From: an uncultured virus (IMG/VR IMGVR_UViG_3300027801_002629)
Lineage: Duplodnaviria > Heunggongvirae > Uroviricota > Caudoviricetes
IMG/VR virus record: IMGVR_UViG_3300027801_002629
Direction: 5' to 3' (one strand)
Length of the DNA stretch: 64,000 bases
Under the pieces are notes generated by a model. That model did not search any database and was not told the origin of the DNA. It saw only the letters and a list, made by a program, of their open reading frames with translations. Position numbers and translations under genes: made by a program. Of the stretch, positions 1 to 64,000 are shown piece after piece. How positions within the stretch are numbered: the stretch's first letter is position 1; each line of letters begins with the position of its first letter.

Positions 1-233
1 CTTGCCTTTACTCTTTGGTATGTGGAACCGAATGTTGGATTGTATTCTGGTTTTTTAATAAAACTATCTCGTACCACCACCATTTTTTTAACTTTTTCCA
101 CTTCAGATAAAGTCATCTTACTATGATCCATCATCGGCATAGTCCCATTGTCACTACCAATGGCAGAATTATCTATAATCATTATCCAGAATATCCATGC
201 CAAACAAACAAAAGCTTTTGATGCAAATATCAT
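1..233 (-). CDS. Partial secreted protein, possibly an amino-acid ABC substrate-binding-like protein (runs off the window)
   Basis: Translated by hand: MIFASKAFVCLAWIFWIMIID...FGSTYQRVKAR. It has a hydrophobic N-terminus and an ATGA overlap with the upstream stop. 'TYQRVKAR' resembles the start of AapJ/BztA-type binding proteins. Confidence 0.4.
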   Translation of the reverse strand, partial: MIFASKAFVCLAWIFWIMIIDNSAIGSDNGTMPMMDHSKMTLSEVEKVKKMVVVRDSFIKKPEYNPTFGSTYQRVKA

Positions 234-700
234 TGTAGCGCCCGATAAATTTCTAATAATTCTGCATCAGGCATAGCGGTAGTCATTGTATAATATCGTT
301 GATGTCCAACTGCCATAAAGGATTTGACATCAGAAAAACTTGGATATTTCTTTAAGAGATTGTGGAGTAGATAATCGGGACTTAAATGACACTCTGCACA
401 TTGATTTTCTTTCGCAAATACTCTAGTCGATTTTTTGTATCGTTCTGATTGAACTAGAATAGAATTGAGATCCTTTTCCATATATGTAACTTTTTTATCT
501 ATGTCAGGTATAACCATAAAGATTAAGTATACTAGAAGGGCAATAATAACATAGATAAATGATTTACTTGCAACTATTTGATCTTTTTCTGCGAGTTCCA
601 GTTGTACGACATCTTCAATCTTTTTGTCTAGTTCTTCAATATCATGTTGTAGTATTTTTTGGTCTTTGCCGTTTGCAACAACCTTATCTTGTTCAGCCAT
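230..700 (-). CDS. Membrane-anchored protein with one CxxCH heme-c motif
   Basis: TM segment (FIYVIIALLVYLIFMVIP), a coiled coil, then CAECH. Confidence 0.55.
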   Translation of the reverse strand: MAEQDKVVANGKDQKILQHDIEELDKKIEDVVQLELAEKDQIVASKSFIYVIIALLVYLIFMVIPDIDKKVTYMEKDLNSILVQSERYKKSTRVFAKENQCAECHLSPDYLLHNLLKKYPSFSDVKSFMAVGHQRYYTMTTAMPDAELLEIYRALQ

Positions 701-703
701 AAT

Positions 704-1051
704 CTATTTCCCTTTCCCTACTTCATTTAATTTTTTAGTAATTTGTTCTCCAAACCACTTGAGAACAATTGGAATACTCACATTAGAAGTAAGTCCAAAA
801 AGATATCCGATAGGGTAGTGATATGCCTCATAGTTTGAAAGTTCTTTGACATTAGTGAATACAATTAAAATTAACATGTATCCAGTTACCGACATCCCCA
901 TATTGATAACCATATCAAGTATAATTAACGGCCAATGACCATTATACTTTTCTTTGTGATCTAATCTATAATTAAATAGAAATATCCAGAATGAGGAAAA
1001 TAGGACTAGTCCTAACATTATCATTTCAGGCGTATTAAATAATTCATTCAT
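704..1051 (-). CDS. Small multi-pass membrane protein
   Basis: Three hydrophobic segments; AAGGA RBS. Confidence 0.6.
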   Translation of the reverse strand: MNELFNTPEMIMLGLVLFSSFWIFLFNYRLDHKEKYNGHWPLIILDMVINMGMSVTGYMLILIVFTNVKELSNYEAYHYPIGYLFGLTSNVSIPIVLKWFGEQITKKLNEVGKGK

Positions 1052-1125
1052 AAAATTTCCTTTTCGTTGTGCTTTGGTAACTCCCTGTCTAACTCCGGCA
1101 TTTTTTTAATTTGTGTTTCCAACAT
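1048..1125 (-). CDS. 25-aa putative leaderless uORF (MLETQIKKMPELDRELPKHNEKEIL)
   Basis: ATG lies 5 nt after TATAAATA; the stop overlaps the next ATG (ATGA). Confidence 0.3.
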   Translation of the reverse strand: MLETQIKKMPELDRELPKHNEKEIL

Positions 1126-1130
1126 CTTTA

Positions 1131-1138
1131 TATTTATA
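1131..1138 (-). promoter_or_regulatory. T4-type late promoter TATAAATA
   Basis: Exact gp55-type late consensus in the intergenic space just after the lipase stop. Confidence 0.6.
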
Positions 1139-1140
1139 TA

Positions 1141-1929
1141 TTACTTTAATGCTCTCAATGTTTCTACATATTTTGCTATTGCATGGTCTAATCCATCTGT
1201 TTGTGAAATCAAACCATTATCATTATCTGGACCCCAATCCAAATCTTGACTATCTATAAAAAGTCCTGTATGAGCATAAGGCCAAGGAGGAGACATAGGG
1301 ATAGGATCGCTAAGGCGAACCACCCTCCAATGAGAGGGTTGTCCACTAGACAAAACTTGAGAAGAGATTTTTGGGCTTCCGTAAGAGAAAACTTGAACAT
1401 TTTTACCTCTTTTGTGAAGCCACATTCCTATAATCTGGGCAACTGCTCCACCTAAACTGTGACCTGTAACGTGTACTGTATGTTCAAGAGGATATTTAAG
1501 TGTCCGTCCTTGAACAACAGTTCTTCCTGTCTTGGTTTCTGTATCTATAATTTGCATAATAGTTACAGCGGCATCACGAAATCCTTTATGGAGTTTGATT
1601 CCTGTACGTGCATCATCTACCAATCTTACATCAATATCAGATAGTACATTTGCCTCATTGGCCGTACCCCTAATAATAATTATTGATATTCCATTATCTT
1701 GTTTTACTTCAAATGCCACTTCATCTTTTTGACTACCACCACCATCGTAAATTGCTTTACAATACTCTGCGTGTTCAATAAGCAAATCTAATGAAATTGG
1801 TAAATTTGACTTGTCACCACTACCTAAATCATTATTTTTGTCAACTTTACTCTTTGCACAACTAGTGAGAATCAGGCTTATCGCCAATCCCATTAGTAAC
1901 TTCTTTATGTTTATTCCAAGATGTCGCAC
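1141..1929 (-). CDS. Class 3 lipase, probable lipoprotein
   Basis: IRGT, LHKGF, VTGHSLGG nucleophile elbow, YGSP, DPIP, late His; lipobox ILTSC. The real start may be downstream of 1929. Confidence 0.85.
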   Translation of the reverse strand: MRHLGINIKKLLMGLAISLILTSCAKSKVDKNNDLGSGDKSNLPISLDLLIEHAEYCKAIYDGGGSQKDEVAFEVKQDNGISIIIIRGTANEANVLSDIDVRLVDDARTGIKLHKGFRDAAVTIMQIIDTETKTGRTVVQGRTLKYPLEHTVHVTGHSLGGAVAQIIGMWLHKRGKNVQVFSYGSPKISSQVLSSGQPSHWRVVRLSDPIPMSPPWPYAHTGLFIDSQDLDWGPDNDNGLISQTDGLDHAIAKYVETLRALK

Positions 1930-2137
1930 CTAATATCGCTCCAAAACTCAAATGTAGCATGGCTCCTCCTTGTAATGTAAGAGGAACCCATCTACTAGTG
2001 TTCATTTTTACTTCATCACTCATCATTGTCATGCCTATGTTCCACATCAAAGGAGCAATAAAGAAGTCTACTATACAAAGAAACAAATAAACTATTGCAG
2101 CCCAGTCACGCCAATGTTCATGTATTATTTTATTCAT
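1862..2137 (-). CDS. Small membrane protein, 3TM/GTA-holin-like
   Basis: WR..AAIVYLFLCIVDFFIAP...WVPLTLQGGAMLHLSFGAILG pattern. Confidence 0.55.
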   Translation of the reverse strand: MNKIIHEHWRDWAAIVYLFLCIVDFFIAPLMWNIGMTMMSDEVKMNTSRWVPLTLQGGAMLHLSFGAILGATSWNKHKEVTNGIGDKPDSH

Positions 2138-2742
2138 TATATTACAGCATAAACGTGATATTTTAAAATAGTATAGATGAATCCTACTAAGAATATACCC
2201 ATACCAATTTCATGTACTTTTTTATTACTACTAAACACCATCGGAGTCATGACACATAACATAATGACTCTACCGATTACCTTGAGTGATGCTACTTCTC
2301 CTTGAAAAAATACGAATAGGTTTCCAATGAGTAATAGTTGTAATGACCATACTAGTCCTAATATGACCTTATAATTTTTGTAATAGTATTCACGCAAATC
2401 AACCGACTTATCTTTATATGTTTCAGGCTGTGGGGCAACTACCTCACTAACCATAAAAAACGTGAATGGTACTCCCAAATATAATAGAAATGTGAATAAG
2501 TTCCATCCCTCATTTGGGAAATAGGCTGGATCTCTCAACGGATAAGATGTCCACCAAAATAGTATAATAGTAAAAAAAGTTATAAAACTTATTGTCGTAT
2601 GTGGCCAATAAAAATAGACATCATCATCTGGACTGTCATTATAATTCTTTGCTAATAATGAACTGTAATTTATCATTATCCTTACCATAGACAAACCTAA
2701 TATCACAAACGCAATCATTGACAAATGTGAATATGTTACCAT
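2137..2742 (-). CDS. Polytopic membrane protein (5-6 TM)
   Basis: Alternating hydrophobic helices. Confidence 0.65.
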   Translation of the reverse strand: MVTYSHLSMIAFVILGLSMVRIMINYSSLLAKNYNDSPDDDVYFYWPHTTISFITFFTIILFWWTSYPLRDPAYFPNEGWNLFTFLLYLGVPFTFFMVSEVVAPQPETYKDKSVDLREYYYKNYKVILGLVWSLQLLLIGNLFVFFQGEVASLKVIGRVIMLCVMTPMVFSSNKKVHEIGMGIFLVGFIYTILKYHVYAVI

Positions 2743-2746
2743 TTCG

Positions 2747-3007
2747 TTACTTATCCTCGAACTGATAATTAAATGCCACCATTCCTTTGGGTTGTCCTTT
2801 ACTTGGAGTCATCTTTCTAAGATACACTTGTATCATCATATCACTATTTGGTGAAGGAAATGTGAATGCTGGTTTGTTAGGTTTCATTCTCATTTTAATA
2901 TCATCAGTCGCATTAACTGGAAATTTTCCAAGTTTACGTTTCTTGATTTCATTACTAACTGCTTTGTCAAGTTTTCTGTCGAAACTATATTCTTTAAAAG
3001 TTCTCAT
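2747..3007 (-). CDS. Small basic protein with IP-like leader (MRTFKEY)
   Basis: N-terminus resembles the T4 capsid-targeting sequence. Confidence 0.6.
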   Translation of the reverse strand: MRTFKEYSFDRKLDKAVSNEIKKRKLGKFPVNATDDIKMRMKPNKPAFTFPSPNSDMMIQVYLRKMTPSKGQPKGMVAFNYQFEDK

Positions 3008-3243
3008 TTTCCCAACTCCTTTGAATTGTATAACTTATCTCTATTTGAACGTTTCATTCCAGCCTTTTTCGCAGCTCTGTGCATTGGAGATTCTTTTTCT
3101 TTTTTCCCACACTTTTGTTTGTGGAGCTTTTTCATAGTAGGAGAACGTAATTGGTCTATTGATATATTACATATATCTTTACCTTTTTCAGCGATCAAGA
3201 CCTCATCCAACTCTATATCTAAATGTTCTTTAAATGTTTTCAT
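3004..3243 (-). CDS. Small basic protein with IP-like leader (MKTFKEHLDIELDE)
   Basis: Leader followed by an L-x-E motif. Confidence 0.6.
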   Translation of the reverse strand: MKTFKEHLDIELDEVLIAEKGKDICNISIDQLRSPTMKKLHKQKCGKKEKESPMHRAAKKAGMKRSNRDKLYNSKELGK

Positions 3244-3517
3244 ATTCTGTATCTATAGTACCAATAAACTGTTTAATATATCCCTGTAATTCAATAGCTT
3301 CCTCATCATCATTAATTTCATTGATCTTTCCCTTGGTTGTAGCAAGGTCTTCGGCCAAGATTTTACATTCAGTATAAGTAAATTTATAATATCTGTTCAT
3401 ATCGGTATGACAAGCAAAAATTTCATCTCCTTTGTCATACACCTTTGCACCATCCCAATAGGTATAGAACTTAGAAGTTGACCAATGTGAGTAAGACATT
3501 CTATCCACCGAAAACAA
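3230..3517 (-). CDS. Hypothetical protein
   Basis: ORF tightly packed with its neighbours; likely start MSYSHW. Confidence 0.55.
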   Translation of the reverse strand: MFSVDRMSYSHWSTSKFYTYWDGAKVYDKGDEIFACHTDMNRYYKFTYTECKILAEDLATTKGKINEINDDEEAIELQGYIKQFIGTIDTEYENI

Positions 3518-4112
3518 TCGCCATTGCTATAGATTTACCTGTAGTAGCAATTGCTGTGTTATAGGCTTGTACATCGGTTCCTATTACAAGCCCAAGGGTT
3601 GTTCTTTGGGCTGAGGCATCAGCATCATCTAATAATGCCTTACCCGCTGTAGTAAGGTCATATGTTCCAGCAGTACCACTTCCTGTGAATTGAATACCTT
3701 TATCAGCAGCAGATGTCAATCCACCTAATGCGGTAAGGTCTGCGTCATATGCTTGTACGTTAGTTCCTATTACAAGTCCAAGAGTAGTTCTTTGAGCAGA
3801 AGCATCAGCATCATCAAGAAGAGCTTTACCTGCAACAGTTAAGTCAAATGTTCCAGCAGTACCACTTCCTGTCCATTGAATACCTTTATCAGCTGCAGAT
3901 GTTAATCCACCTAATGCGGTAAGGTCTGCGTCATATGCTTGTATGCGTGATCCAATATCTGTACCTGATAATGGATCGGCTGGAGATGTAACGATAGTTT
4001 GCCATGTACCATCACCTCTGAGATATTCACCAGCTGGTGCGGAAGCAATATCAATGAATAAATTATTTCCGTAGTCCTTATCTCTAAAGGCAATTGTTTT
4101 TCCTACTGTCAT
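3501..4112 (-). CDS. Tail-fibre-like repeat protein
   Basis: YLRGDGTW motif, tandem 62-aa repeat (QAYDADLTALGGL...QRTTLGL), C-terminal TTGKSIAMAIVFGG. Confidence 0.65.
   Translation of the reverse strand: MTVGKTIAFRDKDYGNNLFIDIASAPAGEYLRGDGTWQTIVTSPADPLSGTDIGSRIQAYDADLTALGGLTSAADKGIQWTGSGTAGTFDLTVAGKALLDDADASAQRTTLGLVIGTNVQAYDADLTALGGLTSAADKGIQFTGSGTAGTYDLTTAGKALLDDADASAQRTTLGLVIGTDVQAYNTAIATTGKSIAMAIVFGG
3564..3942. repeat. Two tandem ~186-bp intragenic repeats
   Basis: ccacctaatgcggtaaggtctgcgtcatatgcttgta occurs at 3721 and 3907. Confidence 0.9.
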
Positions 4113-4609
4113 TTATAGCCTATTGCTTGCAATTCTGCTATTGTTTTTGATGCACTCTTATGATGTACTCCTATACCACCAGCCTTTTTAAATGCTTGTA
4201 TATTTCCTAAATGATCATCAATAAGTAAATTAGGTCTACCATCTCTACCATCTTTAGCAAATTTCGCCTTATTTACTCTTTGTACAGGATACATCTTATC
4301 CGAACTAACTCCAAACCACCGTTTCATAAATCGTGTCTTATCCTTTGTGGCACGTTTGGATATTGGACCCCTACTGCTTCTAGGGATAGCAGTCAAGATA
4401 AATGGATCGTATTTTCCTATGAACCCCCACAATTTTTTAGCATCAGCCATTGGTTCTAATTTTAAGAAAAAATCATCTGGTAATTCATCCCATCTATCAT
4501 CACTAAATTTTCCGCCAATTTGATCCTTCACACCCTTCACAAAATCTGCCAATACACCATCCATATCACAATAAATTTGTGGTGAATCAAATTCTAGTAA
4601 AGTTTTCAT
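4109..4609 (-). CDS. HAD-family 5'(3')-deoxyribonucleotidase-like protein
   Basis: IYCDMDGVLADF and LLIDD motifs. Confidence 0.8.
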   Translation of the reverse strand: MKTLLEFDSPQIYCDMDGVLADFVKGVKDQIGGKFSDDRWDELPDDFFLKLEPMADAKKLWGFIGKYDPFILTAIPRSSRGPISKRATKDKTRFMKRWFGVSSDKMYPVQRVNKAKFAKDGRDGRPNLLIDDHLGNIQAFKKAGGIGVHHKSASKTIAELQAIGYK

Positions 4610-5271
4610 TAATTTTCCTTGTAAAAATGTACTGTGAATTCCGTATCAAAACCTTCAACAATTTTTATATCTTTGTGATCATATTGTGTCAACCATTCTT
4701 TTATTTCTTCAGGATAATATGCCTGATAACGTTCATCTTTATATGGAGCAGTTAACATGTTAAATATAACACCCTTGTCTGCGTGGTCTATCATTTGTTC
4801 AATGATCCACTTAGTATTTTTCTCTTTTAGTCCTAGATTAAAAACTCCAGAAGCCACTACCCAATCATATTTCATATACTCAGGTAGTCCATCTATTGTA
4901 CCACACATTGTATTGATATTTTCATCTATCAGTTCAACTGCTTTTGCGTTAGGATCAATTCCTAAATATTTACCTGTCCAACCCCTACTCTCTAAAAAAT
5001 AATAAAAATGTCCTACTCCACATCCAACATCTAAAACAGAATCGGTGTTTCCAATACTCTCATATAATAGTGCATTACGTTCAATAGCATTTTCATTACC
5101 ATCTAACCAACCTACACTTTCAACATGAGTTTTATCATATTTTTTCACATAATGAGAATAGACCGCCGTGACAAGAAGATCTGTCATATTCTTAGTATCT
5201 ACTTTTATCGATTCAGTTATATTATTATTTAAAAATTCTTTAATGTTTATATAATCTTTAAACTGTTGCAT
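4609..5271 (-). CDS. Class I SAM-dependent methyltransferase with IP-like leader (MQQFKDY)
   Basis: VLDVGCGVG, YLGID, YDWVVASGVFN; start reassigned to ATG at 5271. Confidence 0.8.
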   Translation of the reverse strand: MQQFKDYINIKEFLNNNITESIKVDTKNMTDLLVTAVYSHYVKKYDKTHVESVGWLDGNENAIERNALLYESIGNTDSVLDVGCGVGHFYYFLESRGWTGKYLGIDPNAKAVELIDENINTMCGTIDGLPEYMKYDWVVASGVFNLGLKEKNTKWIIEQMIDHADKGVIFNMLTAPYKDERYQAYYPEEIKEWLTQYDHKDIKIVEGFDTEFTVHFYKEN

Positions 5272-5644
5272 TTTTTTCTCGATAATCTTTAATTGCTGCC
5301 TTAATGGCATCTTCTGCTAAAACACTACAATGAATTTTTACTGGTGGGAGAGACAATTCTTCTACGATAACTGTATTTTGAATAGCACCTGCCTCATCTA
5401 ATGATTTACCCTTAACCCATTCAGTAGCTAATGATGAACTTGCAATTGCGGAACCACATCCAAATGTTTTAAATTTTGCATCGATGATATTTTCTTTATC
5501 ATCTACAAGTATCTGTAATTTCATAACATCTCCACATTCTGGTGCTCCTACTAGACCAGTTCCAACATTAAGTGCGGTTTTATCAAGAGCCCCGATATTT
5601 TGAGGGTTTTCGAAATGTTCAATTACTTTTTCTGAATATGCCAT
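5258..5644 (-). CDS. iscU: Fe-S cluster scaffold IscU
   Basis: MAYSEKVIEHFENP, GAPECGDVM, KTFGCGSAIASSS, LPPVKIHCSVLAEDAI; GAGGT RBS before the ATG at 5644. Confidence 0.95.
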   Translation of the reverse strand: MAYSEKVIEHFENPQNIGALDKTALNVGTGLVGAPECGDVMKLQILVDDKENIIDAKFKTFGCGSAIASSSLATEWVKGKSLDEAGAIQNTVIVEELSLPPVKIHCSVLAEDAIKAAIKDYREKNATV

Positions 5645-5733
5645 AAGTTTACCTCTTTTATTTTCATATACTGCAGTTCCACCACAGCTGTTTAATTTTA
5701 ATTCTTGGTATTTTGCAATCCATTCCATTCATT

Positions 5734-6141
5734 TCAATTCCATCCTAATTTTTGTTTTCCGTCCGCGAGAATGTCCTTTAACGGTGTGAAACTTTCACCA
5801 CAACCACAAACATAACCGTTGAGTTTAAATCTCTTAAACACAAATCCTTGTTCTACTAGATTTCCTGTTTTATAATCCACTTCAACATCACCAATTATTT
5901 CGTTGAGTATTATTTTATCTATTACCAGTATAACATCATATTGCTCAAATGTCAAGTCTGTAGACTCAATATTATCATCAAAATCTAAACTATATTTCCA
6001 TCCAGAGCAACCACCAGAATTTGCACCAACTCTAAGATAAGAACGGTTGAGTGATTTATTTTCATCTTCACACATATTTCTAAATTCTTTTGCCGCGTGT
6101 TCTGTTATTTTTACTTCACATCCAGCTTGGTTCTCTAACAT
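5734..6141 (-). CDS. A-type Fe-S carrier (IscA/HesB family)
   Basis: LRVGANSGGCSGWKY and CGCGESF; start uncertain. Confidence 0.85.
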   Translation of the reverse strand: MLENQAGCEVKITEHAAKEFRNMCEDENKSLNRSYLRVGANSGGCSGWKYSLDFDDNIESTDLTFEQYDVILVIDKIILNEIIGDVEVDYKTGNLVEQGFVFKRFKLNGYVCGCGESFTPLKDILADGKQKLGWN

Positions 6142-6484
6142 TTGTCTGTTCCGGTTGTTCGTGCATGAAAGAAGTCCTACAGCCACATGAACCTTTTGCT
6201 GAAGGATTGTTAAATTTTAATCCGCGGTCATTCAAGTCATTTGACCAATCAATTTCTGTACCTTTAATGTAAAGATGACTTTTCTTATCTACCAAAACAT
6301 TAAGGCCAAACGATTCAAACTCTAAATCAAACCTACTCTTTCTACTATCAAAATCTACAGTGTAAGTAAAACCAGAACAACCACCACCTCTAACACCAAC
6401 TCTTACTCTAGTATCTTCAGTTACTTTCTGTTCATTCATAATACTCAACACTTTGTTAGCAGCTTTTTCGGTAAATGATATCAT
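6116..6484 (-). CDS. iscA: A-type Fe-S carrier IscA
   Basis: VRVGVRGGGCSGFTY, FNNPSAKGSCGCRTSF. Confidence 0.9.
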   Translation of the reverse strand: MISFTEKAANKVLSIMNEQKVTEDTRVRVGVRGGGCSGFTYTVDFDSRKSRFDLEFESFGLNVLVDKKSHLYIKGTEIDWSNDLNDRGLKFNNPSAKGSCGCRTSFMHEQPEQTNVREPSWM

Positions 6485-6499
6485 TAGCTTCCAGTACGT

Positions 6500-6883
6500 T
6501 TATTTCCTTTTTGATCCTACTAATCTACTTTTTTCTGCTCTTCCTCTGTTGATACTCTCATCTTCCATTCCAACTATTTTACCATTTTTGTGTGAGGCAT
6601 CTTTTCCATCACCATTACCATAAGTTCCCTTGTCTCTATTATACTTATTTAACTCGGCTCTGTATTTTTTACTCTTTGTTGATGATTGAAACTTCTTATA
6701 TTCATGTTTGTAGTCACGTTCTTCCTTTTTTCCCATAAGGATTTCTAGTTCACCATCCGTAACTTCTGGGTGCATCTTTTTAATTGCTTTTGCACTATCT
6801 CCCTTTTTAATCATTACTTTTACGTGTGCATCAACTTCTTCTTCGACTGACTCAAATGATCTGAACTCTTTGAAGGTTTTCAT
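6500..6883 (-). CDS. IP-like leader protein with HNH-like C-terminal domain
   Basis: MKTFKEF leader; RDYKHEY...GDGKDASH...SINRGR. Confidence 0.5.
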   Translation of the reverse strand: MKTFKEFRSFESVEEEVDAHVKVMIKKGDSAKAIKKMHPEVTDGELEILMGKKEERDYKHEYKKFQSSTKSKKYRAELNKYNRDKGTYGNGDGKDASHKNGKIVGMEDESINRGRAEKSRLVGSKRK

Positions 6884-7146
6884 TACCTATCTCCACGCTT
6901 TCTCATCGATTTTGCTCGTTTTTTTGCCATCATTCCTTGTTTACTCTTAAGTGTTTTTTGAACTCTTTTTGCAGCTTTTGAACGTGAACGTAGCTCCTTT
7001 GATTTCATTTTCACTTCCTTACCACCTACATTTTTATATCCATCTTTAGTAGATTTCTTAATAATTTTTTTCACACCACCCCTATATACTACTGTTCTTT
7101 TGAGAGCTTCGGTAAGTTCATTTACTAATTCGCTGAACGTTTTCAT
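6883..7146 (-). CDS. Very basic small protein with IP-like leader (MKTFSELVNELTE)
   Basis: Leader plus Lys/Arg-rich body. Confidence 0.6.
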   Translation of the reverse strand: MKTFSELVNELTEALKRTVVYRGGVKKIIKKSTKDGYKNVGGKEVKMKSKELRSRSKAAKRVQKTLKSKQGMMAKKRAKSMRKRGDR

Positions 7147-7166
7147 CGGATTAACCTTTCATTAGA

Positions 7167-7472
7167 TTATTTTAATATATTTGGATGATCTTTTCTGGTA
7201 AGTCTAAGTTTTTTGTGTAGTTTTATAGTTTTAGTAGCCCAAGAATCATCACCATATATACTAGGTGGTGACATTGTTGGTGTCTGTCCCTTTTTGTGCA
7301 TTTTCATCCAAAGATCATTATATCGTTCTTGTTCTTTTTTAGACCAACCACCTCTTCCAGCGGACTTCATACCAAGATCACGTAATTCTTCTTCTTCAGG
7401 ATCATTCTCTGATTTTTTATCAAACCAACCTTCATGGAATCCTTTATTTATTAATTCTTTAAATTTTTTCAT
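7167..7472 (-). CDS. Small protein with IP-like leader (MKKFKEL)
   Basis: Leader; AAGGA RBS. Confidence 0.55.
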   Translation of the reverse strand: MKKFKELINKGFHEGWFDKKSENDPEEEELRDLGMKSAGRGGWSKKEQERYNDLWMKMHKKGQTPTMSPPSIYGDDSWATKTIKLHKKLRLTRKDHPNILK

Positions 7473-7583
7473 TTATTCCTTTTTAGTTACTGGCCAATTT
7501 GTACAATAAGGATGATTTTCATCTTCTCGTTTTTCATATTGCATTTCTGGTTCATCTTCGGTTTCTTCTTGGTCTTCTTCCAT
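7473..7583 (-). CDS. 36-aa acidic peptide (MEEDQEETEDEPEMQYEKREDENHPYCTNWPVTKKE)
   Basis: Fills the gap exactly, with AAGGAATAA-ATG junctions on both sides. Confidence 0.45.
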   Translation of the reverse strand: MEEDQEETEDEPEMQYEKREDENHPYCTNWPVTKKE

Positions 7584-7973
7584 TTATTCCTTTAAAAATA
7601 TACTTATTGCTGTGGCGACTATCGTACCAACAACACCACCCACTACAATAATCATGCCCATTAGTTTAGATTTATATTGGTCTAAGCGATCAAGGCGTGA
7701 CTCTATTTCTTTATACATTTCCAATTGTTTATCATGCAGATCACCAATTCTAGTATGAAGGATTTTAAATTCTCCAGTCATATCAGAAGAATATCTTAAA
7801 TATTCTTCTTGTCGTGTGTTTAATTTTATTATTTGTACTGTAAGCTCTTGAAGTTTGTCTGTAGTGAGGTCCAGTTTAGCAAGAAGGGTATCAATTTGTC
7901 TCCCTCTTGTTTCGACCTCATTCTTCAACAAACCAACTTCGAGCTTAACAGATTGAAGCTCTTCTACGGGCAT
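7584..7973 (-). CDS. Coiled-coil protein with C-terminal TM helix
   Basis: Heptad pattern followed by LMGMIIVVGGVVGTIVATAISIFL. Confidence 0.65.
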   Translation of the reverse strand: MPVEELQSVKLEVGLLKNEVETRGRQIDTLLAKLDLTTDKLQELTVQIIKLNTRQEEYLRYSSDMTGEFKILHTRIGDLHDKQLEMYKEIESRLDRLDQYKSKLMGMIIVVGGVVGTIVATAISIFLKE

Positions 7974-7991
7974 ATTAGATACTTTCGGTTA

Positions 7992-10013
7992 CTATGCATT
8001 AGAGTTGCCATATTTAAGATATAACATGGCACCTGTTTTGGAATTCTTTAAGATAATAGGAGCTTTAGGATTTGATAATCCATATTCCCTAATTGCTTCA
8101 CCGATTGCATCATTCCCCACATATTTCTCATATCTTGAATATCTACTTTTTCCAAGTCGAGAATCCCAATATTTTTGGGGATCAACAACAAATACTTTTT
8201 TTCCACCAAATTCTTCTGTTTTAATAGTCTTCTTTTTCTTTCTTTTCCAAACAGTTGGATCATCACCAGTTCCTACTACATTCACACCAGTAGCATTAAC
8301 TGGTGCATCTTCTTTTAAACTTTCTCCAATTAGTTCAAATGCAGATTCAAATCCAGAAACAATCACTCTCCCAGGTCTGACATCTAAATCATTCATGCGT
8401 GCATCTTGAGATTCATACTTATCTTTATATTGTCGTAGTTTATTCTTATCTATTCTCCATCCTGATATTGTAGTATCATTCGACCGATAATCATAGATAA
8501 GTCCTATTCCTTTATTTGTTTTCAGTGTCCATTCATCATCAAATTGTATTGGTCTATTCTCAGAATATTTGCTCAACTCCAATTTTACTTTATGTTTTCG
8601 TGCTATACTTTCAATATCACTTAACTTGTAACGTTTTCGTTGTGACTGAACTAATCGTCTTCGTTCAGTATCCGGTACACCATCAGCAGGATGTATATAA
8701 TTTGGATCTAGTGCGGGTCTCCCCTCCGTTATGAAACTATCAAAACCAGAAACATGTTGAATATAAAGGTCAACTTCTTCTTTTGCGAGTGGGATATGTG
8801 TTTTAATCGTGACTGGATGTTCTTTACCACCAAAAGTAAATTTCTTTTTACCCGCCTTCTTTGCAGCAGAAGCAGCGGCCATGAATTCAGCTGCACCTTC
8901 CTTTTCTAATCGTTTTACCTTCTCAGTAGTTAAACCTTTGAGTGTTTCCTTGAATTTTTTCAATCCTTCTTCAACCTCAACTTCTTCTTTAAAAGACAAT
9001 TTCGTTCCAATCATTTTCTCGCCCTTTTTGTAACTTCCAGCGACTTTAACAATCTTCAGAGTTCTTGGATCTTTGTTAAAATGATAATCGTGTTTTGAAA
9101 AGTTAGACATTTTGACAGAAGACTTTGCCCCCTTCTCATCACTTGATATGGCCATTACTTCACCACCTTTTGCTTTATCTATAACTGCCCAAAATTCTCT
9201 TGCTTCATCAATCTCAACTCCTTCAGTAAACTCAACTGGTACTGAAACTGTTCCCCACTTGCTATCATAAGTTATCATACGTTCTTTACCGGCCGTGTCA
9301 TTTTTGTAATCTTTAGAAACTTTACGAAAATTCTTTTTGGAAATCTTTATTACCTTTCCATCATACTTGTAATCTCTATTTACAAGAACAGCTTCATCAA
9401 TCTCAACTTCTTCTTTTTTGTCGCCAGGTTCAGGTTTTTCGTTATCCCCTTTCCAACCCTTGTCGATGGCATCAAAGAATTTTTTCTTCTTATCACCTTC
9501 TAGCTGGTCTGGTTCTGTTACACCAAATTTTTTAAGTGTTGCTTTAAAAAATGCTTGGTATGCCTCTTTATCTCCAGCCTCTGACATATTTGACATCAAA
9601 GTGGTATATGTTGTTTTATTCATATCTCCCTCGTAAGTTTCTTTAAGAATAAGTGCATCATTTTTCCAATCGGATTCTAAAAATGTTAAAAATGATTCTT
9701 GTAATTCTTCATTGGTGCCAGTAAATTCTCTCTCTTCTTTAATTAACCATAGAGCGGCAGCATAAGAAGCGAGTTTTGATTTTCCTCCAGGAATCTTATT
9801 TAAAAGTCTTTTAAGCTTCCATACTAATCGATGCATCAGAGTATATGCATCCTTTTCATCAGAACTCTTTAATGTTGAATGTTTTTTGAGGATTTTCCCT
9901 TTTTCATCTATAATTCCCAATTTAAAAGCATCAGTATCTTCCCATTTTGTAGTAAGTATCCGTAGAAACTTATAGATAAAATATAAATTTACTCCTCCTG
10001 CAAGTATTCCCAT
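7992..10013 (-). CDS. Modular T4-like conserved protein, possible head polyprotein
   Basis: N-terminal YKFLRILTTKWEDTDAFKLGIIDEKG domain typical of T4-like phages; modules separated by EVEIDE/ITE/LKE motifs. Confidence 0.65.
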   Translation of the reverse strand: MGILAGGVNLYFIYKFLRILTTKWEDTDAFKLGIIDEKGKILKKHSTLKSSDEKDAYTLMHRLVWKLKRLLNKIPGGKSKLASYAAALWLIKEEREFTGTNEELQESFLTFLESDWKNDALILKETYEGDMNKTTYTTLMSNMSEAGDKEAYQAFFKATLKKFGVTEPDQLEGDKKKKFFDAIDKGWKGDNEKPEPGDKKEEVEIDEAVLVNRDYKYDGKVIKISKKNFRKVSKDYKNDTAGKERMITYDSKWGTVSVPVEFTEGVEIDEAREFWAVIDKAKGGEVMAISSDEKGAKSSVKMSNFSKHDYHFNKDPRTLKIVKVAGSYKKGEKMIGTKLSFKEEVEVEEGLKKFKETLKGLTTEKVKRLEKEGAAEFMAAASAAKKAGKKKFTFGGKEHPVTIKTHIPLAKEEVDLYIQHVSGFDSFITEGRPALDPNYIHPADGVPDTERRRLVQSQRKRYKLSDIESIARKHKVKLELSKYSENRPIQFDDEWTLKTNKGIGLIYDYRSNDTTISGWRIDKNKLRQYKDKYESQDARMNDLDVRPGRVIVSGFESAFELIGESLKEDAPVNATGVNVVGTGDDPTVWKRKKKKTIKTEEFGGKKVFVVDPQKYWDSRLGKSRYSRYEKYVGNDAIGEAIREYGLSNPKAPIILKNSKTGAMLYLKYGNSNA

Positions 10014-10411
10014 TATACCTTTATTGCCCTTAACCTTGTAATTATACCCTCATCTAATAGTATGTTTGATGAAATTATAATATTTCCTCTAATTGATTGT
10101 ACACTATCTGGCATTCTGTCTAAAAAAATTAAAAAAGTTTTTAACATCGGCCAAAATTTCTGTTCTGTTTTAAAAAATAAAATCCTCACTCCAGCTTCTA
10201 CACCAAACATATTAAAAAATATTATAAGATGATTAAGTATAAGCCGTTCTTTCAACTGACCAGTATTCTCATAGACATTAAAGAGTCTTTTAATATACTT
10301 AATCTTCTTTAAGTCATCGTAAAACTCTTCAGTATCTAAACATTGAATATTATGATATTCTTTCATAGCAAATATGAGAAAATTATCATCATTTAGATCG
10401 TCAAATTTCAT
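10013..10411 (-). CDS. Conserved T4-like hypothetical protein
   Basis: MKFDDLNDDNFLIFAMKEY...LKERLILNHLIIFFNMFG. Confidence 0.7.
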   Translation of the reverse strand: MKFDDLNDDNFLIFAMKEYHNIQCLDTEEFYDDLKKIKYIKRLFNVYENTGQLKERLILNHLIIFFNMFGVEAGVRILFFKTEQKFWPMLKTFLIFLDRMPDSVQSIRGNIIISSNILLDEGIITRLRAIKV

Positions 10412-10659
10412 GTAGCTTTATCTGTTTCAGACAAATCAATATTTTCATCTAGATCAACTTCAGGATCTACCTTGTCAATAAAATGATTGACTGTTTGTAA
10501 TGCTCCTGCAATCATTGTCAATTGCTGAATAACTCTTTCTCTTTCGGAATTGAGTGCTTGTAATCTCTCATTGAGTGCAGTTTGATCATTTAAAAGTTTT
10601 TCTTTTTCTGTCTGAAATTCACTCACTGAAATCGTATCATCTTTTGCTATTTTTGCCAT
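10408..10659 (-). CDS. Small coiled-coil protein
   Basis: Heptad-rich ORF with an ATGA overlap. Confidence 0.6.
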   Translation of the reverse strand: MAKIAKDDTISVSEFQTEKEKLLNDQTALNERLQALNSERERVIQQLTMIAGALQTVNHFIDKVDPEVDLDENIDLSETDKAT

Positions 10660-10675
10660 AATTTATCCATTATTT

Positions 10676-10722
10676 AAAAAAGTGTAAGGGGGAAGTAAAT
10701 CCCCCCAGGGGAGTAAATCCCC
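10676..10722 (-). terminator. Tandem G/C hairpins followed by a T tract
   Basis: GGGGATTTACTCCCC and GGGGGATTTACTTCCCCC, then TTACACTTTTTT. Confidence 0.65.
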
Positions 10723-10745
10723 AAAATATAATATAAAACTAGTAA

Positions 10746-11198
10746 TTAAGCAATAACTGCTGAATTACCACCAATAACTTGCCATCCTCCATCATTGAAG
10801 AGTAGCATTGCAGTGTCACCAACCGCGTTCAAGCTAACAGTAGATCCACCATCTAGACTATCAGGTGTAATAACTGCTACAGGAGTATTTGTTCCTGTTA
10901 CCATTGCAATAATTTTAATTTGACCTTGTGAACCATTTGCTAAACTACAAGCATCTGTTGCATCAGTTGTCAAATTAGTAATTGCTGAAGTTACATCAAT
11001 TACACTACCACCTGCGGAAGTAGTCAATGCTTGTGCCGTCTGTGCGAGACCCAACCATGTTGGAATCTTGTTAAACACATTTGTTGAGGTGATTTTTTTG
11101 TTTGTGGGACTACCACTAGGATCATCTACAACGTGAAAAAGGTCATCTGTGCTCAATCCTACGGACGCATTTAATGCGGTTATTTTCTTATCTGCCAT
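10746..11198 (-). CDS. Probable virion structural protein (MADKKITAL family)
   Basis: Fibre/decoration-like N-terminus; Gly/Thr/Ala-rich beta domain. Confidence 0.6.
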   Translation of the reverse strand: MADKKITALNASVGLSTDDLFHVVDDPSGSPTNKKITSTNVFNKIPTWLGLAQTAQALTTSAGGSVIDVTSAITNLTTDATDACSLANGSQGQIKIIAMVTGTNTPVAVITPDSLDGGSTVSLNAVGDTAMLLFNDGGWQVIGGNSAVIA

Positions 11199-11206
11199 TT
11201 GAATAT

Positions 11207-11300
11207 TCTCCTTCGGCTATGTGTCGGGACTCGACACCGTTAAGGATATTATGCTAGGGTTCCGTATTCTAACGAAAGGGGATACCCTAGACATATTCCT
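11207..11300 (-). promoter_or_regulatory. Structured 5' leader with two hairpins
   Basis: gtgtcg/cgacac stem closed by cgg/ccg next to the AAGGAG RBS; long ctagggt/accctag stem. Confidence 0.5.
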
Positions 11301-11311
11301 ATAAAATATTA

Positions 11312-11581
11312 TTAAGAGATTTTTCCTAATAATTTAAAAAAGTTTTTAGAAGAAACTATTTTTTTAATCTCTTCATCACTACTACTAGCATCAACTAGCG
11401 CCCAAGCCACTTTAGCATCAGATCTTAAAGTAGCAAGGTCTTTTAACTTACTACGTACTGAACTAGATGCTTCCTTCTTCTTAACAGGCTTCTTAGGTGC
11501 TGTTAATATAGTCTTCTTAGGTGCTGTTAATGTACTAACAGTATCAACAATTTTTTTCTTAATACTCGCCTTTTTTGCCAT
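11312..11581 (-). CDS. Lys-rich small protein
   Basis: GGAG RBS; LTAPKK duplicated. Confidence 0.55.
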   Translation of the reverse strand: MAKKASIKKKIVDTVSTLTAPKKTILTAPKKPVKKKEASSSVRSKLKDLATLRSDAKVAWALVDASSSDEEIKKIVSSKNFFKLLGKIS

Positions 11582-11597
11582 ATCGACTCCAATTATA

Positions 11598-12224
11598 TTA
11601 TGCTAAAACAGTATGTGTAACTGCTGTCACTCCTGACAATACTACAGATGCATCAGAAGGTGTCGCACCTTGATCCTTGAGTGTTCCACCAGCAAGTGTA
11701 ATATTTGCACCACCCATTGTCAGAACATCATCTGCTTTGATTGTCTGACCGGTTAATGTAAACCGTTTCCTGTTGGCAGTTGAACCATTTCCAGTATAGA
11801 CCAAATCGTAGTAATTGGGAGAGGGTGGTACGCCACTGCCTTGGTTTCCGTTAGCAATCCTAATAGTTGGAGCTCCTGTAACAGTTATTTGCTCATCCCA
11901 TGTAACTTGACATGTAAGAGTTTGTGCATTATCTCCTGCTGTAAAGTCAGTAGTAGCAGATGTTCCAACAATAAATCTCATTGCTGTAACAGTTGGTGTT
12001 TTAAGACCGGTAGTAGCTGATTTACCTGCTAACATACCGATTGCTACTAAAACTTCTGGATCTGCGGTTGTTGAATCATTTCCAGATGCTGCACTACCTG
12101 CTGCTTGTACCCAACCAGCATTAGTTGCATATACATCTGCTTTTCTATTATCTGAATTCTCATCTACGGGTAACCATTTTGGTTTATTAGTTATCGCGTC
12201 ATGAGTTGTTCCCCATAGAGGCAT
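11598..12224 (-). CDS. Probable virion structural protein (MPLWG family, Ig-like C-terminus)
   Basis: MPLWG...KPKWL...YATNAGWV; late promoter upstream. Confidence 0.6.
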   Translation of the reverse strand: MPLWGTTHDAITNKPKWLPVDENSDNRKADVYATNAGWVQAAGSAASGNDSTTADPEVLVAIGMLAGKSATTGLKTPTVTAMRFIVGTSATTDFTAGDNAQTLTCQVTWDEQITVTGAPTIRIANGNQGSGVPPSPNYYDLVYTGNGSTANRKRFTLTGQTIKADDVLTMGGANITLAGGTLKDQGATPSDASVVLSGVTAVTHTVLA

Positions 12225-12267
12225 ATTGTTCTCCTTTAAGAATGTTTATATTTGTTGTATTATAGAA

Positions 12268-12275
12268 TATTTATA
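12268..12275 (-). promoter_or_regulatory. T4-type late promoter TATAAATA
   Basis: Exact consensus 44 nt upstream of the 12224 start. Confidence 0.6.
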
Positions 12276-12567
12276 ATTTTTCGATGGGTGTATTCCCAGC
12301 CGATATACCCTGCATAAAATGACCTTTTGGTGTATGAAATTTAATTGCTTTTCCAACCATCGCAACTACGGGGTCAATTATAGGTTCTGTTGATACTTCT
12401 GTACTCGCGTCTACACTTGCTCCTGCGACCGCTTCTACACCCTCTTCTGCTACTACCTCTGTATCTTTTTCTGGTACCGCATTTACAATTCCAGAGACCA
12501 TACTTGCAACATTTCTCAGTTTTTCTGTTTCCGGTTTTTGACCGAAATAGTTCTTGTCTTGTTCCAT
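12271..12567 (-). CDS. Hypothetical protein
   Basis: AGGAG RBS. Confidence 0.55.
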   Translation of the reverse strand: MEQDKNYFGQKPETEKLRNVASMVSGIVNAVPEKDTEVVAEEGVEAVAGASVDASTEVSTEPIIDPVVAMVGKAIKFHTPKGHFMQGISAGNTPIEKL

Positions 12568-12576
12568 AAGTTTCTC

Positions 12577-14151
12577 CTAATTGTAAGTTCCTGATTCAAT
12601 TTCAGCATTATATTCATTTGCAAATTGTACGGCCACCGTTTGACGTACTTCTTTTGGGAACACTGTGTCTACATCTCCACCAAATTCTTTAACATAGCTT
12701 TTAGCGCCAGCAACTACTAGTAAATCCCACAACGCAGGTGCTTTGGTATGATCATATGTATCACTACTCTTTTTCCCTATGATACTTTTAATGATAGAAT
12801 TTTTTTGTTTCTGTAACGTCACTTCATCTTTAATGTATAAAGCCAAGTCATCAGATGCAGCACGATCAATGTTTTCGGATAATTTATTACGAACTTTCCT
12901 AATCTTATTAAATGCTATTTCAGATCTATTCAATCCTTCAACACGTAACTTAGGTTGTCCACCCTTTTTAAATGATTTTTTTAATGCCTTTTCAGCTTTC
13001 TTTAAATCTTTTTTCTTAATAACCACTTCACCTTGGCGATTGATTTCAGCTGAAATGCCCGCATCATCTAACGCCATGATGGCCTGTAGTTCATTACTTT
13101 CGTTAATTGTCATGGTTTCCTCTAAAATTAAATCATTGAGAATTACTATACGTTGTTCTTCTGGCAATGGTTTTAAGTGTTTTATAAAATGAGCTAAATC
13201 TTGTGTTTTGATATTGGCTTTACCAGATTTTCTAGCACCCGCCCTTTTCTTTAATTTTTTCTTAGTTGCTGAGTTTTTATCATCCATTTTCTTTATGTCT
13301 TGTACAGTTAATACTTTTCCTGATGGTTCATGATAATTATATCCTTTTGGTGCCTTGTCATATTTTTTATAATACTCATCAGGATCCATCCCACCATCTT
13401 TACCAACATTTTTAGAATCGGCTTTTTGTTGTTTATTCTTAGCCTTTATCTCACCCGCCTGCTTTATATCATCTTCAGCATCATCTTTATCCTTTTGTTT
13501 ATCTATAACCTTTTTAGCCTTTTTAGCTTTAGATCCTTTACCCCATTGATCCCAGGCTTTTTTCAATAAATATCCACCACCAACTGCTGCTAGACCACCA
13601 ATCCAATCACTTGTTGATTCAGTAACCCCAACTTCTTCCTCATTTAAGTCTTTTTTTTTAGTTGAAGACTCGACTGCTTCACGGAAACTTTTTCTTATAT
13701 GCCTCTGTTCCATTTTTGGCTTAGTATCAATTTTTGGTGATTTTCCATCAAGTTTAGTTTCTTTATTTTTTATTTCTTTCTGTTCCTCTTCCGCGTCCTT
13801 CATCATTGTTGTTATGTGTCCCATAACAGCATCAGTAACTTGTTGTACTAATATAGGATCTGGTCCAGATGGTTTAGTATCTCCTGCACCGTCATCAGGT
13901 TCTTCCTCAGGTTCAGGTTCTGTCTCAGGTTCGGCTTCAGGTTCCGTCTCTGGGTTGTCTTGATCACCTACAGGAGCTTCATCCTCATCTTCTTCTTCAT
14001 CATCTACAAATGGAGCATCCGGTTTATCTTTAGCTTCTTTCTCAGCCTTTGCCTTTAATTTTTCTTTTAGTTTTTTGTCTAATTTTTTTGCTTCTCGATC
14101 TTCGCTCTTAACAAGACCAGCAATTACAGACAATAGGCTATCGGACGCCAT
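12577..14151 (-). CDS. Modular charged protein, possible head/internal polyprotein
   Basis: Start reassigned to MASDSLL (CAGGAG RBS); PE-rich linker; several (I/L)xE junctions. Confidence 0.6.
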   Translation of the reverse strand: MASDSLLSVIAGLVKSEDREAKKLDKKLKEKLKAKAEKEAKDKPDAPFVDDEEEDEDEAPVGDQDNPETEPEAEPETEPEPEEEPDDGAGDTKPSGPDPILVQQVTDAVMGHITTMMKDAEEEQKEIKNKETKLDGKSPKIDTKPKMEQRHIRKSFREAVESSTKKKDLNEEEVGVTESTSDWIGGLAAVGGGYLLKKAWDQWGKGSKAKKAKKVIDKQKDKDDAEDDIKQAGEIKAKNKQQKADSKNVGKDGGMDPDEYYKKYDKAPKGYNYHEPSGKVLTVQDIKKMDDKNSATKKKLKKRAGARKSGKANIKTQDLAHFIKHLKPLPEEQRIVILNDLILEETMTINESNELQAIMALDDAGISAEINRQGEVVIKKKDLKKAEKALKKSFKKGGQPKLRVEGLNRSEIAFNKIRKVRNKLSENIDRAASDDLALYIKDEVTLQKQKNSIIKSIIGKKSSDTYDHTKAPALWDLLVVAGAKSYVKEFGGDVDTVFPKEVRQTVAVQFANEYNAEIESGTYN

Positions 14152-15172
14152 GTATTTCTCCTGAAAGTTGTGTAAAAGTTTTTGGGGGTAAAATCTTATT
14201 ATCACATATCTCAACTTGAAGATCGTTCAAAAACGAATAGTCAAATGGAATACCTAATCTATTTCTTACTCCCTCTAATAGTTTTATTGCTTTATTGGAA
14301 TATTCTATATAATTACGAACATCTTTGTGTTCAATTAGTTCTTCTTTGGTAGAAGCAATACCGAGACATTTATCAACCAATATTAAAGATTCTTTCAAAT
14401 ATGACAATTCTGGTCTAGTAAAAGTACTTTGACCAATAGTATTAACAATTTCATCATATAATTCAAATGCTTCATCACAGGTAGATAAATTTATAGTATC
14501 ATAACCCTGCCATGATAATTCTTTTGCTTCTTTGTAGTCGTTATTTTCGACTTCAAGTGGTGTTTGTAATCCTCTTCGTCGCTTCATTGCTTCACGGATT
14601 GAATCTAATTTTAACCCTTTTCGTACACCATTCATCATATTTTTTATATCTTGTGTGGTTAAGTTACTTGATGATCCCTTTTGAAAGGTCTCAAAGTCCC
14701 CTTGAGTTGCTGATTTTCTCATCTTGGATGCCGACATACCAGCCGCACCGTCATCATCTGGATCTCTTTCTCCAGCACTAACTACTTCTATTTCTTTAAA
14801 TTCATAAATTCCATGTTTGGACTTTACTCCATTGTAACTATTTAGTAATGATCTAAAGTCTGAAACTCTATCACTACCTGCTACCATTATCAATTTATCA
14901 AATTTTCCATTTAAACTAGAGGCAATTTCCATTACATTCTTCTCTTTTGCCCTACTTTGTAAAGATTTCTTTAAAGAGGGGAACATTTTTTGTAGATACT
15001 TAAACTTTTCTTTATGGGATAATGGATTTTTCTTAGAATCTTCTGAATGACTACCATAAATGAAGAGAGTACCACTGTTTCGCTGATTGGTTGCAATTAC
15101 AGCATTTACTAACTTTTCATGTCCGATTGTAGGGGGATTAAATCTCCCAAATGCAAATACAGCTGTTTTCAT
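14138..15172 (-). CDS. Cytidylyltransferase-like (HxGH) nucleotidyltransferase
   Basis: FGRFNPPTIGHEKL, MVAGSDRV, SAGERDPD, GMSASKMR. Confidence 0.85.
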   Translation of the reverse strand: MKTAVFAFGRFNPPTIGHEKLVNAVIATNQRNSGTLFIYGSHSEDSKKNPLSHKEKFKYLQKMFPSLKKSLQSRAKEKNVMEIASSLNGKFDKLIMVAGSDRVSDFRSLLNSYNGVKSKHGIYEFKEIEVVSAGERDPDDDGAAGMSASKMRKSATQGDFETFQKGSSSNLTTQDIKNMMNGVRKGLKLDSIREAMKRRRGLQTPLEVENNDYKEAKELSWQGYDTINLSTCDEAFELYDEIVNTIGQSTFTRPELSYLKESLILVDKCLGIASTKEELIEHKDVRNYIEYSNKAIKLLEGVRNRLGIPFDYSFLNDLQVEICDNKILPPKTFTQLSGEIHGVR

Positions 15173-15222
15173 TTACCTATTCCTTTTCTTTTCGTAAATC
15201 CTGAAGCGAATACTGTTTTCAT
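15169..15222 (-). CDS. 17-aa bridging mini-ORF MKTVFASGFTKRKGIGK
   Basis: ATGA overlaps at both ends. Confidence 0.4.
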   Translation of the reverse strand: MKTVFASGFTKRKGIGK

Positions 15223-16070
15223 TTTTTATTTATCATAGATATTAACTCTTTTTGTGATTTGATTTGTATATTTTTCCAAACCGTTTGTAGTAATTTCTCT
15301 TCTTCTTCAAACCTTTCTTCAGTATCGCTATTACCCCACGGAGAACTTGCCCATTTGTCAAATTTTTCAAAAACTGCATATACATTCTTAATTGATATTT
15401 GATTTACTACACTCTCATTATAAAAATGTTTCTTATTTAATTTTGTATTCATTGTTCTTCCATATTTTCTCAATTCTTCTCGAACTCTTTTATTTTTTGA
15501 GAGAATGGATTCACAATTATCAATATACTCTTTAATAAATTGTCCTTTTTCTTTTTGAGATAATACTTTTCCTAATTCATTTAAGTCAAATCCAAGTTGT
15601 CTTGAATTTTTTGAATGAGTTTTTTTACTAAATTTCTCGTACATCTCTTTCACCATAAATTCCAAGTGACGATGCATGTGGGGGAACATACCCTTTGTAA
15701 CACTAATTCCTCTCCTACCCCCCTCTAATCGTTCAGACCACACATCTTGGCCACTAGATATCAATTCTGTCCCTTCCAATTCAACTACAATACCCCCCTC
15801 AGTTTCAATTCCATCAAAAGGTTGATGGTCTGATGGTTCTATTTCCGTCATTACTGAAATGGAACTTTTCTTTCCTTGTAATTTTTTCAGTCCTTTAAAT
15901 CCTGTCAGATCTGTAACGTGCCATCCTTTAATTCTTGATAATCCACTAAATGCTCTCTCTAGTGCAGTTGTAGACAATACTAATGCGGGAGTTTCCGCAT
16001 TAGTAAAGATCATATCTTTAGTATTGAACTGCGCCTGAGATTCTGTTAAGTATCCTTTAAACGATTTCAT
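15219..16070 (-). CDS. IP-like leader protein, paralog of 16500-17393, possible ADP-ribosyltransferase-like fold
   Basis: MKSFKGYLTE; WHVTD...ISVM...YNESVVN. Confidence 0.55.
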   Translation of the reverse strand: MKSFKGYLTESQAQFNTKDMIFTNAETPALVLSTTALERAFSGLSRIKGWHVTDLTGFKGLKKLQGKKSSISVMTEIEPSDHQPFDGIETEGGIVVELEGTELISSGQDVWSERLEGGRRGISVTKGMFPHMHRHLEFMVKEMYEKFSKKTHSKNSRQLGFDLNELGKVLSQKEKGQFIKEYIDNCESILSKNKRVREELRKYGRTMNTKLNKKHFYNESVVNQISIKNVYAVFEKFDKWASSPWGNSDTEERFEEEEKLLQTVWKNIQIKSQKELISMINKK

Positions 16071-16075
16071 TTTAT

Positions 16076-16462
16076 CTAAACTTCCAGTTTTTGATCATTT
16101 GTCTTAAAGTTCTTTTTTCTCATTACTGTCTTCGCAACAAGATCAAGCATTCCACTCTTATCTATATTTAATACAAATGGGAGATTTACATCTGTTTCCA
16201 TATCGTGAATTACTGCCTCTGCATCTGGATTCATTTTTGATATCTTCTTACCATACTTCTTATAAGTCAAACGAAACAATCTAATAAGTTCAGCAGTACT
16301 GATTGGTTTCTTATTTCGTTCATCATTGACTCTATCAAGGAAATGTCTAGTAAACTCTATATCAATACCCACAGCTGCAAATAACTTGTCTGCATATTTC
16401 TCTACTTGATTCAAATCGCTTTTAGAAACTTCTTCGTTTAAATATTCTTTGAATCGTTTCAT
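16076..16462 (-). CDS. Conserved phage protein with IP-like leader
   Basis: MKRFKEYLNEE; FTRHFLDRVNDERN; AKTVMRKKNF. Confidence 0.65.
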   Translation of the reverse strand: MKRFKEYLNEEVSKSDLNQVEKYADKLFAAVGIDIEFTRHFLDRVNDERNKKPISTAELIRLFRLTYKKYGKKISKMNPDAEAVIHDMETDVNLPFVLNIDKSGMLDLVAKTVMRKKNFKTNDQKLEV

Positions 16463-16503
16463 TTTAATTCTCCACCTTTGCTCCAGCTCTCCAAAGATTT
16501 CAT
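16459..16503 (-). CDS. 14-aa bridging mini-ORF MKSLESWSKGGELK
   Basis: ATGA overlaps at both ends. Confidence 0.4.
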   Translation of the reverse strand: MKSLESWSKGGELK

Positions 16504-17393
16504 TTTCCTAATTCCTTTTTAGCAACTTGTCGTGTATATGCCTCTAACCCTATAGCAGCATCCCACATTTTTGTTTTCCATCCCTTAGATTTTGCAAACT
16601 CTATCAACTCTTGTTGTTCTGGATACAAAGAGGCTTCTTTCTCAGTCTGAGCAATTTTTAATCGTAGTTTAAAAAAGTGTGCTGTCTTAACCTTAAAGTT
16701 ATTGACTATTTGTTCATCCCACGATAAATCAGTTGTTCGTTTCTTTGCGTAACTCAACATAGCACTACTGAATGTATCAATGTTTTTCTTGATAACCTTT
16801 TCCATTCCATCTATGTAATCTTTTATTATCAGACTCATTGTTTTTTTGTCAACTTTTCTCTCCGCCATTCTCCAAAGTTCCCATACTGTTGCGTTCTCTT
16901 GAAACTCACCCTTTTTGAGATATTTCTTAACCAGAGGGTCAAACATTTTCTGAAGGTCTTTCTCTACTGCACCAAACTTCACAAACCTAGAAGTTTCTTT
17001 AAGGTCACTTATAGATGTCCACCTTCTACCTTTTTGGTCTAAATGACTCATCACATCACCCGAAGCAGACAATAGAACATCAGCATCCATCTCTAATACT
17101 GAATGAACACCACCCTGAGTTGCAACACCGATATCCATATAACGAGATTGCATTTCAAAAAAAGCAGATATTTGTTTTTTCTTTCCTTCCATTCTTGATA
17201 TTGATTTAATACCCTTTCCATCCGTTGTATGAAATACCGTTGCTCTGAGTGTGTCTGGCCATATCCTTTTGAACATTGATGAAGATATAGGAATCATCAG
17301 TTGATCATAGTAACCAATTCTTGGAAGAAATAACAAACCAGATAGACTCGTTCCTCTAGCTTCGGTTAGATATGTTTTAAACGAGTTTATCAT
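16500..17393 (-). CDS. IP-like leader protein, paralog of 15219-16070
   Basis: MINSFKTYLTE; FHTTD...ISAF...WDEQIVN. Confidence 0.55.
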   Translation of the reverse strand: MINSFKTYLTEARGTSLSGLLFLPRIGYYDQLMIPISSSMFKRIWPDTLRATVFHTTDGKGIKSISRMEGKKKQISAFFEMQSRYMDIGVATQGGVHSVLEMDADVLLSASGDVMSHLDQKGRRWTSISDLKETSRFVKFGAVEKDLQKMFDPLVKKYLKKGEFQENATVWELWRMAERKVDKKTMSLIIKDYIDGMEKVIKKNIDTFSSAMLSYAKKRTTDLSWDEQIVNNFKVKTAHFFKLRLKIAQTEKEASLYPEQQELIEFAKSKGWKTKMWDAAIGLEAYTRQVAKKELGK

Positions 17394-17635
17394 TGAGCGG
17401 CTTCTATTTGCACAATCAGTTTTGCCTTACTTTTTCTTCGATCTAATTCAAGTCCAAGACTTCTACCATGTTCTTCAAGTTGTTTTTTATTCATAGACTG
17501 TAAAGACTTTACTTTTTTAGTAATAGGAGCTTCCACTACAGGCTTAACTTCTATACTGTTATTGGTGTGTTCACCAAAATTTTGAACTGTATCCATATTA
17601 AAAATGGACTTAATCATATTTTTTAACCAAGACAT
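17390..17635 (-). CDS. Small protein with HeH/Rho-N-like C-terminus
   Basis: LQSMNKKQLEEHGRSLGLELDRRKSKAKLI. Confidence 0.6.
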   Translation of the reverse strand: MSWLKNMIKSIFNMDTVQNFGEHTNNSIEVKPVVEAPITKKVKSLQSMNKKQLEEHGRSLGLELDRRKSKAKLIVQIEAAQ

Positions 17636-17665
17636 ATTATCCTTTCATCAATTGTTAATAGTATT

Positions 17666-18475
17666 TCATTTACCCATCATTTTCATTGCAAATGCTTGAG
17701 ATTTCATAAACCCTGCTTTATCTTTAATCATTGTTTCAAACTTTGTTTTTGTTTTCGGTTTTAGAGCATCATATACTTGAATCATTGCAGAGGCGGTAAA
17801 AAGGTCAACCTTTGCTTGACCTGATTTGAACATAACTGTTTGATATTGTTTATCTTTAACTATTTTTCGGAGAGTTTCTACTGTTGCTGGATATGCAGTC
17901 CCTTTAGCTTCATCAATTAAACTTTTTGCTTTATCTACTAACTGTTCAGAATATTTTTTAATAGATTCAGTATAAGCGTCTGTTGATTCAATCATTTTTG
18001 TGAACAAGTCATCAACTTCTTCACCAAGTTCGCCTGGCGTAACTTCTTTATATTTTTGCACAATCCGGTCTGTACCATCTTCTAGTACTTCTTCTTTCTT
18101 CATCTTTTTTTCTTTTTTCTTGTCATGATCCATAACTTTTTTACCTAAAGGTGTGAGATTACCTTTTTTGTCATACATCATATTGATAAGTTTTTTCTCA
18201 GCCGCTGTCAATTCGTTGACAACTTCAACTTCTTCTTTCTTCATCTTTTTTTCTTTTTTATATTGAGCAATGTTTGCTGCTCGTTTTCTATCTGAAGGTG
18301 ACAATTGACCCCACCACTTCTCCATATTCTCTGGTTGTTTATCTACTTTTCCACCAGCTTTCTTCCATTTTGATATTGCTAATGCACGTTTAAGAGCTTC
18401 CTTGTCGGCCTCATCTAATTCTTCTTCTTCAACAAGACTATCTACCCATTGAATTTGTTCTATAAAAGTTTTCAT
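17666..18475 (-). CDS. Modular protein with IP-like leader
   Basis: MKTFIEQ; internal KKEKKMKKEEV duplication; C-terminal VDLFTASAMIQVYDAL module. Confidence 0.6.
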   Translation of the reverse strand: MKTFIEQIQWVDSLVEEEELDEADKEALKRALAISKWKKAGGKVDKQPENMEKWWGQLSPSDRKRAANIAQYKKEKKMKKEEVEVVNELTAAEKKLINMMYDKKGNLTPLGKKVMDHDKKKEKKMKKEEVLEDGTDRIVQKYKEVTPGELGEEVDDLFTKMIESTDAYTESIKKYSEQLVDKAKSLIDEAKGTAYPATVETLRKIVKDKQYQTVMFKSGQAKVDLFTASAMIQVYDALKPKTKTKFETMIKDKAGFMKSQAFAMKMMGK

Positions 18476-19708
18476 TTATTTATCCCAGTTTTTGGCAGCG
18501 TTAAAGTTCTGCATTGAAAATTCAAGGCGATCAACTAATTTAACCGCTCCACCTGTAAGTTTATCTATAGCAACAAATCCTTCTGGGGCTGTTACTTTAT
18601 ATCCTGTAGAAGTTTTCATCAAAGTCGTTATTCCTCTAATCTTTTCTAACTTACGAATAATTAATAGTTTTGCTTCAATAAGTAAGTTTTGCATTGCAAA
18701 TATCTTGACAATTTCAGAAGAATTTTTCCTAAGAAACCCTACATATCGATCTAGTATAAGTTTCTTACTCGCCTTAGTCTTAGCTTGTTTTACTTTATCA
18801 ATATCAGCTTTTAGTTTGTCATATATAAATGCAATTAATCCAGCCGTATGTTTTTTCACATTTTTAATTTGTTGTCCTTCTCTTACCAACTTATTAGTAT
18901 AAGTCTGAATCAACCTTGCTGTTTGTGGATCATTTGAAATCATCTCTAACACACTAGAATTTAACTGACGGAATAGAGTTCCTGCGCTACTTAATATTTT
19001 AGTAACCTCTCCAGTCTCTGTCGCTGTCATAGTGGCACTCCCAGTATGATCTTTAAAAGATGCATCTGCTTGCCATATCGTATTACTTTTTTTAAATGCT
19101 CCTGAACTAACTCCAAAAGAAGCAGACATACTTTCCATTGAAGAACCATTATACGTAGTATGCCACACGATTCCCATAGTAGAAGATAAGACTTTGCGTG
19201 CTAATTTAGATTTAGCGGGTATAGCATAAACAATTGTATTTGGTTGAAATGTAATATAATCTTCCCCACTAATCGTTTCTTTTTTTATCATTTCTTTTAC
19301 GAACATAAAGTCACCTTGTAAAATTCCTTTTATGTTCACTTTTGGTAATTCTCTGAGAGCCACCGTCAATTTATTATTGAGGCTTGATGCTCCTGATCCA
19401 GGGTGATTTTTATTGATATCAGCCTCAGTATAGTTTAATTTGCCACCTGACTTAGCAAATACCCCTTTTGTTCCTACGAAAAATTTATCATTTTCCGGAT
19501 TAATACCAGCGAACACTGCTGGTGCTCCATCCCATTTTACGGTTACATTGACGGAAGCATTAGAGTGTCCAGCTAACATATCTCTTAAACCTTGAAGGAA
19601 ACTTATTGCTCCTCTTGTACCTTTTACTCCACCATTTAACACCTCATCTTCAAGGTGTTCCATGTGAAGGTTCTTTGCTTCAGTTAAGAATGATGAGAAT
19701 GCGAACAC
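18476..19708 (-). CDS. Conserved T4-like protein with covalent nucleotidyltransferase (ligase-like) motifs
   Basis: GTG start, FSSFLTE leader; TVKWDG, ILQGDFM, EGFVA, VKLVDR. Confidence 0.6.
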   Translation of the reverse strand: MFAFSSFLTEAKNLHMEHLEDEVLNGGVKGTRGAISFLQGLRDMLAGHSNASVNVTVKWDGAPAVFAGINPENDKFFVGTKGVFAKSGGKLNYTEADINKNHPGSGASSLNNKLTVALRELPKVNIKGILQGDFMFVKEMIKKETISGEDYITFQPNTIVYAIPAKSKLARKVLSSTMGIVWHTTYNGSSMESMSASFGVSSGAFKKSNTIWQADASFKDHTGSATMTATETGEVTKILSSAGTLFRQLNSSVLEMISNDPQTARLIQTYTNKLVREGQQIKNVKKHTAGLIAFIYDKLKADIDKVKQAKTKASKKLILDRYVGFLRKNSSEIVKIFAMQNLLIEAKLLIIRKLEKIRGITTLMKTSTGYKVTAPEGFVAIDKLTGGAVKLVDRLEFSMQNFNAAKNWDK

Positions 19709-21531
19709 TATTTACTTGCCTTTCCATATTTGTCCACAAACCTTTTAGCATCAATAGTAGTTGCTCCCTCAAAAACAAAAGAAAAATTTGAGCCTCCTTG
19801 ATTAGTTCCCATACGATTTAAAGTATATGTTGGTACTCCTTCTGGATCTACGTTATATAAAAAAGAACTTTCAAGTGCATAATAATTTCCTCCATCAGTA
19901 CTATTGGCATGGAATCCACACACAGCACCAACTAAACCTGCAAAAGACGATTCTTTCCCTTCTTCAAATTCTTTTGCTCCTTGTAGATTTTCCCAAGGAT
20001 CACCCCCTCCACCAATTCCGTATACTTTCCATACTGGAAGAGTGGTCTTACCAAATAACATCTCTTTTTGCATTGCAATCATTTCTTTTTTTAATTTGTT
20101 CATATCTCCTAAATTAGCAGAAATAACCTCATTGAAAACATAAACACCGGTATAATTTGAAAACAGTTTATATATATCCCCTACATCCTTCATATTCTTA
20201 CTATGTAATCTCCCTGTTTTTTTGTAAGAAAATGTTGGTGAACTAGCGGCTGATGAAAAATCACTTAACCGTTTTTCGATTCCTTTTCTGACTATATTTA
20301 ATTTTGGGACATCTAATTTTTTCAGTTCTGAATTTAATCCTTCACAAATAAATCCTTGTTCATCGAATTTAAAGGCTTCCTTTAGATTAATCTTCGGTCC
20401 TGACATTTTATCAAATTGTCTTTGTAGATCATTTAAATCACCTTTAACTTTTTTATCAAACGTCTGTGAAAACTTTTTAGTTAATCCCTTTACCCAACTT
20501 TTAAGTTTACCTACAAACCCTTTTATTTTTTTCCAAACACCAGAAAAAAAATCTCCGAATCCTTCATCTAGATATCCTTCATCTAATAAGGTCTTCAACA
20601 TTACTTCATATTTGGGTAGATTATACTTTTTTTGTAACATTGCAGTAATCTTACCAAGCTGTGCCGCACCTTTTGCTTTCTTCAATGAAATTTGGAGAAA
20701 TTTAATGTTTGTATCTACGATAGTACAAGTTGATTTGTTATCATATTCAACTTTTCCCTTTTTCATTGCTAAAAGTAGTTTATCAGAAGGTACATTAGAT
20801 ATAATAACATCTGCTGCATTAGCCTTTGATCCTCTAACTTCAATAGTTGGATTATTTTCTTCTGCAGAATAATAACTTTTAATTTTACCATGAGTTATAT
20901 AAGCCGTTCCAAGTGAAGATTTGCCTACCTTTTCCCAGAATAGTTGCATTCCTGCGGCTAATCCCAAAAGTAAATTCATATCACCTAAACTAATATCATC
21001 AAGTTTGGATGTAATTTTTGCTACTCCACCACTATCCCAATCTTGACCACCTCCGAGGGCTGACTTTATTTCTGACTTAATTGAAGATGTAACACTACTA
21101 GATGGTGTACCACCTGCTTTACCTATTTTTGCTAATGCAGCATTTGCATCATAATAAAGTCCCAAACATTGAGCAGTTTCTATTGAATCTGCTTTCCATG
21201 TGATTCCCGTACCGTCTTTGTAACCATTAAAATAGTTTTTGATTGTAGCAGCTGATCCTTTTAAAACAAATGTTTTACCACCAACTTCTAAATATACTTC
21301 TTGATCCCCACCCGATCCTACTTGTACTTCTTTGGCAGTAGAACTAGGGCTCACTTTTGTTAAAATGGTGGATGCATCTATTTTAACACCTAAAAATTCA
21401 GATACGGTATTAATTTTATCTATTTTAACGACTACTTTTTCACCTACACCATATTTTGAATCATATATGCTATATTCTAGTAGATCATCCAGAAAAGATT
21501 TATTTTCAGAAAAATTGATAAATGTCTTCAT
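19708..21531 (-). CDS. Large IP-like leader protein with possible PD-(D/E)xK nuclease motif
   Basis: MKTFINFSE; AADVII...FLQISLKK. Confidence 0.5.
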   Translation of the reverse strand: MKTFINFSENKSFLDDLLEYSIYDSKYGVGEKVVVKIDKINTVSEFLGVKIDASTILTKVSPSSTAKEVQVGSGGDQEVYLEVGGKTFVLKGSAATIKNYFNGYKDGTGITWKADSIETAQCLGLYYDANAALAKIGKAGGTPSSSVTSSIKSEIKSALGGGQDWDSGGVAKITSKLDDISLGDMNLLLGLAAGMQLFWEKVGKSSLGTAYITHGKIKSYYSAEENNPTIEVRGSKANAADVIISNVPSDKLLLAMKKGKVEYDNKSTCTIVDTNIKFLQISLKKAKGAAQLGKITAMLQKKYNLPKYEVMLKTLLDEGYLDEGFGDFFSGVWKKIKGFVGKLKSWVKGLTKKFSQTFDKKVKGDLNDLQRQFDKMSGPKINLKEAFKFDEQGFICEGLNSELKKLDVPKLNIVRKGIEKRLSDFSSAASSPTFSYKKTGRLHSKNMKDVGDIYKLFSNYTGVYVFNEVISANLGDMNKLKKEMIAMQKEMLFGKTTLPVWKVYGIGGGGDPWENLQGAKEFEEGKESSFAGLVGAVCGFHANSTDGGNYYALESSFLYNVDPEGVPTYTLNRMGTNQGGSNFSFVFEGATTIDAKRFVDKYGKASK

Positions 21532-21565
21532 TCATTCCCTTATGTTGAAATATATTTTACTGATA

Positions 21566-21573
21566 TATTTATA
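21566..21573 (-). promoter_or_regulatory. T4-type late promoter TATAAATA
   Basis: Exact consensus 35 nt upstream of the 21531 start, at the head of the leader-gene array. Confidence 0.65.
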
Positions 21574-21597
21574 CTATTGGTCAGCTCCATTTTTCAT

Positions 21598-22023
21598 TTA
21601 TAATCCTTTATATGTTCCTTTTATGTCGCATGTTAGCCAGACTTGCCCTGTTTCTTCTGTTCCGTAATACATTCTAGTTGGGTATTCTCGGTGTGGAGGG
21701 CGATTCTTGTTCATGTAGTTTTTGTCAGGCTTATTACCTTGATGGTCTAAATGTTGTGTGCTGAATTTACTCTCTCCCACTCCATTTTCATAGTAGTTCC
21801 AACAGTTTACTTCAGATGTAAATTCCTTGTCTATTGTTCTATTGACGGGGTTCCAAATAGTGACTATAGCGATCCATATCACCTCAGTAGATAAATTAGT
21901 TCTTGTTTCGGTGGATGTTTTAGCAGGCGTGGTAATTGGTGAGTCTTCAGCTGTTGCGTCTTTTGCACATCCGTTAAGACTTAATGCTACTAACACAATG
22001 ATGATGATCACCCAATTCTTCAT
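21598..22023 (-). CDS. Lipoprotein, paralog of 22868-23137
   Basis: Signal peptide with LNGC; FTSEVNCWNYYE...VWLTC. Confidence 0.65.
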   Translation of the reverse strand: MKNWVIIIIVLVALSLNGCAKDATAEDSPITTPAKTSTETRTNLSTEVIWIAIVTIWNPVNRTIDKEFTSEVNCWNYYENGVGESKFSTQHLDHQGNKPDKNYMNKNRPPHREYPTRMYYGTEETGQVWLTCDIKGTYKGL

Positions 22024-22024
22024 A

Positions 22025-22273
22025 TTAGTTTATCTTATATGTTCTATCTACACGCCTGATCTTAGATTGCTCTTGATCATAGATGAATACTTCTTTTATT
22101 GGACCATCTATGTTCTTATCCCAATAGTCTAGGAATTTGGTAATACGTGGATATTCTGGTAATTGATCCTCAGTCTGCCACATGAATTCATTTACAATAT
22201 GTAAATAATCTGGTATATAATATATTACTTGAACCGTAGCAACAGTCCATTTCTTTATGTGAATATAGCTGAT
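22025..22273 (-). CDS. Usg-family protein with non-AUG start (absent from the ORF track)
   Basis: VATVQVIYYIPDYLHIVNEFMWQTEDQLPEYPRITKFLDYWDKNIDGPIKEV; GGAGG RBS then ATT ATC. Confidence 0.7.
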   Translation of the reverse strand: MSYIHIKKWTVATVQVIYYIPDYLHIVNEFMWQTEDQLPEYPRITKFLDYWDKNIDGPIKEVFIYDQEQSKIRRVDRTYKIN

Positions 22274-22301
22274 AATACCTCCCTGTAGTCTACTAATTAG
22301 T

Positions 22302-22553
22302 TTAATCGGTCAATCGAATCCATTCTTCTTGACTTAGTGGGGCTCCAGCCCTTTTTTTGAGTAAATCTTTTCGCTGTTGTTTTATAGTCTTTTTTATAGT
22401 TTGTTTTATCTCTTTTTTAGATGGCATTTTAGGTGGTTCTCTTAATTTAAATGCTAAGTTAACTTCTCTCTCTATTAAATCTTGTACAACACCCCAGCTA
22501 TAGTTTTCTCTTTCATGACTTAACATACTTTGAAGTCCCATGCAACCGGCCAT
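22302..22553 (-). CDS. Hypothetical protein
   Basis: ORF track; likely start MLSHERE. Confidence 0.5.
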   Translation of the reverse strand: MAGCMGLQSMLSHERENYSWGVVQDLIEREVNLAFKLREPPKMPSKKEIKQTIKKTIKQQRKDLLKKRAGAPLSQEEWIRLTD

Positions 22554-22674
22554 TGTTCTTCTTTTAATTTTTGTCGTTTATCGAAATCTTCACGCCATTC
22601 TTGCCACAGCAATTTATTTTTATTTTGCATCGCTTTTTTGCTACGTGAATACTGAGCCTCGTAATATTCTATAC

Positions 22675-22893
22675 TCATTTTAAATCTTTCTTGTAATCTA
22701 AGTAACTTTGGCGCATATCGTTCACTGTAGTTTTTATTTCTTTTACGTCTTTTTGTATATCATATACTATTATACAGTTCCATGCGAGTAATGCTCCTGC
22801 AATTGATGCTAGAACAGAAATCACTAATGTATTATCTACGCCTTGATGTTTTGGTATCATGTTTTTCCTATTTCGGTGTTGGTAGTGGTACAT
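22675..22893 (-). CDS. Small TM + coiled-coil protein
   Basis: LVISVLASIAGALLAWNCIIVY segment. Confidence 0.55.
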   Translation of the reverse strand: MYHYQHRNRKNMIPKHQGVDNTLVISVLASIAGALLAWNCIIVYDIQKDVKEIKTTVNDMRQSYLDYKKDLK

Positions 22894-23137
22894 TTAATGG
22901 GAATTTAGAATTATCATTCCCCCTCAGGTCTGACAACTTTTCACAAGTTATCCATACAAGACCGTGTTCATCACTATTGTATAACCTTACATAATAATCT
23001 TTGGGAAATGCTTCATCTATTTGTCTGTAGAGCAGAGGATGTTTTTCGTAAAACTCCCAGCACAATTCTTTACTCTTGAAATGTTGGTCTATTTGTGCAT
23101 TCAACGAAAATGTAAAAAGAATTATTGATACCCACAC
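22868..23137 (-). CDS. Small secreted protein, paralog of 21598-22023
   Basis: Signal peptide; FKSKELCWEFYE...VWITC. Confidence 0.6.
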   Translation of the reverse strand: MWVSIILFTFSLNAQIDQHFKSKELCWEFYEKHPLLYRQIDEAFPKDYYVRLYNSDEHGLVWITCEKLSDLRGNDNSKFPLNVPLPTPK

Positions 23138-23152
23138 TTGGATCGCTTTCGA

Positions 23153-23437
23153 TTATGTATCCCATCGATTTGATAGAATAGGAGTTCTATTTTCTTCTAG
23201 ATTAGCTTGTTGTTCTTGTTGGTGTCTATGCTCTTTCAGAGACTTACACCTATCGTTCAATTCATCCAAATCTGAATTAGTAAAATATAAAAGAAATGTA
23301 TTAATTGCCGTTATCATATTTTGGCGAGAATACAACATTTCTTTCTTATTGATGAATATTTGAATATTGTTATCTTTTTCTTTCATAATGACTGTATCCA
23401 AGCATAAATTATAGCGGTCATGAGCCCATAATTCCAA
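23153..23437 (-). CDS. Hypothetical protein
   Basis: ORF track; likely start MKEKDN. Confidence 0.5.
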   Translation of the reverse strand: MELWAHDRYNLCLDTVIMKEKDNNIQIFINKKEMLYSRQNMITAINTFLLYFTNSDLDELNDRCKSLKEHRHQQEQQANLEENRTPILSNRWDT

Positions 23438-23469
23438 ATGAATAGAGCAATAAAATCTATACCCATAAA

Positions 23470-23700
23470 TTAATATTCTCCTAGCCCACCGAGTCTTCGC
23501 TCTACGTCTTCAAGAGTAAAGAATTTGGGTATCCCATCACGCCCTTCTTCTTTCATATACGAGGCATTATCTTTAAACAATTCAAACTGACCCTTGTCAC
23601 CTTCTACGTAGGTAGTGTGAAGTCCAGCATTATTCATATCAACAGTAAGACTTTCTGCTTGTGGACGATATTTTCGACCACAAAATTTAATTGTCCACAT
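23470..23700 (-). CDS. Rdx (SelW/SelT-like) family protein lacking the second redox residue
   Basis: IKFCGRKYRPQAESL...GDKGQFELF; late promoter TATAAATA at 23715-23722. Confidence 0.5.
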   Translation of the reverse strand: MWTIKFCGRKYRPQAESLTVDMNNAGLHTTYVEGDKGQFELFKDNASYMKEEGRDGIPKFFTLEDVERRLGGLGEY

Positions 23701-23732
23701 ATTTTCCTTTTAAATATTTATAACTCGTTCCA

Positions 23733-24047
23733 CTATCGATCCCAAGGTGATGTTGGTATATTTTTTTCTACAGCAGTCGTAAATACTTCTTCGTCAAGTT
23801 CCTCCCACCCCTCACAAGTTTCTTCTTCGACTGTATCAGCAAAGAAATTACCGTACTGATCTTCCATCACGTAGATCATTTCTGAGGTATAATGTACACT
23901 TTTATCTGTAATAGATAAGATATGAATCATTATTCCCATTTCAGGAAGGATGTAATACCCATCAAGTAGAAAAGCCTTGAGTGAAGGTACTATTTTGTTT
24001 TTTTCTTTCTTATAGTTTTCCAGGCTTATAACTTTGTCATCACTCAA
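23733..24047 (-). CDS. Hypothetical protein
   Basis: Coupled to the gp41 stop. Confidence 0.55.
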   Translation of the reverse strand: MSDDKVISLENYKKEKNKIVPSLKAFLLDGYYILPEMGIMIHILSITDKSVHYTSEMIYVMEDQYGNFFADTVEEETCEGWEELDEEVFTTAVEKNIPTSPWDR

Positions 24048-25491
24048 ATTTAAACTCCCCGAAATCTTTTTTCGTCTTTTTTACATTTCCACTACTGCGG
24101 TCAAAAACAGGGATGCTGTCATCAACCAAATCTTTACCTGTATCAACTAAATCAGCTTGAGATTTATCTCCTAAATCAATAAGTCTCATCTTTGGTCTAT
24201 CTACCCCAACTAAAAACTTTTTATTAGAAGTAGGATCGCTATATCTATTCTTCAATTGTTTTATTAACATTTGACCAGATTCTTCTAAATTTTCATTACT
24301 AATAAGAGCAAACATAAAATCTGCTGTTGCAGGAAGGCCAAAACTTTCACTAGTATCTTCTAGTCCCACATCTGCATTTTGAAATCCTTGACGATTTGTT
24401 TGTGTTGCTGACATAACAGGAACATTAAACTCAACTGCCAATCCTCTAAGTTCTTCCGCAACAGATTTTATATAACTGTATGAATTCACATACACTCCTT
24501 GCTTAATTCGGGATGAAGAACATATGTTAATATAATCCACAAAAACAATATCTGGTTTAAAATTTCTTTTAAGATTTAATTCATTAAATAATGACCTAAA
24601 ATGATTTGTACTTGCAGATGCGGTAGGATATTCTTTAATAATTAATCTTCCTTTAACTTTATTCTTAATATCATTTATTTTCTTATCATACATTGATTTA
24701 GGAAGAAGTTTTAGATCATCTAAGTTAATATTCAATAAATTTGCATCAATTCGTTCTGCTATTCGTTCTTCTGCCATCTCTAATGTTATGTATAATGCAT
24801 TATAACCTTGAGATAATGCATTACTAGCCATGTGACACATAAACAAGGACTTACCAACACCTGTCCCTGCTAAAGCGACATTTAAGGTTTTAGTGGATAA
24901 TCCTCCTTGTGTGATTTTGTTGAAATATTCCAGATCAAATGGAATTTTCTTTTCGACATTATGGTAAAATGAATAGCGATCATCAGAGTCCATAAGATAA
25001 TCGTGGCCCACATGAGGGTCAAAACTAACAGAAAGTGCAGAGGTAAGCAAATCAGGGATCGCACCTTTATCCGACTGAGATTTTTCGGGTTCATCCAATA
25101 TACTAATTGACGCAACAACGGCATTGTAGATTGCTTTGTCTTGACAGAATTTTTCTGTTGTTTCCAATAACCACTGAAGATCTGTTTGCTCATCGGTTCT
25201 CTCCTCATCTAAATGAGTTATAAGCTCTGTTACATTTTGAAATTCTTCGTCTTTTAATGGAGTACCATCCAACTCAATAACTAATGCTTCTTTAGTAGGT
25301 AAGTTATTGTATTTATTAATAAAGGAATTTATTTGCTCATATAACAATTTATCTGTATGTTCTACAAAATATTCTGTGGCAAGAAAAGGTAAAACCTTCC
25401 TAGAATATTCATCATTGTATATTAAATTTTTAAGTATTAAGGTTTCTATCCTTTGCTGCATATTCATCCATTTGTTGTTGTATGATTTCAA
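24040..25491 (-). CDS. 41: DnaB-like replicative helicase (T4 gp41)
   Basis: AGTGVGKS, YITLEMAEE, IKEYPT, FVDYINI, SATQTNR, SESFGLPATAD; likely start MQQRIE. Confidence 0.95.
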   Translation of the reverse strand: MKSYNNKWMNMQQRIETLILKNLIYNDEYSRKVLPFLATEYFVEHTDKLLYEQINSFINKYNNLPTKEALVIELDGTPLKDEEFQNVTELITHLDEERTDEQTDLQWLLETTEKFCQDKAIYNAVVASISILDEPEKSQSDKGAIPDLLTSALSVSFDPHVGHDYLMDSDDRYSFYHNVEKKIPFDLEYFNKITQGGLSTKTLNVALAGTGVGKSLFMCHMASNALSQGYNALYITLEMAEERIAERIDANLLNINLDDLKLLPKSMYDKKINDIKNKVKGRLIIKEYPTASASTNHFRSLFNELNLKRNFKPDIVFVDYINICSSSRIKQGVYVNSYSYIKSVAEELRGLAVEFNVPVMSATQTNRQGFQNADVGLEDTSESFGLPATADFMFALISNENLEESGQMLIKQLKNRYSDPTSNKKFLVGVDRPKMRLIDLGDKSQADLVDTGKDLVDDSIPVFDRSSGNVKKTKKDFGEFKFE

Positions 25492-25753
25492 TTAACCACT
25501 CACCCAAGTTTTTTTCAAACTCGATGCCCGCTTCTTCAGAAATTTCCATACCTACGTCATGTGGTGGAATTTCAATTTCATATTTATATTGACAAGCTAT
25601 ATCATCACCTGTCAATTCTTGTTCGTTTATTTTAAATGTTGTATATCTAATTACCGCACCATCAAATGGAGAATCATCTTGTACTAATATACATAATGAT
25701 TTATCTATTGAATCATTTGGATTTGAACATACTTTATATAAATTATTCGACAT
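25430..25753 (-). CDS. Hypothetical protein at the T4 gp40 position
   Basis: Lies between uvsX and gp41; start MSNNLY. Confidence 0.55.
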
Positions 25754-26780
25754 TTTCCACCTCTTCTTTCGCCTCATCAAATCCACCATACAAAAACACC
25801 GTCTTAGCATGAGCATTTAATTTGTCAAGAATTTCTGGTGTAAAATACTTTTCGGGATCATTTATAATTGCCTTTCCAAAGACTTTAGAACCATCCGGCA
25901 TCTCATATCTTGTAGATACTTTGGTAAAGATTCCCGCGTCTTCTGCCAATTCAATGAGTCCGTAATACCTATTCAAACCTTTATCATACCGTAAGAGAAC
26001 ATCAACTTTTTTGTTCTCCTTAGTCAATCTAGATTTGAAATTTTTACAATGAATTACATTTCCTACGACATCGGTTCCTTCTTTTTCTTTTCTCTTGGAA
26101 AGGAATATAATAGTTGAAGCGGCATACTGTAAACCACTTCCTCCACCCATTACATCAGTTGGAAACATTGTACCCATTTGTTTATATGTGTGATTAGTAA
26201 CTAATAATGGAATTCCCGCCTTACCAAGTTTCAATGTCAATACTCTGAAAGCACCTTTGACTAATTGTGCTCGCGTCATATCTTTGGTTTCTTTCCCATC
26301 GGAAATATCGGTAACTTCTTTAGTAGTAGACAACATACCAAGTGAATCTAAACACATCATTATTGGTCTATCTTGAGTATGATTATCCACCACTTTAACT
26401 GCTTGATGGGCAAATTCTTGAATAGTTGTTACAGGAAGAATTATCATTCTACTAGAATCAATTCCACGTTCTTCGATCATGGATTTGGTGAGTGCAGACT
26501 CAGACTCAAAATACAGAACACCGCCGCTAGGATTGTCTGCAAGAAACTGTTTGACAATGCCCAATGCAAAAAAGGTTTTTCCTGTTGCTGTCTCACCTGC
26601 CAAAGCTGTAATTTTATTAGAAGGGATTCCTCCATAGATATCTCCTGAAACTAATGCGTTTAAAATATAACTTCCAGTGTCTACAAAGCCGGAAACATCT
26701 CCGGCTTCAACACCATCTGACACTTTTGATCCAAATTCATTACCTGTCACCTTTAATAAATTATCTAAAAAATCACTCAT
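25743..26780 (-). CDS. uvsX: UvsX RecA-like recombinase
   Basis: [41 protein letters not shown]. Confidence 0.95.
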
Positions 26781-26788
26781 TTATTCTC

Positions 26789-29263
26789 CTATACAAAAAA
26801 ATTATCAAGACTTGAACGGTGTTCAGTGTCCCACCCTATTACATCTAATACACCTTTCAATGGTTCAACAAAAGCTTTGTTGAATTGTGTATCATAATCT
26901 ATATATTTTTCCAATTCAAATTCTTTAGGTAAATTATTTAATATGGAAATTACCTTATCCCCCGCCGGATTTGGGTCTTTAAGATAAACAAACTTTACCT
27001 TTTCCCCTTCTTGAATTATAGGATATTTTTTTGTAAGTTTCTTTGATCTAAGCATGTGATTATAAATCAACGAACCCTTTACATGAATTGGAGTACCCTT
27101 TGTGTAAATGCTGGCGGGATCTTTATATTTTTTTAGTCCATTAACCGATCTTGGAAACGCAATCTTTTCCATATCTAAACTAAAAAACTCTTCTTTAAAC
27201 TTTTCAATATAACTAATCACCTCATCTTCTGTACCTGAAATAATAATATTGAAAATAGCTTTCAATGACTCTCTACAAGCTTGTGGAGTAGAACTCTTAA
27301 TAGCTTCAATACCTACAATCTTTAATTTAGGTTCTTCATATCGAACCCCCTCAGAATCATGAACGTTCAGAATATAATGTTTCTTTGCTGTCCAAATACC
27401 TGTATCAGCAATGACCTCACGTTTCATGACCATCTTTTGTTGATAGGCATTTACATACTCAGCCAATTCTTTATAAGATTCTTCAATAACCCCTTCAATT
27501 CTTCCACATGCTTTGTCTAAGAAATCAACAATTTTTTCATCATCAGTAATACCAACTTTAGAAACAAGATCGCCAAGACACACATATAAAGAATCAGTAT
27601 CCATAGCAACAATATAATCCTTATTCGCCGTACCCAATGTAGTGTTTAAGTAGCCATTCACCGCATTTTCTGCCCATTGCACAGACAATTGACCAGCAAC
27701 AGAAACGGCTTCAGCATTTCGTTCATCATAATACCGAAACCATTGATTACCCATTGCACCGTAAGCGGAGTTGAGTGCGATCTTTAGGTTTTGTTGATAA
27801 TTGTAATACTGTGATAATTTATTGGGGTCAGCGTTTCTTCCCTTTTTCTGTTCTTCTAACATCAACTGCTTGTATGTAACTCTATCATTATACATACTTT
27901 CCATTAATTTAGGAAGAAACCCTTGTTTATCTTTACGATAAACCGACCCATTCGGTGTAACTGTTACATTCTTTTCTTTCCAAGTACTTGTATCAAATTC
28001 CCTATTCAATAACCCATCTACACCAATATCATCTTGCCATGTACCAAGAATAGTCTCTGGGGAAATATTGTATTGCATGATCAAATGTGGATATAGACTA
28101 TTCAAGTCAAAACTAACTATCCAATTATGTCTACCTTTTTGTGGTGCTTTCACATAAGCACCTTCATACATATCCCCCTTTTTTTCATTTTTCTTTTGAG
28201 GAATAACTACTTTTTCTTTCAAGAGATGATTATAAATGATAGAATCCCATAATCTAGTTTGAGCAAAAACATCTGTGAATGGACACTTTGCCAAATATGC
28301 TAGAGAAATAATCAATTCTAAAAGTTTCATCTTCTTTTCAAGACGATCTACTAATAACACATCTTGAATATTATATTCAATAAACTTTTGATAATCCGTT
28401 CTGTACAATTCGTGTAAAGTATTTACTTCAGAATAATCTAGTTTACGTTCACCCAATTCAACATGTGCGATATGATCTAATCTATAGGATTCTTGATTGG
28501 TATAAGTAAATTTCTTATATGCATCCATGTAGTCAATCTCAGACACACCATATATTTCATAAGTCTGAACTTCTTTTCCACCCATACCAAAAATCTTTTG
28601 TTCTTTTACAAATCCCCACGGCGATAGTTTCTTAACCCAAGCTGGCCCCAATTCTCCACGGATTCTATTAACCAAATATGGAGTATCAAATGTTTTAGTA
28701 TTCCAACCCGTAATTACATGAGGACAATTTTGTTGCCAATGCATCACAAACTGTTCTAGTAATTGACGTTCATCTCCACATTTATTATATGTAATATTTT
28801 CTTGAGTATTATTAAAATCAGAACAACCCCATACCTGAATGTCATCATTTATTTTGATTGTAATTGCGGTAACTTCTTCATGAGCATTTTCTGGATTGGG
28901 AAAACCATGTTCTGAACCAACCTCAATATCGATAAACATTATCTTGAGGTGTTCTAATTTATAATCAATAGCTTCAGGATAAGTATCAGCAATAAAAGTA
29001 TTCTTGAAATTTGTATTACCGTAGATTTTCATATTTTCTACACCCGCATACTTTTTTATTGAAGCACGAGTTTCTTTGATAGATCCCCACTGAATAGGGC
29101 CAACTAACTTATCATCAAGAGTACGCCAATCTGTATTACTAGTAGTAGGAATATATAAAGTTGGTTTGTAAGCATGTCGTTCCTCAAATGGAATTCCATT
29201 TTCGATTCCTCGTTCAAAAATGTAATCACCGAGACATACTACATCAGTATAAAATTTGGACAT
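26789..29263 (-). CDS. 43: Family B DNA polymerase (T4 gp43)
   Basis: DIEV exonuclease motif, SFDLNSLYP, KIALNSAYG, MDTDS, KKHY. Confidence 0.97.
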   Translation of the reverse strand: MSKFYTDVVCLGDYIFERGIENGIPFEERHAYKPTLYIPTTSNTDWRTLDDKLVGPIQWGSIKETRASIKKYAGVENMKIYGNTNFKNTFIADTYPEAIDYKLEHLKIMFIDIEVGSEHGFPNPENAHEEVTAITIKINDDIQVWGCSDFNNTQENITYNKCGDERQLLEQFVMHWQQNCPHVITGWNTKTFDTPYLVNRIRGELGPAWVKKLSPWGFVKEQKIFGMGGKEVQTYEIYGVSEIDYMDAYKKFTYTNQESYRLDHIAHVELGERKLDYSEVNTLHELYRTDYQKFIEYNIQDVLLVDRLEKKMKLLELIISLAYLAKCPFTDVFAQTRLWDSIIYNHLLKEKVVIPQKKNEKKGDMYEGAYVKAPQKGRHNWIVSFDLNSLYPHLIMQYNISPETILGTWQDDIGVDGLLNREFDTSTWKEKNVTVTPNGSVYRKDKQGFLPKLMESMYNDRVTYKQLMLEEQKKGRNADPNKLSQYYNYQQNLKIALNSAYGAMGNQWFRYYDERNAEAVSVAGQLSVQWAENAVNGYLNTTLGTANKDYIVAMDTDSLYVCLGDLVSKVGITDDEKIVDFLDKACGRIEGVIEESYKELAEYVNAYQQKMVMKREVIADTGIWTAKKHYILNVHDSEGVRYEEPKLKIVGIEAIKSSTPQACRESLKAIFNIIISGTEDEVISYIEKFKEEFFSLDMEKIAFPRSVNGLKKYKDPASIYTKGTPIHVKGSLIYNHMLRSKKLTKKYPIIQEGEKVKFVYLKDPNPAGDKVISILNNLPKEFELEKYIDYDTQFNKAFVEPLKGVLDVIGWDTEHRSSLDNFFV

Positions 29264-29329
29264 TTATTTTTTGGGGATTCAGAGGTGGCGATTTGTTTTA
29301 TCGTATTTACTATTAATTTCATCTAGTTT

Positions 29330-29358
29330 ATTATAACACGACTTTACGTGTTTGTCAA
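29330..29358 (-). promoter_or_regulatory. sigma70-type promoter upstream of gp43
   Basis: TTGACA-N17-TATAAT. Confidence 0.7.
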
Positions 29359-29438
29359 CCCATGTTGGTTTTGACAAAGACGCACCAATAACAAATAGAA
29401 CTTGGAGATAAGATTTAAGTCCAAATTCTATTATTTTT

Positions 29439-29930
29439 CTACGCAAGAAGGCCGGACTTATATGACGTTTTTCCATTTATTCTCAATGCTGTCATTGTTT
29501 TACTACGATTGCTCCCGTCAAGGACATATGAACAATGAATCCATCCACTATTTGGATCAACTCCGTCATAAAATTCTAGAATGAGTTGGTCAAATGTTAG
29601 ATTCTTTTCAATCCATTTTGCGAGGTTTGGATTTGAAATTCGTGTTGATTCAAAGTCTGCTGCTTGACCATTACAATGTTGACTTGTCTTTGATCCGCCT
29701 ACAGCCTTGTTCAGTGCAGGAGAACGATACCCACTGTTGATACGGATAACTCCAAATTCTTCTCTTATTGGTTGTAAGATAAAATTACAGAGATTTGTTA
29801 AATTGATAACGTGTTCTCTTGTTGCATCGTTTGATATACCCAAACGGTCAGCGGTGGAACTTTTTATCATTTCTTGATACCCAAAGTTTTTTGTCAGGTG
29901 TCCGTTATAAGTTGGTATCTTGACTGCCAT
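29439..29930 (-). CDS. Peptidase M15A (Zn D-Ala-D-Ala carboxypeptidase-like), candidate endolysin
   Basis: SGYRSPALNKAVGGSKTSQHCNGQAAD...WIHCSY. Confidence 0.9.
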   Translation of the reverse strand: MAVKIPTYNGHLTKNFGYQEMIKSSTADRLGISNDATREHVINLTNLCNFILQPIREEFGVIRINSGYRSPALNKAVGGSKTSQHCNGQAADFESTRISNPNLAKWIEKNLTFDQLILEFYDGVDPNSGWIHCSYVLDGSNRSKTMTALRINGKTSYKSGLLA

Positions 29931-29945
29931 AATATTCTCCTAAGT

Positions 29946-30245
29946 TTATTTTATTTCAACTGAGCCAGTAGTAGGATCGAATATAACTGTAAATGTTTTT
30001 TCGATTCGTTTGAGTGTTCCGTCTGCTTTGACGATAGGTAACTTACCCTCAACTGCGGCCATCAATGCCTCTTTGGCATTTTTGAATTCATGTGCGGGGT
30101 CTTCTTTTATAGCTTTGTCTAATTCTTTTTGTGCTTCTTTTGGAAGTAGATCATCTATCATACTTTCAACGTGTTCTGTTGCTAAGTCTGTAGCCTTGTC
30201 TATAACAAGACCAGAAATAACATTGAATAATAATAAAGGTAACAT
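29946..30245 (-). CDS. Hypothetical protein
   Basis: AAGGA RBS. Confidence 0.6.
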   Translation of the reverse strand: MLPLLLFNVISGLVIDKATDLATEHVESMIDDLLPKEAQKELDKAIKEDPAHEFKNAKEALMAAVEGKLPIVKADGTLKRIEKTFTVIFDPTTGSVEIK

Positions 30246-30260
30246 AATATTCCTTTTTCT

Positions 30261-30350
30261 CTATAAATCACATCCACATGGAGTTTCCTCTGAACACTCA
30301 CATGGTTCACAGGTACAATTAACACATTTACATTCTTCGTTATTACACAT
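30261..30350 (-). CDS. 29-aa Cys-rich metallothionein-like peptide
   Basis: MCNNEECKCVNCTCEPCECSEETPCGCDL: 9 Cys, four CxC pairs; AGGAG RBS 5 nt upstream. Confidence 0.75.
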   Translation of the reverse strand: MCNNEECKCVNCTCEPCECSEETPCGCDL

Positions 30351-30396
30351 TTTTTCTCCTAATGATATGGGGTTGTTTCTGTAATATTTAGTATAC

Positions 30397-30433
30397 AAAA
30401 GAGCCCACCAGTATTACAAGTATACTGGTGGGC
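30397..30433 (-). terminator. Intrinsic terminator after hsp20
   Basis: GCCCACCAGTAT/ATACTGGTGGGC 12-bp stem followed by TCTTTT. Confidence 0.8.
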
Positions 30434-30454
30434 ACACCACAAACACAAGACAAG

Positions 30455-31033
30455 TTATTTAGAACGAATTCCTGGCTTGTCTTGAGGAGCAAGACGAGGG
30501 ACTTTTGTCCACTTCTCTTCTCCTATGCGATTGAGTTCAGCCGCTGTCAATTTTTTAGTTGCGGCTCCAATAGGAATTAAACGTGCTCGTTTCTCCTCTG
30601 GAATTTGTTTCTCAAGTTCAACGGTTAACATTCCGTTAGTAAGGTTACAACCCTTTACAACAATGTCATCAGAAAGAGTAAATTTTCTTTCAAATGCTCT
30701 ACAGGCAATTCCCTTATGAACATAAGATGAGTCTGAAAGTATTTCTGTAGCCATCTCTACACCGGAATTGATTTTAGTACGAATTGTAAGGGTTTGTTCT
30801 TTCAATTCTACTTCCAAATCATCCTCATTAAAACCAGCAATCGCCATTTCAATGAAAAAGAATTCTTCTCCAGTTTTTCGGATGTTGTAGGGGGGATATC
30901 CTTGATTGTTTGTAACGTGTTGCGTAGAATCTCCAAGCAAACGGTCAAACATTGAATCGAACCCTATTGAAAATCCTAGAGCCCTTTCGAAATCCCCAAA
31001 ATTTGCAGGGACATGTGATGCGCGTAGTACCAT
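30455..31033 (-). CDS. Small heat-shock protein Hsp20 (IbpA-like)
   Basis: YPPYNIRK, IEMAIAGF, HKGIA.RAFERKFTL, NGMLTVEL. Confidence 0.92.
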   Translation of the reverse strand: MVLRASHVPANFGDFERALGFSIGFDSMFDRLLGDSTQHVTNNQGYPPYNIRKTGEEFFFIEMAIAGFNEDDLEVELKEQTLTIRTKINSGVEMATEILSDSSYVHKGIACRAFERKFTLSDDIVVKGCNLTNGMLTVELEKQIPEEKRARLIPIGAATKKLTAAELNRIGEEKWTKVPRLAPQDKPGIRSK

Positions 31034-31123
31034 AATTCCTCCTTATATAAGCGAATTATTTGAAATTCACCCCTCATACGCTGAGCGGGTGATCTTGTCG
31101 AGGTTTCCACTATGGACAACCTC
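31034..31123 (-). promoter_or_regulatory. Three-hairpin hsp20 leader, RNA-thermometer-like
   Basis: GAGGTTGTCC/GGAAACCTC, TCACCC/GGGTGA, and an AATTC-CTT/AAG-GAATT stem overlapping the SD. Confidence 0.5.
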
Positions 31124-31125
31124 TA

Positions 31126-31317
31126 TCAATCGATGAAGCCATCTCCTTTTAAGAAATGCTGACAGCGATGCTTTAAAACAATCCAAATTAATTCAGAAAA
31201 AGAATCTGCTGTATAAGTGCCAGATTCTTTTACAACTAATTTAAATTTTGTTTCCATTTCGTTTGTTTCAATTAACCAATTATTTTGTTTCATAATAAAA
31301 GAAAGGGGACTATCCAC
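31126..31317 (-). CDS. Small hypothetical protein
   Basis: Likely start METKFKL. Confidence 0.45.
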   Translation of the reverse strand: MDSPLSFIMKQNNWLIETNEMETKFKLVVKESGTYTADSFSELIWIVLKHRCQHFLKGDGFID

Positions 31318-31343
31318 TCAGTTAAGAGATCAGGTCCCCTTTC
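31294..31343 (-). terminator. Terminator-like hairpin shortly after a promoter
   Basis: GAAAGGGGAC...GTCCCCTTTC followed by TTTTATT. Confidence 0.55.
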
Positions 31344-31381
31344 AGTTGTATTTCCATAATATAAATTTCACTTACTCTTCC

Positions 31382-31409
31382 AGTATATCATACTTTTTGG
31401 AATTGTCAA
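31382..31409 (-). promoter_or_regulatory. sigma70-type promoter
   Basis: TTGACA-N16-TATACT with extended TG. Confidence 0.65.
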
Positions 31410-31413
31410 GTAC

Positions 31414-31635
31414 CTACTTCTTGGTATAAATTCCCCAAAGTACCCATACAGCGACTAAACCAACTAGGCCTTCGCTCCCGAGTGATTTAACTACATCAGT
31501 TACTGATCCAATGACATCAATGCCAAGGAAGGGAACAGCTGCTCCAAAAAGAATTTGAAGAACCACACCTAATGCGATCAACGCAAGTCCTGCTTCTGTA
31601 AGACTACGAATCCAGCCTGTTGCTTTTTCTAACAT
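31414..31635 (-). CDS. Small membrane protein
   Basis: Two or three hydrophobic helices; AGGAG RBS. Confidence 0.65.
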   Translation of the reverse strand: MLEKATGWIRSLTEAGLALIALGVVLQILFGAAVPFLGIDVIGSVTDVVKSLGSEGLVGLVAVWVLWGIYTKK

Positions 31636-31673
31636 ATATGCTCCTGTTTAAGTTAAAATATGATGTGTATTAA

Positions 31674-32273
31674 TCACACACCTGTTGAACCAAAACCACC
31701 ATCTCTATTTGTTTTTTGAGAAGGGGCTTCATCAGTCTCATCCAATGTATATTTTTCACATCGAACCAGTTCTCCTTGACATATTCTATCTCCGCTATAA
31801 ATCCGCACTGGTACATTACTGATACTTGTTACCATTACGAAAATTGGATCAACATAATCGCTGTCAATCACACCTTCGCAATTTGTGAGATAAACTCCCT
31901 GTTTAAATGCCAGTCCTGATCTTGGGTGTAACCTAACTGAAAAACCCACAGGTATATCTGCGATAAGTCCAGTTGGAATTAACATTCTTTCACTACTCAT
32001 TAACTGAATATAAGCTTTTCTTTTATTTATATCAAATGATATTCGTTTAGGTAATTGTTTAGAATGTCCTGCACTACAATATTGTATGTCTTCTCCCTCA
32101 ATTATATTTGCATGTATATCAAAACATGCTGCATGATCTGTTGCAAATATTGGAAGTTCTACAGACTCATTTAATTTAAAAAACTTTAATGATTCTTTTG
32201 TCATTGGTGATTTTGACAATGTAGTATTCTTACTCTGATTTGGTGTTTGAATTTTGCTCGTCGCTTTGCTCAT
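31674..32273 (-). CDS. dut: dUTPase (trimeric)
   Basis: ACFDI, IPTGL, PRSGLA, GVIDSDY, GDRICQ, RDGGFGSTG. Confidence 0.93.
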   Translation of the reverse strand: MSKATSKIQTPNQSKNTTLSKSPMTKESLKFFKLNESVELPIFATDHAACFDIHANIIEGEDIQYCSAGHSKQLPKRISFDINKRKAYIQLMSSERMLIPTGLIADIPVGFSVRLHPRSGLAFKQGVYLTNCEGVIDSDYVDPIFVMVTSISNVPVRIYSGDRICQGELVRCEKYTLDETDEAPSQKTNRDGGFGSTGV

Positions 32274-32673
32274 AATCTACTCTTTTATTTCCAATATTAT
32301 ATTTTGCTGTTAATACCCATTCCTCTTTTTCTTTAAAAGATAAAATCTTTAATTGATTTAATGGAACGGTTAACGTAGATGATTTTTCAGGAGATACTAA
32401 TTTTATTAATCCCCATTCAGCTAATAGGTTAGCTATGGTATTTCTTCTCGCTTGATCATTTTCTAAAAAATTGGTTGGTTTTCCATCCAATGCAAATAAT
32501 TCTTTAAAATGGACAATATAATATCGTGCCTGTTTATGTAATATATGACAAGATTGATATATTATTCTCTCTTTTCTAGATGCTACACCAATTCTTGTTA
32601 GTGTTTCTCTAATCTTTAAAAAATCTTCAGGTTCTGCTAATGTACATTCTATCATATCTTCAATGCTAATCAT
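32230..32673 (-). CDS. regA: RegA translational repressor
   Basis: EDFLKIRETLTRIGVAS, QSCHILHKQ.RYYIVHFKELFALDG. Confidence 0.95.
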   Translation of the reverse strand: MISIEDMIECTLAEPEDFLKIRETLTRIGVASRKERIIYQSCHILHKQARYYIVHFKELFALDGKPTNFLENDQARRNTIANLLAEWGLIKLVSPEKSSTLTVPLNQLKILSFKEKEEWVLTAKYNIGNKRVDYEQSDEQNSNTKSE

Positions 32674-33047
32674 TCCACTCCGCCTTCCATGAATTTACTC
32701 TTGATTTCTTCGACATCTTCATCGGATAGTAATTCTAAAGCATTCTTTGCTTTTTCATTACCAAAACCAAAATATGTTTTAACTATTTCTAAATTTTCTA
32801 TTTTCTCAGGTTTTAACCATTTAGACCACCTAGAACGTGGTCTGACATTATTTAGTAAAAAGTCAAATTGGAGTTTTTTATCAAGGAAATGGCATCTATT
32901 CATTTCATTGACTTGAATAACAGTATCTTGAAAAAAAGAAAGACCTCTATTTACAAGAAAAGGTATATAATCCTTTTCCGTAAGAGGATCATTTTTCATG
33001 ATATCTTTTGATTCGTTAATAGCTTTAATATAATCAAATGGTCCCAT
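32670..33047 (-). CDS. 62: Clamp loader small subunit (T4 gp62)
   Basis: MGPFDYIKAIN, YIPFLVNRGLS, NEMN, QFDFLLN; the ORF-track extension overlaps a tRNA. Confidence 0.9.
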   Translation of the reverse strand: MGPFDYIKAINESKDIMKNDPLTEKDYIPFLVNRGLSFFQDTVIQVNEMNRCHFLDKKLQFDFLLNNVRPRSRWSKWLKPEKIENLEIVKTYFGFGNEKAKNALELLSDEDVEEIKSKFMEGGVE

Positions 33048-33068
33048 AATGTAGTCTTTATATTCAAG

Positions 33069-33142
33069 TGGAGCGAACTGGAGGAATCGAACCTCCGTCT
33101 TCAAGATGGAATCCTGAAATATTACCACTATACGAAGCTCGC
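33069..33142 (-). tRNA. tRNA-Gly(TCC), CCA encoded
   Basis: Acceptor GCGAGCT/AGTTCGC + T-CCA; D loop AGTGGTA; anticodon arm TCAGG-ATTCCAT-CTTGA; T arm GGAGG-TTCGATT-CCTCC; 74 nt. Confidence 0.92.
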
Positions 33143-33150
33143 ATATATTT

Positions 33151-33178
33151 AGTATATCATATATTTTCTATTTGTCAA
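33151..33178 (-). promoter_or_regulatory. sigma70-type promoter for tRNA/gp62
   Basis: TTGACA-N16-TATACT with extended TG. Confidence 0.7.
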
Positions 33179-33248
33179 GAGGGGTTGAGAGGTGATGCCC
33201 ATATAAATGGTCTGCTTCAGGCTTAAAAAAGACATTCAGCACGTTACC

Positions 33249-34625
33249 TCACTTCAACCCCATTTTAGAATTCCACATATAATGTGGTTCTGAGCCATCA
33301 CTGTCACTAATATTTGGATGGTTCATCAAAGCACGTCTATACGGATTCAGTGCCATACCGTAAGGTCTATCATTACTCATCCATTCAGTTAATTTATATT
33401 TGGAAATGATTTTCTCTGTTTTTACACGTTCTACCATTTCCGTAAATCGATTGGATCTATCTGTTATACCCTTTTCTTCAGAAATTATGTCATCAAAATA
33501 AGTAAGCATTTTCTGCATCTCTATAGTATATATTAGATGTTTTTTAAGGTGAATTAGACCATCCTTCGCCATACTATTTCTATGAGACTCATTATCCAAA
33601 TATTCATTGAGTAACTGAATTGCCTCATCATTATCCTCGAAAAAATTTGCTTTGGGATTCAATTCTTTGTAGTATAAAGCATCATACATAATGTAAGGAA
33701 CGCCCTTCATAATACCGTCTGTGGAAGCAACAGACCACCCACCATACGATTGTTTTGGTGAATATCCTACACAACATCTTTGAAGTTCTTTGTAGTATCC
33801 CTCTTTATCATATTCAGTTACATATACATAGGGGCGATTAGAAACTTCTAAAAGTGGTATCCAAACCTTAAAATCTTGTCTCTGCTCCCACAACAAATCC
33901 ATAGTTTTCATAAAATTATCGAAATCTTTGTATGTTGCTGGTCTATGATTAAAAACTATTATTTTTTCATAAGGCTGTATATCTTCAATTTCTATAATAT
34001 CGACTTCTCTAATTCCTGGATGTTGTACTTCCAAAATTTTATCTAATTTTTTACAATTCCAAATACTCAGAATTTTTCCCGCTTCTTCTAATACTAAATC
34101 TTTTTGTGCTTGTGTGTTCAGATAACACCTTTTCATTTCCAACAACCCCATTAAATTGTAGGTAAAGGCGTGCATCGTAGAAACTACTACATCTTTAATA
34201 TCAAACCAATGACAATAACCTACAACTGGTGGATTGTGTGAACTAGTATTGTATAATACATTTTTAATATTGAGTGTATGTTCAGGCAAATGTGAAAATA
34301 TTAAATCAAAATCCCATTTTCTATGTCTAATAAGATTCCAATCCTTTACATCAAAGTGCATCCTCATATTTTGGGGATAACTTGGAAGATGTATTATAAA
34401 TTGATATACATTAGAAAATTCCTTAAACATTACCATATGCTTTGGCATCACCAAATAGAAAAATAGATCATCTCGGATCTTGTTCAATTCAGTAATCATG
34501 GAATATATTACTTGAATATAACTATCTTTTTCTAAATCTTTAGCATATGTAATATTAGGATAAACTAATATTCTTAGAGTTTTTTGTGGAGTTTTAAACT
34601 CCCCGTAAAAATTTTCTAAGCTCAT
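33249..34625 (-). CDS. GT-B glycosyltransferase, candidate DNA-modifying
   Basis: FSHLPEH, IVFNHR...YKD, GWSVASTDG..GVPYI; embedded in the replication operon. Confidence 0.7.
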   Translation of the reverse strand: MSLENFYGEFKTPQKTLRILVYPNITYAKDLEKDSYIQVIYSMITELNKIRDDLFFYLVMPKHMVMFKEFSNVYQFIIHLPSYPQNMRMHFDVKDWNLIRHRKWDFDLIFSHLPEHTLNIKNVLYNTSSHNPPVVGYCHWFDIKDVVVSTMHAFTYNLMGLLEMKRCYLNTQAQKDLVLEEAGKILSIWNCKKLDKILEVQHPGIREVDIIEIEDIQPYEKIIVFNHRPATYKDFDNFMKTMDLLWEQRQDFKVWIPLLEVSNRPYVYVTEYDKEGYYKELQRCCVGYSPKQSYGGWSVASTDGIMKGVPYIMYDALYYKELNPKANFFEDNDEAIQLLNEYLDNESHRNSMAKDGLIHLKKHLIYTIEMQKMLTYFDDIISEEKGITDRSNRFTEMVERVKTEKIISKYKLTEWMSNDRPYGMALNPYRRALMNHPNISDSDGSEPHYMWNSKMGLK

Positions 34626-35791
34626 CTAATAATATCCAAGGTATCAATGTTATCTGCATTCCAAAATTCCAAATTTGGCCGTATTCTACCATCTGATCTA
34701 AGTTTTTCCCATCTTTTTTGTGCCTTCTTTTTCCACCATTTGGTCAAATTGTCAAAAGAGTAGTTGTCATAATTGGGTTTTTTAATTAGTTTATCTGTTT
34801 TACCAAATATATAATCTTTAGTATTTGCAAATCCATAATCAGAAATATAGTAACGTTTCTGGGTAGTGATTGCCATTTTTTCTTTAATCAGTTGTAAGAA
34901 CTCAGCGTGCTTTGTAAGGTCATATGCCTTCAGATTATGTTTTAAGATGGAATAGATTTTATCTTGTGTTCTCATCTTAACGCTTGTAGGAATTTCTTGA
35001 TCTGTTGTATAAAGGGGTCCCCCATTTTTCGCAGCAAGAAAATCTCTTGTTTCTTTATATAATTCATCTGAAAGATTTAAGAGCATTGCACTCATGGTAT
35101 TACCCTTATGATGTATAAAAGGTTTCAGTCCATCATACTGACTTACATTTTTAATTGATCCATATAGAGAAGTAGTTTCAAAAAACAATGCTTCCATTTT
35201 CTCGTACTTCTTATTGATAACCGCTCTAAGTTCGTGGCTACAACAATATAATGCTAACAATTTTCCACCCAAACAATTATACCCAAATGGCTGAGCGGGA
35301 ACAATATTAAAACCGTTCACAAAATGTTTATTAGCAAGATCTAGTGGAGTTTTCTTAACTCCAAAATAATCGTTTCTTGGGCGGATGTTTAATACAGGAG
35401 AACCTAATTTAATAAAACCAACATATTTACCTGTATTTTTTTCTCTAATACAAAATCGTATCGATCTCCCAGGATTAGCCTCAACATTAAATGAAGCCGT
35501 GATTTCTAAAAGATGAGTATAATCTTTTCCCAAAATCTTACCTTGTTCAGGCTTATCTGTAGTAGTAACTACTTCAAACTCCATATCTTCTGGAGCAAGA
35601 TCAGGAGAATTAAATAAATCATCCTCAGGACCCACACCAAAAAGAGAAAGAGAAGTGGGTAGATTTTCTAATCGTTTTTTCTTCTTATAACGATAATATG
35701 CCTCAATGTCACTAAAAGCAGAATAATGATCATTAAACTTATCAACTATATTGAAAGTTTCTTCTTTAGTTAATTTTAAATAATCTATCAT
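34622..35791 (-). CDS. DruA/DUF4338-like protein
   Basis: PGRSIRF, GFIKLGSP, QPFGYNCLGGKLLAL, FETTSLYG..SQYDGL. Confidence 0.65.
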   Translation of the reverse strand: MIDYLKLTKEETFNIVDKFNDHYSAFSDIEAYYRYKKKKRLENLPTSLSLFGVGPEDDLFNSPDLAPEDMEFEVVTTTDKPEQGKILGKDYTHLLEITASFNVEANPGRSIRFCIREKNTGKYVGFIKLGSPVLNIRPRNDYFGVKKTPLDLANKHFVNGFNIVPAQPFGYNCLGGKLLALYCCSHELRAVINKKYEKMEALFFETTSLYGSIKNVSQYDGLKPFIHHKGNTMSAMLLNLSDELYKETRDFLAAKNGGPLYTTDQEIPTSVKMRTQDKIYSILKHNLKAYDLTKHAEFLQLIKEKMAITTQKRYYISDYGFANTKDYIFGKTDKLIKKPNYDNYSFDNLTKWWKKKAQKRWEKLRSDGRIRPNLEFWNADNIDTLDIIR

Positions 35792-36730
35792 TTATTTAAA
35801 CTCACAATCTACCATCATCTCTGTGAGACAGGCGACTAGGTTAATTTCTTGGTCTGCAACAAACGCAGACTTGTACTGATAATCTGCTATAATAAGGATA
35901 GCAGATGGGATTGAAGTATCTTTCAAATGATTACTTATGCCATCATAAATTTTTCGAAAGATTGATGTGGGATCATTATCGACATTTTGAGTTACCCAAT
36001 TACGGACTTCTGAGAAATGTTTAGCTTGTAATGCCTTCATTAAGGCATTTAAATTAATTTCTCCGATTTGAGCAAGAATTCCAGCATCAATAACTCCACC
36101 CGTTGAATATCGCTGAAGTTCATTTAGAACTCTTCGCATATCAGGAAAATGTTTCATAATCAATTCAACAAGAACCCTGTCATCAGATTTAATTTCTAAT
36201 GATTCTAATATTCTCTTTATCTCAACTAAACATTCTTGAGCAAGTTTGGGTTTATCTTTATTCGGAGTTGAAAATTCTATAACAGAGCAACGTGAATGGA
36301 TAGGAGCAATGATCCGATTACGAAAGTTACAAGTAAAAATAAAACTAACATTGGCGCTAAATTTTTCAATGAAACCTCTTAGTGCAGGTTGAACCGAATC
36401 AGCATTCATGTAATCTGCTTCATCGACTATAACAACTTTTCTCCCACCTTGCATGGAAACGGAACTACAATATTGTTGTAAAGTAGTTCTAACAGTATCT
36501 ATATTTCTACCTTCATTGGAACCATTGATCATTAAATAATCAACTCCAATTTCATCACACATAGCACGTGCAACAGTAGTTTTACCTACACCAGGCCCAC
36601 CTGATAAAAGTAGATTAGGAATACGCCCATCATCAACAAAACCTTGACAAGCATCTTTAATATTTTTTGATAGGATACAATCCGATACTTTCTTTGGACG
36701 AAATTTCTCTACCCATAAATATGTTTCCAT
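35792..36730 (-). CDS. 44: Clamp loader ATPase (T4 gp44)
   Basis: LWVEKFRP, GGPGVGKTT, IVDEADY, IHSRC, FPDMRR. Confidence 0.95.
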   Translation of the reverse strand: METYLWVEKFRPKKVSDCILSKNIKDACQGFVDDGRIPNLLLSGGPGVGKTTVARAMCDEIGVDYLMINGSNEGRNIDTVRTTLQQYCSSVSMQGGRKVVIVDEADYMNADSVQPALRGFIEKFSANVSFIFTCNFRNRIIAPIHSRCSVIEFSTPNKDKPKLAQECLVEIKRILESLEIKSDDRVLVELIMKHFPDMRRVLNELQRYSTGGVIDAGILAQIGEINLNALMKALQAKHFSEVRNWVTQNVDNDPTSIFRKIYDGISNHLKDTSIPSAILIIADYQYKSAFVADQEINLVACLTEMMVDCEFK

Positions 36731-36732
36731 TA

Positions 36733-37395
36733 TTAACCAGTATAGCTAGAGTTTTGTTCAGTAGCAATCCAATATTCTAATTTGGAAGTATCATGAATAA
36801 AATGTGCAATACCTTTAGAAGAAATCTCAACCTGATATCCACCACTCAAAAGTTTCATGTTCTCAATTTTGAAAACCATTTTAAATTCTTTATCTGTAGT
36901 ACCAACATCTTTTCGAAATTGGTCAGAAGAATTATTACTTGAATCGACTGCTGTTAAATAGATTTTACCATCAGTACTTGTTACAATCAATTCAGGTAAT
37001 GCCAACACTTGTGCGGCTTTCAGAACTTCATCATAATCTTCTTTTGTCATTTTAAAACTGATTTCCGGAACTGGAAAGTCGAGAGTTTTTTCTGGTGGTA
37101 AGACTAACATAGCGGGATCGCCATAAACATAATCTAATTCACCTGAACCCCTAATTTCTAATTTCGTGTCACCAACATTTATATCGGCATCATGAAAAAG
37201 ACTAAGTGCTCCCAATAATCTATTAAGATCATAGATGGCAAAAGTAGATGGAATTTCTTCACTAATTTCCGCTTTGGTTAGAATATTTTTCTGAGGGGAA
37301 ATCGTTGATAAAATTTTCCCCTGTTTAAATTGTATATTTTGATTTATTGCTGCGTAATTTTTAAGTATATTAATCGTTTCCGCTGTTAGTTTCAT
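36733..37395 (-). CDS. 45: Sliding clamp (T4 gp45)
   Basis: MKLTAETINILKNYAAIN, FAIYDLN, YWIATE; synteny with gp44. Confidence 0.92.
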   Translation of the reverse strand: MKLTAETINILKNYAAINQNIQFKQGKILSTISPQKNILTKAEISEEIPSTFAIYDLNRLLGALSLFHDADINVGDTKLEIRGSGELDYVYGDPAMLVLPPEKTLDFPVPEISFKMTKEDYDEVLKAAQVLALPELIVTSTDGKIYLTAVDSSNNSSDQFRKDVGTTDKEFKMVFKIENMKLLSGGYQVEISSKGIAHFIHDTSKLEYWIATEQNSSYTG

Positions 37396-37433
37396 TATGT
37401 CCTTGTATGTTGATTTATTAAATGTATAGCTTC

Positions 37434-37461
37434 ATTATACCACGTATAGTTGATTTGTCAA
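37434..37461 (-). promoter_or_regulatory. sigma70-type promoter upstream of gp45
   Basis: TTGACA-N16-TATAAT with extended TG. Confidence 0.7.
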
Positions 37462-37483
37462 GTCTTATTTTTTCATTTGTATT

Positions 37484-37705
37484 TTAACACCTCCATTCTT
37501 GTTCAGCATTTTCAGCTGCCTTATGGAGGTCCTTGGCTCTTTGTTTGGAAGCATCTTCGCTCTTAAGGCGTCTTTTTGTAGATGCATCAACAAAATATTT
37601 CCTTTTCTTCAACTCTAAAAATAGTCCCTCATTAATGAGAGTATTCTTAAGTTTTTGAAATGCCCTATTCGGATCTTGTCCTGGGCGGAGTTTAATTGTG
37701 ATCAT
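37484..37705 (-). CDS. rpsU: Ribosomal protein bS21 homolog
   Basis: AFQKLK...EGLFLELKKRKYFVDASTKRR, 73 aa, basic. Confidence 0.7.
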   Translation of the reverse strand: MITIKLRPGQDPNRAFQKLKNTLINEGLFLELKKRKYFVDASTKRRLKSEDASKQRAKDLHKAAENAEQEWRC

Positions 37706-37706
37706 A

Positions 37707-38636
37707 TTATTTTTCTGGTATTGTAAGGTTTACTTTTTTTTCTATATTTTTATTACGTTCTTTTCTAGACGCTTTTTGTGGTCTTGTTGTTTGATCTGCC
37801 CCATGAGAAGCAAAATCTAATTTTCCTAGATCTTTTAATGTCCCGTTAAAGACATGAGTTCCCACGTGATTTACTTCCATCCAAGGACACAACCAAACCG
37901 AAAATCCGATTTTTCTTGCCCACTGACAAAACATATAATCCTCAGACAAATAACGATCTGAACCACTTGCACCTTTTCCTGCATATAATTCATTATCAAT
38001 CACTGTATCAAAGAAGGCATGAATGTATCGCTTACCATCAAAATGTTCTGATCGATTATGATCTGGTTTGTAGGAAAATTGTGGATATTCTTCTCTGAAT
38101 TTTTCAAAGACTTCACGGCGAATAATTACGAATCCAGTACCTACTTCTAATACTTCTGTTGGAGTATCAATTTTAATTTGAGTGGTATCTTTGGTAGGAT
38201 TGAATACAAAATCTCCAGTATATTTTTCTAGATCATTGGGATTTTCATCACCTAATCCAGCATCTACTGCGTTTCGTACTTTTTCCCAAGCAATACATTT
38301 TTTGGGATAGGGTCCACCAATAATTGGGTGGTCTTCATCACAAAGTGTAGCTAGGGCTAATACGTCTTGAGGTTTAAAATTGATGTCCGCGTCTATGAAC
38401 ATCAGGTGGGTGTATGGACTTCGGAGAAATTCGTCTACCAAATAATTCCGTGCCCTTGTAATTAAACTTTCATTAAACAAATAAAAGAACTTTAAATCCA
38501 TTCCATATTTGGTAGCAGTTGTAGCAAGATCACATGATGCTTTAGTATACATTCCTGTACACATTCCACCATACATTGGTGTGCCAACAAATATTTTCTT
38601 TTTTCTCAGCTCATTAATATTCACTTCAATTTTCAT
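37707..38636 (-). CDS. GT-A glycosyltransferase-like protein
   Basis: GTPMYGG, ESLITRARN, FIDADI (DxD), GTGF, YLSEDYMFC. Confidence 0.75.
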   Translation of the reverse strand: MKIEVNINELRKKKIFVGTPMYGGMCTGMYTKASCDLATTATKYGMDLKFFYLFNESLITRARNYLVDEFLRSPYTHLMFIDADINFKPQDVLALATLCDEDHPIIGGPYPKKCIAWEKVRNAVDAGLGDENPNDLEKYTGDFVFNPTKDTTQIKIDTPTEVLEVGTGFVIIRREVFEKFREEYPQFSYKPDHNRSEHFDGKRYIHAFFDTVIDNELYAGKGASGSDRYLSEDYMFCQWARKIGFSVWLCPWMEVNHVGTHVFNGTLKDLGKLDFASHGADQTTRPQKASRKERNKNIEKKVNLTIPEK

Positions 38637-38672
38637 TATTCTCTTATTATAAAATATTATATATTCATGTTA

Positions 38673-38942
38673 TTATGTAAGTACATCACTATTTATCTCC
38701 GTTAAAGAATCCCGCCAGTCGCCCAATTCTTCATTAATGAGAAGAAATGATACTTTTTCTTCACTTGTTGAGACAGATTCAGTAATTTTCAAAATTTCAC
38801 CAGTAGCAATATCCCAAGTATCACAAGCAATATCTACTGGGAGTTCTGGTTTGTCTTCAAAAGCAAAAACTGTACCATCTAAATCCCTCGCAAGATAGTT
38901 AAAGTTATTGGGTATTAGTGTTTCCACATTTATTTTTTTCAT
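38673..38942 (-). CDS. Hypothetical protein
   Basis: YLARDLDG...DWRDSL. Confidence 0.55.
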   Translation of the reverse strand: MKKINVETLIPNNFNYLARDLDGTVFAFEDKPELPVDIACDTWDIATGEILKITESVSTSEEKVSFLLINEELGDWRDSLTEINSDVLT

Positions 38943-38980
38943 AATACTTCTTTATTTTAGGTTAGGTTATAACTTAATTA

Positions 38981-40177
38981 TTACATATATTCTTCGGTTA
39001 CATTATCAATTTCTTCCTTTATCTGATTTGTATCTTCTTCATCAGTAGGAAGTACTGCTTCCGCATCGATCTTGGAATACAAATCCAAGAAAGAAGTTTT
39101 TGTGTCTTCATCAAAACGATTGACACACATTTCTATTGCTTTCATTCTATCACCAAAAATGGCAAATGCATTTGCAATATGAACTAATCTACGAGTTGCA
39201 ATTACCTCATCAATTCCACCATCATAAAAAGTTTTACGAATAGTATTAGCCCAATTGACTAATTTTTCTGCGAAATCAACATCAGGTACTCCAAGAGAAT
39301 CAAAAACTTTGTTCACGATTTTCTTCTCAATCTGAGCTGAAGGATAATTGACTTCCATAGTAATCGGAAATCTTTCCAAAAAGGCTTCGTTCAGAATATT
39401 AGTAAAAACGAAACGTCCATCTTCAGAACCTTTACCCTTAGTATTGGCAGTTGCAACAACTGTAAATCCAGCAGTTGGTTTTACCATTCTGTTTATCTTT
39501 TTCAAATAAACACCTTTACCTTCAAGTATAGGTTGTAGACACATCACTTTGTTGGATGCCAAATCAATCTCATCTAAGAGAAGAACTGCACCACGTTCCA
39601 TTGCGATGACTACAGGGCCATCTTGCCAAACTGTATTACCATCAATCAATGCATAGTGTCCTAACAAATCATCTTCATCAGTTTCAATAGTGATGTTCAC
39701 TCTGATAAATTCTCTCTTGAGTTTTGCACATGCTTGTTCAGTCATGTACGTTTTACCGGTTCCAGATTCACCAGTTTCAAATACTGGATAAAATTTTCTA
39801 GAACTCAAAACTTTAATCAAATCACTAAAATGTCCATGAGGGACAAATAATTCATCTTTTTTCGGAACTAATTCCGCTGGATTAAAATAAGTACTCATAT
39901 CCAAAGTACTTTCTGTACTTTTAGATTCGACAACTTCAGGAACTTTTGTAAGTTCGATTTCTGGTTTCTTTGGTTCTCCCAAAAGAGAAGGTATTTTATA
40001 CATACCTTTTGATACTTTAGTCATGTCACCCATAAGTTTAGGATTAGTCATCCAATATGGAAATCCTGTGCCCGCTTTCTTGGCAACATGAGTCAATTCT
40101 CCTTTCGTGAGAACTGCCGCTTCTCCATGCTCTTTGATGGCGGTTTCTAAAAAGGTTTTTTGTTTCACTGTATACAT
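38981..40177 (-). CDS. MoxR/CobS-like AAA+ ATPase
   Basis: GESGTGKT, LLLDEID, ATANTKG, NEAFLERF, TRRLV. Confidence 0.9.
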   Translation of the reverse strand: MYTVKQKTFLETAIKEHGEAAVLTKGELTHVAKKAGTGFPYWMTNPKLMGDMTKVSKGMYKIPSLLGEPKKPEIELTKVPEVVESKSTESTLDMSTYFNPAELVPKKDELFVPHGHFSDLIKVLSSRKFYPVFETGESGTGKTYMTEQACAKLKREFIRVNITIETDEDDLLGHYALIDGNTVWQDGPVVIAMERGAVLLLDEIDLASNKVMCLQPILEGKGVYLKKINRMVKPTAGFTVVATANTKGKGSEDGRFVFTNILNEAFLERFPITMEVNYPSAQIEKKIVNKVFDSLGVPDVDFAEKLVNWANTIRKTFYDGGIDEVIATRRLVHIANAFAIFGDRMKAIEMCVNRFDEDTKTSFLDLYSKIDAEAVLPTDEEDTNQIKEEIDNVTEEYM

Positions 40178-40230
40178 AATATTTTCTCATTCGGGTTATT
40201 AGTTGGAGAGGGTCAATCCCTATCCTTCAT

Positions 40231-40270
40231 GGACCATTATACCACAGGTAGAGCAGGAAGTCAAGTGTTT
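40231..40270 (-). promoter_or_regulatory. Early promoter, repeated motif copy 1
   Basis: AAACACTTGACTT; TTGACT-N17-TATAAT-GGTCC. Confidence 0.8.
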
Positions 40271-42584
40271 ATGCGGCAATCATGCCAATAAATCGTGACA
40301 ACAATCTACGTTTTTCAAGTTTCCCAGAAGAGAATTTCTTGAATGCTCTAGTCATTTGTGCTACAGTAGCGTCTTCTACTATTGTCAATTCCTCATCTTT
40401 GATTTCTAGATGTTTTCCACCCAAAATCAAGTATTGCTCATTGAACCCTCTCATTTCTGGAGTGATCAAATATTTTTCTTTACGAAACTTTTTAAGTTCA
40501 GTTTCAGCTTCAACATATCTCATCTGTGAATCATTTCCGGAATTAATTTCATCCAAATGATCCATCATTTCCCATTTTCTCATTCTAGGAATTAAGAAAA
40601 AATTGACGATATTGATATCGAAAACTTCTCTAGAAAATTGAACTAAAGCGGTGGTTAGTGTTCTTCGTCTACCACCACGAGTTGTATTGGATGTAACTGA
40701 AATTTGCTTCTTGGATATTGAATCACGTATAATCACATTTTCGCTATCAATATCGAAATGTCCCACAGTCAAATCTGATTTCCAATAATTATTTCTTGTA
40801 TGAGAATCACCATCAGTAAGAAAAATACTATTGATAACATCAACCTGATTCTTTTTTTGAAACTCTCTCATTATAGAAAAAGACACTAACAAAGCTGCAT
40901 TCAGTGGAGTTCCACCTAACTGCATTTTATTTGGAATATTAAAATATGGTGTGCTATCATCTCTGTCATAACCCCATCTTGAAGTAAAACTATGTGCTGT
41001 TGCAATCATGTATATATATGCTTCATGTAATTGCTTTGATTTCATTTTAGAGGAAAACAAATTCATCAAACTAAATCCTGGAACTACAATATCACCAGCA
41101 GTCATCTTACTTGGTTCAAAAATATGGTGTTCACTACTCATCCCGTCACGAGTGTTATTGTTACGATGAAAATTATCAGTAAACGCATAAACTTCAAAAG
41201 GAATATTTACTCTCTTACAAAACATAACTAGAACCATCATTTGTTCAATAGTTCCCTTCATATTTTGACTCATTGAACCAGACCAATCAACCCACATTAA
41301 CAAACCATGATTTTTTCCATCAGGAGTAACTGTCAGCTTCTTGAAAATATGTTCATTATATTTGTAAGTATAAAGTTTTTCAGAAGAAAGAATTCCTGAA
41401 TTAGCAGTTGCTGATCTTGAATATTCTTTTGCTGCTTTCTTCATCTCAAATTCTTTTGCGAGATACTCAACTACTTTTTTATTTTCACTACGAAACGTAT
41501 TAAACAATTTAAGTGCACCTGTTTTTTGTTGTTCGCCTGAATGGGAAGAGTAACGTGACCTCTCAGAATCGAACCACTCTTTTCGATATTCTTCATACAA
41601 TTCAGTATAATCAACAATAATATTTTTCAAATCAATGTTAGTAGGAATATTGAGATACTTGTAAGTTTTTGCTTCGTCCGACACCAGTTCACTTTCATTA
41701 TTTCTAAAGTTCCTATCTGTCATAGATTCAGGTGAATATTGACCGTTCATACCGCCTTCTTCTCCTTCTCCCGCTACATCTGTTTCAGGACTGTTCTCAC
41801 CATTTTCTTCCTCAGATTTTTTTGAATTAGAAAAATCTGTATCATTTTCTTCTTCATCATCATCAGTATCTTCAGAATCATAGTCATTTGACTTTTCGGA
41901 GTCTTCCTCCGACTTTTCCTGATCCTCAGAACCCTCTTCTTCTTCCCAATTTTCATCATCATCATCATCCATCAGGTTATCATATGAATGATCTGACATA
42001 TCGGTATCAGATTCATTTTCTTTTGCATACTCATAAAGATCTGTACTAATTTCAACAACAGTTTTCCATGTCTCCGCTTTGTCAATTCTATCAATAAAAA
42101 CTTGTTCCTCAGTAGAAAAATCAAGTTTTGAACTAAATTTATCTCCAACTTTATACCAGAGATTAATCTTATCAATTAAATTAAGTTCTTCCATATTACA
42201 CCTTGAAAGACCAAAAAAATCACGATCCATCAGGTCATTATAACCTTTAACAAAAGACCTTCGCCCACCAGGAAATTTTACTTTAATTTTTCTTTCGATT
42301 CGTGCATCTTCGACAACATTAAGATAAGATTTAAAACCTTTTCCGTAACCTGCAGCATCGTGAAATCCTTCGGCTGGTGTGAATAATGCATGCCCAACTT
42401 CGTGTAACACAAGTAAATCGTAAAGACTCCCACTCATTTCTTTCCAAATTGGAAGACGGAGTACACGATTCTTTACATCAAATGATGCTGTATTAAATTT
42501 ACCATGTTCAACAGTCAAATTTTCTGAAGCGAGAAGTTTCGCTAGAATTGACTTTGATTCTTTATTGGCTAATTTCATTTCCAT
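40269..42584 (-). CDS. CobT-like zincin + vWA domain protein
   Basis: HEVGH, NVVEDARIE, acidic linker, DWSGSM, GGTPL, LTDG. Confidence 0.85.
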   Translation of the reverse strand: MEMKLANKESKSILAKLLASENLTVEHGKFNTASFDVKNRVLRLPIWKEMSGSLYDLLVLHEVGHALFTPAEGFHDAAGYGKGFKSYLNVVEDARIERKIKVKFPGGRRSFVKGYNDLMDRDFFGLSRCNMEELNLIDKINLWYKVGDKFSSKLDFSTEEQVFIDRIDKAETWKTVVEISTDLYEYAKENESDTDMSDHSYDNLMDDDDDENWEEEEGSEDQEKSEEDSEKSNDYDSEDTDDDEEENDTDFSNSKKSEEENGENSPETDVAGEGEEGGMNGQYSPESMTDRNFRNNESELVSDEAKTYKYLNIPTNIDLKNIIVDYTELYEEYRKEWFDSERSRYSSHSGEQQKTGALKLFNTFRSENKKVVEYLAKEFEMKKAAKEYSRSATANSGILSSEKLYTYKYNEHIFKKLTVTPDGKNHGLLMWVDWSGSMSQNMKGTIEQMMVLVMFCKRVNIPFEVYAFTDNFHRNNNTRDGMSSEHHIFEPSKMTAGDIVVPGFSLMNLFSSKMKSKQLHEAYIYMIATAHSFTSRWGYDRDDSTPYFNIPNKMQLGGTPLNAALLVSFSIMREFQKKNQVDVINSIFLTDGDSHTRNNYWKSDLTVGHFDIDSENVIIRDSISKKQISVTSNTTRGGRRRTLTTALVQFSREVFDINIVNFFLIPRMRKWEMMDHLDEINSGNDSQMRYVEAETELKKFRKEKYLITPEMRGFNEQYLILGGKHLEIKDEELTIVEDATVAQMTRAFKKFSSGKLEKRRLLSRFIGMIAA

Positions 42585-42621
42585 GTTTGTTCTCTAAAAA
42601 GATTTATTTCTCATTTCCTAT

Positions 42622-42661
42622 GGACCATTTTATCACAGGTAGCTCAGGAAGTCAAGTGTTT
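42622..42661 (-). promoter_or_regulatory. Early promoter, repeated motif copy 2
   Basis: AAACACTTGACTTCCTGAGCTACCTGTGATAAAATGGTCC. Confidence 0.75.
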
Positions 42662-42663
42662 AT

Positions 42664-43332
42664 TCAATCTTTTATCATTTCAATAGATTTTGGATATGGT
42701 AATATTGGATATAGCAATTTCTTCAAGAGTTCTTTTTTTCTTCGTTTGTCAGTAACAAAAATAATATACCTAAACTTTTGACTTCGGTCCTTATAATATA
42801 CATTCTCTTCTCCATACATTTCTTTAAGTTTTTCTGTACGATTCTTTGTACCTCTAAATTTATCTTGAATGGATGCCGAATGTAAATGTTCTAATCCCCT
42901 TACTGTAATATCTCGCATAGGTTTTGTTAATCCTATGAAATGCCAATTTGATGATTGATAAACTATACCCAAATGGTTCTGGGTGGAGTCCGCAAAAGAG
43001 ACAACAATTTCTCTATTAAGTTTTTTAAGGGAATTTGAAATAAGAAAACTTTCACCATTTTTAGGTACGGAATCATCTACCCAAAGTCGTGTTAGTTCAT
43101 AAACGTTCTCCGCTTCATCTTTTCCACAAAGACCTTTAAGTAAGGTAGGGGAGGCGGGAACACCATAACAAACTACACCTTTCAAAGTACCACCAAAAAA
43201 TCCACCACGTTCAAATAAACCGAATGCTTGAGAACATGGTGCCGTTCTATGTAAATAATGGTTTTTTATTACAACTGCAATTGCTGCAGTTGTATCAATA
43301 GGATCAACAAAATAATCTTTTTTATTCAACAT
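42664..43332 (-). CDS. Mom-like GNAT DNA-modification protein
   Basis: HYLH, YELTRLWV, NGESFLIS, VSFADSTQNHLGIVYQSSNW. Confidence 0.75.
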   Translation of the reverse strand: MLNKKDYFVDPIDTTAAIAVVIKNHYLHRTAPCSQAFGLFERGGFFGGTLKGVVCYGVPASPTLLKGLCGKDEAENVYELTRLWVDDSVPKNGESFLISNSLKKLNREIVVSFADSTQNHLGIVYQSSNWHFIGLTKPMRDITVRGLEHLHSASIQDKFRGTKNRTEKLKEMYGEENVYYKDRSQKFRYIIFVTDKRRKKELLKKLLYPILPYPKSIEMIKD

Positions 43333-43338
43333 TACTAA

Positions 43339-43533
43339 TTATCGATGACCACTCCAATTCATGTAGGGATCATCGTACATTTCCATTTGATCCAATTCTT
43401 TTCTTCTTCGTCTAATTTCATCACTACGTTCTTCATCAATAGCGCTTATATTTTCCATAGGTTCTTCTGCTACTTTTTTTGCTATACCATCTACCATTCC
43501 ATTACTCCAAAGATAAGTTAATTTATTTTTCAT
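43339..43533 (-). CDS. Hypothetical protein
   Basis: Starts directly after an early promoter. Confidence 0.5.
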   Translation of the reverse strand: MKNKLTYLWSNGMVDGIAKKVAEEPMENISAIDEERSDEIRRRRKELDQMEMYDDPYMNWSGHR

Positions 43534-43539
43534 TGCCTA

Positions 43540-43579
43540 GGACCATTATAACAGGATTTTGTGAAAAAGTCAAGTGTTT
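43540..43579 (-). promoter_or_regulatory. Early promoter, repeated motif copy 3
   Basis: AAACACTTGACTT; TTGACT-N17-TATAAT-GGTCC. Confidence 0.8.
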
Positions 43580-44196
43580 ATTAATTGATAAGTGTAAATA
43601 TGTTTTTCTGGCATCTGTACATATTTTGCAGTTCCATTCTCTAACTCATTTTTGATTTTTTGAGCAAAAGGTTTTATTTTTTTCTTACCAGTCTTATCAA
43701 CATAGTAAGTTCTAATACATTTATCATGATAAAATTTTCCATCATAATCGATGACCTTACCTTTTGCTGTCATTCCAACATGCTTAAAATTGGACGCCTT
43801 ATAAATGGTTCCACCATGTCCATAGAATGTATCAGCATACGACACAACTAATTCAAATGTAGTATTTTGTTTTAGCCATCTTAGTGTTTTACCAATAAAA
43901 TAACTTTCGGTATTTTTGGGGGTGTCATCAATACAACAAAGTCTTTTCAATTCTACCACTTTGCTTTCTGTACTCGCGTATTTTTTCCAAGTACTTGCCA
44001 TTGCGAGGGGACCATAAATCATTGCACCGATTAAATTACTTTCATAAAATAATCCAAAAATTTGTGAAATGGTGAGTCCATTTACATTCTTAGAATAATG
44101 CCATTTTTCAATAAAATCTTTGGTCATTGACAAACTGGTGGGGGCGACAACAAAATCTTTTACATTAGCTGAAGTAAAATCATCTAAAAATAGCAT
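43570..44196 (-). CDS. Mom-like GNAT DNA-modification protein
   Basis: WHYS, VELKRLCC, NTESYFIG, VSYADTFYGHGGTIYKASNF. Confidence 0.75.
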   Translation of the reverse strand: MLFLDDFTSANVKDFVVAPTSLSMTKDFIEKWHYSKNVNGLTISQIFGLFYESNLIGAMIYGPLAMASTWKKYASTESKVVELKRLCCIDDTPKNTESYFIGKTLRWLKQNTTFELVVSYADTFYGHGGTIYKASNFKHVGMTAKGKVIDYDGKFYHDKCIRTYYVDKTGKKKIKPFAQKIKNELENGTAKYVQMPEKHIYTYQLINT

Positions 44197-44199
44197 ATA

Positions 44200-44397
44200 T
44201 TATGTTGTAATTTTATTATTTTCAGTCATACTTTCACTAGAGATAGCTAAAGTGGCAACTGCGGACTCACCACAAAAAGGACAATGGATTTTTTTTACGA
44301 AAGGATTTTTGTCACTGTCTGAATATGCATAACTCCACCAATTTTTGCAGAATCCACAAGTAAAATGATAAATTTTTTCTACTGTATACTCATGCAT
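44200..44397 (-). CDS. Zn-ribbon protein
   Basis: CGFC...CPFC. Confidence 0.6.
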   Translation of the reverse strand: MHEYTVEKIYHFTCGFCKNWWSYAYSDSDKNPFVKKIHCPFCGESAVATLAISSESMTENNKITT

Positions 44398-44411
44398 AAT
44401 TGATATTCTCC

Positions 44412-44606
44412 CTAATGTATTAGGTCTTTTGTATTTGAAGGAAATTTTAGTAATCCTCCAAAATAACTACATCGAAAGCAAAATTGACCTCTACCCTCTA
44501 CATATCCATATCTTTGTTCAATAGGATCATCAAATGAATAATTTGTTCTTGAGCCACAATTGACACATGTAGCATTACTATCATTTTTCTTTTTCATTCT
44601 ACTCAC
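44412..44606 (-). CDS. Zn-ribbon protein
   Basis: CVNC...CFRC. Confidence 0.55.
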   Translation of the reverse strand: MSRMKKKNDSNATCVNCGSRTNYSFDDPIEQRYGYVEGRGQFCFRCSYFGGLLKFPSNTKDLIH

Positions 44607-44611
44607 CTTTA

Positions 44612-44639
44612 ATTATATCATGGAATTATAAATTGTCAA
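44612..44639 (-). promoter_or_regulatory. sigma70-type promoter
   Basis: TTGACA-N16-TATAAT with extended TG. Confidence 0.7.
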
Positions 44640-44654
44640 GTTTACCCTCTACTC

Positions 44655-45293
44655 TTATTTATAATGTGGTTTATTCAAAGAACCTTGAAAATGTACCAAC
44701 TTAATATCTGGATGATATTCTCCACCTAAAAAATACCAATCACCAGGATATATACTGTTTATGTATGCTTCCCATTCTCTACTTGAATCCTTCATCACAC
44801 CTATCCATTCAGTAGGCGCCCATATCAATTCCAATCTTTCTTTTACAGAATCCTCCACAAAATATTGCTCACCATTTATGGGTCCAACGGTAACTCCATT
44901 TTTTATATAATATTTTTGCCAATATGAAGGATCTTTCATAAATTTATCATAGATATATCGACAATCTTTTGGATAGTATTTTAAGAATCCACCTTGTAAA
45001 TTATAGTTAGGATTTGCTGTTTGTTTCCACCAAGCTTGTATTGATAAAAATTGACCTCTCTTTACTGGATAATTTATTAGTTCCATATAATCATGCATTA
45101 GAAGAATATCAATATCAAGTACTACTAATGGTTCATCAATATCCAATGTCATTCCATATAATTTATTCCATTGAGCAAGTATATATGGATTAATTGGTTC
45201 ATGTAGCCAGATTACATCATCCAATTTTGAATTGATATAGTCCTCATATTCTTGACCATATTTTGTTCCTATTCGTACAGCAAAAATTTTCAT
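44655..45293 (-). CDS. GT-A glycosyltransferase-like protein (GTKY..YVN family)
   Basis: GTKYGQEY, WNKL, LDIDIL, GEQYFV, LVHF. Confidence 0.65.
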   Translation of the reverse strand: MKIFAVRIGTKYGQEYEDYINSKLDDVIWLHEPINPYILAQWNKLYGMTLDIDEPLVVLDIDILLMHDYMELINYPVKRGQFLSIQAWWKQTANPNYNLQGGFLKYYPKDCRYIYDKFMKDPSYWQKYYIKNGVTVGPINGEQYFVEDSVKERLELIWAPTEWIGVMKDSSREWEAYINSIYPGDWYFLGGEYHPDIKLVHFQGSLNKPHYK

Positions 45294-45299
45294 AGTTTT

Positions 45300-46154
45300 C
45301 TATCGTACTTTTCGATCATAATACAATTCAAACTTTTTATGAATATAGTGTCCTAGTTTAGCAGTGTATCGATATTCCTGTTCGATAATACAATGCCATC
45401 TATCATCCAATTTTTGAATAGGTACTTTATGTTGAACAGATCTAAAACCAAATAACGTCTCATTATCCCACCCCAATGCACCCCTTACATTTTCTGGAAA
45501 CGATATATCATTTTTAAGGGTTGTCATATCATTGATAATACTAGGAAAATCTTCAAAATAATTTAATTGTTTATTTACGTTTTGAGAAAACCCCATAATA
45601 CCAGTATTATACGCTTCTATATCCGTTGAATATCCGTGTTCATTGAGTAGTAATACAGAATTAATACGTTTTGCGTCCGGTGATCGAAAATTAATTGCTT
45701 TACCAATTCGAAGCATGTGTTCTAGTGATATATCTCTTTCGCTTACCGCTACATTAAAATAGTTTTGACAATCCCACACATCAAAGAAGTTTTCCGTTGT
45801 GTGTGGAATAACATCAAAATCTAAAAATAATACATTATCATATTGTGGTGCTAATTGATCAGCTAAGTAGAATTTATAAAAATTTATAATATTATATTTA
45901 CTCATAGAAGGTAAGATATTTTTACAATACTTACTAAATTCCAAATAGTGTTCTAGATTTTCATATAGAATAAATTCAGCATTACAATTCCGTGCATACT
46001 CTTCTTTACACTGTATAAGATGATGGTAATATTTTTGAAAGGCTTGTCGTGTCTTCTCACTCTTGTTTAACGTATCTCCAGGATAACCTTCATTTAAAAT
46101 ATCGTGGTCTACTTGATCTATATTTACATAGATACTATAAATTACGTTGGCCAT
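45300..46154 (-). CDS. GT-A glycosyltransferase-like protein
   Basis: FLDFDVIP, YNTGIMG, DNETLF, WH. Confidence 0.7.
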   Translation of the reverse strand: MANVIYSIYVNIDQVDHDILNEGYPGDTLNKSEKTRQAFQKYYHHLIQCKEEYARNCNAEFILYENLEHYLEFSKYCKNILPSMSKYNIINFYKFYLADQLAPQYDNVLFLDFDVIPHTTENFFDVWDCQNYFNVAVSERDISLEHMLRIGKAINFRSPDAKRINSVLLLNEHGYSTDIEAYNTGIMGFSQNVNKQLNYFEDFPSIINDMTTLKNDISFPENVRGALGWDNETLFGFRSVQHKVPIQKLDDRWHCIIEQEYRYTAKLGHYIHKKFELYYDRKVR

Positions 46155-47218
46155 TGTTTCTCAAAATTTTTATTTAAAAAATGTCTAAATTTACACGAAT
46201 CAAATTCATCATAAAATGTATGACTTGATAATTGTAATAAAACGGAATTCCAATCAACAAAATAATTCCATTCTCTACCAATATCTTTTACTGGAACATT
46301 ATTAGTTATCATCTTATAGGAAAATAATACTTCATTGTTTATGTCTATATGATTAGTTACATATTCTGGCCAATTTTCAGATTGTATATTTTTAATCGTA
46401 TTACAAAAGTTATCAAAATTTTCAAAAATATTTAATTGAGCAAGAGTATCTTTACAAAACCCCATTACACCTGTATTATAAAATGTAGCTTTACCTTCTG
46501 TTAATATATCAATTGCTGCATATTTTACTGCATCATCCCATGGTCTAATGTCGTCTGGTCTATGACCCTCTTTAATATATTTTGGTGGACTTGGTGGATT
46601 TGAGAGTTCATTTTTAAAATTTTGTTTTTCTAACCACCAATCTAGGGGATATTTTTTTTCAAATTCTTTCGGAGTTTTTTCAACAATCCACGGTATACCA
46701 TGAAAACTTGTTTCCGTAATACCTTTATTGTATGAATCTTTAGCTTGATTATATTTGTCAACGTGTTGAATATATTTGTCAATGCTTTTATTATGTGCAA
46801 CCGCTTCAGACGCGTCCTCATATTGTTTAACATATTCAATAGCCATTTGAGAATTATACGGAATTGTAGACTTGACAGCAACATATTCATTAACATTAAA
46901 AACTGTAAAAAAATTATCTTTAGTATTAGGAATAACATCAAAATCGATGTACAAAATTTCATCATAATTTGTTTGACATAATTCTTCTGCATAATAGTAC
47001 TTTGAAAAATTGATTTTATCGTAATAGGAAACATTAGATGGAAGTTTATCATCAATCATCTCTGGTAATTTTTCAAATAATACATAATCAGCATTAATTA
47101 AGTTTGCATATTTTTTATGAGCTGTTATAATTTTCGTATAATATTTTTGAAAAGCATCGAATTTATTTCTGTAACCTCGTAATGGTACATATATGCTATA
47201 AACACATCTCTTAGTCAT
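46142..47218 (-). CDS. GT-A glycosyltransferase-like protein, paralog of 45300
   Basis: YIDFDVIP, YNTGVMG, NNEVLF, RHFLNK. Confidence 0.7.
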   Translation of the reverse strand: MTKRCVYSIYVPLRGYRNKFDAFQKYYTKIITAHKKYANLINADYVLFEKLPEMIDDKLPSNVSYYDKINFSKYYYAEELCQTNYDEILYIDFDVIPNTKDNFFTVFNVNEYVAVKSTIPYNSQMAIEYVKQYEDASEAVAHNKSIDKYIQHVDKYNQAKDSYNKGITETSFHGIPWIVEKTPKEFEKKYPLDWWLEKQNFKNELSNPPSPPKYIKEGHRPDDIRPWDDAVKYAAIDILTEGKATFYNTGVMGFCKDTLAQLNIFENFDNFCNTIKNIQSENWPEYVTNHIDINNEVLFSYKMITNNVPVKDIGREWNYFVDWNSVLLQLSSHTFYDEFDSCKFRHFLNKNFEKQWPT

Positions 47219-47537
47219 AATATTTATTCTCTTCAGTATTATATGAACAAGTTTCTTTACAAATTGAATGACAAGTTTTTTCGGAATTCCAAGATTCTGG
47301 TAATGTTTTGGTGTACCATTCGTGCTCTACTATTTTTTGTAAAGTATTATTAAAAATATTAAGTTCTTTTTTCTGTTTATCATATTCTTGAAATATATGA
47401 TGATCAGTCCACTCGTCATAAAGATTTAACAGCTTCCCCTTAAATGCTGTATTAGCAAAATAACAACACGGCCAAGCCTGTCCATCTGGATTTATCAATA
47501 ACAGATGTTCTTTTAACCATCTACATCTAATCATCAA
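47211..47537 (-). CDS. Stand-alone SPASM-like Fe-S domain protein
   Basis: CRW...INPDGQAWPCCY...CHSICKETC. Confidence 0.75.
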   Translation of the reverse strand: MMIRCRWLKEHLLLINPDGQAWPCCYFANTAFKGKLLNLYDEWTDHHIFQEYDKQKKELNIFNNTLQKIVEHEWYTKTLPESWNSEKTCHSICKETCSYNTEENKYYD

Positions 47538-48195
47538 TTTTCTCTAGTATAAATTTTTCATTTTTTTGATTGGAAAAAGATAAGGTTGACATTGACTCCC
47601 ATCTATTAGACGGAACTGCACAAAACTCGGTACATCCATAATTGCTCACCAATTTTTGAATATCGTCAATAAAATCTTGATTATGTTTAAACTTTATAGT
47701 ATATACTGTTGCGTTTGAATGACTAGAAAGAGCCTTCATATTATCTAAAATTTTTTGTAAGTTGGTATTTTGTCGATATAAGGAATGCATTTCTTGAGTT
47801 GTTCCATCAACATCAAAGAAAACATTTAATCTGTCTCCACATAAATGTCCTAAAGAGTACCACCAAAATTCATCTCTCAGGCTTCCATTTGTATTGAGTG
47901 TCACTAGACATTCTGAATTTTTGATAACATATTCACATATTTTATATATGTCCTTGTTCATAATTGGATCACCCCAAGTACCACATATTTGAAATTCATA
48001 TATAAGGTTTAATGATTCAATAGGAAATGCCTTTTTGAACATATCTAAAGACCACTGTATCAATGGTAGCCAAGATTGCTTTTTTAATCCATTAGGGTCT
48101 GTTCTATGACATTGTGGACATCCTGCATTACAATGTGTACATAAATCTAACCAAATGTTTATGTTTTTATATTTTGCTGTGTACATGTAATCCAT
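47527..48195 (-). CDS. Radical SAM protein (core only)
   Basis: CNAGCPQC, GTWGDP, NTNGS, DVDG. Confidence 0.88.
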   Translation of the reverse strand: MDYMYTAKYKNINIWLDLCTHCNAGCPQCHRTDPNGLKKQSWLPLIQWSLDMFKKAFPIESLNLIYEFQICGTWGDPIMNKDIYKICEYVIKNSECLVTLNTNGSLRDEFWWYSLGHLCGDRLNVFFDVDGTTQEMHSLYRQNTNLQKILDNMKALSSHSNATVYTIKFKHNQDFIDDIQKLVSNYGCTEFCAVPSNRWESMSTLSFSNQKNEKFILEKIDD

Positions 48196-49235
48196 GTTTT
48201 GATTTGCTTTTCAACCAAATGTTCGTATTTAGAATATGTATTAGAAAACTTGTCCATTGAGGATAGCTTAATTTTCATATTATCATATATTTCTTGCAAG
48301 GTATCTTCATCCAAATTCCAGAGAGATAAATGTTCTGGATAGCGTATAGTATTATACCACAAATTAGTGTCATACATCTCACAGAATTCTGCTGCAAGAT
48401 GCATCTCCCACCAATTATTTCTCATTGGATTTACCATAATGGAAATTTTCTTATTATGTGTTTCACTATACTCTAAAAATATTTTAAAATTCTTTATTAA
48501 TGTTTCATAGTTAGCATTAATTCTAATTTTTTCATATGTTTCTTTTGTGAAACCATCCATTGAAACGTTGAACCAAATATTGTTATTATCCAAAAGACGT
48601 TGTACCTTTTTGTTATATACAGTACCATTGGTGGCAATATTAATTTTTAAATTGGGATTAATTTTAACAACATTTTCACAAATTTTATGAACAATATTTT
48701 GAAGTAATGGCTCTCCCCCATTGAATCTCAATTCTTCAAGATATGGAATAAATTCATTTAATTGCTCAACAAAGCTATCATCATACAACTGTTCTAATGG
48801 TGGTAATTTTTCTCTATTTTTTCGAATACCACTACTCAATATACCGGAACACATTAAACATTCTAAATTACATTGATTACTGAGTTCTAATTCCATAACA
48901 GTAGGATACTCAATATCAATACTAAAATTGTCATATGCTAAAGCAAGAGGCCAAATACCATTATCGATATCACTCTTACATAATTTACACTGGTCTTCAA
49001 AAACATTATTTTTTAAATTGTCACGATATTGTCGAAACTTTTCTCCAAACCAAATATCACGTACAGATTTTTTCTTAGACCACTTATCTAAAAAACCACT
49101 GCTTAACCAACATGGTGAAACTTGTCCACGTACAGCAAAGTACATATTATTAAATGGTGCTACACACGGTGAAAATTTATGACAACTCTTGCCCGTTTGG
49201 ATATCACGTTCTTGATTATATTTTTCTAAATTCAT
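48159..49235 (-). CDS. Radical SAM protein with N-terminal twitch/SPASM domain
   Basis: CVAPF..PCW..CKLC; CNLECLMC; GGEP; TNG. Confidence 0.88.
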   Translation of the reverse strand: MNLEKYNQERDIQTGKSCHKFSPCVAPFNNMYFAVRGQVSPCWLSSGFLDKWSKKKSVRDIWFGEKFRQYRDNLKNNVFEDQCKLCKSDIDNGIWPLALAYDNFSIDIEYPTVMELELSNQCNLECLMCSGILSSGIRKNREKLPPLEQLYDDSFVEQLNEFIPYLEELRFNGGEPLLQNIVHKICENVVKINPNLKINIATNGTVYNKKVQRLLDNNNIWFNVSMDGFTKETYEKIRINANYETLIKNFKIFLEYSETHNKKISIMVNPMRNNWWEMHLAAEFCEMYDTNLWYNTIRYPEHLSLWNLDEDTLQEIYDNMKIKLSSMDKFSNTYSKYEHLVEKQIKTWITCTQQNIKT

Positions 49236-50391
49236 TTAAAATCTCACACCAGTCAGGAAATACATGTTGATATTTTTGTTTACGAATCTCATCAAATTTA
49301 TCAGTTTTTATTATAAACTCATTTGTTTTATCTTTGCCCTCAGTATGAAGAAATTGTGTAATCGGTGCTAATAATTCAATATCCGTATATTTGTCAATCA
49401 GAAGTCCCTTAATATAGGGATGTAAATTTTTAATGGAATACCAATCATTATAATGTAACATACCAAAATTTACGATTTTATCTGTGACATAATCTTTAAA
49501 AAATTCAATATATTCTTTTAGATAGAAAACATTTAAATTGCTAATTGTACAGTACAAGTAAATTCCAATGTGAGGATTTTCTTTCGACATATTATAATAA
49601 TCTTCAATATTACGTAGAACATCAGACCACTTTGATGGAAAACGATGAAATTCAAATCGATCTTCAATATCGTCAATGCTCAATGAAATAGTAACTTTCT
49701 TAAAACTCAATAAGATTTCATTGAATTTAGAATCAAATATTTTACCATTTGTGGTAATTGTAAGTGCTACTTGGTCAGCATACCCTTCTTGTTGAATAAT
49801 TCGCAACATCTTCTTATTCTCTGGACTCAACAATGGTTCACCACCCGTGAGTTCAAGTTCACGTATATGGGGCAACCATTCCAAAAACACACGCTCATTA
49901 GATGTATTGAAAATTTTATTACTTAGCCAATAATCTTTATCTTTAAACGTTGACCCAAAAAATTGATGTTGTTCTTTCAAAAATAGACTCGATGCTTGTG
50001 GACCACATATTCTACATTTCATATTACATACATTGGTCAATTTAAAATCAAATGAGGTAGGTGATGTTGCATCAGTTTTTGTAAAGTCTTTATTTTCCCA
50101 GCTATCTTTTTTCCATTTAATTAAATTTTCTCTATAACTCTGTACACCAACTTCTTCTTCTCCCCAACAAATTTCACATTCTTTAGGTAATTCACCATCG
50201 ATAAACCTCTGCCTTAACTTTTTCAATTCCTTACCATTCCACAGACTATCAAGAGTTCCGTCTTTCATCCACGGCATTTTATTTTCAGTTTGCTTTTCAG
50301 GTTGTGAAAATTTACAGCAAGGTCTAATTGAACCATTTACATCCGTAGACATATGATACCAAGGAGCTGGACAAAATTTATTATTCTTCAT
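49216..50391 (-). CDS. Radical SAM protein with N-terminal twitch/SPASM domain
   Basis: CPAPW..PCC..CEIC; CNMKCRIC; GGEP. Confidence 0.88.
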   Translation of the reverse strand: MKNNKFCPAPWYHMSTDVNGSIRPCCKFSQPEKQTENKMPWMKDGTLDSLWNGKELKKLRQRFIDGELPKECEICWGEEEVGVQSYRENLIKWKKDSWENKDFTKTDATSPTSFDFKLTNVCNMKCRICGPQASSLFLKEQHQFFGSTFKDKDYWLSNKIFNTSNERVFLEWLPHIRELELTGGEPLLSPENKKMLRIIQQEGYADQVALTITTNGKIFDSKFNEILLSFKKVTISLSIDDIEDRFEFHRFPSKWSDVLRNIEDYYNMSKENPHIGIYLYCTISNLNVFYLKEYIEFFKDYVTDKIVNFGMLHYNDWYSIKNLHPYIKGLLIDKYTDIELLAPITQFLHTEGKDKTNEFIIKTDKFDEIRKQKYQHVFPDWCEILNEFRKI

Positions 50392-50716
50392 CTACACCAC
50401 ACATCAAGGTACATAATTTATGAGTAGTCTCAGGTTTTTCCCAAGATTCAGGTAACGTTTTAGTAAACCACTCATGATTTAAAATGTCTTCAAGGTCATT
50501 AGTAAACAAGTTCAGCTTATCTTCATTTTTAGAGTATTCTTCAAAAATATGGTGATTTACTATATCATATCCATATGAGATTTTACCGTCTCTCTCCTCT
50601 TGTATTTTAGATGTGAATGCTGGATTGGAAAGATAACAACACGGCCAAGCCTGACCATCAGGATTGATCAACAATTTTTTATCCTTTGCCCATTGACATA
50701 CAATTTTTTTTGTCAT
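50381..50716 (-). CDS. Stand-alone SPASM-like Fe-S domain protein
   Basis: CQW...INPDGQAWPCCY...CTLMC; paralog of 47211. Confidence 0.75.
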   Translation of the reverse strand: MTKKIVCQWAKDKKLLINPDGQAWPCCYLSNPAFTSKIQEERDGKISYGYDIVNHHIFEEYSKNEDKLNLFTNDLEDILNHEWFTKTLPESWEKPETTHKLCTLMCGVDEE

Positions 50717-51495
50717 AACTCAACCTTTTCTTCTTGATTATATAATGTAATGTCTTTTTTCCCATTCCCACAAGCCTTCAATCCATTAATCCACTTATAA
50801 TAATCTTGCTCCCGATATAGTGGATTATTATAATTTGTAATTGCCTCTAATTTTTTCTTGTTTCCTTGACCATCAATAAATTCAAATTCTGAATGTTTAC
50901 CAAATCTGTTTGAAGGGAAAAATAAAATATTTGTAGCACCATGATCGAATACTAACCTAGTAATATCTTCCAAATGTTGTTCATTATGTTTAAAAACAAC
51001 TGTAAAAACGGATGATCTCCCATACTCTGAAAAAGCGTCCATGTTGTCTAAAATCTTATTTAAGTTAGTATTAATACGATATTTGCTATGCATTTCTTGT
51101 GTCGTACCTTCTATAGCAAAAAACACCTCACCCCTATGTCCTGTCAAATGTCCAAACTTAAACCACCATATATCATCATAAAAACTACCATTGGTACTAA
51201 TCAAAATATGTGTATTAGATTCGTTCATTACATATTCAATAATTTCATATAGATGTTTATTCGTAAGAGGATCACCCCATGTACCACAAATCTCTATACG
51301 ACTAATGTGTTGTAGTGTTTTAACTGGAAATGCTTTTTTAAATTCATCAAACGTCCACCGTATAATAGGCAACCAATTAAACTTTTTCAATCCACTCGGA
51401 TTAGTTCGATGACATTGAGGACATTTAGCATTACAGGCAGTTGAAATATCCAACCACATATTCATACCCTTTTCATAATACGTGTCAAGATACAT
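50713..51495 (-). CDS. Radical SAM protein (core only)
   Basis: CNAKCPQC, GTWGDP, STNGS; paralog of 47527. Confidence 0.88.
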   Translation of the reverse strand: MYLDTYYEKGMNMWLDISTACNAKCPQCHRTNPSGLKKFNWLPIIRWTFDEFKKAFPVKTLQHISRIEICGTWGDPLTNKHLYEIIEYVMNESNTHILISTNGSFYDDIWWFKFGHLTGHRGEVFFAIEGTTQEMHSKYRINTNLNKILDNMDAFSEYGRSSVFTVVFKHNEQHLEDITRLVFDHGATNILFFPSNRFGKHSEFEFIDGQGNKKKLEAITNYNNPLYREQDYYKWINGLKACGNGKKDITLYNQEEKVEL

Positions 51496-52651
51496 CTAAA
51501 ATCATCTCCTCTAATTGGTTCATAGCAGGAACACAATTTTCTAATTCTATACCCCTAACACTATTCATAACTGAAATCCACTTTTGTATAGCAGTCAAAT
51601 AATACTCACGGTCAACATGTTCAAAACTCTTAGGTCTATCCAATACAGTTCCGGTAAATTTAGGTATTTTATCATAAAAATAATCCAGATAATATTGTGT
51701 TAAAAATTTAAAGCTTGATATTTTAGGATGATGAACAATATTTGTAGCTGATAGGGTTCGTGTATAAGGACTCTCATCCCAATACTTAATTTGTTCATGT
51801 AAGTTTGTATAGTTGTATAATGATACAGTAATGTTTACCGTTGTTTTAATATTAAGCTCATTGGTATAGATATCCATTTGCTCTAATAACTTATCCCACT
51901 TACTACTTCGTAACCATTCATACTGATTATATAATCCATCAACGCTTGCATCTACATCTAAATGTTTAATCTTTTTGAGGATTGGAATATATTTACCAAC
52001 TAGGAGAAAATTTGAAATAATTTGAACATAGCATTCAGGATTAACTTTTGTGAGGTGTTCCAAAAGTTCTATATTATTTTTATCAGCAAAAGGTTCACCA
52101 CCCTTTAAGCATAAAACATTAATGTCTGGTAACGCTTGCTTTATTTTATTTAATTCGGTTGATTGTAATCTTTCACTATTAACAATCCAATGACGACTTA
52201 CATTTTCTACACTAAGTTCTTTTTCAATCCCTGGATACATCTTCATAAGTTTTCGATCAAGAGTATTCCATGCCGATGAAAACCAACCATTACATGTTGT
52301 ACAAGTTTGATTACAAATATTACTTGTTGTAATCTCAAGATATTTTAATTTATTACCCTTAATTTTCCACTTAGGATCTAATGTATCATCAACCATATCC
52401 ATAAAAGTACGCTCACCATTTGAATGTTGATCTAAACACTCGCCACACAAAGCTGGGTGTTCACCTTTATCATCTATTTTATGATTGATATCACGTAGAT
52501 ATTCACTAGTAAAAAAAGAATCTATACTTTTATAATCCTTTAACATAAGGTCTTTTCTAAACCCAAATGGCTTCTGAGCTTGACAGCATGGAGCTAAACT
52601 ACCATTTGGATTAATTACTAAAGAACATTTAGGCACTTGACACTTAATCAT
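51485..52651 (-). CDS. Radical SAM protein with N-terminal twitch/SPASM domain
   Basis: CQVP..PCC..CGEC; CNQTCTTC; GGEP. Confidence 0.85.
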   Translation of the reverse strand: MIKCQVPKCSLVINPNGSLAPCCQAQKPFGFRKDLMLKDYKSIDSFFTSEYLRDINHKIDDKGEHPALCGECLDQHSNGERTFMDMVDDTLDPKWKIKGNKLKYLEITTSNICNQTCTTCNGWFSSAWNTLDRKLMKMYPGIEKELSVENVSRHWIVNSERLQSTELNKIKQALPDINVLCLKGGEPFADKNNIELLEHLTKVNPECYVQIISNFLLVGKYIPILKKIKHLDVDASVDGLYNQYEWLRSSKWDKLLEQMDIYTNELNIKTTVNITVSLYNYTNLHEQIKYWDESPYTRTLSATNIVHHPKISSFKFLTQYYLDYFYDKIPKFTGTVLDRPKSFEHVDREYYLTAIQKWISVMNSVRGIELENCVPAMNQLEEMILDVS

Positions 52652-53676
52652 ACAAATTCCTGTAAATTATGTCGAATAGTTAATGGTCCTCCCATGACTT
52701 TTTTTAATTCTACCAAACTCATTAGATCCTTAAATTCTTCATTATTAATTACTTCAATTTTTTCATATTGTTCATCTGATAAATGTCCCCATTGTCTAGG
52801 ACGCTTAAATTCCACAAAGGTGCCTTCTGCATATAAAGGAAATGATTCACCAAGTTTTATAAAATCTAACATTTCTTTATAATTGTCTTGTTGTACTACC
52901 ATACTAATGCCCAATAGTTTCAAATTGGGTAAGCGTTTAATAAACTCTAAATTGTTTAATAATCTTTTCCAATTTCCTGGAGGTCTAACTTTTAAATAAG
53001 TTTCCTCACATGCAGCATCTATTGAAATATCTATTGACAAATCTAAATCATGTATCCCTTTCATTTTTTGATATAATTTGTCAGTAAGTAACTGTCCGTT
53101 AGTATGAAAATGTATACGTTTAATATTCGGATATTTTTGAGAGTTGAATTCAAATAAAAATTTTCGAAAGATTTGACTCTGAAAAGGATCACCTACACCA
53201 GTTAATGCGATTGATTCTACTTCAGGTAAAATATTCTCTTCTACATAATTATGTAGGTGTTGTAATTTTGTAAGATCCTCTCCTTTTGCATGAAAGAAAT
53301 TATGCCTACAAGTTGGACATTTTAAATTACACGTTTCATCATAATTTAAGTTGATGTGATTTAGTCTAAATGGTTTCTTGGTATAGCGACTTTGTACATT
53401 TTCAACAAGAGGTGTGACATGATTAGAAAAAACACCAGATAAACAATCTCCAATATATGGACACCAACCCCAATCACAATATTTTAATGTACCATCATAA
53501 CACGAATCACGGAATTTTGTAACAGCTTTACCTGACCATATTTCCTCCCAGCTATCATTAAAAATATTACCAAAGGGAAACTCAACCCAGTCAGGGCAAC
53601 ATGCTGGCCAAACATTGCCGCTGTCATCTATAGAAATTCTTTCAAATGGCAAGTTACAAAAAAGTTTCATTTTCAT
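52648..53676 (-). CDS. Radical SAM protein with N-terminal SPASM domain
   Basis: CNLPF..ACC..C..CP; CNLKCPTC; GDPF; HTNG. Confidence 0.85.
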   Translation of the reverse strand: MKMKLFCNLPFERISIDDSGNVWPACCPDWVEFPFGNIFNDSWEEIWSGKAVTKFRDSCYDGTLKYCDWGWCPYIGDCLSGVFSNHVTPLVENVQSRYTKKPFRLNHINLNYDETCNLKCPTCRHNFFHAKGEDLTKLQHLHNYVEENILPEVESIALTGVGDPFQSQIFRKFLFEFNSQKYPNIKRIHFHTNGQLLTDKLYQKMKGIHDLDLSIDISIDAACEETYLKVRPPGNWKRLLNNLEFIKRLPNLKLLGISMVVQQDNYKEMLDFIKLGESFPLYAEGTFVEFKRPRQWGHLSDEQYEKIEVINNEEFKDLMSLVELKKVMGGPLTIRHNLQEFV

Positions 53677-54284
53677 AATTCATTAAACTCTATTGTGCCA
53701 TTCCAATATTCATAAGATCCCCCTACTGAAACTCTCTGGCTATAATTGAATAATTTATTAATTTTTATTAAGTCTCTATCTTTTTCCATATCTGTTGGTA
53801 AATATATATCTTCCCAATCTATTAATGTCATAGTATTTTTATCTGCAATAACATCAGATAATTGATATGTGTATTTTGCATAAGGTAATATCTCTTGATA
53901 TGTATTTTTAAAAAAATTAGCTATTGTCCATTTTACTAAATCAGAGCTTTCATTATCTTGTATATATTGTTTACCACTATATCCGTTTATAAATTTGTAG
54001 GTATAATATTCTCTATCCTCTTTTATTATATAATCAATAATATAGTTTGGATTTATTTTATTTAATATTTTAATTTCTTCTTTATAATGTTCCCCTTTCG
54101 GAAAATATTTTGTTACTAATCCATTTAGATATGTCATTCTTCTATTAGATATAGCGTATACACCTTCATACCATTCCCAATCAAATGATTCGACCGGTTC
54201 ATACCATTGATTTGTATCAAAATTTATTACGTATGTATGGTCTTTTTTAAAATATTGTTTACCCTTCTGCCAATACCAATCCAT
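53673..54284 (-). CDS. Hypothetical protein, weak kinase/phosphotransferase-like
   Basis: EEIKIL, YKFING, LSDVI...LIDWED. Confidence 0.35.
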   Translation of the reverse strand: MDWYWQKGKQYFKKDHTYVINFDTNQWYEPVESFDWEWYEGVYAISNRRMTYLNGLVTKYFPKGEHYKEEIKILNKINPNYIIDYIIKEDREYYTYKFINGYSGKQYIQDNESSDLVKWTIANFFKNTYQEILPYAKYTYQLSDVIADKNTMTLIDWEDIYLPTDMEKDRDLIKINKLFNYSQRVSVGGSYEYWNGTIEFNEL

Positions 54285-54290
54285 ATTATT

Positions 54291-55067
54291 TCATTTCCAA
54301 CATTGTTCAATCCAATTATGTTGACCAACTGCCTCATGTAATTCTATGTGATGATCATAATTTTTATCACAATTAAAAACACATATTATTTTTTCAGGTC
54401 TATGTATATGATATTCTACATCGTCCGGCCAATGACATCCACGATTAAAACTATAATAATATTCTGACGGAACAAAATCAAAAGAATCTAAATGTCGATT
54501 ACTAATATAATTATCACTTCCTCCATAAAACAAAAAATAAATCATTTCAGTATTATTGTTCAAATCTTCCCAGATCTTTTTAGTCGATTCACAATCTTCC
54601 CATAGATAAATTCCTCCATTATTTCTTGCCCCATATCGTTTAGCCCAAGCTGGTTTTTTTTCTTCATCCATATCATGCCACCATGACCTAGCAGTTAGCG
54701 GTTTTCCTTGATATAAATCAAGTAATGGACACATATCTTTTTGTATAATGAGATCAATGTCTAGTGCTATCTTTAATCCTGTTAAGTTCCATCCATTAGG
54801 TTTCCAATAATTTAATTTTGGTCTGTCCCAAAGTCGTGGCTTATTAAATCTAAAATCTTCTGATGCTTCCATTTCCTCTGGAGTAGAATTTGGGAGATCA
54901 GTTAAAAATGGTAGAGTTTCTATTTTTGTATTTAATCCATCTCTAACATTTGTCTGACAAAAAAAGGTGAAATCTCTATGGAGATTTTTCTTTACTCCAT
55001 TGTACAACTTATTCACATAATCTGTTGTATATTTTGTTCCCCATAATGAACATATTACATTAATCAT
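54291..55067 (-). CDS. GT-A glycosyltransferase-like protein (WGTKY..YVNKLY)
   Basis: LDIDLII, SDNYI, YSFN. Confidence 0.7.
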   Translation of the reverse strand: MINVICSLWGTKYTTDYVNKLYNGVKKNLHRDFTFFCQTNVRDGLNTKIETLPFLTDLPNSTPEEMEASEDFRFNKPRLWDRPKLNYWKPNGWNLTGLKIALDIDLIIQKDMCPLLDLYQGKPLTARSWWHDMDEEKKPAWAKRYGARNNGGIYLWEDCESTKKIWEDLNNNTEMIYFLFYGGSDNYISNRHLDSFDFVPSEYYYSFNRGCHWPDDVEYHIHRPEKIICVFNCDKNYDHHIELHEAVGQHNWIEQCWK

Positions 55068-55783
55068 TTTTGATATCCAATAAGGGAAAGAGTTTTATAT
55101 TTTTCATTATTTCTATCCCCATAATTGTTGTAACTACGTGCATATGGATCGGTGCTTTTATAGAGTACGTTATTCATTCCAGATTGTTCTTGAAATTTCT
55201 CAAGAGTTTCACAGCAATTGACATGAGAATCTTCTAGATCATAATTATTTATTTGGTATCCAAGAACAGGATTAGTTGTTTTTAGCTCCAAATGCTTCAT
55301 GTAGTACATATGTTCACATGCTGTATTTATTATTACGTCAGGAGGATATTTCTCTTCCCAATATTCTGATTTCCCAAATAACAAATCAAAATTAACATCA
55401 CAAAGTTCTCTAACAAGTAAACGATTATGTTTTTCATTGAATGTCCAACAAATTTCATGAACCTCATTATCAAAATCAAATGCTATTATATGTTTTACTT
55501 TAGGGAAATAGTGCATAATCAATGGTATCATTATATGTCCATACCAACTCCCTAAAATCCAGAATGTCATTTCTTTATCCGAATCTGCACAAAGACTAAG
55601 ATTTTCAATTAGGCTACATTTATGCCTATATTGTCGTTCAGTATTTGCTAAAGCAAAATCACGCCATCTCCACGGAAAATTATGTGTAATACGTTCTAGT
55701 GCATGACTCCATTCCCACACAGGAAATATTTGATTCTCCATTGAGAAAGTTTCAGGATTTAATTCCATAATTTTTTCACCCAA
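55064..55783 (-). CDS. Class I methyltransferase-like protein
   Basis: ILGSWYG, FDFD, INTACEHM, HVNC. Confidence 0.6.
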   Translation of the reverse strand: MGEKIMELNPETFSMENQIFPVWEWSHALERITHNFPWRWRDFALANTERQYRHKCSLIENLSLCADSDKEMTFWILGSWYGHIMIPLIMHYFPKVKHIIAFDFDNEVHEICWTFNEKHNRLLVRELCDVNFDLLFGKSEYWEEKYPPDVIINTACEHMYYMKHLELKTTNPVLGYQINNYDLEDSHVNCCETLEKFQEQSGMNNVLYKSTDPYARSYNNYGDRNNEKYKTLSLIGYQK

Positions 55784-56412
55784 TCTACGTGCATTAAAGT
55801 ATCTTGTTTATTTTGAATATAATCAAATAATATTACAGGACGATCTTCTCTATGTTGATCATTACTAGAGTAAGAGTATGCTATATTATCATACAATGAA
55901 TAACTCATTTTATGCTTATAGTTTATATAATTATCAATTCCATGAAATAAAAATATTATCATTTCTTTGTTCTCTTCAAATTCTTGCCAAATATGATGAC
56001 GCTTAGTGTCCTTGTTCCAAGATAAAATGGAAGAGTTTATATCGCAGTATTGATAATGTTTACACAACACATCTTGTCGCATCTGTTCACAATCTACCCA
56101 ATCTGTATATAAAAATTTAGTATTCTTATCATATTCTATTTTAAACGTATCTTGAAGGATGATGTCTAAATCGAAATAAACACTATCATCCAGTGTCATC
56201 CACTCTTCATTAAATAGCCACATTTTCCACCACCATTTAGATAACTTATCATTTGGTAGTGGTATGATGTTAATATTTTTGTTAATGTTTTTCGGATCTT
56301 CTGTTATACAATGAAAATCAAAATTTTCAAAATGACGGACGCACATATTATATAATTTGTTCACAAATACATAATTATACTTGGTTCCCCATTTAAGACA
56401 TATTATATTCAA
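55759..56412 (-). CDS. GT-A glycosyltransferase-like protein
   Basis: CLKWGTKY..FVNKLY, WWWKM, FDLDII, NSSI, GIDNYI. Confidence 0.72.
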   Translation of the reverse strand: MNIICLKWGTKYNYVFVNKLYNMCVRHFENFDFHCITEDPKNINKNINIIPLPNDKLSKWWWKMWLFNEEWMTLDDSVYFDLDIILQDTFKIEYDKNTKFLYTDWVDCEQMRQDVLCKHYQYCDINSSILSWNKDTKRHHIWQEFEENKEMIIFLFHGIDNYINYKHKMSYSLYDNIAYSYSSNDQHREDRPVILFDYIQNKQDTLMHVDWVKKLWN

Positions 56413-57557
56413 CAGTACTCCTCAAATTCTGGCCATAAGTTGAGAAAGTTTGTTCCCCTGGACTTATCCATGTTTTTTAATTTATCAAGTAATACTTTAA
56501 ACATTTGATGATCACCTTCTGGTGATTCTAAAACACCATTTACTGTAGAAAATTTATATTGTTTAAGTTTTTCTATATAATATTTTTTAATTTTTGTAGG
56601 TAAATTTAGTGGATTATATCTTGGTGGAATTTTTACAATATTTTCTGGACACACTTCTATATTCAGTTGTTGACCATAATCATGTAGTTCACCCAAATAT
56701 CCAACATTTAAGGATTGAATTGTTGGATTTATTTCTACACGAAATTTACCTCTACCTACATCATGCATCAATAAAATATAATCTAGTAAGTGTTTTTCTT
56801 TACTACCCCACTTAGTGTTCTCTCTAATATATTCATCCCTTTCACCATATGCATCAATAGAAACATTCAGGCTCACCTGTCTAAAATACGGCAAATATTT
56901 TTCAAATTTTGATACTGGTGCAGTTCCATTGGTGTTAAAATATATTTCTAGATGTGAATGACCCATATCTATACACCATTGAATTACTTTTAAACATGAA
57001 TTTTTTAATAGAGTAGGTTCTCCTCCAGAAAATTGTAAAACTTGACAGCTTGGAAGTATCTTATTTAAGTCATCATAAAAATCATCAGAAAAATCCGGAT
57101 CATAAACATATCCACCAATCAATGAAGAACTACGTGGATTACACATTATACATTTTAAATTACAAGTATTTCCAACTGCAATTTTGAAAAACTGCATGGA
57201 AGGCTCTAGATATTGAGTAAAATCTTCTTTAACTATGTTATAATTTTTTTCTAAAATTAAATTATTCCATCCCTCATCACCACGTTCTTCCAATTCTCGG
57301 GTTCTTTTGGAAGCACCAAAGTTTTTTTCGCTGTCAAGACAAATACCACATACTTCTTGAATGAGTAATTCTTCTTCAGGGTGATCTGTTAAAAATGCTT
57401 TTCTTAAATTTTGGCTATATTCATTATTAAAAAATTCTATAGGAGTTTGTTCATGAATAGAAATTGATGATTTTTTAGATTCACAACATGTACCATATAA
57501 ACCTCCTGGCCTCATTGCGGTATGTACAAAAGGTAATGGACATAACCATTTTTTCAT
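56409..57557 (-). CDS. Radical SAM protein with N-terminal twitch/SPASM domain
   Basis: CPLPF..TCC..CGIC; CNLKCIMC; GGEP; TNG. Confidence 0.88.
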   Translation of the reverse strand: MKKWLCPLPFVHTAMRPGGLYGTCCESKKSSISIHEQTPIEFFNNEYSQNLRKAFLTDHPEEELLIQEVCGICLDSEKNFGASKRTRELEERGDEGWNNLILEKNYNIVKEDFTQYLEPSMQFFKIAVGNTCNLKCIMCNPRSSSLIGGYVYDPDFSDDFYDDLNKILPSCQVLQFSGGEPTLLKNSCLKVIQWCIDMGHSHLEIYFNTNGTAPVSKFEKYLPYFRQVSLNVSIDAYGERDEYIRENTKWGSKEKHLLDYILLMHDVGRGKFRVEINPTIQSLNVGYLGELHDYGQQLNIEVCPENIVKIPPRYNPLNLPTKIKKYYIEKLKQYKFSTVNGVLESPEGDHQMFKVLLDKLKNMDKSRGTNFLNLWPEFEEYC

Positions 57558-58615
57558 AAACTACCTCTCAATTTAAAAAATGGTTTATCTTCATCAGAAT
57601 ATTCGTATAATTTATTTCCACCACCAAAATCCGCTTTCTTATGTAGAGCCATTACTTCATAGTCCAAATTTTTATACGGCGATATAATATCGATCATTTT
57701 TAATATCATATTTTTATACTCTTTATCATACATAAATTTTACTTTGAAAGTTTTACATTTGTCATCTCTGATAGATAAAAAGTTCTGTAGTTTATTTAAA
57801 AATTTATCATTCATATAGGCAAGATGTACACTAAATGTAACATCGCATAACGTATTTAATTTATATAATTTTTTAATATTCCCTGTTAAATTAGTTAAGG
57901 TTCTAATTTGAACATCGCTAAATCTAGTATCAGTATTAATCATATCTAACAAATCAAAATAATGAGGAATTATTGTTGGCTCTCCACCATGCATAATATA
58001 ATCTACTTTTTTGTTTTTTAAATTTTCTTCTCTTGAAATAACTGTATCAGTTATAAATTTATAATCATTTTTTAGTTTCTCTAAAGTAGGATATGGACTT
58101 ATATTATCATGTATGGTAGGAGGACAATAATAACAATCAAAGTTACACCGTTTACTTAAATACCAATCAATATGAATCATCATGTTTTTAATGAATTCAG
58201 ATGCACCAAATGCAAGAATTTTTTCAGTATTATCATATTCTGGAAGATTTTTTAATTGGTCTTCGCTGGTAGAACATTGAACCAAGTCAATTAAATTTTC
58301 TATATCTTTCTTTGTTCTTCCCTTTGGTAGCCAAATATCCTGTCCACAATGACAATTTTCCATAGGACAAACTCCAAAATTTTTATCAAATCCCCCTTGG
58401 CTGTCATCAAATAATTTATAATTTTTATTAAATTTAACCCTTGTTAATCCGCTGCAAACAGTATTACTAATATAACCACTATCGAGAAGTTTTTCATTTT
58501 CAAAATTGTATAAATGATTAGCTGTATTACATATCCAACCTTTCACTTCAGTATGAAATTTTAAATCAACTAATCTGATTTTACGTAATCCTTTATCAGT
58601 ACTAACAGCTAACAT
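57554..58615 (-). CDS. Radical SAM protein with N-terminal Cys-rich region
   Basis: CPMENCHC; CNFDCYYC; HGGEP; TNL. Confidence 0.85.
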   Translation of the reverse strand: MLAVSTDKGLRKIRLVDLKFHTEVKGWICNTANHLYNFENEKLLDSGYISNTVCSGLTRVKFNKNYKLFDDSQGGFDKNFGVCPMENCHCGQDIWLPKGRTKKDIENLIDLVQCSTSEDQLKNLPEYDNTEKILAFGASEFIKNMMIHIDWYLSKRCNFDCYYCPPTIHDNISPYPTLEKLKNDYKFITDTVISREENLKNKKVDYIMHGGEPTIIPHYFDLLDMINTDTRFSDVQIRTLTNLTGNIKKLYKLNTLCDVTFSVHLAYMNDKFLNKLQNFLSIRDDKCKTFKVKFMYDKEYKNMILKMIDIISPYKNLDYEVMALHKKADFGGGNKLYEYSDEDKPFFKLRGSL

Positions 58616-59655
58616 ACATATTCCTTTTTATTGATTTTTGCACCACATACTTTATAACATCTTTCTGGTTTAAGGTCTAGATGCATTTGTACAAGCTGAG
58701 AAAACCAAGGATCTTTTATCACTTCTGATAATCCTTTATTTTTTCCTTGTAATCTATTTAAATCCATATTATTAAACATATTAATTAATTCTTCTTGACG
58801 ATGCCAATTTGCTTGTTTATTAGGTTTATTTACTACAGAAGCATAGAGAAACATTCCTAGATAACAACAGGGTGTTATATAACCCAAGCAATCAATGTAT
58901 GCTTCTTGTCGAGCTTTGGCAAAACACGTAATTTCTTTTTTGTCTGAATATGTTTCTATATTCATTAATTGTTTTTTATTTGGCTCAATTGTTGATCTTT
59001 CAAGTGTATATTTTTTATCCTTATAGATATATTCAAGAGAGTCACCATCCCAAAATCTTTCTGTAGAAATTATATTAAGTTTACTGAAGTTTAATTTCTC
59101 TGACATTTCACGTGCAACATCAATATAGTTTTCATTGTGTTTGAATACAAGATAATCCCAGAATACTTCAAACCCAGCATCTATACACATAGTTGCATTG
59201 TTTATAATTTTATCGAATTTTGTCCCAACTCTATATCTACTATGTTGTTCTTGATTAATTCCATCTATGCCAAAAACAAATCTAATTCTTTTATTATAGG
59301 TATGTAATTTTGTACATAATTCCCACCACCAATCTTCATTATGCATTGACCCGTTAGTATGTAATTCTATTGTAGCCCAATCTTTTTTTTGAGTGTTTTT
59401 TAGAATATAATCACATATGCTTATTATATCTGTAGCTATAAGTGGATCACCGAAATTTCCACAAAAGTTAACTTTTTCTATTGACGCTAAATCGTCTAAA
59501 GAAATAATTTTTTTTATATCTTTTAAGGTTAATTCTTTTTTTAGAATCCAATCTTGAGGTTTTCCTGTTTCTATATTTGTTCTAATACATTGAGGGCATC
59601 TAGCATTACACTTATCTGTTAATTCTATATGTAATTGTTTTATTTTATTATACAT
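58609..59655 (-). CDS. Radical SAM + C-terminal SPASM protein (fused form)
   Basis: CNARCPQC, GNFGDP, HTNGS; C...YIDCLGYITPCCY...CYKVC. Confidence 0.9.
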   Translation of the reverse strand: MYNKIKQLHIELTDKCNARCPQCIRTNIETGKPQDWILKKELTLKDIKKIISLDDLASIEKVNFCGNFGDPLIATDIISICDYILKNTQKKDWATIELHTNGSMHNEDWWWELCTKLHTYNKRIRFVFGIDGINQEQHSRYRVGTKFDKIINNATMCIDAGFEVFWDYLVFKHNENYIDVAREMSEKLNFSKLNIISTERFWDGDSLEYIYKDKKYTLERSTIEPNKKQLMNIETYSDKKEITCFAKARQEAYIDCLGYITPCCYLGMFLYASVVNKPNKQANWHRQEELINMFNNMDLNRLQGKNKGLSEVIKDPWFSQLVQMHLDLKPERCYKVCGAKINKKEYVC

Positions 59656-60245
59656 TATTGTCCTATTACTAAAAATCGGTCATAAGTATTTCGAATCTTT
59701 TTTGAACCGGAATACATTATCTTTTTCAGGGGCAAATACTCAATAAACTCTTCCAAGGTATCTGAACAATTAGTGTGATCTTCTATGTCGTACCAATTAT
59801 TAGATTGTAATGCACAGATCACATTCACAGGTTTGTTTTGTAGAAAAAATTGAAGTTCTTCACGATTAACATGTTCTACAGAAGTAGACACAAAAATATC
59901 AAAATCTTGTAAAGAGTATTCAAATACATTATTTGTATCAAATTTTATATGGGGGAAAATTTCTTTTCCTATATCCTTGTGATGTTGTAGTAAATCTACA
60001 GAAATAATTGAACTTGCATTTTTAAAAGTTTCACTAAGAAGATGTGCCATTAATCCTGTCCAACCACCTCCAACAAGAATTTTTGGATCTTTAAAATAAA
60101 TTTGAGATTTTTGTAATTCTGAAGCTAACCATTCCTTACATTTAATATGATCATCATTTGTTGAATGTATGATATCAAGAATTTGCTCATCATCAATTTT
60201 GTTGTAAATTGTTTGAATGATTCTTTTGTAAATTTCAGTATTCAT
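59655..60245 (-). CDS. Class I methyltransferase-like protein, paralog of 55064
   Basis: VGGGWTG, VDL, STSVEH, QSNN, HTNC. Confidence 0.6.
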   Translation of the reverse strand: MNTEIYKRIIQTIYNKIDDEQILDIIHSTNDDHIKCKEWLASELQKSQIYFKDPKILVGGGWTGLMAHLLSETFKNASSIISVDLLQHHKDIGKEIFPHIKFDTNNVFEYSLQDFDIFVSTSVEHVNREELQFFLQNKPVNVICALQSNNWYDIEDHTNCSDTLEEFIEYLPLKKIMYSGSKKIRNTYDRFLVIGQ

Positions 60246-60256
60246 ATATACTTTAT

Positions 60257-61813
60257 TTAATTTGTCAAGTACCTATTGATATTTTTTTCCAATTTTCCTA
60301 TTTCAAATTGCATAGGGTCATCAAAATATTTAAAATCTAACTCTCTACATTTATCTGCTAATCTTTTATGTCTATCAATTCTTACTGATAAATCATTGTA
60401 AACTTTTCCATCATCATAAATCCAATACATTCTAAATGGAAAATTTCGTGGAAATCTTTTATCTTTTATAAGAAATCCTTTTTTACCATATTCATCCTTT
60501 GCTCTTGTTCTAGGTTTAACTCTCATTAATACACCAATGTACAATGGTTTTAATATATCATCATAAGGTTTAAGTTTTTCTACTGTATCCAAAGTATCCA
60601 AAAATTCTTCTTCTGTTTCTGTAGGATATCCTACAAAAAACATACTTCTAGTTGTAATGTTTAATCTATGACACTGTGCCATAAAATATATCAAATCTTC
60701 TTTTGTATATTTTTTATCCATTTCTTTTAGGGTATCTGTACTTCCACTCTCTATTCCAATTTTTATGTGATGTAATCCACTTTCTCTTAATCTATCCCAC
60801 ATATCTGGCGACATCTGTTTTTTAGCTCTAACAGCAAAATAAGCACTCCAAGCAAATTTAATATTATTTTCCTTTTGGTATTGTAAAAGTCTATCAACGA
60901 TTTGGTTCATTTTTTTTAAATCACCATTTACAATATTATCTACAAAAACAAAATCAGCAACACCATAAGTTTCATAATAATAGATCAATTCTTCTGCTAC
61001 TTTAGTTCCTTCTCTAGCTCTATAGATACCAAACTCTCCACGAACATTACAAAATTTACAATCAAAAATACAACTTCGTGTACCTTCAATAAACAAACTA
61101 GCTACACCCATAGTATTTTCAGCTAATTCATATGCATCTTTTGGATATTGAGTAAAATCAAAATCAGTATAATCTGGATATTCTATTTTACTCAAATCCA
61201 CTTTAGGTGTTCTAGGAGCTTCAAGTTTCCATTTAGGATTATACGTATCTTTATTATAAACACCACTAACATTACTATCGTCTAACAAATTCTCAATACC
61301 ATGTTCTCCTTCTCCCACAACTATCCAATCAAGTATATCCCACCCCAATTCTAATCCAAAGTGTTCAGCAGCTGAACCACCTAATACAGTAGGAATGTGT
61401 GGAGCCCTTTCTTTTAATTTTTCTAAAAGTTTTCTAGCAGTTGATTGGCTTCTTATAAAATGCACACTTATACCAAAAAATCTAGGATTTGCTTCTGCAA
61501 TCAAATCAGCCCATTCTTCTACAATTTTTTCTAAAGTTACATCATAAAAATCCTCAAACATTATGGGGTCTTGCCATAATTGCCATTTATCAGAACCTTC
61601 CCAAAACCTATCTTCATCCGATTGAAAAAATTCTTTATCCTTCTTTAATCTGTGCCATAAGTCTAAATTTAAATCAATACAGTAACATTTTTTTCCTACA
61701 GTTTTAGCAAAAGATTTTATTCTAGCAGGGCCAATAGGTGGCCGTAACTCAATACTTGGAATATTAGCTATAACAATATCTTGGTTTTTAGGTATCTTTA
61801 AACTATATGGCAT
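60257..61813 (-). CDS. B12-binding (class B) radical SAM protein
   Basis: PPIGPA, FGIS, VLGGS, GEGE, RSCIFDCKFC, GIESGS, VGYPTET. Confidence 0.88.
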   Translation of the reverse strand: MPYSLKIPKNQDIVIANIPSIELRPPIGPARIKSFAKTVGKKCYCIDLNLDLWHRLKKDKEFFQSDEDRFWEGSDKWQLWQDPIMFEDFYDVTLEKIVEEWADLIAEANPRFFGISVHFIRSQSTARKLLEKLKERAPHIPTVLGGSAAEHFGLELGWDILDWIVVGEGEHGIENLLDDSNVSGVYNKDTYNPKWKLEAPRTPKVDLSKIEYPDYTDFDFTQYPKDAYELAENTMGVASLFIEGTRSCIFDCKFCNVRGEFGIYRAREGTKVAEELIYYYETYGVADFVFVDNIVNGDLKKMNQIVDRLLQYQKENNIKFAWSAYFAVRAKKQMSPDMWDRLRESGLHHIKIGIESGSTDTLKEMDKKYTKEDLIYFMAQCHRLNITTRSMFFVGYPTETEEEFLDTLDTVEKLKPYDDILKPLYIGVLMRVKPRTRAKDEYGKKGFLIKDKRFPRNFPFRMYWIYDDGKVYNDLSVRIDRHKRLADKCRELDFKYFDDPMQFEIGKLEKNINRYLTN

Positions 61814-63251
61814 ATAACATCTCTAAGTATTCTTGTTTTTTTCTTAGTACATTTTTACTTTTTGCTTCGATACTATCATACTTTTTTCTAAATTCGGCGG
61901 CAGGAGTAAATTTTACAGTTTCCATATCAAAACCCATATTAAATACTCTAAATATTTGATGAGCATTAAAATGATTATGATTTTTAAATCTATTAGTCAT
62001 TTCTTTTTTTATTTCACAAGCTTGTTTAAAATTTAAATAACCGTTATCCCATACAAAATGTCCTTTATTATCTGGTTCTATATTCGTATATCCCCACTTA
62101 TAAGGGTCTACCATTAATCTACTAGTATTAAAATGACTTCCAGACTGACTTGGAATACTTAAAGCATAAACCTCTTTATTATCTAAGGGACAATCTTCAC
62201 TATCCAACCAATCCATAGTTGCTTCTATACTTTCTAGAGGTTCAAATGGCAAACCTATAATAAACCCACTTCCTAAATTTAAGTTACTATTTTCTTTTAT
62301 ATAATGTAAACCTTCTATAGTCTTTTCTCTAGCCATTCCCTTTCCAATAGCAGAGCCTGCTTTTTTATAAAGTGTTTCTATACCGAATTGCATACCAATA
62401 CACCCACTTTCTTCCAATATAGGTAATGTATGTAAATGTGAAATTAATAAATCAGACCTAGCATAAGCAGCAAAATATACTTTAAAAGGTAAACTAGTAA
62501 AAACATCATGCACATACTCACACTTTTCTACGCTATCATTTAATAAATCATCCATTATGTCATAATGTTGTGTACCGAAATTTTCATAATTATAAATCAA
62601 TTCTTCTTTTAAAATAGATTTATCTTTTAGGTGTTTATATGTTTTACCTTTTCCATTGCCAGGATAATAGCAATAACTACATCTAAATTTACACCCTCTT
62701 GCTATTTCTATAGGTAAAGCTTCTTTTGGAAAAATGCAATCTTGTTTTGTAAAAATTGTTCTACTAGTATTAAAATCATCATAAATAAAATCTTCTCCAC
62801 AATTTACAATTAATTGTCCATTAAAATATTTTCCCTTTATAGTATCATTTGCTATATGAATTATGGCTTTATCAGCAAAACCAATTACTAAAATATCAAA
62901 TACTTTTTTTGCTAATTTTGTATATCTAGCAGGGCCACCTCTATTACCACCTAAAATTACCTTTAAGTCATATTTGTTCTTGTATTCCTCTATTAAAGGT
63001 AACATCCATTCTTGGCCAAAAATATAATTAGGATCATCATATAAAAATGTATCACTTACACCTAATATTTTTGTTTCTTTAGTTATAAATTTTTTGAATA
63101 ATTTTGAAGCTTCTTTTTCTGTTAACCTACAAGTAAAATCTATAACTTGTACTGAATATCCTGCCAACCGTAATTCTGTTGCTAATTTATAAGCACCAGC
63201 ACTTCTCATCCAACCTTCAGTATATACATCAGATAATAATACTATTTCCAT
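61803..63251 (-). CDS. B12-binding-type radical SAM protein
   Basis: RSAGAYKLA, ILGG, RGCKFRCSYC, FGIET, IGLPFE. Confidence 0.85.
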   Translation of the reverse strand: MEIVLLSDVYTEGWMRSAGAYKLATELRLAGYSVQVIDFTCRLTEKEASKLFKKFITKETKILGVSDTFLYDDPNYIFGQEWMLPLIEEYKNKYDLKVILGGNRGGPARYTKLAKKVFDILVIGFADKAIIHIANDTIKGKYFNGQLIVNCGEDFIYDDFNTSRTIFTKQDCIFPKEALPIEIARGCKFRCSYCYYPGNGKGKTYKHLKDKSILKEELIYNYENFGTQHYDIMDDLLNDSVEKCEYVHDVFTSLPFKVYFAAYARSDLLISHLHTLPILEESGCIGMQFGIETLYKKAGSAIGKGMAREKTIEGLHYIKENSNLNLGSGFIIGLPFEPLESIEATMDWLDSEDCPLDNKEVYALSIPSQSGSHFNTSRLMVDPYKWGYTNIEPDNKGHFVWDNGYLNFKQACEIKKEMTNRFKNHNHFNAHQIFRVFNMGFDMETVKFTPAAEFRKKYDSIEAKSKNVLRKKQEYLEMLYAI

Positions 63252-63937
63252 GTTCCACTATCCAAAGAAGGATAACTTTCTTGTTCTAAACTTATTTCAT
63301 TGTTAAAATGATTTAAAACAGTATCTTTTTCTAAAGTACTAGTAAAAATCATATGATATCTAGGTAGCTTTACATGACCATTCATAAATGTATGTGTTTC
63401 AGAAGTATCAACATAATATATTGTTCCATCAGCTGGTAAATGAATTATAACTCTATGACGTTGTTCTGGAAAAACAAATAGATTACTTGGATTTGTTATA
63501 ATTGGTAAATGAAATTTATATGTCATATCTCTATGTAATCTATAACATCTTTTTTCGTTAAGTTTAGCAATACGTGCTCTAGTAACAGGTATTGGAAATA
63601 AATTTACAATTTCTTCAAAATATGAATTTTTAAACAAATCATTAATAGTGTCAAAACTATCTTCTGTTAAAGGATTTGTAGAAATATCTTTTGCTAAATC
63701 TGGTTGGGGCCCACAGCTTTGATGATATGGATTATTACTTCCTACCGTTCCATGAATAGCAATTTGGCCATTGTGCCTTCCTTCCTTGTCGCCTTTCCAC
63801 CAACCAATTTCTTCTATTTTAGGAAGAAAATTCTTTAATTCTTTTTGTAATTTTTCAATGTTAATACCAATTTCAAATTTACGTATTAATCCACAATTCT
63901 GTTGCGTCAATTGGGGTCCTATCTTTATTTCTACCAA
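63242..63937 (-). CDS. 2OG-Fe(II) oxygenase, Asp/Asn beta-hydroxylase-like
   Basis: RARI, LHRD, FHLPIITN, HTFMN...RYHM; start uncertain. Confidence 0.75.
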   Translation of the reverse strand: MVEIKIGPQLTQQNCGLIRKFEIGINIEKLQKELKNFLPKIEEIGWWKGDKEGRHNGQIAIHGTVGSNNPYHQSCGPQPDLAKDISTNPLTEDSFDTINDLFKNSYFEEIVNLFPIPVTRARIAKLNEKRCYRLHRDMTYKFHLPIITNPSNLFVFPEQRHRVIIHLPADGTIYYVDTSETHTFMNGHVKLPRYHMIFTSTLEKDTVLNHFNNEISLEQESYPSLDSGTWK

Positions 63938-64000
63938 AATTTTTAAATTCAGAAGTAATGTAATAACTTTTTCTATTTGTATCTTTACTTAACCAAGGGG
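63879..64000 (-). CDS. C-terminal fragment of the upstream gene
   Basis: Open frame ...PWLSKDTNRKSYY...ELWINT-stop running off the window. Confidence 0.45.
   Translation of the reverse strand, partial: PWLSKDTNRKSYYITSEFKNFGRNKDRTPIDATELWINT

Follow-up and report, generated by a model that had tools for sequence, protein, structure and literature searches.

The window, that is, the whole 64,000-nt stretch of DNA analysed, carries a single operon-like block of 22 minus-strand ORFs spanning ~19 kb (44655–63937), which are named g01 to g22 by rising coordinate and transcribed in the direction g22 to g01 (Table 1). Eighteen of the 21 ORF junctions overlap and the other three have gaps of 6, 6 and 11 nt, in agreement with the initial annotation, which had described more than 19 kb of overlapping, co-oriented genes. 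The G+C content of the island is 29.5%, compared with 34.1% for the remainder of the window (bin means). Near-identical island DNA is present in five non-source runs from four studies, and a contig from an independent run is identical to the window over 60023–64000 and extends 6.6 kb past position 64000. The island is confirmed to be phage-borne, as had been claimed, and to come from a marine T4-like phage.

At the 3' boundary, TATAAATA, which we take to be the T4 late-promoter consensus, lies on the minus strand at 44656–44663, and a 12-of-12 sigma-70-type promoter (TTGACA-16-TATAAT with TG) lies on the same strand at 44639–44612. Both head the next unit, in which small Zn-ribbon ORFs accompany two Mom-like genes. 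The neighbours of the island in this window are replication genes and this Mom-like DNA-modification pair rather than tail fibres, which counts against the glycan reading preferred below. The Fe–S cluster assembly genes comprise a NifU_N match (5258–5728, 171 bits) and two Fe-S_biosyn matches (5734–6186 and 6116–6484, 37 and 65.8 bits).

Table 1. Features of the window, by rising coordinate.
Feature	Description	Coordinates	Strand	Basis
Fe–S genes	Fe–S cluster assembly genes (IscU-like and two A-type carriers)	5258..6484	-	Pfam matches
3' boundary	3' boundary of island	44612..44663	-	TATAAATA motif and sigma-70-type promoter
g01	GT-A glycosyltransferase-like, distant g13 family, last gene of block	44655..45293	-	alignment A3
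g02	GT8 glycosyltransferase	45300..46154	-	Pfam Glyco_transf_8 36 bits, cut-off 24.3
g03	GT8-like glycosyltransferase, g02 paralog	46142..47218	-	41% identity to g02, 103 aa, E 8e-19
g04	free-standing twitch/SPASM subunit	47211..47537	-	Pfam SPASM 24.7 bits
g05	radical SAM core subunit, pair g05+g04	47527..48195	-	CNAGCPQC at residue 22
g06	N-terminal-twitch radical SAM, most conserved orthogroup	48159..49235	-	orthologs across viral loci
g07	N-terminal-twitch radical SAM, NF033640 member	49216..50391	-	NF033640 297.2 bits
g08	free-standing twitch/SPASM subunit	50381..50716	-	Pfam SPASM 25.3 bits
g09	radical SAM core subunit, pair g09+g08	50713..51495	-	CNAKCPQC at residue 21
g10	N-terminal-twitch radical SAM	51485..52651	-	NF033640 164 bits
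g11	divergent N-terminal-twitch radical SAM	52648..53676	-	SPASM residues 7–67 and Radical_SAM (Pfam)
g12	small protein-kinase-like fold	53673..54284	-	AF2 and Foldseek
g13	GT-A fold, GT8/GT24-like retaining glycosyltransferase	54291..55067	-	AF2 model and Foldseek
g14	methyltransferase-like (weak), g19 paralog	55064..55783	-	paralogy and Atlas lead
g15	GT-A glycosyltransferase-like, g13 family	55759..56412	-	26% identity to g13, 262 aa, E 1e-13
g16	N-terminal-twitch radical SAM, NF033640 member	56409..57557	-	NF033640 238.4 bits
g17	radical SAM with 150-aa Cys-rich N-terminal domain of no recognised type	57554..58615	-	CNFDCYYC at residue 157
g18	radical SAM core fused to C-terminal twitch/SPASM-like Cys domain	58609..59655	-	motif and alignments
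g19	methyltransferase-like (weak), g14 paralog	59655..60245	-	Methyltransf_25 E 0.0063
g20	B12-binding (class B) radical SAM	60257..61813	-	B12-binding 40.4, Radical_SAM 67.9 bits
g21	class-B-like radical SAM	61803..63251	-	CKFRCSYC at residue 187; Radical_SAM 46.8 bits
g22	non-heme Fe/2OG beta-hydroxylase-like, first visible gene of block	63242..63937	-	Cpz10 match

A scan of the 22 proteins for CX3CX2C found exactly the 11 radical SAM proteins that had been counted initially (g05, g06, g07, g09, g10, g11, g16, g17, g18, g20 and g21). All match Pfam Radical_SAM at E ≤ 1e-5; g05 scores below the 29.5-bit cut-off (27.8 bits) and g10 exactly at it. Membership in the housekeeping families MoaA, QueE and NrdG, named as a possible refutation, was not found, as all scores fell far under the cut-offs (for g06, 58.8 bits compared with 284 for MoaA).

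Five of these proteins, g06, g07, g10, g11 and g16, match the NCBIfam N-terminal-twitch family NF033640 and keep all four N-terminal cysteines; the initial annotation had likewise counted five proteins with an N-terminal twitch/SPASM domain. The family cut-off of 170 bits is passed by g07 and g16; g10, g06 (150 bits) and g11 (80.4 bits) score below it. When a 14-protein profile of the N-terminal-twitch type was compared with all PDB chains, the best match was BtrN (4m7s, E 1.1e-16), with profile positions 3–82 aligned to BtrN 164–246 and cysteines matched at 4/4 positions. The substrate of BtrN is an aminocyclitol. Twitch/SPASM enzymes also act on peptides, and two such enzymes, SkfB and CteB, were the fourth and fifth matches; literature searches found no characterised N-terminal-twitch enzyme. 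The five paralogs share 21–29% identity and form five separate lineages, in which the nearest relative of g06, g07, g10 and g11 is in another phage and g16 is a lone long branch. They are probably an old set with distinct specificities. Orthologs of g06 occur in 36/36 viral loci found (49–69% identity), its clade of six phage rows has an SH-aLRT of 100, and g10 has an ortholog in locus L001 (63–64% identity). In a natural variant contig, 49236–50376 (g07) is omitted.

By sequence alignment, g18, g05+g04 and g09+g08 are one enzyme type, fused once and split twice. In g18 (CNARCPQC at residue 16), residues 10–220 align to g05 and g09, and residues 240–337 align to g08 and g04, which bears out the C-terminal SPASM domain assigned earlier even though Pfam SPASM gave no match to g18. 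Both g18 and g05 match phrog_21308 (E 1.5e-23 for g05). The two core-only and two free SPASM proteins of the initial annotation turn out to be pairs, each free twitch ORF coming after a core-only ORF; identity is 51% between g09 and g05 and 49% between g04 and g08, the g08/g09 junction is an ATGA overlap, and the invariant cysteines of g08 are C7, C26, C27, C102 and C106. This core-plus-twitch order was found again in 5/5 related loci. The g09+g08 complex model scored 0.86 compared with 0.02 for the best control, with contact agreement of at least 83% and partner pLDDT of at least 87 across runs. The score mark was reached by 116/157 solved complexes and 2/215 mismatched pairs, counts that are only rough here because our own alignments were used, and the pass may be due to likeness to solved fused enzymes.

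The Cys-rich radical SAM protein g17, also recognised at the outset, has 11 cysteines and homologues in 28 fetched loci; a natural variant contig omits it (57554–58610). Of the two proteins called B12-type, g20 retains that assignment and is a putative C-methyltransferase. Its top NCBIfam match is the subfamily "RiPP maturation radical SAM C-methyltransferase" (TIGR03975, 123.7 bits compared with a cut-off of 281.85), an observation counted against a sugar substrate. The other protein, g21, had no recognised B12 domain in the Pfam search, shares 27% identity with g20 over 181 aa, and appears class-B-like solely through alignments to NCBIfam PhpK, HpnJ and TIGR04072, all far under cut-off.

All five DxD glycosyltransferase-like proteins were upheld. 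While g02 passes the GT8 cut-off, its paralog g03 has DFD at residue 92 and no Pfam match. The g13 model (mean pLDDT 93.6) matched, in a Foldseek search of the PDB, the UGGT catalytic domain (E 2.9e-8), followed by LARGE1, LgtC, glycogenin and XXYLT1; these listed matches span E 3e-8 to 3e-6. D103-x-D105 of g13 is invariant in 27/27 aligned sequences, and g13, g15 and g01 (the last at 17% identity, with a homolog in loci L001/L040) have an invariant G, Y and DxD in common.

The oxygenase call for g22 was also sound: there is no Pfam match, and phmmer against the PDB aligned residues 58–200 to Cpz10 (7v4f, E 3.2e-20), of the Cpz10/Asp-Asn hydroxylase type. Cpz10 functions in a nucleoside-antibiotic pathway, according to the available part of PMC9814697. 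The kinase-like g12 stood at the level of fold only. Its model (mean pLDDT 65, core blocks 74–90) best matched WbdD (4ax8, E 4e-5), with protein kinases and APH(3') behind it. WbdD is an O-antigen chain-terminating kinase, and its E-value is only ~4 times better than those of generic protein kinases. Distant homologues read PYAHxDWxLSN...LIDWD, whereas g12 has K-Y-T at the HxD position; g12 is thus a kinase fold that lacks the catalytic HxD and, with it, its family's catalytic Asp. The two methyltransferase-like proteins, g14 and g19, proved to be paralogs (BLASTP E 2e-9, 26% identity, 159 aa). For g14, Pfam and PDB gave no match, and an Atlas lead pointed to Methyltransf_31 (score 0.96, in 21% of that cluster's members); with E 0.006 for g19, these calls are weak and the function is tentative.

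Could the radical SAM enzymes and glycosyltransferases be building and tailoring a sugar? Beyond the observed gene order, domain classes, folds, paralog-set conservation and genomic company of the family, we infer a sugar substrate, the individual reactions and a target. Cytoplasmic glycan building with radical tailoring, by one enzyme operon, is the reading we prefer, at a probability of roughly one half. In none of the 22 proteins, which are predicted to be soluble, did a 19-residue hydrophobic segment reach 1.6; therefore, the chemistry of the island would be cytoplasmic. The BtrN-type twitch domain, the five GT-A transferases, and the sugar-activation or transferase genes next to these enzymes in related phages all speak for a sugar substrate. 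The top fold match of g12 to WbdD, an enzyme of O-antigen, was counted on the same side. On the other hand, the island in the window has no sugar-activation gene, flippase, polymerase or ligase of its own, which counts against a glycan.

The company of the homologues bears on this question. The comparison of synteny that had been proposed found the closest syntenic relative in phage G002, where the order g10-g09-g08-g07-g06-g03-g02 is conserved at 41–69% identity. Its island also has a PfkB sugar kinase, an NDP-sugar epimerase, a nucleotidyltransferase, a GFO/IDH/MocA oxidoreductase, an Asp/Arg hydroxylase and a lectin-fold protein, and adjoins T4 neck and gp15 genes. In the cultured Vibrio phage KVP40, the annotation places the N-twitch gene and a PF00534 glycosyltransferase together in a unit of three genes. 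Another, larger set of phage loci has at least four N-twitch genes with other tailoring genes, including a carbamoyltransferase (11/36 loci), DUF6071 (21/36), Methyltransf_24 and a protein with weak likeness to sulfotransferases. In bacteria, the surroundings of the homologues are glycan-like only to a moderate degree, and the sugar-tailoring interpretation of the initial annotation is supported in part. The 30 bacterial loci are not independent because some have a common contig or MAG. Five of them have GT2, GT4, epimerase or UDP-glucose dehydrogenase genes nearby; in the other 25, the examined neighbours included no classical glycosyltransferase or NDP-sugar gene. Carbamoyltransferase occurs in 3/30, recurrent sets of PhyH, WelO5, ABC ATPase, methyltransferase and GDSL in 6/30, and in 3/30 the gene is paired instead with adenosine deaminase and pyrophosphatase. 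Several loci have lipid-like families (CMAS-type methyltransferase, PhyH, enoyl-CoA hydratase and MMPL).

Some of these features would also suit a free product made during infection, either a small molecule that resembles an aminocyclitol, aminoglycoside or nucleoside, or a lipid or glycolipid in modified form. BtrN belongs to an aminoglycoside pathway, Cpz10 is the nearest solved relative of g22, the N-twitch profile also matches the cytosylglucuronate decarboxylase BlsE in the PDB, and both phage and bacterial relatives have neighbours of the carbamoyltransferase, halogenase and sulfotransferase-like kinds. Tetraether lipid synthase is matched by g16 (NF045702, 43.5 bits) and by the family profile (7tol, 42.7 bits), and a lipid B12 radical SAM family by g20 and g21 (89.9 and 50.2 bits). 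A cultured cyanomyovirus is reported to have a trio of aminotransferase, radical SAM and inosamine-amidinotransferase genes (available part of PMC12801897). However, all those scores are sub-threshold, the Pfam and NCBIfam searches of the visible island found no scaffold-forming cyclitol synthase, PKS, NRPS or above-cut-off lipid synthase, and five GT-A transferases fit a polymer or glycoconjugate better, so that this explanation is rather improbable. Moreover, antibiotic production is not known from lytic T4-like phages.

Next comes maturation of a protein or peptide, in which the twitch/SPASM and class-B enzymes would cross-link, epimerise or C-methylate their substrate, either a phage structural protein (e.g., of a fibre) or a ribosomal peptide with its gene beyond the window, and the hydroxylase and GT8-like enzymes would then hydroxylate and glycosylate it. 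The ranks of SkfB and CteB and the subfamily matched by g20 point this way, as do the Asp/Asn beta-hydroxylase-like group of g22, with the hydroxylase in the G002 island, the protein-directed GT8/GT24 enzymes among the fold matches of g13 (UGGT, glycogenin, XXYLT1 and GlyE), and the fibre-like genes that related islands adjoin. Yet the Pfam search found no RRE/PqqD domain in the 22 proteins, and the radical SAM motif of g05, g09 and g18 begins at residues 16–22, which leaves no leader-binding domain. A precursor gene, whose absence from the island had been noted before, does not fit into intergenic spaces of at most 11 nt. Every RiPP-family NCBIfam score is far under cut-off, and the 206 listed bacterial neighbour proteins include neither a PqqD family member nor a pair of peptidase and export transporter; we consider such maturation improbable, behind the small-molecule explanation.

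A sugar-containing adduct on phage bases for evasion of host nucleases is very improbable. In its favour, known thymidine hypermodification pathways reportedly use kinase-like, transferase and radical SAM steps, the island proteins are all predicted to be cytoplasmic, and the island adjoins the replication module and the two Mom-like paralogs, which score 148.5 and 133.4 bits against Pfam Mom. These paralogs, however, form a separate unit under their own perfect promoter, and the fetched related loci contain no Mom homologs. The islands of relatives sit among neck, fibre or lectin genes, the bacterial homologues are clustered on the chromosome together with ABC ATPase and GT2/GT4 genes, and neither a hydroxymethylase nor a base-exchange enzyme turned up in the 64-kb window.

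The pathway had been called undescribed, which proved only partly correct. Nishimura 2017 had remarked on an abundance of radical SAM genes in genomes of marine T4-like phages, with 12 in one genome, and Zaragoza-Solas 2020 on cassettes of such genes within the host-recognition islands of pelagimyophages; the available parts of both papers assign no pathway to these sets. The island is real and biochemically unexplored but no first sighting.

In the preferred reading of glycan building with radical tailoring, the five soluble GT8-like, retaining-type GT-A transferases (g01, g02, g03, g13 and g15) would take hexose-type residues from NDP-sugars and attach them to an acceptor. The eight BtrN-like enzymes, with the twitch domain N-terminal (g06, g07, g10, g11 and g16), C-terminal (g18) or on a separate subunit (g05+g04 and g09+g08), would abstract hydrogen from defined sugar carbons via the 5'-deoxyadenosyl radical, and the auxiliary [4Fe-4S] cluster, as an electron sink, would lead to keto, epimerised or deoxy positions. 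Unactivated carbon would be C-methylated by g20 and perhaps g21, O- or N-methylation may fall to g14 and g19, g22 would hydroxylate, and g12 may bind but not phosphorylate. It is plausible that the phage IscU-like and A-type carrier genes serve as the cofactor supply, in which case they would provide the at least 20 Fe–S clusters needed. The product might decorate the virion as a fibre or capsid glycan, a guess that we hold tentatively, or, ranked after it and unlikely, a glycoconjugate of the host envelope.

The 22 open reading frames of the island (g01–g22, numbered by rising coordinate and transcribed from g22 towards g01) fill 44655–63937 and overlap at 18 of their 21 junctions, the remaining gaps being 6, 6 and 11 nt. 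All sizeable genes of the window lie on the minus strand, and in binned counts the island block has a G+C content of 29.5%, compared with 34.1% for the rest of the window. The 3′ edge of the island is sharp. A 48-nt gap 3′ of g01 holds the short motif TATAAATA, the T4 late-promoter consensus, and a perfect sigma-70 promoter, TTGACA-16-TATAAT; these stand at the head of a distinct unit, in which two small Zn-ribbon-like ORFs accompany two Mom-like genes. Scans inside the island gave no excess of promoters (141 vs. 137 expected from shuffling) or terminators (6 vs. 5.2), and the boundary promoter alone stands out. The motif TATAAATA occurs seven times in the whole window, always on the minus (coding) strand, which is rarer than in shuffled sequences (mean 13.1), and the 19-kb island contains no copy.

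The visible flank of the island is a replication module, and the other flank lies beyond the window. The window derives from a T4-like myovirus, of which a DNA polymerase (at most 52% identical to cyanomyophage polymerases), UvsX, a DnaB-type helicase, the clamp, the clamp loaders, RegA, Hsp20, dUTPase and a CobS-like ATPase were recognised. A megablast search of the island against the phage collection returned no match, and a 25-kb viral fragment (G001) had neither a radical SAM match nor a match to the window's end.

The initial annotation had counted 11 radical SAM proteins, and this count holds: CX3CX2C is present in exactly 11 island proteins, all of which match Pfam Radical_SAM. They sort into four kinds, namely enzymes with an N-terminal twitch domain, an auxiliary Cys-rich Fe-S domain (hereafter N-twitch), a fused or split type, g17, and class-B-like proteins. 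None reaches the cut-off of a functionally named family, RiPP maturases included. The housekeeping identities against which the annotation had to be weighed (MoaA, QueE and NrdG) were rejected together with viperin and anSME, since all score far below their NCBIfam cut-offs. An aromatic residue ahead of the last Cys is usual in CX3CX2C; in the island, it is found in only 3 of 11 proteins (g17, g20 and g21), and in the eight enzymes of twitch/SPASM type the position is taken by Q, M, I or T.

Five proteins (g06, g07, g10, g11 and g16) carry the Cys-rich domain ahead of the core, as the annotation had proposed. By the curated whole-protein cut-off of 170 bits, g07 (297.2 bits) and g16 (238.4 bits) are members of NCBIfam NF033640 (N_Twi_rSAM, "twitch domain-containing radical SAM protein"), and g10 (164.0), g06 (150.3) and g11 (80.4) fall below it and count as relatives only. 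All five have a four-Cys N-terminal twitch followed by CX3CX2C and the SAM-binding GGEP motif. In an alignment of 14 N-twitch proteins, C7, C25, C72, C75, C122, C126, C129, G183 and G184 are invariant in all 14, and E185 and P186 of GGEP are kept in at least 90%. For a genome scan, a wide N-twitch alignment proved too divergent, and a narrower one was used.

When the profile of these 14 proteins was compared with all PDB chains, the best match was BtrN, the butirosin 2-deoxy-scyllo-inosamine dehydrogenase (4m7s/4m7t; E 1.1e-16). Profile positions 3–82 align with residues 164–246 of BtrN, its C-terminal twitch (45.8 bits), with Cys in register at four positions over about 80 residues. By this alignment of an N-terminal with a C-terminal domain, the N-twitch proteins are circular permutations of a BtrN-like enzyme, with the twitch ahead of the core. 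The carbohydrate/cyclitol substrate class of BtrN fits the genes that neighbour the island enzymes. On the other hand, the similarity of its core to the N-twitch profile is weak (17.7 bits), and the window has no aminoglycoside pathway context. A tree built from 50 N-twitch proteins mixes phage with bacterial rows and places the five window paralogs in five separate lineages; the nearest relative of g06, g07, g10 and g11 lies in each case in another phage, and g16 is a lone long branch. SH-aLRT values from a quick search are the only support for the tree, in which several long branches were flagged by the program. Literature searches on the twitch domain in combination with phages, and on its N-terminal form, turned up no work on the family and no described reaction for NF033640, which is a catalogue entry; the island differs in having five deeply diverged members in one operon, alongside two other domain-pair topologies.

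These two other topologies are one enzyme type in two forms. In g18, residues 10–220 align to g05 and g09, and residues 240–337 align to g04 and g08, so the twitch that is C-terminal only in g18 is a separate ORF in g04 and g08, the two proteins annotated as free SPASM proteins. The split order, a core ORF followed by a twitch ORF of about 110 aa, recurs in all five related viral loci. The two split pairs of the window share only about 50% identity, which makes the split an old one rather than an assembly error; low identity and recurrence together excluded recoding of a stop codon or a frameshift artefact as its cause. When g09 was modelled in complex with g08, the score was 0.86, compared with 0.02 for the best control, with runs agreeing in at least 83% of contacts and a partner pLDDT of at least 87. 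A mark at this level was passed by 116 of 157 solved complexes and by 2 of 215 mismatched pairs, counts that apply only roughly because custom alignments were used, and halves of a split enzyme may also pass through resemblance to solved fused enzymes.

The N-terminal domain of g17, 150 residues long and rich in Cys, belongs to no known family; the protein has homologues in 28 fetched loci. Of the two proteins first called B12-type, g20 has a B12-binding domain (Pfam 40.4 bits, cut-off 32.1; Radical_SAM 67.9 bits), but none was recognised in g21, a distant paralog of g20 for which no close relatives were found among viral contigs. Neither reaches a curated class B subfamily, the best scores being 123.7 against 281.85 for TIGR03975 (g20) and 56.5 against 600 for TIGR04479 (g21).

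The five DxD glycosyltransferase-like proteins were borne out. Pfam Glyco_transf_8 matches g02 at 36 bits (cut-off 24.3) and g03 is its paralog; g03, g13, g15 and g01 have no Pfam match of their own. A confident model of g13 (pLDDT 93.6, with 37 metagenomic homologues as input) matches UGGT, LARGE1, LgtC and glycogenin (TM 0.47–0.61) and also XXYLT1, which points to a GT-A fold like that of retaining transferases of the GT8/GT24/GT6 type. The DxD metal/NDP-sugar motif is invariant in all 27 aligned sequences of the g13 family, g15 and g01 among them. The 2OG-Fe(II) oxygenase call was likewise upheld for g22, whose residues 58–200 match the Fe/2OG β-hydroxylase Cpz10 (7v4f, E 3.2e-20; function described in PMC9814697); g22 is thus probably an Asp/Asn β-hydroxylase-like Fe/2OG oxygenase of the Cpz10 type, and Pfam Asp_Arg_Hydrox did not match it.

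The kinase-like assignment of g12 (203 aa) stood for the fold but not for the catalytic HxD...N loop, which is missing. In a model of moderate confidence (pLDDT 65), the best Foldseek match was WbdD, the kinase-methyltransferase that terminates the O9a O-antigen chain (4ax8; E 4e-5), followed by protein kinases and APH(3′); there were 44 matches at E ≤ 0.001, the listed ones almost all kinases. The setting resembles that of WbdD too, in that the kinase fold of g12 has methyltransferase-like proteins for neighbours and a glycan context. However, g12 lacks the catalytic HxD kept by its distant homologues. Only 13 relatives were detectable among 1.84 billion representatives, and the distant ones carry a kinase-like PYAHxDWxLSN...LIDWD signature. 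Nine of 12 aligned homologues read PYAHxDWxLxN or PYVHxDWxLxN, whereas g12 reads PYAKYTYQLSD, with K-Y-T at the HxD position; the His and Asp are missing from g12 and from four further proteins (P0038, P0039, P0040 and P0043). We therefore predict a kinase fold and regard kinase activity as doubtful. The two supposed methyltransferases, g14 and g19, are paralogs with methyltransferase signals, but these signals are weak. PDB sequence searches with g12, g13, g14 and g18 gave nothing usable, and a membrane-like segment was found in none of the 22 island proteins.

Could the island serve to build a sugar and then edit it by radical chemistry? We put the probability that it encodes a cytoplasmic pathway building and radically tailoring a sugar product at about 0.5. 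The GT-A transferases would assemble a sugar chain in the cytoplasm, the BtrN-like enzymes would then oxidise or epimerise chosen sugar carbons, a class-B enzyme would methylate a carbon, and the hydroxylase, possibly with the methyltransferases, would finish the product. Both the sugar substrate and every one of these reactions are what we infer for the island enzymes. Mycobacteriophage virions are reportedly glycosylated by phage-encoded glycosyltransferases (Freeman et al. 2023). Cytoplasmic soluble transferases acting on virion proteins, as there, would fit the soluble GT-A set of the island. The mycobacteriophage system is not known to include radical SAM enzymes.

The domain classes, folds, operon structure and genomic associations are shown by the data, and the last of these extend to many phages. 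Orthologs of g06 (49–69% identity) were found on 36 viral contigs, every one with several radical SAM ORFs; together the contigs hold 144 ORFs of one radical SAM cluster, 141 with the motif, and five records searched whole had 4 to 12 Radical_SAM matches each. The closest syntenic relative (G002) keeps the order g10-g09-g08-g07-g06-g03-g02. Its island also has a PfkB sugar kinase, an NDP-sugar epimerase, a nucleotidyltransferase, a GFO/IDH/MocA oxidoreductase, a GDSL-like protein, an Asp/Arg hydroxylase and a lectin-fold protein, and it adjoins the T4 neck and gp15 genes. A second phage group, which counts at least 21 contigs and includes one from a 230-kb record, shares a core in which a g17-like gene and four N-twitch genes are joined by genes for a DUF6071 protein and a large B12 radical SAM protein; a carbamoyltransferase goes with it in 11 of the 36 loci. 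The group also includes Methyltransf_24, an Fe-S carrier, a weak sulfotransferase-like protein and, at two loci, a protein resembling Trp halogenases, and its loci lie near Peptidase_G2 fibre-like genes. Among cultured phages, 42 records have an N-twitch homologue, 40 of them from Vibrio phages; in KVP40, the annotation places it together with a PF00534 glycosyltransferase in a unit of three genes, KVP40.0272-0274. Because relatives have fibre and neck neighbourhoods and all the enzymes are soluble, we tentatively favour a virion glycan as the target.

Large aquatic phages commonly carry the N-twitch family, as do Bacteroidota, Bdellovibrionota and other bacteria. Neighbours were annotated at 30 of 79 loci in bacteria and MAGs, some of the 30 sharing a contig or MAG; all 30 were chosen from loci of low to moderate G+C, since the ORF calling used breaks down when G+C is high. 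More radical SAM or twitch genes lie next door at 19 of the 30, classical glycan genes (GT2, GT4, NDP-sugar epimerase, UDP-glucose dehydrogenase) at five, a set that recurs, made up of genes for PhyH, WelO5-like proteins, ABC ATPase, methyltransferase or GDSL proteins, at six, a carbamoyltransferase at three, and adenosine deaminase with pyrophosphatase at three; the remaining loci showed nothing telling. In six loci (L104, L106, L074, L076, L085 and L101; mostly Bacteroidota MAGs and one Hyphomonadaceae MAG), N-twitch genes accompany PhyH dioxygenases, a WelO5-like halogenase/hydroxylase, GDSL proteins, a CMAS-type methyltransferase and an ABC ATPase of about 400–460 aa. At three Flavobacteriales/Vicingaceae MAG loci (L105, L111 and L117), a single N-twitch gene is conserved by adenosine deaminase and inorganic pyrophosphatase, a context that seems to concern nucleosides and not glycans. 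A free metabolite or lipid as the product has some support, and it is chiefly because these bacterial neighbours are lipid- or nucleoside-like, with few classical glycan genes, that we hold the sugar pathway at no more than even odds.

Maturation of a protein or peptide has some support as well. On the other hand, no PqqD/RRE family was found among the Pfam matches of the 22 island proteins or in the 30 annotated bacterial neighbourhoods. The cores of g05, g09 and g18 start at residues 16–22. The absence of a precursor peptide inside the island as far as position 64000 was confirmed, the largest gap being 11 nt, and the small ORFs downstream have their own promoter and a Zn-ribbon look.

Further window genes are collected in the table. 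Two of the three 64–65-aa ORFs have paired CxxC, and one of these two has weak zinc-ribbon Pfam matches. DruA is a Druantia defence protein family, matched here in a lytic phage. Hypermodification of DNA, the weakest of the alternatives, has some support, but a conserved association with Mom was rejected, as the related loci fetched contain 0 Mom homologs. For the sugar pathway, the cytidylyltransferase-like protein could provide a sugar-activation step.

Window genes outside the island and their assignments
Feature	Coordinates	Strand	Remarks
Class-3 lipase	1141-1929		
IscU/NifU_N-like protein and two A-type carriers (Fe-S_biosyn)	5258-5728, 5734-6186, 6116-6484	minus	
Cytidylyltransferase-like protein	14138-15172		phrog_3041 203.7 bits; Pfam CTP_transf_like weak
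DUF6267 / phrog_455 protein	18476-19708		365.9 bits
389-aa protein	34622-35791	minus	Pfam DruA 55.4 bits; phrog_19197 379 bits; inside replication module
Mom-like paralogs	42664-43332, 43570-44196	minus	phrog_1384; Pfam Mom 148.5/133.4 bits; directly downstream of island
Three 64-65-aa ORFs	43339-43533, 44200-44397, 44412-44606		accompany Mom-like genes

The Fe-S assembly genes of the window probably serve the island. An A-type carrier is also present in 8 of the 36 related viral loci, and Nishimura et al. 2017 (PMC5332604) describe a pairing of Fe-S assembly and radical SAM genes in viral genomes of the marine T4-like kind, among them one in which 12 radical SAM genes accompany Fe-S assembly genes.

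At least half of the sampled words of the island are present in five runs besides the possible source run, from four studies; because of this recurrence, the island DNA is no assembly artefact. In one of the independent runs (X2), all 30 bins are covered, and difference-free contigs bridge the 3′ boundary and extend past 64000, one contig of 10.6 kb reaching 6.6 kb further. Variant seawater contigs skip g17 (57554–58610, side 30 letters) or g07 (49236–50376, side 63) almost exactly, and in a contig of another run (X4) 48170–54287 (g06–g12) is replaced by 3375 other letters (side 255); joints with a side of less than 30 letters were disregarded as unreliable. These variants fit the cassette-wise turnover reported for pelagimyophages by Zaragoza-Solas et al. 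2020 (PMC7029224); in nature, the genes of the island appear to be turned over one at a time.

The same paper notes radical SAM cassettes and GT8 genes in the pelagimyophage host recognition cluster, which lies, with tail fibres, between the neck gene gp14 and VrlC, and its authors prefer modification of the host O-chain. The phages of both papers resemble ours as marine T4-like viruses with many radical SAM genes, GT8-type transferases and IscU/A-type carriers. The island of G002 lies beside a neck gene, as in that cluster, whereas in the window replication genes occupy the visible side and the window end the other. The island kind is thus already in print, as gene counts, and only in part "undescribed": the two papers count or mention the genes, without domain analysis or pathway. 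The window adds an operon that combines three BtrN-type domain-pair topologies, the two-subunit one backed by a model, as well as a Cpz10-like hydroxylase, a protein of kinase fold lacking its catalytic loop, Fe-S assembly genes within the same 64 kb, a defined 3′ boundary and single-gene presence/absence variants in the sea. We know of no characterised pathway with this many radical SAM enzymes in one operon.

A wider reading, which we consider rather unlikely, is that large aquatic phages share a conserved, modular BtrN-like kit in three topologies, the two-subunit form included. Working iteratively on C–H positions, the kit would oxidise, epimerise, deoxygenate and C-methylate a glycan built by the phage, and the virion or cell surface would gain a sugar coat whose chemistry is new for viruses. 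Gain and loss of single genes in natural populations would tune host range or escape from glycan-directed defences, and the N-twitch family would count as a novel functional class of radical SAM enzymes active on carbohydrates. The window offers test material, with five distinct N-twitch paralogs, a natural split pair and the fused form side by side, and the natural variants lacking single genes add to this value. If the product is a radically edited glycan, it would open a new branch of carbohydrate enzymology, account for the marine phages' own Fe-S assembly genes, and give a handle on how phages vary their own surface or that of the host.
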